Below the pieces are notes generated by a model that made no database searches, was not told the DNA's origin, and saw nothing but the letters and a program-made list of their open reading frames with translations. Below are positions 1 to 32,000 of a DNA stretch of 32,000 bases, piece by piece. Where the stretch lies: positions 870,001 through 902,000 of the forward strand of contig NZ_CP180230.1 of NCBI RefSeq assembly GCF_047555085.1, read 5' to 3'. The DNA comes from Candidatus Saccharimonadota bacterium. GTDB lineage: Archaea; Nanohalarchaeota; Nanosalinia; Nanosalinales; Nanosalinaceae. Made by a program: the position numbers and the translations under genes. The stretch's first letter is position 1, and each line of letters starts with the position of its first letter.

Positions 1-3000
1 AGTGATGTTGACAGCGCCAGGAGAGTAAGAGTTGTTTACTGGAGTTGAAACGTTCAGTTTCATCGATTCAAGTGCGGGGCCTATAGAGTCAGTTTCTTCA
101 AGTATGACCTCTCCATCGTTTCTGGTATTCCCAGCCAGATCTGAGATAGATGATCCTGATTTAAGGCCTGCTGTAAGCTGATCAAGATCTGTCTGTCTGT
201 CGAGACTGACATCTACCGTACAGTTCAAGTTACCGTCACCACATCCTCCGACGGAGAAAACTGCTGAGATATCCTCTTTTATCTCGAAATCGCTGCCGTC
301 GAAGCTGTACTCAATCCCTGCCTCATCATATACATCAAATCTGTAATCAGTAGCACCCAGTTTCCGGGAGTTATTGAGCACAGGCGCGGTATTATCTACA
401 ACGAGAAGATTCTCCGCTGAAGTTGAGGCCTGTCTCTGAACCTTATCACTAACTTCAACCTCAACAGTATAGTTCACGCCTCCAACAAGATTTTCAAGCT
501 GTGTGAACTTCACACCACCATCAGGATTAGATTCTGATTCCGAGATATTTCTCTTTAGACCTACCTGGCCAGAGCTATTCACAAGACGCACTACCGTCCA
601 GTCAGGATTAACTTCCTGATAACTGTAGTTAACAGAAAAGTTCTCTGAACTCTGAAGATAATTTTTAGATACAGGAACATCAATTGAAAGATCTGAAGGC
701 GAGTATCCATCTACTATAACAGCAGAGGCCTCTGAATCATTTCCTTTCTGGCCGATAGTATTCGTAAGATTCAACTCAAGATCATAGGTGCCATTAGACG
801 GCATTTTAGACGATGAAAAAGTTCTGGAGGCCTCTGTATTTTCACCTGAAGTTAGATCACTGAAGATCTGGCTTTGAGATCCTACAGTGATATTCAGCTG
901 ATCAGGATCATCCTCCGTGTAATTGAATAAGACTTCAAGGCTTTCTGTAGGCCTGACATATGCAGGATTTTCTCCCGTTGGCGACTTGATGTCTATCTGT
1001 GGAGGTTGCTTGACTACTTCTACAGCACCAAACTGTTCTGTAGTATTGGAGTTGCTGTTTGAAGATGTATCTGTGGCAGTGGCAGTTGCTGACTGTACGC
1101 CCGATGTCGCTGAGCTTTGTACAGTAGCATTCGTTCCATAAACGTTGCTTTCCAGCGTTCCATCCTGATCCCAGTCGTAGTTAGAAGCCTGTTCAGAAGT
1201 CATTGAGACAGATCCAAGCGAATCACCGAATCCGGAGAGGTTTGTCTCCACAGATGCAACTCCAGTTCCATCAGTCACTTTTGCAGAAACACGTACTTTC
1301 TCTCCTTCCTCCACGACGTCATCACCATCAAAATCTGTAAGGTTCTTCTCTGTTACTTCGGGCGGAACGTGATCCATATTCTGAATTATGACCCACCCCG
1401 AATCCTGAATATTTCCAGCTACATCTCTTATACTTCCTGTTATGCTGAAGTTCAGCTCCTCTGAATCAATCTTGTCTGAAAGAACTACCGTCGCATTCTC
1501 TTCATTCTCTCCTGTAGAAATACTGCTGGAGTTAACAGAGTTAATCTGGCCATAATCAACGCTGAAGGCCTCTGCTGTTATGGTAGAAGGATCAAGGCCT
1601 GTAGTATCATCCAGGAAAGATGCATTGAATGATGTGCTATTCACCTTGAATCCCTGATCAAGCGAGGGAGCTACTGTATCTTTTGTAGGTGTTTTAGATA
1701 CTGTGGAGCCCGTGTTACCTGCCTGATCTGTTGGAGTAACTTCAACTGTTATGGCTCCTTCATCAAGTCCAGAAACATCCAGACTGCCGCTGAATGTTCC
1801 TCCAGAGAACGTGAAAGTATCTGAAACAGTATTTCCGAGATCTGAAACACTGATCTGGACTTCACCGCTGTCATCATTTGTGACTGTGCCGTTTACTTTG
1901 AAATCAAGCTGTTCGCTCGAGTTAACTATGCCGTCCTCAGCAAGCGGCGTGTATATAGAGGCCTCAGGTGCAACAGTATCAACTTTGATCGTCTGTGATG
2001 TTTCATTAAAGCCTCTGTTTCCTGATCTATCTACTGCCTGTACCTTAAGCTTTACTCGGTCTCCATTAATAGTATCGACAGTATAGTTCGTATCCTGCGT
2101 TACAACAGGAGAGGAATACGTAGCACCATCATCTTTTGATATGTACACGTTGTAATAGTCTACTCCAGAAATAGCATCTGAAGCAGCCGTCCAAGTAAAG
2201 TTTGCGTCCTGATCATCATCATATCCTGGCTCAGCAGTTTCATCGTTGTGTGAAAGATCTGAAACATTATCAGGCTTGGTGCCATCGATGAAAACTGATG
2301 AAGATTCATTATCATTTCCTGAAAGGCCGGCAGAATCGTTCATACTGATATTTAGATCATATTCTCCTTCTCCAGGAAGCTCAGAACTGTCCAGAGTTCT
2401 ATTGACATCAACATCAGTTCCTGATGTGAAACTGCTGAAAATTCTTGACTCCGGGCCTACAGTGATATTAACATCCTCAGGATTTTTCTCAGTATAAGTG
2501 AAGTTTATTTCAAGGCTTTCACCCGGCTGCAAGTATCTAGGAGACTGTTTTAACGGATTATCTATTTCCACTTCAGGAGGCGTGTTATCGATCTCCAGAC
2601 TCCCGAATTCAGAAGTTGTGTTGCTGTTAGAAGAGTTGTCCTCTGCTGTAACCCACGAGGAAAGGTCTACACCATCTTCAGCCGACTCTGGCACAGTTAC
2701 ATCGACACCATAAACTTCCTGATCCAGACTCGAATCATCATTCCAGTCCTGAGAGGCAGAGGCTTCCGAAATCATTGTTTCATAACTCAAGCCGAACTCT
2801 GTAAGATTTGAATCTACCTGCGATACCTTGACGCCGTCAGTAACGTTCGCATAAACTCTGAGCGTGTCACCACCAGTAACTATCCCATTGCTATCAGTAA
2901 AGTCCTCAAGATTGAAGGCCTCTATATTTGGCGGAACGCCGTCCATGCTCTTCACAGTAACAGTGTCACTGTCTCTCTGATTACCTGCCATGTCGGAGAC

Positions 3001-5454
3001 GTTGTCTCCTGACTTCAGGCCTGCACGGATAGAGTATATATCAACTTTCGAGTCGAGAGTTGCCGTCACTGTACAGGCCTGATCTTCATCGTTACAGGCG
3101 CCCAGTGCGAAGCTTCCTGAGACTCCAGATGTCTTGAACTCGAAGTCAGAGGCCTGTACAGTCGAGGAGTTCAGACCTATATTATCCGACACTTTGAAAT
3201 CGAACTCCTGAAGATCTACTTTACTGGACTCATTCAGTACAGGCTTTGTATTATCTATAGTCAGCAGGCCTGTCTCAGTGGTTGAGTTAGTGTTTCCTGC
3301 ATCATCCTGTGCAAATAGCGTAATGTCATAGGTTTCTCCCTCTGAAAAATCATGACTCTGATTGTCTAGGTATATATCCTCTGAACTGCTTGGATCCGAA
3401 CTGCTCTCGGAAAAGTTCCTCTCGGCATCAAGATTTCCATCTTGATCAAAGAAACGGAGTTCTGTAAAGAAAGGATTCGTTTCATTATAGCTGTACTCAA
3501 CAGTCAAATTCTCTTCAGAACGGAGGTATACCTGTGACTCAGGAGATATAATCGACATATTGAAAGGCGGAGTAGTATCAACTATGAAGCTTTCAGATAC
3601 AGGATCAGCATCGTTTCCAGCCTGATCCTCCGCTTCTATATCGACTGTTACAGTTCCTTCGCTAAGGCTGTCTGCTCTCTGAGAGAAGTCAAATATAATT
3701 TTATCCTGATTCTGTACAGTAACTCCGTTGGTCTGGCCTACAGTTCCATCGATTACTGTTCCAGTGCTGTCTGTAACGGTTACGTTGGTACTGGTGTTTA
3801 ATCCACTGGTTTCTTCAGTGAAGTTGGCTTCAAATACAGGTTCAGAAGTTGAAACTGTAGAGATGTTTAGCTGTCCGAAAACCGGTTTCACTGTATCCAC
3901 TGTCAGGGATCCGAAAGTATTGGTTGTGCCAGAGTTACCTGCCGAATCATCAGCAGTTATAGTGGTCGTCTTTGAGGCACCGTCGGATGTTGAAGCGCCG
4001 TCTACAGTTGCATTGGTTCCATAGATATCTGATTCCAAAGTTCCGTCGCCATCCCAGTCAAAACTTGCGGAAACTTCATCCGTCATAGATACAGATGAAC
4101 CAGCTCCGAACTCGCTAAGATCTGCTGTAACAGATGTTATATCAGATTCGTCAGTAACATTTGCATAAACTGATACTTTGTCACCGTCTTTCAGGGCGCC
4201 GTTGAAATCAGTCCTGTCAACAAGGTTTTTCTCCGAGATAGATGGAGCTGTTGTATCCGGTTCAGGGCCTTCCAGTCCATACAAACGGCTGTCCCACGAG
4301 GTGAAGTACACCTCATTATCCACTACCGCAGATGAAGAATATGCTATCTCACGGCCTGTTTCATACTCCCAAAGTACATTGAACGTATCAGTATCTACAG
4401 CGTAGAAGTAACCTGAACCTGTAACAAGATCCAACGTACCGACATAAAGCACACCATCTGCTACCGAAGGTGAAGATCTTGCTCCATTAGGAATACTTCC
4501 TGTCACATAGCTACCATCAGTTGCATTGAACTTTGCAATATTACCGCTCGAATCAGTAACATACAGAGAACCATTACTGTAGGCAGGACTGCCTACTACA
4601 CCTCCACCAGGAGTTACAGGACCCCATTCTTTAGTCCCGCTGATAAGATCAAATGCGGAGACCTCACCATCATCAGTAACAACATAAATTGTATTATTAA
4701 CAACTGTAGGAGAATTTCCTCTGGTCGGATTATCAGAACCAGGATCGCTCGTCTGTAAAGTCCAGTTAACATTCCCTGTAGTTCTATTAAGCACAACGAG
4801 ATTATTTGCCTGATCGAAAACAACAACCCTCTCTTCAGTGACAGCAGGCGTAGAAGCAACTGCAACACCAGTACTATATCTCCATACTTCAGAAAGATTC
4901 TCTTGATAGAAAGCGTAAGTATCATTAGTCCCACTGGAAAGAGACACATAACCCATCTCACCTTTCAGAGAAATCGAACTTTTTACATCGCCTCCCAGCT
5001 CACTATTCTGTATACCAAAATCAACAGAACCATTCTCCTTCCAAATCGAGAAAAGGCCTCTATCACCATCGCCATTAAGGGTAGCCGCAAATACCTTGTC
5101 CTGAGTAATAGCAGGCGCCCCCTGAATCTCACCTCCAGTACTGACCCTCCATCTTTCAGAACCGTTATCCCTCCAAACAGCTCCAACATCTCCATAATTA
5201 CTTCCAGAATACACTGTATCCTCGTCAACAACAGGTCCGGAATAAACCGCATTCGCTCCAAAATTAAAAACCCATGAAGTATAATCAGAACTCTTGATAC
5301 CTACACCATCAGAATAACCAGTATTATTGGAATTCTGCTGGAACTGAGGCCAGTCGATAGAAGCTGTTAAACCAGCAAAAACAACGACAAAAACAAGCAA
5401 AAGGCCTAAAGACAAAAACCTGCTAAAAGACTGCTTTTCAGAGAGGCCCAGCAT
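1..5454 (-). CDS. Giant secreted/cell-surface protein. N-terminus is in the window and the C-terminus lies beyond the left edge. Architecture: signal anchor, PQQ/BamB-like beta-propeller, then at least 13 Ig-like beta-sandwich modules
   Basis: Hand translation of the minus strand from the ATG at 5452-5454 stays open to position 1 (5454 nt = 1818 codons). I spot-checked the frame at 1-60, 1141-1200 and about 3700-5454. It is missing from the ORF track because it has no in-window stop. N-terminus MLGLSEKQSFSRFLSLGLLLVFVVVFAGLTASIDW is a signal/anchor. PQQ-like propeller blades include TIYVVTDDGEVSAFDLISGTKEW, GSLYVTDSSGNIAKFNATDGS, GVLYVGT..GYFYAVDTDTFNVLWEYETG and EVYFTSWDSRLYGLEG. After these come repeated 100-125 aa modules ending in [VI]D[NT]T.P-type boundaries (VDTVKP, VDTTPP, IDNTKP, IDNTPP, IDGTKP, VDTVAP, VDNTAP). 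Confidence 0.85.
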   Translation of the reverse strand, partial: MLGLSEKQSFSRFLSLGLLLVFVVVFAGLTASIDWPQFQQNSNNTGYSDGVGIKSSDYTSWVFNFGANAVYSGPVVDEDTVYSGSNYGDVGAVWRDNGSERWRVSTGGEIQGAPAITQDKVFAATLNGDGDRGLFSIWKENGSVDFGIQNSELGGDVKSSISLKGEMGYVSLSSGTNDTYAFYQENLSEVWRYSTGVAVASTPAVTEERVVVFDQANNLVVLNRTTGNVNWTLQTSDPGSDNPTRGNSPTVVNNTIYVVTDDGEVSAFDLISGTKEWGPVTPGGGVVGSPAYSNGSLYVTDSSGNIAKFNATDGSYVTGSIPNGARSSPSVADGVLYVGTLDLVTGSGYFYAVDTDTFNVLWEYETGREIAYSSSAVVDNEVYFTSWDSRLYGLEGPEPDTTAPSISEKNLVDRTDFNGALKDGDKVSVYANVTDESDITSVTADLSEFGAGSSVSMTDEVSASFDWDGDGTLESDIYGTNATVDGASTSDGASKTTTITADDSAGNSGTTNTFGSLTVDTVKPVFGQLNISTVSTSEPVFEANFTEETSGLNTSTNVTVTDSTGTVIDGTVGQTNGVTVQNQDKIIFDFSQRADSLSEGTVTVDIEAEDQAGNDADPVSESFIVDTTPPFNMSIISPESQVYLRSEENLTVEYSYNETNPFFTELRFFDQDGNLDAERNFSESSSDPSSSEDIYLDNQSHDFSEGETYDITLFAQDDAGNTNSTTETGLLTIDNTKPVLNESSKVDLQEFDFKVSDNIGLNSSTVQASDFEFKTSGVSGSFALGACNDEDQACTVTATLDSKVDIYSIRAGLKSGDNVSDMAGNQRDSDTVTVKSMDGVPPNIEAFNLEDFTDSNGIVTGGDTLRVYANVTDGVKVSQVDSNLTEFGLSYETMISEASASQDWNDDSSLDQEVYGVDVTVPESAEDGVDLSSWVTAEDNSSNSNTTSEFGSLEIDNTPPEVEIDNPLKQSPRYLQPGESLEINFTYTEKNPEDVNITVGPESRIFSSFTSGTDVDVNRTLDSSELPGEGEYDLNISMNDSAGLSGNDNESSSVFIDGTKPDNVSDLSHNDETAEPGYDDDQDANFTWTAASDAISGVDYYNVYISKDDGATYSSPVVTQDTNYTVDTINGDRVKLKVQAVDRSGNRGFNETSQTIKVDTVAPEASIYTPLAEDGIVNSSEQLDFKVNGTVTNDDSGEVQISVSDLGNTVSDTFTFSGGTFSGSLDVSGLDEGAITVEVTPTDQAGNTGSTVSKTPTKDTVAPSLDQGFKVNSTSFNASFLDDTTGLDPSTITAEAFSVDYGQINSVNSSSISTGENEENATVVLSDKIDSEELNFSITGSIRDVAGNIQDSGWVIIQNMDHVPPEVTEKNLTDFDGDDVVEEGEKVRVSAKVTDGTGVASVETNLSGFGDSLGSVSMTSEQASNYDWDQDGTLESNVYGTNATVQSSATSGVQSATATATDTSSNSNSNTTEQFGAVEVVKQPPQIDIKSPTGENPAYVRPTESLEVLFNYTEDDPDQLNITVGSQSQIFSDLTSGENTEASRTFSSSKMPSNGTYDLELNLTNTIGQKGNDSEASAVIVDGYSPSDLSIDVPVSKNYLQSSENFSVNYSYQEVNPDWTVVRLVNSSGQVGLKRNISESESNPDGGVKFTQLENLVGGVNYTVEVEVSDKVQRQASTSAENLLVVDNTAPVLNNSRKLGATDYRFDVYDEAGIEYSFDGSDFEIKEDISAVFSVGGCGDGNLNCTVDVSLDRQTDLDQLTAGLKSGSSISDLAGNTRNDGEVILEETDSIGPALESMKLNVSTPVNNSYSPGAVNIT
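90..4260 (-). repeat. Intragenic domain-level repeats inside the giant surface-protein gene
   Basis: Three copies of a ~125-aa module lie at about 1000-1370, 2565-2938 and 3880-4260. Compare ..KVRVSAKVTDGTGVASVETNLSGFG..SEQASNYDWDQDGTLESNVYGTNATV, ..TLRVYANVTDGVKVSQVDSNLTEFG..SEASASQDWNDDSSLDQEVYGVDVTV and ..KVSVYANVTDESDITSVTADLSEFG..DEVSASFDWDGDGTLESDIYGTNATV. Three further ~100-aa modules each occur twice: about 700-1000 vs 2270-2565, about 400-700 vs 3240-3560 (L.V.YSY.E.NP) and about 90-400 vs 2940-3240 (paired Cys, AGLKSG...D.AGN). The copies are divergent at the nucleotide level. Boundaries are approximate. Confidence 0.7.
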
Positions 5455-5582
5455 ACGTTAAATATACTTTTTGCTGGTTTTTATTCTTCAGCCCTGAAAC
5501 GGGAAATAGGACAATTTCAAAGCCATATACAGGCCTTTCAAAGGAACTAAAAGCAAGAAATTAGAAGCAAGTCAAATCGAAT

Positions 5583-6839
5583 CTATTTCATACTTCTGTA
5601 ACGGGCGATGAGAGATTTTCTGTAAACATACATCAGGGCAGCCAGAATCACTGCAATTACAGGAACGGCAACTTCAGATGGCTGAGAGGAGAAAAACCCG
5701 GTCAATCGATTCCTAGGCCTCTCCTGCTGCATGTCATCCTGCGCCTCATCGTTTCCCTCTAACTCATTATCCGTAATATTTTCAGGTTCCTCTCGATCAG
5801 AAGCCTCAGAATCCTGCTCATCACTCCGTTCAGATGTATTCTCCTCTGTTTCACTTGTATCATTTTCTGATTCAGTGGTACTCTCGGAGGCCTGCTGTGG
5901 ATCAAATTCAATCCATCCCGATCCTCCATCGCTGGATTCCGAGCTGGCATCCTCCTCAGGTGCAAAAGCTGCATAAGTCGAGAAGTGAGAGACACTGGCC
6001 TCAACAACATTTGACGCAGTATCTCTGTTTACAACAGTTACGCCATCCTTAGTCCACTCCTGAGAAGTCTCATTGAAGAAGTAGACGCTCATAGAGTCCT
6101 CATCAAGATTATTCTGGTTAATGGTCTGTTGGCTGTAACCTATGGAAACAGTTCCATTAGCCTCGGCATCGTCGCCATTATCATCTTTAACCTCTATACC
6201 AACACCACCTACAAAATTACGGTTTTCAGGCGGTGAAACCGTGGTCTCCTCATACCTTTCAACAGTTACATTCTTACCCGAAGAAGTCTGGACGGAAACC
6301 GAGCTACTTCCTACCTTGACCTCGGCAGAATTGTCAGCACCGACATCACTACTGTTTGTCTCAGCTGCAAATCCGGGATTTGAACGTACATCGAACTCAA
6401 ACTCAAAACTATCAGGACTAATCCTTCGATCAGCTTCAACCTTGATCTCCAGAGAATTCTCTGATTCAGCACTTAAATTCTCATCCTCAGTATCAATACC
6501 GCCAACGTAAATCAAATTACCTTCAGTCAACCTTTTCTTGAAACTGAGATCTCTCACACTCCCCGAATCCTCCAGACTACCGGTCAAATCAAACTCTGCT
6601 CCAAGACTTTCTCCAGTCTCAAAGTTCGTGGACTCATTCTCAACAGTAACTCTGAGGCCGAAAGGAAGATCTCTGTCAGCCTCACTAGTGAAGTTAATGG
6701 TTTGATTAAAGCTTTCCCCACCTGTCAAACTCCTCTCAAAATCTTGTTCAGGACTGTATTCAAAATTCTGAAGCGATTGAGCAGAAACAGCAGTCAACAA
6801 TACCAAAATCAAGAAAGCCAGTAAAATAGTCTTTCTCAT
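5583..6839 (-). CDS. Acidic cell-surface protein with Sec-type signal peptide, PGF-pre-PGF-like beta domain, Ser/Glu/Asp-rich linker and C-terminal transmembrane anchor
   Basis: 418-aa ORF. N-terminus MRKTILLAFLILVLLTAVSAQS is a signal peptide. SVYFFNETSQEWTKDGVTVVNRDTASNVVEASVSHFSTYAAFAPEE resembles the end of archaeal surface-protein pre-anchor domains. An acidic low-complexity linker follows. The C-terminus LTGFFSSQPSEVAVPVIAVILAALMYVYRKSLIARYRSMK is a TM helix plus basic tail. Its ATG (6837-6839) overlaps the upstream gene's TGA (ATGA). Confidence 0.8.
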   Translation of the reverse strand: MRKTILLAFLILVLLTAVSAQSLQNFEYSPEQDFERSLTGGESFNQTINFTSEADRDLPFGLRVTVENESTNFETGESLGAEFDLTGSLEDSGSVRDLSFKKRLTEGNLIYVGGIDTEDENLSAESENSLEIKVEADRRISPDSFEFEFDVRSNPGFAAETNSSDVGADNSAEVKVGSSSVSVQTSSGKNVTVERYEETTVSPPENRNFVGGVGIEVKDDNGDDAEANGTVSIGYSQQTINQNNLDEDSMSVYFFNETSQEWTKDGVTVVNRDTASNVVEASVSHFSTYAAFAPEEDASSESSDGGSGWIEFDPQQASESTTESENDTSETEENTSERSDEQDSEASDREEPENITDNELEGNDEAQDDMQQERPRNRLTGFFSSQPSEVAVPVIAVILAALMYVYRKSLIARYRSMK

Positions 6840-7369
6840 GATAGATCACCTTCAAAATCATAGTTCGAATCCATACAGGTTTGGGAATCAGCATCCCAGT
6901 CGATAGCTACAACTTTACCATCGCAAGGATCATCAGTGAAGTCAACAGAATCTATCACAAGCGAACTATCTGCCTTCAAGAAAACTTCTTCCCCACTATT
7001 CGCCAGCCCATAATGCCCTATTGAACTTACCTCTACATAACTAGGGATTTCCCGATCTGTCAAGTTCGCTCCTTCCTCAAGTATCAATGCATTTGCTTCA
7101 GAAGCTATAGTCAAATCAGGGAAACTCTCATTACCTGCTCTATCCCCAATCTTCCATCCCGAAAGAGTTACCTCAGAATTCGCAGGATTATACAACTCAA
7201 TATACTCAACACCTGAAACAGCCTCATAGTCTACTTCAACGATTTTTACAGCTGGCTCAACATCAGCTGTACCGCTGATTGTACCGAAATTTTCGATCAA
7301 TACTGCCGAACCCGCACCTACTAGAGCAAGCGCTCCGAAAACTGCGAAAATTTTAGCGTATTTCATCAA
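6836..7369 (-). CDS. Small secreted lamin-tail-domain (LTD) protein
   Basis: 177-aa ORF. LTD-like core: EYIELYNPANSEVTLSGWKIGD...LANSGEEVFLKADSSLVIDSVDF. The hydrophobic N-terminus carries the G-x-GSA-x-L-x3-FGT-x-SGTADV motif shared with the gene at 7504-8514. Translationally coupled (4-nt overlap) to the gene at 5583-6839. Confidence 0.8.
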   Translation of the reverse strand: MMKYAKIFAVFGALALVGAGSAVLIENFGTISGTADVEPAVKIVEVDYEAVSGVEYIELYNPANSEVTLSGWKIGDRAGNESFPDLTIASEANALILEEGANLTDREIPSYVEVSSIGHYGLANSGEEVFLKADSSLVIDSVDFTDDPCDGKVVAIDWDADSQTCMDSNYDFEGDLS

Positions 7370-7473
7370 ATAAGCGGCCCCAGGGAATGATCCTAGGAAA
7401 TGCCGAACACCGCTTCAGTCGAAACTACCTAAGGCGTTTCTCGAAAGGTCAAATCTTCATCTGATCTACCAAA

Positions 7474-7498
7474 CCTCTCAAAAGTAAAAAAGAGAGGG
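7474..7498 (-). terminator. Candidate terminator after the 336-aa secreted-protein gene (short hairpin plus T-runs)
   Basis: The minus strand just after the TAA at 7504 reads CCCTCTC-TTTTTTACTTTT-GAGAGG. This gives a 6-bp stem (7474-7479 / 7492-7497) with a T6-containing loop. Oligo-T tracts are the usual archaeal termination signal. Confidence 0.35.
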
Positions 7499-7503
7499 AA
7501 AAT

Positions 7504-8514
7504 TTACTGGGTTACTGGCTGAACTTCTAGGTCAACTACGTAGCTCGAGCCATCGAAGTACTCATCCAAAACTTCTCCAGCTCCAGGATTACTTTCAACT
7601 TCCGCTGGTGACGGATCAAGCGCTACATCGAAGTCCGTCTCTAACTCAAATGCTGATGTTGAGTTAGGTGCTAAATCAACTTGACTTGAATCTACATAAT
7701 TGCTGACTTGATCAAAGCTGATCTGTTCATGATGATCTGTAGAAGTGTCACTGTAGATAGCTCCAGTGCTGTCGAAGTTGTTCTCAGTAACTACAGATGT
7801 TTCAAAAGGCTCTCCTAACTGTGCGTGAGCTGCGAATGATTGATTCTGCCCGGTCTCTCTAGAAACCACTACTTCAAACTCTCCTGTCTGAGAGTCATAA
7901 CTTGCACTTTCTACTTTCTCTACAGCTGAGATATCCGCTGTGTCCCCAGACGTACTTGGATCAATGACTGAGAATCCATCAGCCCAAGATACCTGGAAAT
8001 TGTCTTCAGATCCGCGGGAAATCTCTAAATTCGCATAAGCCGGATCATTCTCGAAGCTCATCTCATACACTACTCTGTCAGAGTAAGGAGTGACCTCTAC
8101 AGACTTCTCAGTCGCGTCGCCCTGAGCCCAACTGTTTCCTGCATCTTCAGTATCATAAAGTGTGAAACTCTGAGTTACGCCTGTTACCTCCTGAGAAATT
8201 CCTCCAATGTCATCTGCATCACTTACAAACTCTACTGTGGCAGTCCTATTGGCGTCGTTTACTAAAGTGAACTCATCTTGGTATGTGCTTCCCGCAACTA
8301 CTTCGCCATCGAAACTGGAAGTAACTTCAGTACTATCATCTGCGAAAGTAACTGCCTGATCCACGTCAGCTGTACCTGAAACCGTTCCAAACGTCGTAAG
8401 TAGTGCTGCGCTACCTGATCCTGCGAGGAAGAGGCCTATCAGAAGCATTGTTGGAACTGTCTTGCCGAGTACCTTGGTATCGTGCTTGAGTGCTTTCTTT
8501 GCGTGTTCTCTCAT
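7504..8514 (-). CDS. Secreted acidic protein of unknown function with TasA/SipW-type-like N-terminal signal region
   Basis: The ORF-track entry is 7504-8526 and starts at a GTG that lies inside a GGAGGTGA Shine-Dalgarno-like motif (8523-8530). The ATG at 8512-8514 sits 8 nt downstream of that motif, so I prefer 8514 as the start (336 aa). N-terminus: ..TMLLIGLFLAGSGSAALLTTFGTVSGTADVDQAV. The rest is acidic and beta-rich, with no family I recognise. Confidence 0.75.
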   Translation of the reverse strand: MREHAKKALKHDTKVLGKTVPTMLLIGLFLAGSGSAALLTTFGTVSGTADVDQAVTFADDSTEVTSSFDGEVVAGSTYQDEFTLVNDANRTATVEFVSDADDIGGISQEVTGVTQSFTLYDTEDAGNSWAQGDATEKSVEVTPYSDRVVYEMSFENDPAYANLEISRGSEDNFQVSWADGFSVIDPSTSGDTADISAVEKVESASYDSQTGEFEVVVSRETGQNQSFAAHAQLGEPFETSVVTENNFDSTGAIYSDTSTDHHEQISFDQVSNYVDSSQVDLAPNSTSAFELETDFDVALDPSPAEVESNPGAGEVLDEYFDGSSYVVDLEVQPVTQ

Positions 8515-8832
8515 ATCTAAATTCACCTCCGGACGTATTCCGAGAATTTATAGAGTGTAGAATGATTTTTGAGAAAAGTACTATCCGTACCGTGTTGTTC
8601 GATACGTTTCATATCGTACCCCTCCATAGTTTCCGGCGAGTAACCGGAATAACTTGAGAAACTCAACTAAATCTTAAATATTATAGGGCCTAAACATTCC
8701 AGCTAAGCCTGTAGTGCACTGGAAGATCACAACAATCTCCTAAGATTTTTCAGAGGCCTCTGACAAGGCCTTAACCCATAAAAATTCCATAATTCCTATC
8801 TTTTTCAGAATATCTGGAGGTCTCCAGTGATG

Positions 8833-8843
8833 TAAAAAGAATT
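8833..8843 (+). promoter_or_regulatory. Candidate TATA-like element for a leaderless hel308 transcript
   Basis: TAAAAAGAATT lies 19-29 nt upstream of the GTG start at 8862, and no SD motif intervenes. A similar A-rich element (AGAAAAAGAAT, 16106-16116) precedes gap. Confidence 0.3.
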
Positions 8844-8861
8844 CATCGCCAGAAGTTCTAC

Positions 8862-11135
8862 GTGAAAGTAGAAAATCTTGATCTTCCAGAACAACTGAAA
8901 AACAGCTACATCGATTCCGGGATAACTGATCTGAATCCTCCTCAAGAGCTGGCTGTAGAGGCCGGGCTGATGGAGGGCGAAGACATGATAGTTGCAGCTC
9001 CCACAGCCTCCGGTAAAACTTTTATCGCAGAATTGGCGATGGTAAACCAGGTAGTCAACAACGAGAAAACTGCTGTATACATCGTCCCGTTGAAGGCCCT
9101 GGCTTCGGAGAAGTACCAGGATTTCAGCGAGAGATACGAAGGCCTCAATGTAAGGATGTCTGTAGGAGATCTCGATGAAGCTGGCGAAGGCCTTGAAAAT
9201 GCCGATATTGTTATCGTGACTTCTGAAAAACTTGATTCGATGCTCCGGCATAATCCCTCATGGATACACGAGATAGGGCTTGTAGTGACTGATGAGATTC
9301 ATTTACTGACTTCTCCGAACAGGGGGCCTACGCTGGAAGTTACTTTGACAAGGCTGCGTGATCTACTTGATTTCCAGTTGCTAGGCCTTTCTGCAACTAT
9401 CTCGAATTCGGATGAGTTAGCGGAGTGGCTGGATGCAGAGCTTGTCGAATCAGATTACCGCCCTGTAGAGCTGAAAGAAGGTATCCATCAAGGCAACGAA
9501 GTCGAATTTTTTCCTGAAGACTATGAATTGGACGAAGAAAAATCTGAGGAGGAAAGTTCAGGCTTCAAGACAGGCAGTGAAATAAAAAACGAGGCCTCAG
9601 GAACTAAACGTACTGAAAAGATGTTCATAGAAGATGAACATGGAAGAGCTACTATGAATCTTCTTGAGGATACACTGGATAAAGACAAGCAGTGTATAAT
9701 TTTCTGTAACTCTCGTAAAGGAGCTGAGAAATCCAGTGACAGATGCGGAAAAGTTTCAAGGCCTGATCTGAGTAGACAGGAGAGAAAGGAGCTTGGAAGG
9801 ATCGCAGATGAGATCGAAAACGTTCTCGGGAATCCTACATCCCAGTGTAAGCGATTGGCGGAGAACGTTAGGAAAGGTGCGGCATTCCATCATGCAGGCC
9901 TTGTTACAGAGCAGAGAAATCTTGTTGAAGAGGCCTTCAAGGAAGGATTGATCCGTTCGGTCTCTGCGACGCCTACTCTGGCGGCTGGAGTTAATCTTCC
10001 TGCTTTCAGAGTTATTTTACGAGACTTGAAGCGTTATACCGGGGATGGCATGGATTTCATTCCTGTCTTGGAGTACGAGCAGATGACAGGACGTGCTGGA
10101 AGGCCTAAATACGATGATACCGGGGAAGCGATTTCGCTGGCGAAAAATCCCGGGATGAAGAATGAAATACTGGAGCGGTACGTTCTGGGAGAGGCAGAGA
10201 GGATTCAGTCGAAGCTGGCTGCTGAGCCGATCCTGCGTATGCATACTCTTTCATTGATTGCTTCGCGTTTCTGTACGGACATGGAGGAGTTGAGAAGCTT
10301 TTACAGGAAGACTTTCTACGCTTATCAGTACGGGGATATGGAAGAAGTTGAGGAGAAAGTGGAGAACGTTGTATCACAGCTAAGAGATTATGATTTTGTC
10401 GAAGAAGATGAGTTAAGGCCTACAGATGTAGGCAGGAGAGTTTCAGAGCTTTATATCGATCCTGATTCTGCTCACATGATGCTGGAGTGTCTTGAAAGAG
10501 CAGAAGATCAGGATACGAGGCCTGTATCGTATCTTTTCATGCTTTCCCGTACGACGGAGATGCAGCCGAGGCCTCGTGTACGTGACAAGGAGTGGAATGA
10601 GATCGAGCAGGCCTTTATGGATGCTCAGGAGTTTATTCTGGAGTCGACTCCGGATGAATGGGAGACTGATTACGATCACTTCATGGAGTGTATGAAGAAC
10701 TCGCTGCTGATGCAGGCCTGGATCTCGGAGCTGGATGAAGAGAAGATCATGAACAAGTACAACGTGGCTCCAGGCGGTATAAGGGCGAAGATGCGTGATG
10801 CTGACTGGCTGATCTATGGAGCTCAGGAACTGGCAAGGATGAAAAATCTTGATCTGAAGGATGAAGACGGCTCTTCAGAGCTGGAGAAGCTGCGTCTGAG
10901 ATTGAAGCACGGTATCAAGGACGAGCTGCTGAATCTTGTTTCGTATGATCAAATAGGACGTGTCAGAGCCAGGAAACTGTACGATCACGGTATAAGAGAT
11001 CAGAAAGACATCAGAGAAGTCAGCTTTGAGAAACTGAAAAAACTGATCGGGAAAGCTACTGCGAAGAAACTGAAAAAACAGGTAGGAGAGGAAAACATCT
11101 TCGACCGTGAAAACGTTATGGACTACTTCGAATAA
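8862..11135 (+). CDS. hel308: Ski2-like DNA helicase Hel308
   Basis: 757-aa ORF with GTG start. Walker A is AAPTASGKT and the DEAH-type motif is VTDEIHLL. Other helicase motifs include SATISN and TPTLAAGVNLPAF..QMTGRAGRP. The C-terminal winged-helix/ratchet/HhH-like region is typical of archaeal Hel308. An acidic low-complexity insertion spans about aa 205-260. Confidence 0.9.
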   Translation: MKVENLDLPEQLKNSYIDSGITDLNPPQELAVEAGLMEGEDMIVAAPTASGKTFIAELAMVNQVVNNEKTAVYIVPLKALASEKYQDFSERYEGLNVRMSVGDLDEAGEGLENADIVIVTSEKLDSMLRHNPSWIHEIGLVVTDEIHLLTSPNRGPTLEVTLTRLRDLLDFQLLGLSATISNSDELAEWLDAELVESDYRPVELKEGIHQGNEVEFFPEDYELDEEKSEEESSGFKTGSEIKNEASGTKRTEKMFIEDEHGRATMNLLEDTLDKDKQCIIFCNSRKGAEKSSDRCGKVSRPDLSRQERKELGRIADEIENVLGNPTSQCKRLAENVRKGAAFHHAGLVTEQRNLVEEAFKEGLIRSVSATPTLAAGVNLPAFRVILRDLKRYTGDGMDFIPVLEYEQMTGRAGRPKYDDTGEAISLAKNPGMKNEILERYVLGEAERIQSKLAAEPILRMHTLSLIASRFCTDMEELRSFYRKTFYAYQYGDMEEVEEKVENVVSQLRDYDFVEEDELRPTDVGRRVSELYIDPDSAHMMLECLERAEDQDTRPVSYLFMLSRTTEMQPRPRVRDKEWNEIEQAFMDAQEFILESTPDEWETDYDHFMECMKNSLLMQAWISELDEEKIMNKYNVAPGGIRAKMRDADWLIYGAQELARMKNLDLKDEDGSSELEKLRLRLKHGIKDELLNLVSYDQIGRVRARKLYDHGIRDQKDIREVSFEKLKKLIGKATAKKLKKQVGEENIFDRENVMDYFE

Positions 11136-11504
11136 TCAGGCCTCTACCTCTCTTTTAGCCTCCTCAAACAGTTCCTGAAGTATTAATTCCCTCTGACCTT
11201 CTACGAGTCTATCGACAGGCCTCATCAGAAAGTCGAAAGGTGCCGGCAGAGAGCTCTCTGATTCTATCTGTTCTCTGGCATAGTTGAAGACATCAGTTTT
11301 CGTCTCGATCTCGTCGATGCCGTCCAGAAGGCCTCTGTAGATATTTCTCTCCATACTCTCTACTGCACTGTATTCATCAGCAGCGTAGAACTGTGCAGTT
11401 TCAGCTTCCTCGAGACGTGTACGGGCCTTTTCCTCGAGTGCCTCGATATACGCATCCATTTCGTGATCGGGAACAGTTGCCAGAGGCGTCCAGTAATCTC
11501 TCAC
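11136..11504 (-). CDS. Hypothetical acidic protein
   Basis: 122-aa ORF with a GTG start at 11504 (alternative ATG at 11459). Its composition matches the neighbouring genes. Its stop codon directly abuts the hel308 stop. I recognise no family. Confidence 0.5.
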   Translation of the reverse strand: MRDYWTPLATVPDHEMDAYIEALEEKARTRLEEAETAQFYAADEYSAVESMERNIYRGLLDGIDEIETKTDVFNYAREQIESESSLPAPFDFLMRPVDRLVEGQRELILQELFEEAKREVEA

Positions 11505-11537
11505 ACTGAAAAAATAGTAGAAAGAATTTTTTGTAGT

Positions 11538-12401
11538 TTACGGAGCCTCTAGCTCTTCCTCAACTTTTTCCACCAGTTCACCGTCTCCCGCAAAGAAAGG
11601 CACCCTCTGATGAAGCCTGGAGGCCTCTACATCCAGTATCGACTGTTCTGTATCCGTAGAACCGCCCCCAGCATTTTCAATGATGAAAGCTACAGGATTC
11701 GCCTCGAAAAGTAACCTGTACTTTCCCTGAGGTGCATCAGTCCTGTAAGGATACGCAAAAAGGCCTCCATGATGAATCGTCTGATTTATGTCGCCGACGA
11801 AGGCACCTCCGTAACGAAGCTTGTAGTCACGGGAGATCTCTTCTTCGAAATCTTTGAAATCCTCCGTCCAGTTCTTGTTCCCTCCAAAACCGTAGACAGA
11901 GGCCTCCGGCATCTCAATATCCTCTGAAGCAAGAACGATATCCACTTCATCGCCAGATTTTTCCTCGACGACGTATTCGTTCACAGTACCGTCTTCAACA
12001 CGCATAATCGTTGTCAGAGGCCCGTAAACGACATAAAAAGCTGAAACAAGGTTTCTGCCGCTGCACGGTAGTTCATCATCGTACATGCCAACTATAGTGC
12101 CTACAAGATTGTTGGTAGGGATGTTAGAGGAGCCGTCGAGAGGATCTATAGATACTGATAGGCCTTCGCCGCATTCTGTTATTTCCTGTTCTTCCTCGGA
12201 TGCGAACTGGCCAACTCCGTCGATTGAAGTGATCTCCTGTTTGAAAAATTCGTTGGCCCAGACATCAGCCTCTAGCTGTTCTTCGTCGCTGGGATTCTCC
12301 TCCCCAACGTACTCTCTTCTGTTTTGAAGGCCTGAGGAGATGTGTGGAGTTACTTCAGCTACTTTTCTGAAGATTTCATCCGCTACTTCTTCCCTGTCCA
12401 C
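11538..12401 (-). CDS. fbp: Fructose-1,6-bisphosphatase, class 1
   Basis: 287-aa ORF. SIDPLDGSSN is the metal-binding motif. YRLLFEANPVAFIIENAGGGSTD matches the class I FBPase signature (LRLLYEANPMAF..E.AGG). Confidence 0.85.
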   Translation of the reverse strand: MDREEVADEIFRKVAEVTPHISSGLQNRREYVGEENPSDEEQLEADVWANEFFKQEITSIDGVGQFASEEEQEITECGEGLSVSIDPLDGSSNIPTNNLVGTIVGMYDDELPCSGRNLVSAFYVVYGPLTTIMRVEDGTVNEYVVEEKSGDEVDIVLASEDIEMPEASVYGFGGNKNWTEDFKDFEEEISRDYKLRYGGAFVGDINQTIHHGGLFAYPYRTDAPQGKYRLLFEANPVAFIIENAGGGSTDTEQSILDVEASRLHQRVPFFAGDGELVEKVEEELEAP

Positions 12402-12407
12402 TTTGAA

Positions 12408-13229
12408 TCACTCTGTGACTTCTTCCGGATTTTTTCCTTCAAATATGACTCCTTCAAGCTTGTCAAGTAAGCTTTCAGGGTCTTCGCGCTGGAAGATGTT
12501 TCTCCCGACAGCCAATCCGTTTCCTCCCACTTCTATAGTTGCGTTGACATCTTCAAGGAAGGCCTTATCGCTTCTCTTGGATCCTCCGGACATGACAGTT
12601 TTCATCTCCCCTACGACGTCTTCAAGCTGTTCCCAGTCTCTCTGTTCGCCAGGATACTTGCATTTCACCATGTCTGCTCCGAGCTCGAGGCCTAGACGGG
12701 CTCCATAAGCTACTACTTCCGGATCTTTCTGTCCTGAGTATTCAGTGTTTTCTTCTATTCCTTTTCCTCTTGGATAGCTCCACATTACTACAGGTATACC
12801 GTATTTGCGGGCCTGTTCCTGTACTTCTCTGAATTCTTTCCACATCTCGTCTTCGTGGATCGAGCCGGCGTACATCGTGTATCCGATAGCATCCGCGTCC
12901 AGTTCCTCAACAGCATATCTTACGCTGCATTGCTTCGGAGAGTAGTAGTCCTCTCTCTTCGCAAGATTAGAGTTTCCGTTCAACTTGACGAGAAGTGGTG
13001 CCCCGCTCTTTCCAGTATCTTCCTGCCATTTTCTGTAGTATTCGGCGTTTCCTTTCTGAAGTGCGATGGCAGTGACGGCGTCATGCTCCGACACCCTGAA
13101 GACGTGCTTGGGCTCGGCACTTTCCGGCATAGGCTCGAAGTCAACAGGCCCGTGCTCAGTACCATGATCGTAGGCAAGGATTAATGAGTTTCCATTCCGG
13201 ACGATCGGAGAATCATCAAAATCTTTCAT
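12408..13229 (-). CDS. fba: Class I fructose-bisphosphate aldolase, archaeal DhnA/FbaB type (DeoC/LacD superfamily)
   Basis: 273-aa ORF with motifs LILAYDHGTEHGP, LLVKLNG, ADMVKCKYPG and GLAVGRNIFQ. It lies 6 nt upstream of fbp in the same orientation. A paralogous AroA'-type function cannot be excluded from sequence alone. Confidence 0.8.
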   Translation of the reverse strand: MKDFDDSPIVRNGNSLILAYDHGTEHGPVDFEPMPESAEPKHVFRVSEHDAVTAIALQKGNAEYYRKWQEDTGKSGAPLLVKLNGNSNLAKREDYYSPKQCSVRYAVEELDADAIGYTMYAGSIHEDEMWKEFREVQEQARKYGIPVVMWSYPRGKGIEENTEYSGQKDPEVVAYGARLGLELGADMVKCKYPGEQRDWEQLEDVVGEMKTVMSGGSKRSDKAFLEDVNATIEVGGNGLAVGRNIFQREDPESLLDKLEGVIFEGKNPEEVTE

Positions 13230-13268
13230 ATTACGAAGTATTACGACTCCTTCTTTAAACAGTTTTCG

Positions 13269-13478
13269 CTATGGCTGTGCGTTGTATGCATCATAGACCT
13301 GCCAGAAAAATATGACAGGAGTCGTTATGAAACCTATCAATACCCATGTCAGGACTCCACTGATGAAAAGCGCCAGCATAATACCCAGGCCTTTCAGAAT
13401 CTCTCCCTTGATTATCTGCCCGAGGCCCGGCACAAGAAGCGAGATTATCGCAGGCACACCGTATTTTCTATCAGCCAT
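13269..13478 (-). CDS. Small membrane protein (two predicted TM helices)
   Basis: 69-aa ORF. VPGLGQIIKGEILKG is a motif common in small TM proteins, and two hydrophobic stretches are present. It sits upstream of fba-fbp on the same strand. Confidence 0.55.
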   Translation of the reverse strand: MADRKYGVPAIISLLVPGLGQIIKGEILKGLGIMLALFISGVLTWVLIGFITTPVIFFWQVYDAYNAQP

Positions 13479-13570
13479 GAAGAACCAATCACGTATGACA
13501 GTGAAAAACTTTTCTCCGGTATAGGCCTTTTTCCATTGAAGTTAAAGAAGTTGACAGAGAAAAATCCGAT

Positions 13571-14125
13571 ATGAAGACAGAATCATCCGAAACTCTGGAG
13601 ATCGGTGACACTGCACCGGATTTCGAACTTGAAAATATCGAAGGTGAGAAAGTAGGCCTGGAAGATCTGAACAATTACGACGGTGTCCTCGTCGTGTTCA
13701 TGTGCAACCACTGCCCCTTTGTTCACGCCAATCTGGATGAGATAAAGAGACTGAATCAGGAATACTCCTCTATCGCTGTAGTAGGAATCAATCCGAACGC
13801 CGAGACACATCCAATGGATACGGAAGAGAAGATGCCGGAGTTTGTGGGGGAAAACGATATCGATTTCCAGTACCTTTCAGACCCGGAACAGAAAGTCGCA
13901 GAGGCCTTCGACGCCAAATGCACTCCAGACCCGTTCCTTCTGGACATGAGACACCGTGTATACTATCACGGCAGATTGACAGATATAGAAAAGCCGGGAG
14001 ACGAGGCCTCTGAATTTTACATGGAGGAAGCAATCGAAAAAATGCTGAAAAGGAAAAATCCTCCTCAGGAACAGGAGCCGAGCGTAGGATGCAGCATCAA
14101 ATGGAAGGAAAGTGATGAAAAATGA
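13571..14125 (+). CDS. Thioredoxin-fold thiol-disulfide oxidoreductase / AhpC-TSA-like protein
   Basis: 184-aa ORF with an ATG start. APDFELENIEG.KV.L and VVFMCNHCPFV (CxxC) are typical of redoxin-family proteins. Confidence 0.75.
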   Translation: MKTESSETLEIGDTAPDFELENIEGEKVGLEDLNNYDGVLVVFMCNHCPFVHANLDEIKRLNQEYSSIAVVGINPNAETHPMDTEEKMPEFVGENDIDFQYLSDPEQKVAEAFDAKCTPDPFLLDMRHRVYYHGRLTDIEKPGDEASEFYMEEAIEKMLKRKNPPQEQEPSVGCSIKWKESDEK

Positions 14126-14697
14126 GTTATACTGTAAGACCTGAGCCACATCAGATCCGGGAGGCCAAACAGACAGTTGAAGGAGTACTGGAAAGCTGCA
14201 AATACATACTGGAGAAAAATGAAATGCTTGAGATAAGTCTTGGAGCTGCTCCAACCGCTTCACCAGGCGAACACGGAGCTCATGGAGCAGCGCTTAATTC
14301 AGAGGCCGCACAGTTCTATTTCAAGCCAGAGATAGATTCCTGGAAAGATGATCTTGAGAAAGTTGTAACGAAAGAATACGGCAAATCATGGTTCTACGAG
14401 AAGACAGAGGATGCAGGACTTGTCTGGCAGGAAATACTGGCTGAAAGCTTTGGATTGATGTTTCTGGAAGAAAACTCAGGCGGCAGAGAGCCAGAAAAAG
14501 ACGTTAAAGAATTCGAAGACGAATGGCAGGAACTAGAGGCCTCTCTGGGAGATTTCATCAACGAGTTCAATCCAGAGAAGATATCCTGGCAGCTTAAATG
14601 GTTTATAGGCAAGGAAATACTCGAGGAACGCGAACTGGAAGAGTTCGTGGAACTGAAAAAGTCAGATGTTGAAGAAGCCGGTGAAAATCTTTTCTAG
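14122..14697 (+). CDS. Hypothetical acidic protein, translationally coupled between the redoxin gene and NMNAT
   Basis: 191-aa ORF. Its ATG overlaps the upstream TGA (ATGA at 14122-14125), and its TAG is immediately followed by the NMNAT ATG. I recognise no family. Confidence 0.6.
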   Translation: MSYTVRPEPHQIREAKQTVEGVLESCKYILEKNEMLEISLGAAPTASPGEHGAHGAALNSEAAQFYFKPEIDSWKDDLEKVVTKEYGKSWFYEKTEDAGLVWQEILAESFGLMFLEENSGGREPEKDVKEFEDEWQELEASLGDFINEFNPEKISWQLKWFIGKEILEERELEEFVELKKSDVEEAGENLF

Positions 14698-15249
14698 ATG
14701 AAAGCAGTATTCTTAGGGCGTTTCCAGCCCTTCCACAGAGGCCATAGAAAAGTTATAGAGGACTACAGGGATGAATTTGATGATTTCTGTATAGGAATCG
14801 GCAGTACCGATGAAGAGAGGACTGAAGACAATCCTCTAAACTTTGAAGAGAGAAAAGAGCTTATAGAGGCCTGTTATCCTGATCTGGAGATTGTAGGTAT
14901 AGATGATGAGGAAAAAACTGATGAAGGTAACAGGATATGGATGGAGAAGGTGAAGAAGAAAACAGGAGCCGACATAGTGATTTCTCAGAATCCGCTGGTG
15001 CGGAAGATAGTTGAAGATTTTCCAGGCCTTGAACTTGAGGAACAGGATCTGCATGATCCGAAAATTTATTCGGGAACAGCTGTCAGAAGAAGGATAAAGT
15101 CAGGTGAGGAATGGCGTTATCTTGTTCCAGAATGTGCCGAAGATAAGCTGGGTGAGTTCGTTGAAAGGATTAAAGATTCTGGTGTACAGTACGATTTTGA
15201 GCCAGGATGGGAGCGGAAAAACGCGTTCTACGATACTTACGAGAAGTGA
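14698..15249 (+). CDS. nadM: Nicotinamide-nucleotide adenylyltransferase, archaeal type
   Basis: 183-aa ORF. GRFQPFHRGH is the (H/T)xGH nucleotidyltransferase motif, and YSGTAVRRRI..GEEWRYLVP matches archaeal NMNAT (YSGTEIRRRM..GE.WE.LVP). Confidence 0.9.
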   Translation: MKAVFLGRFQPFHRGHRKVIEDYRDEFDDFCIGIGSTDEERTEDNPLNFEERKELIEACYPDLEIVGIDDEEKTDEGNRIWMEKVKKKTGADIVISQNPLVRKIVEDFPGLELEEQDLHDPKIYSGTAVRRRIKSGEEWRYLVPECAEDKLGEFVERIKDSGVQYDFEPGWERKNAFYDTYEK

Positions 15250-15261
15250 AAAAGCATATTT

Positions 15262-16047
15262 CTATCGAAAGGCCTCTGGAAGATTTTCTGCGATGTCTGT
15301 AGCCAGTGCAGCGTTACCATATTGCTCTGCCGAGATTTCTCCTGCTCTTCCGTTCACCCAGGCCCCCAGTCTTGCAGCTTCAGTAATCTCAAGTCCCTGA
15401 GCTATCAATGATGATACCGCTCCGGCTAGAACATCTCCTGTTCCGCCTACAGTCATTGTTGCGTGGCCGGATGTATTTTCAAATGATTCTTCAGGAGCTA
15501 TTATCTTATCTTTCTCCCCTTTGAGCAGAACTACAGCATCTTTTTCCCCGACAAAATCTTCCAGAGAACCGAATTTTTCACGCAATATCTCTGCCTCCGC
15601 CTCATGTGGCGTGAAGACTGCCTTCTCGAAAGCAGCATCCATTAGAGGAGCTATAGCATCGGCATCTACAACTAGCGGAGCTTCTGTAGCTTCAGCAAAC
15701 TCTTTCAGATAATCACCGTCTGCACTGGAGAGGCCTGAGCCCACGACAACGGCATCCGCCCATTCAGACATCTTCTTAGCTTTCTCGCATGCTTCTTCAC
15801 CAAAGTAGTCTGATTGATAGTCCTCTACTATGAAATTCTCGGAGTATGATCTAACTACATCGCTCACCTCCTTTGAAGTGAGAATTTTCACTAGATCAGA
15901 TCCTGTTCTCAGAGCACCTCTGGCGTTCAAGGCCGGGGCTCCGGAAAAATCCCTGCTGCCACCTATGACTCCGACTTTGCCGTTCTGGCCCTTGTGAGAT
16001 TTCCCAGGCCTCTCAAGTTTTTTCAGTAGTTTTTCAGGAGACTGCAT
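15262..16047 (-). CDS. nnrD: ADP-dependent NAD(P)H-hydrate dehydratase (YjeF C-terminal / carbohydrate-kinase-like)
   Basis: 261-aa ORF with motifs HKGQNGKVGVIGGSRDFSGAPALNARGALRTGSDLV and GGTGDVLAG. Confidence 0.8.
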   Translation of the reverse strand: MQSPEKLLKKLERPGKSHKGQNGKVGVIGGSRDFSGAPALNARGALRTGSDLVKILTSKEVSDVVRSYSENFIVEDYQSDYFGEEACEKAKKMSEWADAVVVGSGLSSADGDYLKEFAEATEAPLVVDADAIAPLMDAAFEKAVFTPHEAEAEILREKFGSLEDFVGEKDAVVLLKGEKDKIIAPEESFENTSGHATMTVGGTGDVLAGAVSSLIAQGLEITEAARLGAWVNGRAGEISAEQYGNAALATDIAENLPEAFR

Positions 16048-16132
16048 ATCGCATCAATATATTCTGAGGCCTCGAGTTTATTTCTTGGGAAAGCTTTTAG
16101 TCCAGAGAAAAAGAATCGTATTACGTGATATT

Positions 16133-17158
16133 ATGGTAAAAATTGTTGTCAACGGTATCGGAACAATCGGAAAAAGAGTAGCTGAAGCCGTGAAGAAACA
16201 GGAAGATATGGAACTGTACGGCGTATCAGATGTCTCGGCAGGACAGGGCCTCAGAACAGGCCTCAGCGAGGAAGGAGGATTCCACGGCACTGATCTGTAC
16301 GCATCAAACGAAGACGGGCTCGAACAGCTAAGAGAAGACGGAATGCACGTCGAAGGCCTGCTTGAAGATGCTCTAGATCGAGTTGATCTCGTTGTGGATT
16401 GTACTCCTTCGGGAGTCGATGAAATGAATAAAGAAAATCTTTACAGGCCTAACGACACCAAAGCAATCTTCCAGGGAGGAGCACCAGACGATATCGCCGA
16501 AGTGAAGTTCAATGCAGACGCCAATTATGAGGAGGCCTCCGGAGAGGACTTCGTGAAAGTTGTCTCATGCAACACGACTTCTCTATCGAGAACGATGAGT
16601 GCTGTTGACGAGGCCTTTGGAGTCAAAGAAGCTACTGCAAATCTTGTAAGACGTGCCGGAGATATCCCTCAGGATTCACGAGGGCCTGTAAATTCTACTG
16701 TGCCTGTTACAGATGTTCCTTCGCATCACGGGCCTGATGTACAGGCTGTTATGCCGGATCTGGATATCAAGACTCTTGCAGTGAAAGTTCCTGTGACTTA
16801 CGGGCATGTTCATATGGTTACTGTCCAGCTTGAAGATGAAGCAAGCGAAAAAGAAGTTTTAGAGGCCTTCAGAGATCAGCCACGTGTAAATCTGGAGAAG
16901 GCGGGCGAAGGATTCGACTCCACTTCAAAGCTTCATGAAAAGATGCGTGATCTTGGAAGGAAGCGAAGCGACATGCCTGAAGCCGCTGTCTGGGAGGAGA
17001 CAGTTACTGTAGACGATGGAACGCTTTACTGGATCCATATGGTGCATCAGGAATCGATCGTTGTTCCGGACAACATCGATGCGATCCGTTCAATGTTCGA
17101 TATGGAGGAAAAAGAGGCCTCTATAGAGAAGACGAACGACGCCATGGGCATCGAGTGA
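16133..17158 (+). CDS. gap: Glyceraldehyde-3-phosphate dehydrogenase, archaeal type II
   Basis: The ORF track starts at a TTG (16085). The ATG at 16133 gives the canonical N-terminus MVKIVVNGIGTIGKRVAEAV. The catalytic motif VSCNTTSL and SHHGPDV are present. Confidence 0.9.
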   Translation: MVKIVVNGIGTIGKRVAEAVKKQEDMELYGVSDVSAGQGLRTGLSEEGGFHGTDLYASNEDGLEQLREDGMHVEGLLEDALDRVDLVVDCTPSGVDEMNKENLYRPNDTKAIFQGGAPDDIAEVKFNADANYEEASGEDFVKVVSCNTTSLSRTMSAVDEAFGVKEATANLVRRAGDIPQDSRGPVNSTVPVTDVPSHHGPDVQAVMPDLDIKTLAVKVPVTYGHVHMVTVQLEDEASEKEVLEAFRDQPRVNLEKAGEGFDSTSKLHEKMRDLGRKRSDMPEAAVWEETVTVDDGTLYWIHMVHQESIVVPDNIDAIRSMFDMEEKEASIEKTNDAMGIE

Positions 17159-17177
17159 AAAATCCGCCCACATTCAA

Positions 17178-17189
17178 TTTTTCTTTTTT
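17178..17189 (+). terminator. Oligo-T terminator candidate after gap
   Basis: TTTTTCTTTTTT lies 20 nt downstream of the gap stop codon. Confidence 0.4.
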
Positions 17190-17196
17190 CAATCCG

Positions 17197-17208
17197 ATAT
17201 TTTAGAAA
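17197..17208 (+). promoter_or_regulatory. Candidate TATA box for the GT4 gene (leaderless-type spacing)
   Basis: ATATTTTAGAAA is centred about 30 nt upstream of the ATG at 17232, with no SD motif. Confidence 0.35.
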
Positions 17209-17231
17209 CGCTGTTATAACATAATCAGACA

Positions 17232-18275
17232 ATGGACAAGAAAATCCTTCTAACCGGCTGGGGATTCCCACCAGACATCGATGGAGGCCTGGATATCCAC
17301 GTCAAACACCTGTTCGAACAGCTCGAAAGTAGAGGCCTGGACGTGAAACTTTTCCTGCCCAGTGAAAACGCACCAGATATGGAAAACGTGGAGGCCATAG
17401 ATACTGGCGACGGTGATATGGTTCAGAAGGCCCGTGAGATGAGTGCTGAGGTGGCGAGACAGGCAGAAAACTTTGATATCGTTCATACACATGACTGGTT
17501 CGGCGCAGAAGCAGGCTTCAAGGCCAAAAAATACTCAGATGCCAAATGGATCTCCACAATGCATTCTCTGAGCAGCTCAAGGAGCAGGAAAAGTTACGGC
17601 GCACTCGAGGAGCTGGAGAAGACTGCTGTCGAACACTCAGATAAACTGCTGGCAGTAAGCGAAAAACTGGGAGACGAAATAGAAGACAGATACGGAAAAA
17701 GGCCTCAAGTAATACACAACGGATTTTCAAGGCCCTCAAAGGAAGGAAAAAATATCAGAGAAGAACTGAACATCGATAACGACATGATTTTTTTCGTGGG
17801 ACGTCACGCCGAGCAGAAAGGCCTTGAACATCTTCTGTACGGATTCAGAAAATTTCTGGACGATGGAGGAGAAGCTACACTTGTTGTCGGTGGTGATGGA
17901 CACCTGACAGAGACCCTGAAAGATTTCACGGAAATTTTAGGCCTTGAAAACGACGTTGTCTTCACAGGTTTCATCCCTGATAGAGAGCTCGGTGATTACT
18001 ATCAGAGTGCTGATCTCTTTGTTTCGCCTTCTATAAACGAGCCGTTCGGCCTGACGATCACAGAGGCCCTGGAATCCGGCACAGTAGTTGCTGCGACGGA
18101 GAGTGGTGTTGAAGAAGTTCTCAGCGGAGAATACATCGTCAGTATCGACCCTGACTCTGATTCCATAGCTGAAGGAATTAGTAAAGGCCTTGAGAAAGAT
18201 TTCCCCGGTGTTTTCGAGAGCAGGACCTGGGGGGATATGGCGGATGAAGTTTTAGAGGTCTACAGAGGTCTCTAG
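17232..18275 (+). CDS. GT-B glycosyltransferase, family 4-like
   Basis: 347-aa ORF with motifs VHTHDW, FVGRHAEQKG and the E-x7-E motif in SINEPFGLTITEALESG. Confidence 0.8.
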   Translation: MDKKILLTGWGFPPDIDGGLDIHVKHLFEQLESRGLDVKLFLPSENAPDMENVEAIDTGDGDMVQKAREMSAEVARQAENFDIVHTHDWFGAEAGFKAKKYSDAKWISTMHSLSSSRSRKSYGALEELEKTAVEHSDKLLAVSEKLGDEIEDRYGKRPQVIHNGFSRPSKEGKNIREELNIDNDMIFFVGRHAEQKGLEHLLYGFRKFLDDGGEATLVVGGDGHLTETLKDFTEILGLENDVVFTGFIPDRELGDYYQSADLFVSPSINEPFGLTITEALESGTVVAATESGVEEVLSGEYIVSIDPDSDSIAEGISKGLEKDFPGVFESRTWGDMADEVLEVYRGL

Positions 18276-18502
18276 TTGATTAACTGGATTTTTTCAGGCC
18301 TCTGATCTGTCTTCAGTACGTATCCGTTTTCTGTCGAGGTGAGTGCGTCTGTTTCCTCGATGTAGTACGTTGTGTCGCTGGAGGCCTTTTCCGGGAGGTA
18401 TATTCGTTCCTCTCCGTTGAAGTATGCTGCCAGTGCTGCTTTTTTCTGCGTGGAGATCTCTATGAGGCAGCCGTGTTCCTGTTCTGTGATTTCGATGTCC
18501 AT
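18272..18502 (-). CDS. Small hypothetical protein
   Basis: 76-aa ORF with an ATG start. CTTAAAAAG lies about 26-34 nt upstream on the minus strand. Its 3' end overlaps the convergent GT4 gene by 4 nt. I recognise no family. Confidence 0.4.
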   Translation of the reverse strand: MDIEITEQEHGCLIEISTQKKAALAAYFNGEERIYLPEKASSDTTYYIEETDALTSTENGYVLKTDQRPEKIQLIN

Positions 18503-18577
18503 AGTTAGAAATAGTTAGATAAGAGCTTTTTAAGCTTCTGAAAGCCTGTTTTTTCTTCTGCAGTAGCAACGTGTCAG

Positions 18578-18586
18578 ATTATAAAT
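18578..18586 (+). promoter_or_regulatory. Candidate TATA box for the GH57 / alpha-beta hydrolase pair
   Basis: ATTATAAAT is centred about 26 nt upstream of the ATG at 18608, with no SD motif. Confidence 0.4.
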
Positions 18587-18607
18587 GATGATAGGCCTAA
18601 AGTTTGT

Positions 18608-19825
18608 ATGTTGCCTGTAACCCTGAGTTTTGAAGTTCATCAGCCTCATCGCTTGAGAACTGACGGGGTGAATGAAGAGGCCTCTACTCTTTATGACAGG
18701 TATTTTGATGAGGAGATGAACGAGCATTTTTTCCGTGATGTGGCGGAAAACTGTTATTTCCCTGCGACTGAACGCCTCTTGAGGGCGGCGAAAAAGTTCG
18801 AGGACCGGGATAGAAAGTTCAAAGTTAATTTTTCGATTTCAACTAGCTGGCTGGAGCAGGCGAAAAAGTATCATCCAGAGCTTATCGACATGCTCAACAG
18901 ATTTCCGGATGATACTATAGATTTTATCGGGCAGGCCCACTACCACTCTCTTGCAGGATTATTCCATGACAAAGAGGAGTTCCGCTACCAGATCAACCGT
19001 CACAGCGACTTGATCGAGGAAAGTTTCGGGAAGAGGCCTCAGGTGATGACTAATACGGAGCTGATTTACCACAATGAGATCGGGAAGATTGCTGCTGAGG
19101 AAGGATTCAAAGGGATTTTTACGGAAGGTGCCGGAAGGATTCTTGGATGGCGTTCGCCGAACTATGCGTATACTCAGCCGGATTTTGTTACAGATGAAGG
19201 GACTAAAGTTATGCTGAGGAATCGAAAGTTGACAGATGATGTAGGCTATCGTTTCTCCGCGGAGTGGTGGAGTGAGTACCCTCTTACAGCTGAAAAATAT
19301 GCGGCCTGGCTTTCAGAGGTTGAAGGCGACATGCTGAATCTTTTCATGGACTACGAAACTTTTGGAGAACATCACTGGGAAGGCACCGGCATACTCTGGT
19401 TCCTTGAAGATCTCCCGGAGCAGATACTTGAACACGACGAACTCAAATTTGCAACTGTTTCAGAGGCCGCTGATGAAAACGAGGCAGTCGGAAAATTCGA
19501 TGCATTCGAATACAACACAGTCTCCTGGGCAGATCAGGAGATGGACGCCTCTGCATGGCTCGGAAATCCTATGCAGAAACTTTTATTCGAGAAAATGCAG
19601 GAACTTGAGGAAAAAGTGAAGAAAATCGACGACGAGGCCTATCTGGAGGTGTGGCGAAAGTTTTTGACTTCTGATCACCTGCATCATATCGCGACGAAGA
19701 CTTACGACGATGGAAGCGTGCACAACTATTTCTCATACTTTGACCATCCTCATGAGGGATTCGCAGTTATAACAGAACATTTGATGGATTTTCAGCAACA
19801 AGTTGAAAAAGAACTGAACAGTTGA
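18608..19825 (+). CDS. Glycoside hydrolase family 57 alpha-amylase-type enzyme
   Basis: 405-aa ORF. GH57 conserved regions present: LSFEVHQPHRL, FKVNFSIS, MTNTELIY, RSPNYAY and NLFMDYETFGEHHWEG. At 405 aa it is shorter than GH57 branching enzymes. Confidence 0.85.
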   Translation: MLPVTLSFEVHQPHRLRTDGVNEEASTLYDRYFDEEMNEHFFRDVAENCYFPATERLLRAAKKFEDRDRKFKVNFSISTSWLEQAKKYHPELIDMLNRFPDDTIDFIGQAHYHSLAGLFHDKEEFRYQINRHSDLIEESFGKRPQVMTNTELIYHNEIGKIAAEEGFKGIFTEGAGRILGWRSPNYAYTQPDFVTDEGTKVMLRNRKLTDDVGYRFSAEWWSEYPLTAEKYAAWLSEVEGDMLNLFMDYETFGEHHWEGTGILWFLEDLPEQILEHDELKFATVSEAADENEAVGKFDAFEYNTVSWADQEMDASAWLGNPMQKLLFEKMQELEEKVKKIDDEAYLEVWRKFLTSDHLHHIATKTYDDGSVHNYFSYFDHPHEGFAVITEHLMDFQQQVEKELNS

Positions 19826-19832
19826 ACAATTT

Positions 19833-20537
19833 ATGACAGATAAACATTTTATCGAAGTAGAAGATGGAGAAGAAGTTGCTGCAGCACATCATAAGGCCTC
19901 TTCAGATGACTGGATATTTTTCTGCCACGGATACGGAAGCGATAAAGAAGGAAGCTACAGGAAAAGAGCTGAAAGGGCCTCTGAAGAAGGATTCAACGCT
20001 GTAAGATTTGATTTCCGTGGGAACGGCGAAAGCGATGGAGAGTTCATTGATCAAAGCCTGAGCTCCCGTATAGCAGATCTTGAGGCCTGTATAGATTTTT
20101 TCGGGCCTGAAAGAATTTTTCTCTGGGGTATGAGCTTCGGTGGAAAAGTCGTTCTTCACGCGAACGAAAGATTTGATGTCGAGGCCCTGATACTCAAGTC
20201 GCCTGTACTTTTCAACAATGAGATGGAGAAATTTCGAAGCGTTGTCGATGAGAAAGGCACTTACACGCATTTTGGAGACAAGACGATCGATGAAAGATTC
20301 TTCGAGGATTTCGATAGTTACAGCTTTGAAGAGGCCTGCGAATATGTGGATATGCCTGTGATTATTTTCCACGGCGGCGATGATTCCACAGTTCATTTCG
20401 AGAGCTCAGCTGATGCTGTTAAAGAGTTTGATACAGAAGTCCTCCTGAGAAAGTTTGAAGGCGAAGAGCATTCGATGAGTGACGATGCAGAGGAAAAGTT
20501 ACTGGATGAAATGTTTTACTGGCTGGAAAATCTGTAG
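19833..20537 (+). CDS. Alpha/beta-fold hydrolase (esterase/peptidase-like)
   Basis: 234-aa ORF. FFCHGYGSD, the nucleophile elbow LWGMSFGG (GxSxG), IFHGGDDSTV and GEEHSM are consistent with a Ser-Asp-His triad. Confidence 0.75.
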   Translation: MTDKHFIEVEDGEEVAAAHHKASSDDWIFFCHGYGSDKEGSYRKRAERASEEGFNAVRFDFRGNGESDGEFIDQSLSSRIADLEACIDFFGPERIFLWGMSFGGKVVLHANERFDVEALILKSPVLFNNEMEKFRSVVDEKGTYTHFGDKTIDERFFEDFDSYSFEEACEYVDMPVIIFHGGDDSTVHFESSADAVKEFDTEVLLRKFEGEEHSMSDDAEEKLLDEMFYWLENL

Positions 20538-20546
20538 AAGAATCCT

Positions 20547-21692
20547 CTAGTCTTCAAAGGCCTTGCTGTATATTCCTGTTGTCCATGCTGTTATCTGTTC
20601 CCAGCGGAAGTTGTCTTCTACTCTGTCTCTGGCGTTGTCGCCAAGCCAGTCTGTCCAGCCTGGATCATTTAACGCCCTGTTCACCTGATCAGCTATAGAA
20701 CTTGAATCAGCGGGATACGTGTGGAGGCCTGTATACTCGTGGACTATCGTGTCTTTCATCCCTCCGGTGTAGCTTCCTACTGTAGGCGTTTCGCATGCTG
20801 CTGCCTCGAGAGGGACGATGCCGAAAGGCTCGTAGACGCTGGGTGCTACCGTCATAGAGGCCTCCTTCATGAGTGAGATAAGTTCCTGGTCGGGTACGTA
20901 TCCCGGAAAGTGTACTTTCTCCCCTACCTGTCTCTTCGCTATGTTTTTGTAGTGTTCTGTTGCCCCTGAGCCACACATTACAAATTTTGCTTCAGGCCTC
21001 TGTTCAAGTATGTGAGGCATCGCTTCGATAAGATGTCCCGGGCCTTTCTGAGGGTACATGCGGCCGACGAAAAGTACGATTTCTTCATGTCCCAGCGCAT
21101 AATTATCCCTTCTGAGAGAGCTGGAGTGATCATCAAATTTTTCCAGATCTACACCGTTCGGTATGTAATTCACCTTTTCTTCAGGGACTTCGTAGTTGTG
21201 CTTTACTTCTTCAGAGAACTCTCTTCCTACCGTGATCACCTGTGAGGCCTCGTAGGTACCGTACCATTCCAGATCATGGATTGTTTTCTGGTAGTCCGAG
21301 TTGATTCCATCACGTCCTTTCTGAGTTGAATGTACCGTGAATATCATAGGCAGGTCAAGCGTCTTCTTTATCCCTGTAGCACCCGGCACCGCCATCCAGT
21401 CATGGGCGTGAACGAGATCGAAGTCTTTTTCCTTCGAGAGCTCTATTGCTTTCTTCTCCATCTGGTGCCCAAGATGCATCGCCCAGGAAAGAGTATTTGA
21501 GGCAGCATCCGTAGCAGGTACCCTGTGAATCTCCACTCCGTCACGATACTCAACTTCCTCTTCTTCACCGTACGTCAAAACGACAGGCCTGTGTCCCTGA
21601 GAAGCCAGAGTCGTCGCCAAGTCCTCGCAGTGTGCAGCGATCCCTCCAGCCTTGAAAGGAGGATACTCCCAAGTCACGAACAAAGGCCTCAT
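20547..21692 (-). CDS. GT-B glycosyltransferase (GT4/GT5-like), candidate alpha-glucan/glycogen synthase
   Basis: 381-aa ORF with motifs WEYPPFKAGGIAAH, VHAHDW, FVGRMYPQKG and the E-x7-E motif in YEPFGIVPLEAAACETP. Confidence 0.8.
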   Translation of the reverse strand: MRPLFVTWEYPPFKAGGIAAHCEDLATTLASQGHRPVVLTYGEEEEVEYRDGVEIHRVPATDAASNTLSWAMHLGHQMEKKAIELSKEKDFDLVHAHDWMAVPGATGIKKTLDLPMIFTVHSTQKGRDGINSDYQKTIHDLEWYGTYEASQVITVGREFSEEVKHNYEVPEEKVNYIPNGVDLEKFDDHSSSLRRDNYALGHEEIVLFVGRMYPQKGPGHLIEAMPHILEQRPEAKFVMCGSGATEHYKNIAKRQVGEKVHFPGYVPDQELISLMKEASMTVAPSVYEPFGIVPLEAAACETPTVGSYTGGMKDTIVHEYTGLHTYPADSSSIADQVNRALNDPGWTDWLGDNARDRVEDNFRWEQITAWTTGIYSKAFED

Positions 21693-21701
21693 AAAAAAAT
21701 C

Positions 21702-22304
21702 TTACACCTCTTCCTTTAATTTAACGTGTTCTCTGTACGCTTTTAAAATTCTCGACTGCCAGGCCTCTGTTAAAGGACTCACAAACTCTATTTTATCTTC
21801 TGAAACATCCAGATCAAACAGCAGAGAATTCTTTGTATCCTCATTATTTGCGAACACTTTAACCGACTCATAGGCCCCCTGCCACTCCAGTTCAGAGATC
21901 ATTTCAGAGTGCTCAGTGCCAAATCCTCTCTGCTGTTCCGTTGAATGAAAAGTAAGCATCATAGGCCTCTCCAGAACTTTTGAAAGAGATATCGCAGCCG
22001 GCACAGTAGTCCAGTCATGAGCATGGATCACGTCGATGGATGCTGTATCGATATTCTCCATCACCTGGCCTTTGATCTCGTTATTCATCATCATCGACCA
22101 GTTGAAGATGTTTGAGCCGTCGAAGTGTAAAGGGAACCTGTAAACCTCTATATCAGAATCAAGTGAGTAATAAGAGCCGTCGTCAAAAGAAACTATCGAT
22201 ACCTGGAGACCTTCATTATTCAGATAAGAAGCCAGAGACTTAACATACTCTGAAACAGGCTCATCATCCTTTATCTGCTTCGAGAGCAGGAGCACATGAT
22301 CCAT
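21702..22304 (-). CDS. Stand-alone N-terminal half of a GT-B glycosyltransferase, paralogous to the N-domain of the gene at 20547-21692
   Basis: 200-aa intact ORF. IHAHDWTTVPAAISLSKVLERPMMLTFHSTEQQRG..ISELEWQGAYES aligns with VHAHDWMAVPGATGIKKTLDLPMIFTVHSTQKGRD..IHDLEWYGTYEA of the next gene. It lacks the N-terminal GG(I/L) motif and the whole C-terminal E-x7-E domain. Only 9 nt separate it from the downstream gene. Confidence 0.7.
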   Translation of the reverse strand: MDHVLLLSKQIKDDEPVSEYVKSLASYLNNEGLQVSIVSFDDGSYYSLDSDIEVYRFPLHFDGSNIFNWSMMMNNEIKGQVMENIDTASIDVIHAHDWTTVPAAISLSKVLERPMMLTFHSTEQQRGFGTEHSEMISELEWQGAYESVKVFANNEDTKNSLLFDLDVSEDKIEFVSPLTEAWQSRILKAYREHVKLKEEV

Positions 22305-23455
22305 CAGAATCTGGCCTCGAATCCTTTTCTCTTGCTTTTCTCGACGTCAGGCTGCGTGAACGGATCAACCCCCTGGAAACGGGCGAAATAAACTGCCAGT
22401 ATCTGCATAAAAGCGACCATCTCTCCCGCCGCCTGATAAGAAAGATCAGTTAAAGTCAAAGTTACATGAGGCATATCCTCTTCCTCCAGGGCCTCTTTTA
22501 CGCCACGGTACTCGGATTTCAGTGATTCTGATAGATCTATCCCATTCAGTTCTCCCAAGTCACGGCCTCTCAAGTCTATATCCTGTATTTCATCAGGCAC
22601 TGTTATTTTACGGGCCTCGTTGGCTTCAGACCGGATAAAGAAAGGCACCATATCGTTCTCTCCTCCGAAAAGCCTCTGATTAGTATGATGCTGATATTCA
22701 GGCCCCAGATCACCGAGCACAGTCATCCCTTCGCCTCTTTTGCACGCTGTCTCATGCATAAGCTGGACAAATAATGGCTTGAATCCGAAAAGCCTTGTAG
22801 AGTAAATTGCGTTAAGTATCTCAGTATATCCTGCTTCTTGAGAGCTTTTCAGAGCGGATGCCAGTTTGTAAGCTGAATTATCCTGCTCTTCAAGATTTTG
22901 ATACATCAGCTCTGCGCCTTTTCTGATCTCCTCTACATCGAGGCCTATCAAAGCAGCTGGAAGAAGAGCTGTCTCCGTCATTCCGGAAAATCTTCCGCCT
23001 ACTTCACGGTGCTCGATGTAGTCAAGGCCTTCTCTTTCAACTATGTTACGCAGAGCGCCATCATTGTCGGAGGTAACAGGTAAAACATCGTAATCTTTGT
23101 TCATGAAGTAGAAGAGTGTCTCTATAACTCCTACTGTCGATCCTGATTTACTTATCGGAACTACAAGCGTATCTTCTTTTCTGTATTCTCCAGATATCCT
23201 GTGAAGGAAGTCTGGCTCCATTGTCGTAACTATTCTAACATTTTTATCGACTTCAGGCATGAAGGTGTACAGTAAAGCTCTGAAGCTTGTTACTGAGCCA
23301 CCGTTTCCTATAACAACGATATTTTCGTAGTCATATTCCTCTGCTATCTGATTTATCCTGTCTATATCAGGCTCGATACCTGTAAAATCCGGTAGTTTTT
23401 GATCTATTTCCTGATCTGATTCGTCCAGCCCCTCTATCTCTATTTCAAATGTCAT
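22304..23455 (-). CDS. pgi: Glucose-6-phosphate isomerase (short archaeal/bacterial PGI type)
   Basis: 383-aa ORF with motifs VVIGNGGS, VPISKSGSTVGVIET, GGRFSGMTE, QLMHETACKRG and GPEYQHHTNQ. Its start overlaps the GT3 stop by 4 nt, and its stop shares 1 nt with the next start. Confidence 0.85.
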   Translation of the reverse strand: MTFEIEIEGLDESDQEIDQKLPDFTGIEPDIDRINQIAEEYDYENIVVIGNGGSVTSFRALLYTFMPEVDKNVRIVTTMEPDFLHRISGEYRKEDTLVVPISKSGSTVGVIETLFYFMNKDYDVLPVTSDNDGALRNIVEREGLDYIEHREVGGRFSGMTETALLPAALIGLDVEEIRKGAELMYQNLEEQDNSAYKLASALKSSQEAGYTEILNAIYSTRLFGFKPLFVQLMHETACKRGEGMTVLGDLGPEYQHHTNQRLFGGENDMVPFFIRSEANEARKITVPDEIQDIDLRGRDLGELNGIDLSESLKSEYRGVKEALEEEDMPHVTLTLTDLSYQAAGEMVAFMQILAVYFARFQGVDPFTQPDVEKSKRKGFEARF

Positions 23456-25224
23456 TTCATGTTCACCGCCTGATCGTGGGCCTCTCTGTAGTTTTCACCA
23501 AGTTTGTTCCATGAAGTCAGTTGCGCCAGTTTTCTGGCGTTATGCTTCCTTTCCGTTATCTCCGTCTTCGAATACTCTGTTATATCTGAAATTATATCAG
23601 CAAGTTGATTTGAGGCCTCTTCATAGCTTTTGTCCTCTCTTTCAAGTATTTTGATGCCTTTGCGCTCCTCCTCATCAGTCTTATCCTGTAAAAACTTTCC
23701 GAATCCTGCCATATCTGTTGTTACCGAGAGCGCTCCATTAGCAGCAGTTTCTACAGGCGTGTATCCCCATGGCTCGTAGTAGCTCGGGAAAATTCCTGCT
23801 GAAGAGGCAACTATCGCATCATTGTAGTCCATGGACAGAAGCTTGTCTCCAACGGAAAGATACGTGGGATAGAATATCACTTTGACACGATCATTCTCTG
23901 AGTTGTTCAGGCCTCTCTCACGAAGCCTTGAGATTATCTTGTCATCCGAGTAGTTCAGATCAAACGCACATAGAGGAGGATTCTCGCCTGATCTCGAGTG
24001 GAAGCTGTTAGACAGAGAATCTGCCTTTCCATCATCTACAACCTCTGAAATATCCTCAGGCCTCTCTCCAGAAGTTATTGACTTCAGCAGACGACTCCTT
24101 ATCTCGGGAATAACGGAATCGATGTACTCCTCAAGCTCGTCGAACAGAGACATATTTTCAAGAACACTCATCTTCGCACCTTTAACATCCGAAGGAACGA
24201 AGAAAAAGACGAAGAAATCATCTCCAGGCCTCTCATTAACTTCAGCCAGAGCGTCGACAAGCATATCCAGGCCCTTGTTATGGAACTCGTAACGCCCCGA
24301 CACAAACATTATACGCGGATCATCCTCAAGATCGACGTCGTAATACGGCTCAAAATAGGCCTGAAGAAAGTCAGTCATCTTGGATTTTTTCCTGGTATGA
24401 TTATAGGACAGTTCTTCAAGACTCGGGTACTCCTCAACGTTGAAACCGTTTGAAAGTATCACTTCAGGCCTCTTATCCAGCACTGCCTCTGCCTCTCTCC
24501 CTGTGGTCTTGCTGACAGTTGTGAAAACGTTTGCTTCATGAGCAGCAGCTTTTTCCATCTGGTGCTTCGGTTTAACACCGTATTCTTCCGCCAGTTTATC
24601 TTCTATCTCTCCTTTTTTGATTGCTCCACCTAGATCAAAGTCAGAGTTCGAAAGTGCTCTTCCAAGTACAGTTGCATGCGTTGTGAAAACAGAAGGACTT
24701 TCAAATCCTGTAAGTGCAGCTCCAGAAAGCCATTCATGAAGATGTACTACAGTCTCGCCTTCAAGCTCCTCTTCCAGGCCTTTTACAAGTTTTCCAACGG
24801 CATAACTCCATTTGACAGGTTCATCGAAATCTTCCGGAGCATTGAGAGAGTCAACACCGTATTTTTTCCAAAGTTCGTTCTTTATATCATCTGTAGATTT
24901 TTCGAGGCCTGAAGGATCTACAAGCACTGTTTTAGGTGATCCTGGTACCTTCCATACTCCATAATAGCATTTTATCCCGTGTTTTTCCTCGAGTTGCTGG
25001 AAAAGCTCCTGATACGGATGCTCTTCTCTTGGTGCGAACTCATCTCTGGCGGCTTCCTCTTTGTAAGGGCCTATAGTGAAGTAGTTGTCGCCGTAGAAGT
25101 CTTTCATCTTGCTGGATTTCGATGCCAGAACCTGGTGGATGCCTCCGACCTTGTTCGCAACTTCATAGGAGATTTCGATCAGATTTTCAGGCCTTGACAT
25201 AATACAAGTTAATTGTTCTGACAT
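23452..25224 (-). CDS. Glycogen synthase, GT3 (eukaryote-type glycogen [starch] synthase family)
   Basis: 590-aa ORF. The N-terminal IEISYEVANKVGGIHQVLASK matches the GT3 signature (E.A.EV.NKVGGIYTVL). FTTHATVLGR and PSYYEPWGYTPVE are also present. An alternative ATG at 25200 (MSRPENLIEISYEV) fits the leaderless spacing from a TATA-like element better. Confidence 0.85.
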   Translation of the reverse strand: MSEQLTCIMSRPENLIEISYEVANKVGGIHQVLASKSSKMKDFYGDNYFTIGPYKEEAARDEFAPREEHPYQELFQQLEEKHGIKCYYGVWKVPGSPKTVLVDPSGLEKSTDDIKNELWKKYGVDSLNAPEDFDEPVKWSYAVGKLVKGLEEELEGETVVHLHEWLSGAALTGFESPSVFTTHATVLGRALSNSDFDLGGAIKKGEIEDKLAEEYGVKPKHQMEKAAAHEANVFTTVSKTTGREAEAVLDKRPEVILSNGFNVEEYPSLEELSYNHTRKKSKMTDFLQAYFEPYYDVDLEDDPRIMFVSGRYEFHNKGLDMLVDALAEVNERPGDDFFVFFFVPSDVKGAKMSVLENMSLFDELEEYIDSVIPEIRSRLLKSITSGERPEDISEVVDDGKADSLSNSFHSRSGENPPLCAFDLNYSDDKIISRLRERGLNNSENDRVKVIFYPTYLSVGDKLLSMDYNDAIVASSAGIFPSYYEPWGYTPVETAANGALSVTTDMAGFGKFLQDKTDEEERKGIKILEREDKSYEEASNQLADIISDITEYSKTEITERKHNARKLAQLTSWNKLGENYREAHDQAVNMK

Positions 25225-25234
25225 GTATTAAAAC
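25225..25234 (-). promoter_or_regulatory. Candidate TATA-like element for the GT3-pgi-halfGT-GT operon
   Basis: The minus strand reads GTTTTAATAC, centred about 30 nt upstream of the ATG at 25200. It is a near-identical inverted copy of the element at 25276-25285. Confidence 0.3.
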
Positions 25235-25275
25235 TTCCATACAGGCCTAGTTGCCACCTGCGGGTTAACAGCAAG

Positions 25276-25285
25276 GTTTTATACC
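25276..25285 (+). promoter_or_regulatory. Candidate TATA box for the GDE-tpiA-ADP-kinase operon
   Basis: GTTTTATACC is centred about 28 nt upstream of the ATG at 25309. Confidence 0.35.
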
Positions 25286-25308
25286 GTTAGAAAGAGAATT
25301 CAGGAGTT

Positions 25309-27090
25309 ATGAGATACCATTTAAACCAGGATTTAGACGATAAAAAAGGGATTATATCTAATCTCCACTGCTTCTTCAACCGCCATCTTGACACAGGATT
25401 CAAGACGAAATGGGACGGGCTGTGGATACCACCGTACAAGTTCCTCGACTACTACGCAGTAAAAATAAACGGAGAATGGCTAGGCCCCGAAACTGTAGAA
25501 GCAGTTGACTACGGAGAAAAAATGGTTTTCCACCACGAGACAGACAGCATAAAAGTTAAAGAAACTGTAGAGGCCTCTCCAACAACTCCCGGGATAGATA
25601 TAGAACTCCAGTACGAGAACAAGATGGACAAAAAGAAGGCAGTACATACAGGCCTGGAGCTAGGTGTCGATATCAGGCATAAAGACACAGATACAGATAA
25701 TACAGACTATACAATGGAGAAAGGACCTAACAGGCTTTCTGTGGAGAGAAAAAGTAAGAAACTGATGATTTCAAGCAGCGAAGAGTTTAATGTGAATGGC
25801 GACTCCTATGAGAAAGAGCATTTCCCCGGTGAGAGGCAGAAATGCTTTATTCCCGGTGAAATTTCTTTCCGCTCCGAGCTCGAGGATCGGAACAGTATCT
25901 CTATCGAAGTGTCGACTCCTGACGGAGTTTTCGGACGCATAGATAGTCAGAATCAGGAACTGGAGCATGAAAAGCTTGGGCACGGTTTCAGTTCTGCTCT
26001 TGATAGCCTGAGGAATCTTTGCTACGACAGGGACGGCACAGGGATAATCGCCGGCCATCCCTGGTTCCAGTCTTTCTGGGCGCGGGATAGCTTCTGGTCA
26101 GTACTCGGACTGATAGATGCAGGATACTTTGAGCTGGCGGAGGACATACTGACTAACTTTGCTGACAGAGGCCTTCCTGACAAGATTGTGATTGATGGAG
26201 AGGATCGTGTTGAGCCGAAGCAGTATGATACTGAGCCGCTTTTCATAATGGCTGCTGACAAGCTTGAAAGACATCATCGTACGAACGATGTGATAGATGA
26301 GGCTGTGGCGGAAGCAGCGGAAGACCTGAAGATAGAGAACGATGGAATCGTCCATAATGAGGCCTGTGGAACCTGGATGGATACTATAAGGCGAAAAAAT
26401 GCTGTAGATGTGCAGAGCCTGTGGATAGAAGCTCTTGATGCTCTAAACGATGACAGGAGAGAAAAATTATTTGAAGGCCTGGAAAATTTTACCGAAGAGG
26501 AGTACATGAAAGATAGCATCAACGGAGAAGACACACTGAGCATAAATCCTGCGTTAGCGCTGATGTACGGCCATATAGATGAGGGAAAGGCCCAGAAATA
26601 TCTTGAAACGATCAACGGCGAGTTTGCCTCACGTTACGGGGCAAGAACGCGCTCATGCACAGATCCAGGATACGAGGCCTCCGGCTATCATACAGGCAGT
26701 GTCTGGGGATTGACGACTTGCTGGGCGGCTGCTGCAAACATACGCTACGGGAGGGAAAGGCAGGGAGTCAACTTTATCGAGAAGTTTCTGCAGTTCCTGG
26801 ACACTGATCAGCCAGGAGCATTCCCCGAAAATGTTGATGCCGAGAACGGGAAAATCCTCGGGTGCAGCGAACAGGCCTGGAGCGCAGGACTGATAGTACA
26901 CGTTATAGACACCTATCTGCTGGGCATAAAGGTACGGAAAAACCGTGTGGAGATTCAGCCGCCGGAAAATATTTCCTGTACACGAAGAAATAAACGTATA
27001 AAGGACGAAGAAGTCGATATAAGATTTGAAGACGGAGATGCTGAAATCCTCGATGAAACAGAGCTAGATATTGTGGTGAAAAATGAATAA
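25309..27090 (+). CDS. Amylo-alpha-1,6-glucosidase / glycogen debranching enzyme (GDE C-terminal, six-hairpin glycosidase type)
   Basis: 593-aa ORF. GHPWFQSFWARDSFWSVLGL, TWMDT, GYHTGSVWGLTT and CSEQAWSAG are typical of archaeal GDE-like proteins. Confidence 0.8.
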   Translation: MRYHLNQDLDDKKGIISNLHCFFNRHLDTGFKTKWDGLWIPPYKFLDYYAVKINGEWLGPETVEAVDYGEKMVFHHETDSIKVKETVEASPTTPGIDIELQYENKMDKKKAVHTGLELGVDIRHKDTDTDNTDYTMEKGPNRLSVERKSKKLMISSSEEFNVNGDSYEKEHFPGERQKCFIPGEISFRSELEDRNSISIEVSTPDGVFGRIDSQNQELEHEKLGHGFSSALDSLRNLCYDRDGTGIIAGHPWFQSFWARDSFWSVLGLIDAGYFELAEDILTNFADRGLPDKIVIDGEDRVEPKQYDTEPLFIMAADKLERHHRTNDVIDEAVAEAAEDLKIENDGIVHNEACGTWMDTIRRKNAVDVQSLWIEALDALNDDRREKLFEGLENFTEEEYMKDSINGEDTLSINPALALMYGHIDEGKAQKYLETINGEFASRYGARTRSCTDPGYEASGYHTGSVWGLTTCWAAAANIRYGRERQGVNFIEKFLQFLDTDQPGAFPENVDAENGKILGCSEQAWSAGLIVHVIDTYLLGIKVRKNRVEIQPPENISCTRRNKRIKDEEVDIRFEDGDAEILDETELDIVVKNE

Positions 27091-27736
27091 CAGGATAATA
27101 GTCAATTTCAAGGCCTACAGAAATGCACTGGGAGATAGAAGCGAAGAACTGGTAAAAAGCTTCAGTGAAGTATACAAAGAAATAGATGGAGAGGTCATAG
27201 TTGCTCCCTCTTCCTTTGATACGTTCAGAACTGCGGGTAACGGAATCAAAATCTACAGCCAGCATGTTGGCCCTCTGAAGCCCGGAAGCCATACCGGCCA
27301 CAGTGTTGCAGAGGCGGTAGAGGCCACTGGAGCTTCAGGCAGCTTGATCAATCACTCTGAGAGACGTATGGATAGTGAGAGTATAGAGGATGCTGTTTCA
27401 CGATGTGAGGAGCTTGGATTAGAGACTGTTGTCTGTGCTCAGACTGTTGAAGAAGTTGAGGAGTACAGTTCTTTCAGGCCCGATTTCATCGCTTTTGAGC
27501 CTCCGGAGCTTATCGGCGGCGATACTGCTGTCTCCCAGGCGGAGCCTGAAATGATCAGAGAAGCTGTTGAGAGTACTGCGGATGGAGTTGAGACTTTGAC
27601 AGGGGCAGGAATAAAAAGCGCGGAAGATGTAAGTAAAAGCATAGAGCTTGGATGTTCGGGAGTACTGGTGGCATCCGGCATCGTAAAATCAGATAATCCA
27701 GCGGAGACTCTGGAAAAAATGTGTGAAGGCCTTTGA
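27083..27736 (+). CDS. tpiA: Triosephosphate isomerase, archaeal type
   Basis: 217-aa ORF with motifs VNFKAY, LINHSERR, FEPPELIGG and VLVASG. A GGTGA SD-like motif lies 6-10 nt upstream. It overlaps the GDE 3' end by 8 nt. Confidence 0.9.
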   Translation: MNNRIIVNFKAYRNALGDRSEELVKSFSEVYKEIDGEVIVAPSSFDTFRTAGNGIKIYSQHVGPLKPGSHTGHSVAEAVEATGASGSLINHSERRMDSESIEDAVSRCEELGLETVVCAQTVEEVEEYSSFRPDFIAFEPPELIGGDTAVSQAEPEMIREAVESTADGVETLTGAGIKSAEDVSKSIELGCSGVLVASGIVKSDNPAETLEKMCEGL

Positions 27737-28992
27737 AAGATATCTGGCGGCGACGTTACCTGGAATCGGTTGAATCCGAAAGATCTGAAGCAAATGTCTT
27801 GACAGGTTTTAACGCAAATCTTGATTACATCTACAGATTTGATGATCTCGATATCGATCTTGAATCTGTTGAATCCAGGAAGATCGATCCTGTGAAAAAT
27901 CCAGAGGAGCTCAACTCAGTGCTGAAGTACTGTATAGAGAACAATGAGAACATGGAGGTGCACGGAAAGCACCTGGCCCGGGAGTTCCCTGAAGCGGAGA
28001 AGCGTCTCGGAGGCCAGGGAGGCATAATATCAGATTTTCTCAGCAAGACAGGCAACTACGTTGTCTTCTACACTCCTTTCCTGTCACAGGAGCTGGCAGA
28101 CCTTATTGACTCTGAAGTCGTATACCCTGTAGCTGATGGAGGCCTGAAGCTGAAACGTGTGAAAGATGCTGTAAACACTGATAGAGTCAAAGAAAACATG
28201 ATTGTAGAGTACGATAACGAACACACCGGAAGACTTATTGTCTCGGACAGACTTCAGGGATTCGGACCTTACTTCAGAAAAGGAGTAGAGGAAAAACTGG
28301 ACAAGCTTGACGATGAACTTGATGCAGTCGTTCTATCAGGATTCCACGACGCAGACGGAAACTTCGAGTCAAAGATAGACAAGGCAGAAGTACAGATAAG
28401 CCAGATCAAGAGCCCAAAACACCTCGAATACGTCGACATGGAGGCCTCCAAATCCGAAAAAATCCTGGCGGATCTGGTGCCTGAGTTCGACAGTATAGGC
28501 CTCGATGAATCAGAGGCTCTGGAACTTTCAAGCAGCCTTGGACACAGCTTTGAAGAAAAACTAAGTCTTGGAGAGGCCTTCCAGCTATCTAAAAGCCTCA
28601 TAGAAGATTACAGCCTCGAAAGGATTCATATACACACCTACAGATATCATGTCGCCGTCACTGGAGAAGACTACGGTACGAGGCCTGAGAAAATCCGTGA
28701 ATCAATGCTTTACGCAGAGAACTGTGCTCTCAAGATGTCAGATATAGGAGAGATACCGGACAGCATCGACATGAATAATTACAGTCTTGAAAACAAGCAC
28801 GTTCATATTCTGGATGATCTGGAAGATTTCCAGCATCATCTAGGCCTTGATAACTTTGTGGAAGAAGGTATAGCAGAAATTGATGGATTCAACGTAGTTT
28901 CAATCCCTACACTGATTCATGAGGATCCTGAAAGAGTTGTAGGGATGGGAGATGTAATTTCCTCAGCGGCTTTCACTGCAGAGCTACGCTGA
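27733..28992 (+). CDS. ADP-dependent phosphofructokinase/glucokinase family sugar kinase
   Basis: 419-aa ORF with motifs GFNANLD, GGQGGIISDF and the C-terminal VVGMGDVISSAAF. The only canonical start upstream of the conserved NxNxD motif is the TTG at 27733, which overlaps the tpiA TGA. Confidence 0.85.
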   Translation: MKDIWRRRYLESVESERSEANVLTGFNANLDYIYRFDDLDIDLESVESRKIDPVKNPEELNSVLKYCIENNENMEVHGKHLAREFPEAEKRLGGQGGIISDFLSKTGNYVVFYTPFLSQELADLIDSEVVYPVADGGLKLKRVKDAVNTDRVKENMIVEYDNEHTGRLIVSDRLQGFGPYFRKGVEEKLDKLDDELDAVVLSGFHDADGNFESKIDKAEVQISQIKSPKHLEYVDMEASKSEKILADLVPEFDSIGLDESEALELSSSLGHSFEEKLSLGEAFQLSKSLIEDYSLERIHIHTYRYHVAVTGEDYGTRPEKIRESMLYAENCALKMSDIGEIPDSIDMNNYSLENKHVHILDDLEDFQHHLGLDNFVEEGIAEIDGFNVVSIPTLIHEDPERVVGMGDVISSAAFTAELR

Positions 28993-30318
28993 GGTCTCCT
29001 GTATAAATTTTCTGACATCTGACTCGATTCTCTGGAGGATTTGATCGAGGTCTTCTTCTGTATCGGCCTCACATCTGACGCTCATCTTTGGCTCGGTGCT
29101 TGAAGGCCTTACAAGAGCCCATCCTTTTTCGAAGTGGATCTTCACGCCGTCTTTTCGGGAGATCTCACGATCAGAGTAGGCCTCTCCGATCTTCTGGATT
29201 ACTTTTTCTTTTGCGTCTTCAGGACAGTCGATCCTTAACTCCGGGGATACAGGATAGTCTGTGTAGCTTGAGAGTCTTTCCTCCAGTTTATCTTCGTTAA
29301 GCATCTTCATCATCAGAGCTGCGGCAAAAAGGCCGTCATCCCACGGGAAATCCCATGCCGGGAAGTAGAAATGTCCTGAAAGCTCGCCAGCGAAGACAAC
29401 ACTGGAATCACTGTGGATAGCCTCTGATATAAACGTATGGCCTACACGCGACTCTACAGGCTCTCCTCCTCTCTTAGTAATCATTTCGGATACAAGCTTG
29501 GAGGCCCTCAGATCGTATACCACTTTTCCTTTCTCAATCTCTAAGGCCTCTTCCGAGAAAAGAGCTAGAACTTCATCCTCGGAGATATGACCATATCCAG
29601 GCATCACGAATCCGGCTCTATCGCCATCTCCATCGAATATTATGCCCATATCCTCATCACTCATCTCTTCCTCCAGCGCTTTCCGGGCCTCTTCATTCGT
29701 GGGATCCGGCAGATGATTCGGGAAGGAACCATCAACATCCTCGTTAATCAGAGTTACATCCGATGCCAGGGATTCAAACAGATCCTCGGCAAGGACCCCT
29801 GTAACTCCGTTTCCACAGTTGACAGCTACATCAAGATCCAGAGATCCAAAAATTTCTACAAGCTCCTTGATGTAATCCTCAAGCACATCTAACTCGTTGA
29901 CAGAGGCCTCTCCCTGCTCGAAATCCTCATTCTCGTATATCTCCTGGATCTCAGCCATTCCTCCTTCACGGGACATAGACAGAGCATTTTCCTTGCAGAA
30001 CTTGAAGCCTGTGTACTCCGGCGGATTATGTGAGGCCGTTACGATTACAGAGGCCTCTAAATTATTCTTGTACTGTCCGTACTTTACTACAGGCGTAGGG
30101 ACAACACCTGCAACTAGAGCATCAGTTCCTGTAGAAGTAAGGCCTTCTGTAAAGGCCTCCAAGATTTTTTCCCCGTGTTCTCTGCCGTCTCTCCCGATCA
30201 AAACTTTTTCTGCATCGGTGAATGTTCCGAAGGCCTTGCCTACTTTTTCCGCTTCTTTTTCTCCGATTTCGTCAGGAAAAGTTCCTCTCAGATCGTATGT
30301 GTGGAAGAATGAACTCAT
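28984..30318 (-). CDS. Phosphoglucomutase/phosphomannomutase (alpha-D-phosphohexomutase)
   Basis: 444-aa ORF. VTASHNPPEYTGFKF is the catalytic Ser loop, FDGDGDRAGF is the metal loop and GELSGHFYF is the sugar loop. A GGAG motif lies 8-11 nt upstream of the ATG. Confidence 0.9.
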   Translation of the reverse strand: MSSFFHTYDLRGTFPDEIGEKEAEKVGKAFGTFTDAEKVLIGRDGREHGEKILEAFTEGLTSTGTDALVAGVVPTPVVKYGQYKNNLEASVIVTASHNPPEYTGFKFCKENALSMSREGGMAEIQEIYENEDFEQGEASVNELDVLEDYIKELVEIFGSLDLDVAVNCGNGVTGVLAEDLFESLASDVTLINEDVDGSFPNHLPDPTNEEARKALEEEMSDEDMGIIFDGDGDRAGFVMPGYGHISEDEVLALFSEEALEIEKGKVVYDLRASKLVSEMITKRGGEPVESRVGHTFISEAIHSDSSVVFAGELSGHFYFPAWDFPWDDGLFAAALMMKMLNEDKLEERLSSYTDYPVSPELRIDCPEDAKEKVIQKIGEAYSDREISRKDGVKIHFEKGWALVRPSSTEPKMSVRCEADTEEDLDQILQRIESDVRKFIQETSA

Positions 30319-30321
30319 TTT

Positions 30322-30843
30322 TTATCTCCAGTAGTCTTCAAGTATCTCTGATTTTTCTTTGTACTCTTCCTGCATATCTGGCAGGGATTTCTTCATGACT
30401 TTTGTATCAAGTGAAGTCTCCATGAAGCCTCTATCTTTCTCGTAGATCGGTACTAGCTGTACATGTAGATGCGGAATAGATTCTCCTGCTGCTTTCCCTA
30501 TATTCATGCCAACATCGATTCCAGCGGGCTCGACTACTTCCCTCTGAAGCTCTTCAACTTTCTGCACCATTGCGAACAGACGATTTCTCTCCTCATCCTC
30601 GAGATCCGTCATCGAGTTGACGTGACGCTTCGGCACGACCATGATGTGGCCGGTGTTGTACGGGAAGATATTCAGCTCCACCATAAGGAAATCGTCTTCA
30701 AATATCGCCAGCTTGGAAACTCTTTCATCGTCAGAGGCCTGTGCACAGAAGATACAGTCGATATCATCCGGCACCTCGTTCGCCTCGTACTCTTCACGTT
30801 TCGGACTCCACAGGTACTGTTCGTACGGCTTCAAGTCAGTCAT
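30322..30843 (-). CDS. HIT-superfamily protein, Ap4A-phosphorylase-like architecture with an HxHxQ motif
   Basis: 173-aa ORF with motifs CIFC, LNIFPYNTGHIMVVPKRHV and IPHLHVQLVP. I verified the motif codons at 30457-30471 (cat cta cat gta cag). Confidence 0.8.
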   Translation of the reverse strand: MTDLKPYEQYLWSPKREEYEANEVPDDIDCIFCAQASDDERVSKLAIFEDDFLMVELNIFPYNTGHIMVVPKRHVNSMTDLEDEERNRLFAMVQKVEELQREVVEPAGIDVGMNIGKAAGESIPHLHVQLVPIYEKDRGFMETSLDTKVMKKSLPDMQEEYKEKSEILEDYWR

Positions 30844-30865
30844 AGGAAAACCTTCGGAAAACTAG

Positions 30866-30873
30866 AATTTAAG
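30866..30873 (-). promoter_or_regulatory. Candidate TATA box for the HIT-PGM operon
   Basis: The minus strand reads CTTAAATT, 23-30 nt upstream of the ATG at 30843, with no SD motif. Confidence 0.35.
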
Positions 30874-30922
30874 CCTTACCGCATAAAGGCCTCTAAACGT
30901 CCTGAAACAGAGATTAATACAG

Positions 30923-30928
30923 AAAAAA
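30923..30928 (-). terminator. Oligo-T tract after minD
   Basis: The minus strand reads TAA-AAAAG-TTTTTT immediately after the stop at 30935-30937. Confidence 0.3.
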
Positions 30929-30934
30929 CTTTTT

Positions 30935-31693
30935 TTACAGGCTGAGATCCTCAATCTTGTAACGGATCTTCGTCGAGAGGCCTCTCTGCGGAGGTTCTTC
31001 TCCTTTCACACGGTGAGCCACATCATGGATTGCATGTGAAACTTTTGATTTAGGCTTGTGTGCAACTACAGGCTTCCGGAGTGCAATAGCTTCTCTTACA
31101 TGTTTGTGATCCGGTACCTCTCCAATTATCTTTTCCTGTACAAGTTCCTCGATGTCTTCCTGTTTAACTTCCGATTTCTCTCCGCGTACCTCGTTCAGTA
31201 CGAGGCCCAGAATATCTCTTTCCATCTCTTCCGCCAGCTTCTTCGCTCCAAGAGCGTTCGTCAGTGCCGGAAGCTCTGGCTTCGAGACGAGAAGTACTTC
31301 GTCAGAGGCCTCTACTGCTGCCTCTACTTCCTCTCCTACTCCTGCGGCTGCGTCGATGAATACGTAGTCTTTGTCGCCGAGGAAATCGATCAGTGCGTGT
31401 TTCAGATTCTCCGAGTCGGCGTCGAATTCAAGTATGGATGCCGGTAGAATTGAGACTCCTTCAGGGTGTTTTGCCAGGGCCTGTGTGATGTATGCGTCGC
31501 CTTCCATCACGTCGTTCAGGGAGACGTCCTGGAATCCCATTCCGAAGTGCTGTGCGATATTTGCTCCGGAGAAGTTTCCGTCAATTATTACAACGTCTTC
31601 GCCCTGCTTTGAAAGTGCAACTCCGAGATTGGAGGTCATGGTCGTCTTTCCTACTCCTCCTTTTCCGGAGACTACAGAGATTACCCTGGTCAT
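30935..31693 (-). CDS. minD: MinD/ParA-family P-loop ATPase
   Basis: The deviant Walker A VVSGKGGVGKTT is present. The ORF track extends to 31750, but the ATG at 31693 (MTRVISVVSGKGGVGKT) gives the canonical N-terminus. A TTTTTAAT element (31718-31725) lies 25-32 nt upstream of it. Confidence 0.85.
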   Translation of the reverse strand: MTRVISVVSGKGGVGKTTMTSNLGVALSKQGEDVVIIDGNFSGANIAQHFGMGFQDVSLNDVMEGDAYITQALAKHPEGVSILPASILEFDADSENLKHALIDFLGDKDYVFIDAAAGVGEEVEAAVEASDEVLLVSKPELPALTNALGAKKLAEEMERDILGLVLNEVRGEKSEVKQEDIEELVQEKIIGEVPDHKHVREAIALRKPVVAHKPKSKVSHAIHDVAHRVKGEEPPQRGLSTKIRYKIEDLSL

Positions 31694-31776
31694 ACAGAGT
31701 AGTTTTAGTTTCGCCGCATTAAAAACCTGACTATTCAGGATATGCTTCAAAGTTCAAAGGAAGTAAAATGGAATAT

Positions 31777-32000
31777 TTAGGTGAACTTATCCAGTAGGCG
31801 GGAGATAATGCCTTTTCCACCGATCTGTGGCTCGTATTCTATCCCTGCTACGTCTGAAGCAATCACGTTGAATCTTTCAGAGACATGGTGATCCGGTGCG
31901 TGATGTACAACAGGCTTCTTCTTTGCAAGAGCTTCTTCCACTTTCTGATGCTCAGGGATCTCCATCATGACTTCGTAGCCGATCATGGATTCAACTTCTT
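31777..32000 (-). CDS. MinD/ParA-family ATPase paralog, C-terminal part only (gene continues beyond the right edge)
   Basis: The frame stays open upstream of the listed Met to the window edge. The C-terminal EIPEHQKVEEALAKKKPVVHHAPDHHVSERFNVIASDV parallels EVPDHKHVREAIALRKPVVAHKPKSKVSHAIHDVAHRV of the downstream minD. Confidence 0.7.
   Translation of the reverse strand, partial: EVESMIGYEVMMEIPEHQKVEEALAKKKPVVHHAPDHHVSERFNVIASDVAGIEYEPQIGGKGIISRLLDKFT

Follow-up and report, generated by a model that had tools for sequence, protein, structure and literature searches.

The palindrome AGGCCT occurs 126 times (exact counting; starts 164 to 31306) in the 32,000-nt stretch of DNA analysed here (the window). 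The organism is Candidatus Nanosalina sp. VS9-1, a DPANN nanohaloarchaeon and tiny salt-loving symbiotic archaeon, in line with the host-dependent symbiont supposed by an earlier sequence-only reading. By analogy with the 'highly iterated palindromes' (HIPs) of cyanobacteria, AGGCCT is apparently their undescribed archaeal counterpart; a literature search returned no earlier description of AGGCCT hyper-abundance in archaea. Codon choice has given way to the motif, and in places so have the amino acids themselves. We give about an even chance to the hypothesis that it is an archaeal HIP imposed by a horizontally mobile, sequence-specific DNA system, likeliest one centred on a StuI-type methyltransferase. 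The window is 3% of the VS9-1 genome, and genome-wide extent is an extrapolation from that 3%.

AGGCCT is in large excess at the DNA level

Base composition (45.7% GC) predicts 6.4 copies per window, giving an observed/expected ratio (O/E) of 19.6. AGGCCT ranks first among all hexamers in the window, and the second palindromic hexamer has an O/E of only 2.8. The sequence-only reading had come close with ~125 copies, an expectation of ~6 and a ~20-fold excess, its GC estimate by eye (~44%) being slightly low; its 107 sites in ~22.6 kb from 8754 onward agree with the exact count. Density differs between two domains:

164..31311, no strand: whole AGGCCT array, 126 copies; 2.4% of window bases lie within the motif
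164..8437, no strand: sparse domain, 19 copies (2.2 per kb); giant surface-protein gene and three poorly conserved ORFs
1-5457, minus strand: giant surface-protein gene, in the sparse domain
8754..31311, no strand: dense domain, 107 copies in 22.6 kb (4.7 per kb); conserved housekeeping and glycogen-metabolism genes and spacers

Gene by gene, the dense domain holds 2-8 copies per kb. The sparse domain includes a motif-free stretch of 2,544 bp (5888 to 8432). Its synonymous saturation (RP 2/2, xAx 9/14, xGL 7/14) resembles that of the rest of the window, so a shortage of compatible peptides is probably the main reason why it is sparser.

Exact k-mer counts were scored against Markov and codon-shuffled nulls, as the sequence-only reading had proposed, and exceeded Markov orders 0 to 3 (simulated means 6.3, 7.2, 21.8 and 56±8) and both codon shuffles. 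The 26 ORFs hold 115 copies, against 14.6±3.3 (maximum 25, 300 runs) under a synonymous-codon shuffle preserving protein sequence and codon usage, and 7.9±2.7 when codon order was shuffled. The signal is thus one of DNA and not a protein artefact, as had been claimed. Codon phases 0, 1 and 2 hold 22, 52 and 41 copies, encoding RP, [EQK]A[SFCYW..] and xGL, respectively. ORF analysis also bore out the presence of the motif in genes of either strand, and the examples cited earlier from Hel308 lie in the phases given for them:

9759..9764, plus strand: phase 0, AGG-CCT = Arg-Pro, Hel308
9592..9597, plus strand: phase 1, G-AGGCCT-CA = Glu-Ala-Ser, Hel308
9140..9145, plus strand: phase 2, GA-AGGCCT-C = Glu-Gly-Leu, Hel308

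An order-4 Markov model, which gives 122 copies, could be taken to mean that the excess is a by-product of composition, of codon usage, of the amino-acid preferences of halophiles or of faulty assembly; this model is uninformative because it was trained on the motif's own 5-mers. The other nulls (orders 0-3 and both shuffles) fall short 2-20 fold, relatives matching VS9-1 in GC content, habitat and proteome type are motif-poor, and independent NCBI, JGI and ENA assemblies show the motif. A codon or composition artefact was rejected on the synonymous shuffle and the motif-poor relatives, and we give the by-product explanation practically no credence.

The motif-rich state is patchy among Nanosalinaceae

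Comparison with related genomes, also suggested by the sequence-only reading, revealed that the AGGCCT-rich state is lineage-specific and patchy, and was gained or lost several times. SG9 and several metagenomic Nanosalinaceae are motif-rich, with 2.6-7 copies per kb (window 3.9, SG9 4.0, L021 4.9, L019 3.1, L029 2.6, L028 7.0). Intermediate densities were found in L017 (1.1 per kb) and L023/L024 (0.6-0.8 per kb), and the window's closest relatives, L008-L016, are motif-poor (~0.2 per kb, range 0.1-0.4), as are L001, L003 and L020 (~0-0.2 per kb). In a 7-gene tree (1,889 aa), the rich lineages fall in at least two clades, each with poor or intermediate members; {window, L016, SG9} and {L021, L019, L017} both received 100% bootstrap, and window and SG9 as exclusive sisters only 1-4%. 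L008 and L016 carry no protein-level 'fossil' of the motif, which suggests that the window lineage acquired the motif after diverging from them; repeated loss from a motif-rich ancestor is an alternative history still formally compatible with loci this short. Only 4% of window sites are also AGGCCT in L008 (any-hexamer baseline identity 14%), and 32-44% are common to other rich lineages, those of the separate clade B included. From the same hexamer in phylogenetically separated lineages we infer, as its cause, a DNA-recognition system that is sequence-specific and can be transferred horizontally.

AGGCCT nearly saturates compatible codons and replaces tolerant residues

In rich genomes, 67-91% of synonymously compatible contexts (RP, [EKQ]A[FSYCW], xGL) carry AGGCCT, and where the protein permits the hexamer it is chosen in 65-90% of cases; by class, the fraction of compatible contexts used was 0.67-0.91 in rich, 0.19-0.50 in intermediate and 0-0.17 in poor lineages. 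Within the window, 22/26 RP dipeptides are encoded AGG-CCT, and the motif occupies 51/68 [KQE]A[FLSYCW] and 41/63 xGL contexts. Rich genomes also offer more compatible contexts, 10-21 per 1000 aa, where poor ones mostly have 5-8 (10.0 in the poor locus L007), and motif-encodable peptides are 2-4 times commoner in rich genomes than in poor relatives. Many sites are non-synonymous relative to motif-poor relatives, and the same tolerant codon positions were turned into AGGCCT in separate lineages:

9188..9193, plus strand: Hel308 site by amino-acid replacement, alignment column 326; EGL in the window, KGL (also AGGCCT) in SG9, DYL (CTAYCT) in four motif-poor relatives
16354..16359, plus strand: GAPDH site common to SG9, L021 and L018; EGI, EDL or EAL in motif-poor relatives
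16611..16616, plus strand: GAPDH site E-A-F, alignment column 526; AGGCCT also in SG9, L021, L019 and L029, E-[E/R/S/N/K]-F in motif-poor lineages; a tolerant residue, flanked by conserved ones, used convergently
16863..16868, plus strand: GAPDH site at a conserved [EQ]AF, alignment column 781; AGGCCT in six motif-rich loci, the same peptide in other codons in motif-poor loci
17115..17120, plus strand: GAPDH site EAS, also in SG9; [DEGN]TS in relatives

AGGCCT sites were shown to arise by DNA-level point substitution, not insertion. Additional sites come from the replacement of tolerant residues that lie between suitable conserved ones, and separate lineages have often used identical positions.

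The USS of Pasteurellaceae and DUS of Neisseriaceae are likewise genome-wide iterated motifs at tolerant in-gene positions, and their encodable peptides are at least doubled (Findlay & Redfield 2009, PMC2817400). A molecular drive of this kind, in which AGGCCT-bearing fragments are preferred in uptake or recombination and conspecific motif alleles over-transmitted without per-site benefit, would fit the coding copies in every frame, the encodable peptides enriched at least 2-fold, the preference for tolerant residues and the lower density in poorly conserved or novel genes; USS/DUS share all four, are scarce in genes without homologues and can be explained by drive. The sequence-only reading had seen a likeness to uptake sequences, and it holds in three aspects: peptide enrichment, a sparser surface-protein region and spacing evener than random. 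AGGCCT spacing is indeed over-dispersed, and Haemophilus USS are also described as evenly spaced. HIP1 itself has been linked to transformation in recent work, and nanohaloarchaea have pilus-like genes and a proposed import of host DNA via giant SPEARE proteins. However, a 6-bp palindrome discriminates little (~1 per 3 kb in 65%-GC host DNA by base-composition estimate), whereas known uptake sequences are asymmetric, non-palindromic, 9-12 nt long and present at ~1 per kb. Uptake bias is demonstrated in naturally competent bacteria, whereas no competence or uptake bias is known in nanohaloarchaea, and sites interfere over less than 75 bp, far below recombination-tract or fragment scales. We hold this explanation to be unlikely.

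Sites interfere with one another over short distances

Close pairs of sites are depleted in rich loci: gaps <30 bp numbered 9 against 45.6 expected, gaps <50 bp 27 against 72.8, and gaps <75 bp 47 against 103.7, the interference being seen in four to five independent rich loci. The coefficient of variation (CV) of spacing was 0.65-0.87 in 4/5 rich loci (1.87 in L029, with only 33 gaps), and control hexamers mostly had a CV of ~1 (0.92-1.45). Within the dense domain the CV was 0.75 against 0.98 for random placement (P=0.0012), with only 2 gaps <30 bp against 13.9 expected. Pair correlation returned to normal by ~120 bp and indicated no periodicity of sites. Compatible contexts with another site within 50 bp were used in 44/84 cases (52%), the others in 282/358 (79%; Fisher p=3e-6). 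Site creation was thus shown to be self-limiting, a compatible position being much less often AGGCCT when a copy lies within ~50-75 bp, so that coding and non-coding DNA both level off at a density of about one site per 200 bp. A repair-protection model predicts reduced four-fold-site divergence near sites; no reduction was seen near AGGCCT, in a test that is weak because four-fold sites are close to saturation.

Intergenic DNA holds 11 copies in 1,881 nt (5.8 per kb, against 3.8 per kb in coding DNA); all eight intergenic sites cited earlier are present, and the density, described earlier as similar, is similar or higher:

5531..5536, no strand: intergenic copy
8754..8759, no strand: intergenic copy in the divergent spacer upstream of Hel308, within the 12-mer CAGAGGCCTCTG (8751-8762)
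8766..8771, no strand: intergenic copy, 12 bp after the 8754 copy; one of the only 2 dense-domain gaps <30 bp
13387..13392, no strand: intergenic copy, aldolase/peroxiredoxin spacer
13523..13528, no strand: intergenic copy
16067..16072, no strand: intergenic copy, spacer of 37 bp
18296..18301, no strand: intergenic copy
18382..18387, no strand: intergenic copy
18593..18598, no strand: intergenic copy
25243..25248, no strand: intergenic copy
30887..30892, no strand: intergenic copy

These data bear on the possibility of a directly selected binding-site array, in which AGGCCT would serve as operator for an abundant dimeric protein associated with chromatin, the nucleoid or replication. Selection would keep ~1 site per 200 bp, and steric exclusion (footprint ~50-75 bp) would set the minimum spacing. 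A dimeric binder fits a palindromic hexamer, the soft repulsion below ~75-100 bp with evener spacing than random, and the similar or higher intergenic density. Enrichment extends to variants that keep one half-site intact (AGGCCC/GGGCCT) but not to GGGCCC. A chromosome-structure role has been argued for HIP1 (Xu et al. 2018, PMC5861425). However, selection would have to fix thousands of near-neutral sites, many at amino-acid cost, the sites lack periodicity and no candidate protein was identified. The same specificity in separated lineages, with closest relatives lacking the motif, is also unlikely for a core chromatin protein unless it is mobile. We regard such an array as possible, if on balance unlikely.

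An RNA-level signal was also considered, since any RNA transcribed through a site, in either orientation, contains AGGCCU and might be recognised there by an RNA-binding protein or ribonuclease. Strand symmetry and a mostly transcribed window are compatible with this, but density is highest in intergenic spacers, divergent promoter regions included, there is no Rfam match or phase/orientation preference tied to translation, and interference over tens of bp is not an obvious RNA property. This makes an RNA signal very improbable.

AGGCCT resembles cyanobacterial HIPs

HIP1 (GCGATCGC) and the alternate HIPs are, like AGGCCT, short GC-rich palindromes (O/E ~15-300) found in all frames of coding DNA and in non-coding DNA, with a lineage-specific, patchy distribution, one-off variants at the outermost bases, cross-genome site sharing above background and a non-random layout along the chromosome (Elhai 2015, PMC4390886; PMC5861425). 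Unlike HIPs, AGGCCT is a different hexamer and belongs to Archaea, to a DPANN symbiont whose genome measures 1 Mb; it reaches 3-5 per kb (HIPs typically 0.5-2.5), nearly saturates synonymous contexts and measurably rewrites the proteome, and its sites repel one another below 75 bp, whereas a periodicity of 10-90 kb is reported for HIP1. Methylation-linked repair, chromosome structure and DNA uptake are the candidate HIP mechanisms (PMC4390886, PMC5861425). HIPs co-occur with cognate methyltransferases, an example being the alternate HIP GGCGCC in Calothrix PCC 7103 (O/E ~15-20, cognate methyltransferase present; PMC4390886).

For an archaeal HIP imposed by a mobile system, the most plausible candidate module would therefore be, by analogy with HIPs, an AGGCCT methyltransferase (StuI-type, N4-cytosine). 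Its presence would bias which alleles reach fixation, either through methyl-marked strand choice during repair or recombination or because selection favours a single marked site in each neighbourhood, up to the point where coverage saturates. The window and ~270 kb of related nanohaloarchaeal loci yielded no DNA methyltransferase, Vsr-like gene or other candidate determinant, so the link is drawn purely by analogy. Elhai's G-mC mismatch-repair model leaves the A/T outer bases of AGGCCT unaccounted for, and orphan methyltransferases alone do not enrich sites, haloarchaeal CTAG being methylated yet depleted. Targets of restriction-modification (R-M) systems are normally avoided, not amplified. 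In Alcanivorax borkumensis SK2, whose genome we take to be ~3.1 Mb with ~55% GC, AGGCCT would stand near 2x expectation. The StuI-type R-M system of this bacterium recognises the same hexamer and methylates AgGCcT on both strands, which shows that AGGCCT-specific cytosine methyltransferases exist (m4C); its AGGCCT density is ~0.5 per kb (1,674 per genome; PMC12128166). In archaea, methyltransferases and R-M systems typically show a patchy distribution and a history of horizontal transfer.

Variants and flanks of the hexamer

One-off variants were enriched only at outer positions (GGGCCT/AGGCCC 4.0x, p=1e-8; TGGCCT/AGGCCA 1.8x), the pattern reported by Elhai for HIP1, and inner-core transition variants formed no 'halo'. 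Correction of T:G in the core could explain this contrast under a site-autonomous mutation or repair bias, such as very-short-patch hypercorrection at a methylated GGCC core, as the sequence-only reading had proposed, or context-specific conversion of near-matches. Archaeal Vsr-methyltransferase pairs exist, and in the enterobacterial CCWGG/CTWGG skew the frequency of a methylated short palindrome is likewise shifted by sequence-specific (Dcm/Vsr) repair bias. The classic Dcm/Vsr effect is small (<2-fold, not 20-fold), with the T-containing neighbour depleted. By contrast, AGGCCT is enriched 20-fold and the C->T products AGGTCT/AGACCT (0.83x) and AGGCTT/AAGCCT (0.91x) were not significantly depleted in motif-rich relative to motif-poor relatives. 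GGCC outside the hexamer is barely enriched (~1.3x), and the known StuI-type modification, m4C, generates no T:G (PMC12128166). Such a bias also fails to predict the interference between sites (52% against 79% context use). The proposal is thereby disfavoured, and we consider a site-autonomous bias improbable.

The earlier counts around the hexamer were accurate: 164/204 GGCC tetramers (80%) lie inside AGGCCT or GGGCCT/AGGCCC, the commonest octamer is GAGGCCTC (25 copies), AGGCCTCT accounts for 34 occurrences (27% of sites), and the 12-mer CAGAGGCCTCTG occurs at two places, 8751-8762 and the following:

723..734, no strand: 12-mer palindrome CAGAGGCCTCTG, within the giant gene

The claim that flanks extend the palindrome was not sustained. 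An 8-12 bp extended recognition palindrome was rejected as a coding by-product, since the flank preferences act on each half-site separately and follow from codons (GAG = Glu; TAG avoided).

AGGCCT is over-represented independently of codons and protein sequence

An exact count gave 126 copies of AGGCCT in the 32-kb window (the first at 164, the last at 31306), making it the commonest hexamer. The sequence-only reading had put the number at about 125, and those of its coordinates and sub-claims that were checked proved correct. At the GC content of the window (45.7%), base composition predicts 6.4 copies, which corresponds to an observed-to-expected ratio (O/E) of 19.6; no other palindromic hexamer exceeded 2.8. 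Markov simulations of orders 0, 1, 2 and 3 produced 6.3, 7.2, 21.8 and 56 copies. The maximal-order (order-4) model returned 122, close to the observed number, and was discarded because the 5-mers feeding it are dominated by AGGCCT itself. The 26 ORFs delimited in the window for coding counts contained 115 copies, versus 14.6±3.3 after a synonymous-codon shuffle preserving proteins and codon usage, and 7.9±2.7 after shuffling codon order. Nulls of both kinds had been proposed at the outset, and the excess holds against orders 0-3 and both shuffles. As had also been claimed, the motif occupies all codon phases (22, 52 and 41 copies in phases 0, 1 and 2, encoding RP, [EQK]A[SFCYW] and xGL), genes of both strands and intergenic DNA, with 5.8 copies per kb in spacers versus 3.8 per kb in genes.

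AGGCCT was rightly described as the opposite of palindrome avoidance: other short palindromes are strongly depleted in the window (O/E 0.26 for CTAG, 0.19 for CGCG, 0.31 for GCGC and 0.38 for TTAA). GCGCGC, CGCGCG, GCTAGC, TGCGCA and GGGCCC are absent altogether, and GATC is mildly enriched (1.6). The longer palindrome proposed around the hexamer was not borne out. Multiplying the independent preferences of the two half-sites reproduces the octamer counts; the flanks carry no independent information, ruling out an 8-12 bp palindrome as the true unit. Flank preferences track codons, with GAG used for Glu and TAG avoided in the window. The locus of Nanohaloarchaea archaeon SG9 favours AAGGCCTT and the window GAGGCCTC, which follows Lys versus Glu codons. 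A scan of the window against Rfam returned no match.

AGGCCT enrichment is a lineage trait among nanohaloarchaea

Exact protein look-up identified the source of the window as Candidatus Nanosalina sp. VS9-1. Syntenic loci of related nanohaloarchaea (designated by L numbers) were classed by AGGCCT density, in a sample amounting to 3% of the genome of VS9-1 and to 1.4-21 kb from each relative, in which the ORF sets of metagenomic loci are longest-ORF proxies.

AGGCCT copies per kb in the window and in related nanohaloarchaeal loci
Rich: window, 3.9
Rich: SG9 (Ca. Nanopetramus), 4.0
Rich: L021, 4.9 (O/E 28)
Rich: L019, 3.1
Rich: L029, 2.6
Rich: L028, 7.0
Rich: L018, 3.5
Intermediate: L017, 1.1
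Intermediate: L023/L024, 0.6-0.8
Intermediate: L002, 0.8
Intermediate: L006, 1.0
Background: L008-L016 (closest relatives found), 0.1-0.4
Background: L001, L003, L005, L007, L020, L022, L025-L027 and L030, about 0-0.35

Pooled, rich loci held 426 copies in 110 kb versus 19 in 100 kb of poor loci. The comparison with related genomes suggested by the sequence-only reading placed the enrichment in other loci too, for example in SG9 and L021. L008-L016, called closest for their top protein identity in genes where they and another relative are both represented, are poor. The enrichment is therefore a lineage trait, and neither an oddity of the window nor a trait of the family. Extrapolation from 3% of the genome gives about 4,000-4,100 sites in VS9-1 as a whole.

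A distance-based neighbour-joining tree was built from 7 genes (1,889 residues), with motif codons kept or masked. It contained one clade comprising the window, L016 and SG9 and a second comprising L021, L019 and L017, both at 100% bootstrap, with L001 and L020 outside both. Rich, intermediate and poor lineages were interleaved, indicating that the motif state was gained or lost several times. A single origin with the window and SG9 as exclusive sisters was rejected, having received a bootstrap of only 1-4%, a result with which a further analysis agreed.

Sites arise in place and reshape the encoded proteins

Codon alignments showed that sites substitute for ordinary sequence in place. The window sites are also AGGCCT in only 4% of cases in L008 and 7% in L001, below the average-hexamer identity of 11-14%, and are therefore derived. 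The share of compatible contexts (peptides able to encode AGGCCT synonymously) that use the motif, hereafter saturation, was high in rich loci. For RP, [KQE]A[FLSYCW] and xGL, the motif was carried by 22/26, 51/68 and 41/63 contexts in the window, 8/8, 21/29 and 20/29 in SG9, and 0/5, 3/14 and 2/20 in L008. Overall saturation came to 0.67-0.91 for rich loci, 0.19-0.50 for intermediate ones and 0-0.17 for poor ones.

Tolerant residues were also replaced to make sites (DYL to EGL, DEE to EAS, SA to RP, EKY to EAF, EVE to EAS), and [KQE]A[FSYCW] reached 5.9 per 1000 residues versus 1.4-2.0 in poor relatives; the claim that the motif shapes the proteome is upheld by both observations. Rich genomes share 31-52% of their sites over a baseline of 10-16%, although at 70-90% saturation convergence explains this sharing as well as conservation does. 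The window and L021, which belong to separate clades, share 44% over a baseline of 10%. An example of where shared sites fall is E-x-F of GAPDH, at whose x poor lineages carry E, R, S, N or K. At such high saturation, lineages would be expected to converge on the limited number of positions that tolerate change.

Compatible contexts numbered 10-21 per 1000 residues in rich and 5.3-10.0 in poor lineages, L008 and L016 being lowest at 5.3-5.5. A gain of the motif in the window lineage, rather than a loss in L008/L016, is therefore favoured: the latter bear no "protein fossil", and a recent loss should have left most compatible peptides in place at 23-26% protein divergence. In intermediate lineages, compatible contexts were slightly raised and saturation was low (both on small numbers), which hints at decay of the motif state.

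One-off variants and spacing argue against very-short-patch hypercorrection

One-off variants at the outer positions were enriched in rich versus poor loci (GGGCCT/AGGCCC 4.0-fold, p=1e-8; TGGCCT/AGGCCA 1.8-fold), whereas all those at inner positions stood at 0.83-1.17-fold, neither depleted nor enriched. GGCC outside the hexamer was at about 1.3-fold, and GGGCCC was absent. This suggests that the reader of the motif needs the GGCC core and at least one perfect half-site. Very-short-patch hypercorrection at a methylated GGCC core had been put forward as a cause, and should deplete the T:G-derived neighbours. The C-to-T deamination products were not depleted, at 0.83-fold for AGGTCT/AGACCT (p=0.35) and 0.91-fold for AGGCTT/AAGCCT (p=0.62).

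The spacing of sites revealed interference between neighbours, an observation that is new relative to the sequence-only reading. Within the dense stretch of the window, spacing had a coefficient of variation of 0.75, versus 0.98 for random placement (P=0.0012); control hexamers were mostly near 1 (0.92-1.45). Across five rich loci, gaps below 30, 50 and 75 bp numbered 9, 27 and 47, versus 45.6, 72.8 and 103.7 expected. Pair correlation was 0.15-fold below 20 bp, about 0.5-fold at 40-60 bp and flat past about 120 bp. Site spacing showed no periodicity, helical or otherwise, in excess of the shuffled control. The decisive control holds proteins fixed: compatible contexts used the motif in 282/358 cases (79%) when no site lay within 50 bp, versus 44/84 (52%) when one did (odds ratio 0.30, p=3e-6). 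Because usage falls beside an existing site, returns diminish within each neighbourhood, which argues against any bias acting on each near-match independently. Vsr/Dcm-type hypercorrection, from which both depletion of T-containing neighbours and independent conversion of near-sites are expected, is disfavoured, AGGCCT showing neither. In a test for protection, four-fold-site divergence around AGGCCT copies was flat at 0.35-0.45, although four-fold sites so near saturation give such a test little power.

These data show a directional force acting on DNA with hexamer specificity, which overrides codon choice and tolerant residues. They also show that this force levels off of itself at roughly one copy every 200 bp, and that it operates in some lineages while being absent from their nearest relatives.

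Gene content of the window and its motif-sparse region

The window genes are archaeal and encode a Hel308 helicase, a class I aldolase, FBPase, an archaeal-type GAPDH, a giant surface protein, GH57, glycogen synthase, a debranching enzyme, an ADP-dependent kinase and PGM. VS9-1 is a nanohaloarchaeon, among the DPANN ectosymbionts of haloarchaea. The following features bear on motif density or coding status.

1-5457, minus strand: N-terminal part of the giant surface protein (>1,819 aa, cut by the window edge), AGGCCT at 2.75 per kb
5583-8526, minus strand: three poorly conserved ORFs, two without a Pfam match and one with a lamin-tail domain
11136-11504, minus strand: 122-aa ORF without a Pfam match, with 3 AGGCCT (8 per kb)
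13272-13541, minus strand: 90-aa ORF in the "intergenic" region between aldolase and peroxiredoxin, with a translated match solely in the motif-rich L029

AGGCCT is half as dense in the giant-protein region (1-8.7 kb), a difference that appears to be due mainly to fewer compatible peptides there. The giant surface protein combines PQQ/beta-propeller and Ig-like domains and resembles the giant proteins reported from nanohaloarchaea; it aligns with its L006 homologue at several different offsets, indicating internal repeats. The three ORFs at 5583-8526 carry 3 AGGCCT together (0-1.6 per kb), include a 2.5-kb motif-free gap and may form a cell-surface cassette that was acquired recently or evolves fast. 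The 122-aa ORF had no homologue in any related locus and may be a non-coding spacer rather than a gene. The 90-aa ORF may represent a conserved element, either a small gene or non-coding.

AGGCCT resembles the highly iterated palindromes of cyanobacteria

Highly iterated palindromes (HIPs) have been known for about 30 years, essentially only from cyanobacteria, and their cause is still disputed. Like a HIP, AGGCCT is a short palindrome and the top oligomer of its length with an O/E of at least 15 (19.6 in the window, 28 in L021). Its excess is independent of codons and protein, extending to all frames and non-coding DNA (115 copies versus 14.6±3.3), and its occurrence is lineage-specific and sporadic, here within nanohaloarchaea. 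Its one-nucleotide variants are biased to the first and last positions, as Elhai saw for HIP1. AGGCCT differs in being denser than typical HIP1 (0.5-2.5 per kb) and in its short-range spacing rule. AGGCCT is thus HIP-like in these defining features; the mechanistically weightiest one, a cognate methyltransferase with methylation of the site, lies outside these.

Searches of the full-text literature turned up no account of AGGCCT or GGCC being enriched in nanohaloarchaea or other archaea. The texts covered include the SG9 genome paper, two nanohaloarchaeal methylome papers and an archaeal restriction-modification survey (SG9 not being among its genomes). The published nanohaloarchaeal methylome motif is GDGCHC, from a different genus. 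With no prior report found, this is apparently an undescribed HIP-like element in Archaea.

The likeness to uptake sequences proposed by the sequence-only reading stood in part. As with the USS and DUS of Pasteurellaceae and Neisseriaceae (Findlay & Redfield 2009, PMC2817400), encodable peptides are raised at least 2-fold, sites fall on poorly conserved residues and novel genes have few of them. Sequence definition sets the two apart, uptake sequences being asymmetric, 9-12 nt long and present at about 1 per kb, AGGCCT a perfect 6-bp palindrome at 3-5 per kb. A drive through uptake or recombination is, in our view, quite unlikely, and direct selection for a protein-binding array is unlikely; both fit the spacing and the proteome effects, but accommodate the phylogenetic pattern or the low information content of the motif less well.

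The same hexamer is found in separated lineages of one family that share core genes and gene order, from which we infer that a transferable sequence-specific DNA system is the simplest cause. An explanation of the HIP type, with methyltransferase or restriction-modification modules as the archetype of such a system, has in our judgement an even chance of being right. By analogy, a methyltransferase or restriction-modification module could be the transferable determinant. Every cyanobacterial alternate HIP co-occurs with a cognate methyltransferase (Elhai 2015, PMC4390886), archaeal methyltransferases and restriction-modification modules are patchy and horizontally transferred, and AGGCCT-specific cytosine methylation exists in Alcanivorax borkumensis (PMC12128166). 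A restriction-modification target as such is expected to be a recognition palindrome avoided in its host; AGGCCT behaves in the opposite way. A ratchet of the kind conceived by Elhai would halt once no nucleotide is out of reach of a marked site, and predicts both saturation and even spacing. The G-mC detail of that proposal is a misfit for AGGCCT.

Regular-expression searches for DNA methyltransferase motifs (C5, N6/N4) in every ORF of the window and 31 loci found none. ORFs exclusive to motif-rich loci encode a KaiC-like ATPase, an APH kinase, a PKD protein, a reverse transcriptase and unknowns; as determinants they were rejected, none being common to all rich loci and none plausible.

A more far-reaching version of the transferable system, which we regard as improbable, is that a mobile sequence-specific marking system repeatedly invades nanohaloarchaea and rewrites their 1-Mb genomes with about 4,000 evenly spaced tags, serving as a dense "self" label. 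If so, the motif would take up about 2.4% of all bases, and amino-acid replacement would converge on identical protein positions in each lineage. An ectosymbiont importing and degrading host DNA (SPEARE nuclease proteins) could then restrict sparing, repair or recombination to its own chromosome. Such density-based discrimination of self from non-self would be new in Archaea.

AGGCCT offers a new test bed for the cause of HIPs, in a different domain of life and stronger than elsewhere (up to 5 sites per kb, the motif filling 70-90% of the codon contexts that allow it). The system is favourable: genomes are about 1 Mb, those of VS9-1 and SG9 are complete, and some species of the group have been co-cultured. 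Since lineages with a common gene order differ in having or lacking the trait, and genomes are small and in part complete, whole-genome analysis of phyletic patterns should reveal the determinant. Any mechanism must satisfy the quantitative constraints set by convergent protein changes and by interference at short range. A DNA-level force can visibly reshape the proteins of a reduced symbiont genome, and motifs of this kind can distort phylogenetic inference, codon models and metagenome binning in DPANN archaea.

Observations at related and viral loci

The Hel308 gene of SG9 (L004:7424-11254) is interrupted in frame by an intein (about 500 aa) that includes a LAGLIDADG homing endonuclease, recognised by Pfam Intein_splicing and LAGLIDADG_3 (residues 355-859). 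Its DNA carries 3 AGGCCT in 1.5 kb, about half of the locus average; the Hel308 of the window (8862-11135) has no intein. A 367-aa reverse transcriptase (RVT_1) is encoded at L029:5214-6314 (minus strand) with a homologue in L019, both clade-B contigs. It sits among small ORFs common to these two loci only and may belong to a diversity-generating retroelement or a retron.

Among the matches listed, the AGGCCT-rich viral contigs from IMG/VR (L123, L147 and L129) were set aside as tandem or collagen-like repeats unrelated to nanohaloarchaea. In L123 (IMGVR_UViG_2595698529_000001, 6700-8430), a 73-bp tandem unit with paired AGGCCTAGGCCT adjoins TTAGGG telomere-like repeats. In L147 (5176-5396), a 20-bp tandem unit lies downstream of a terminase gene.
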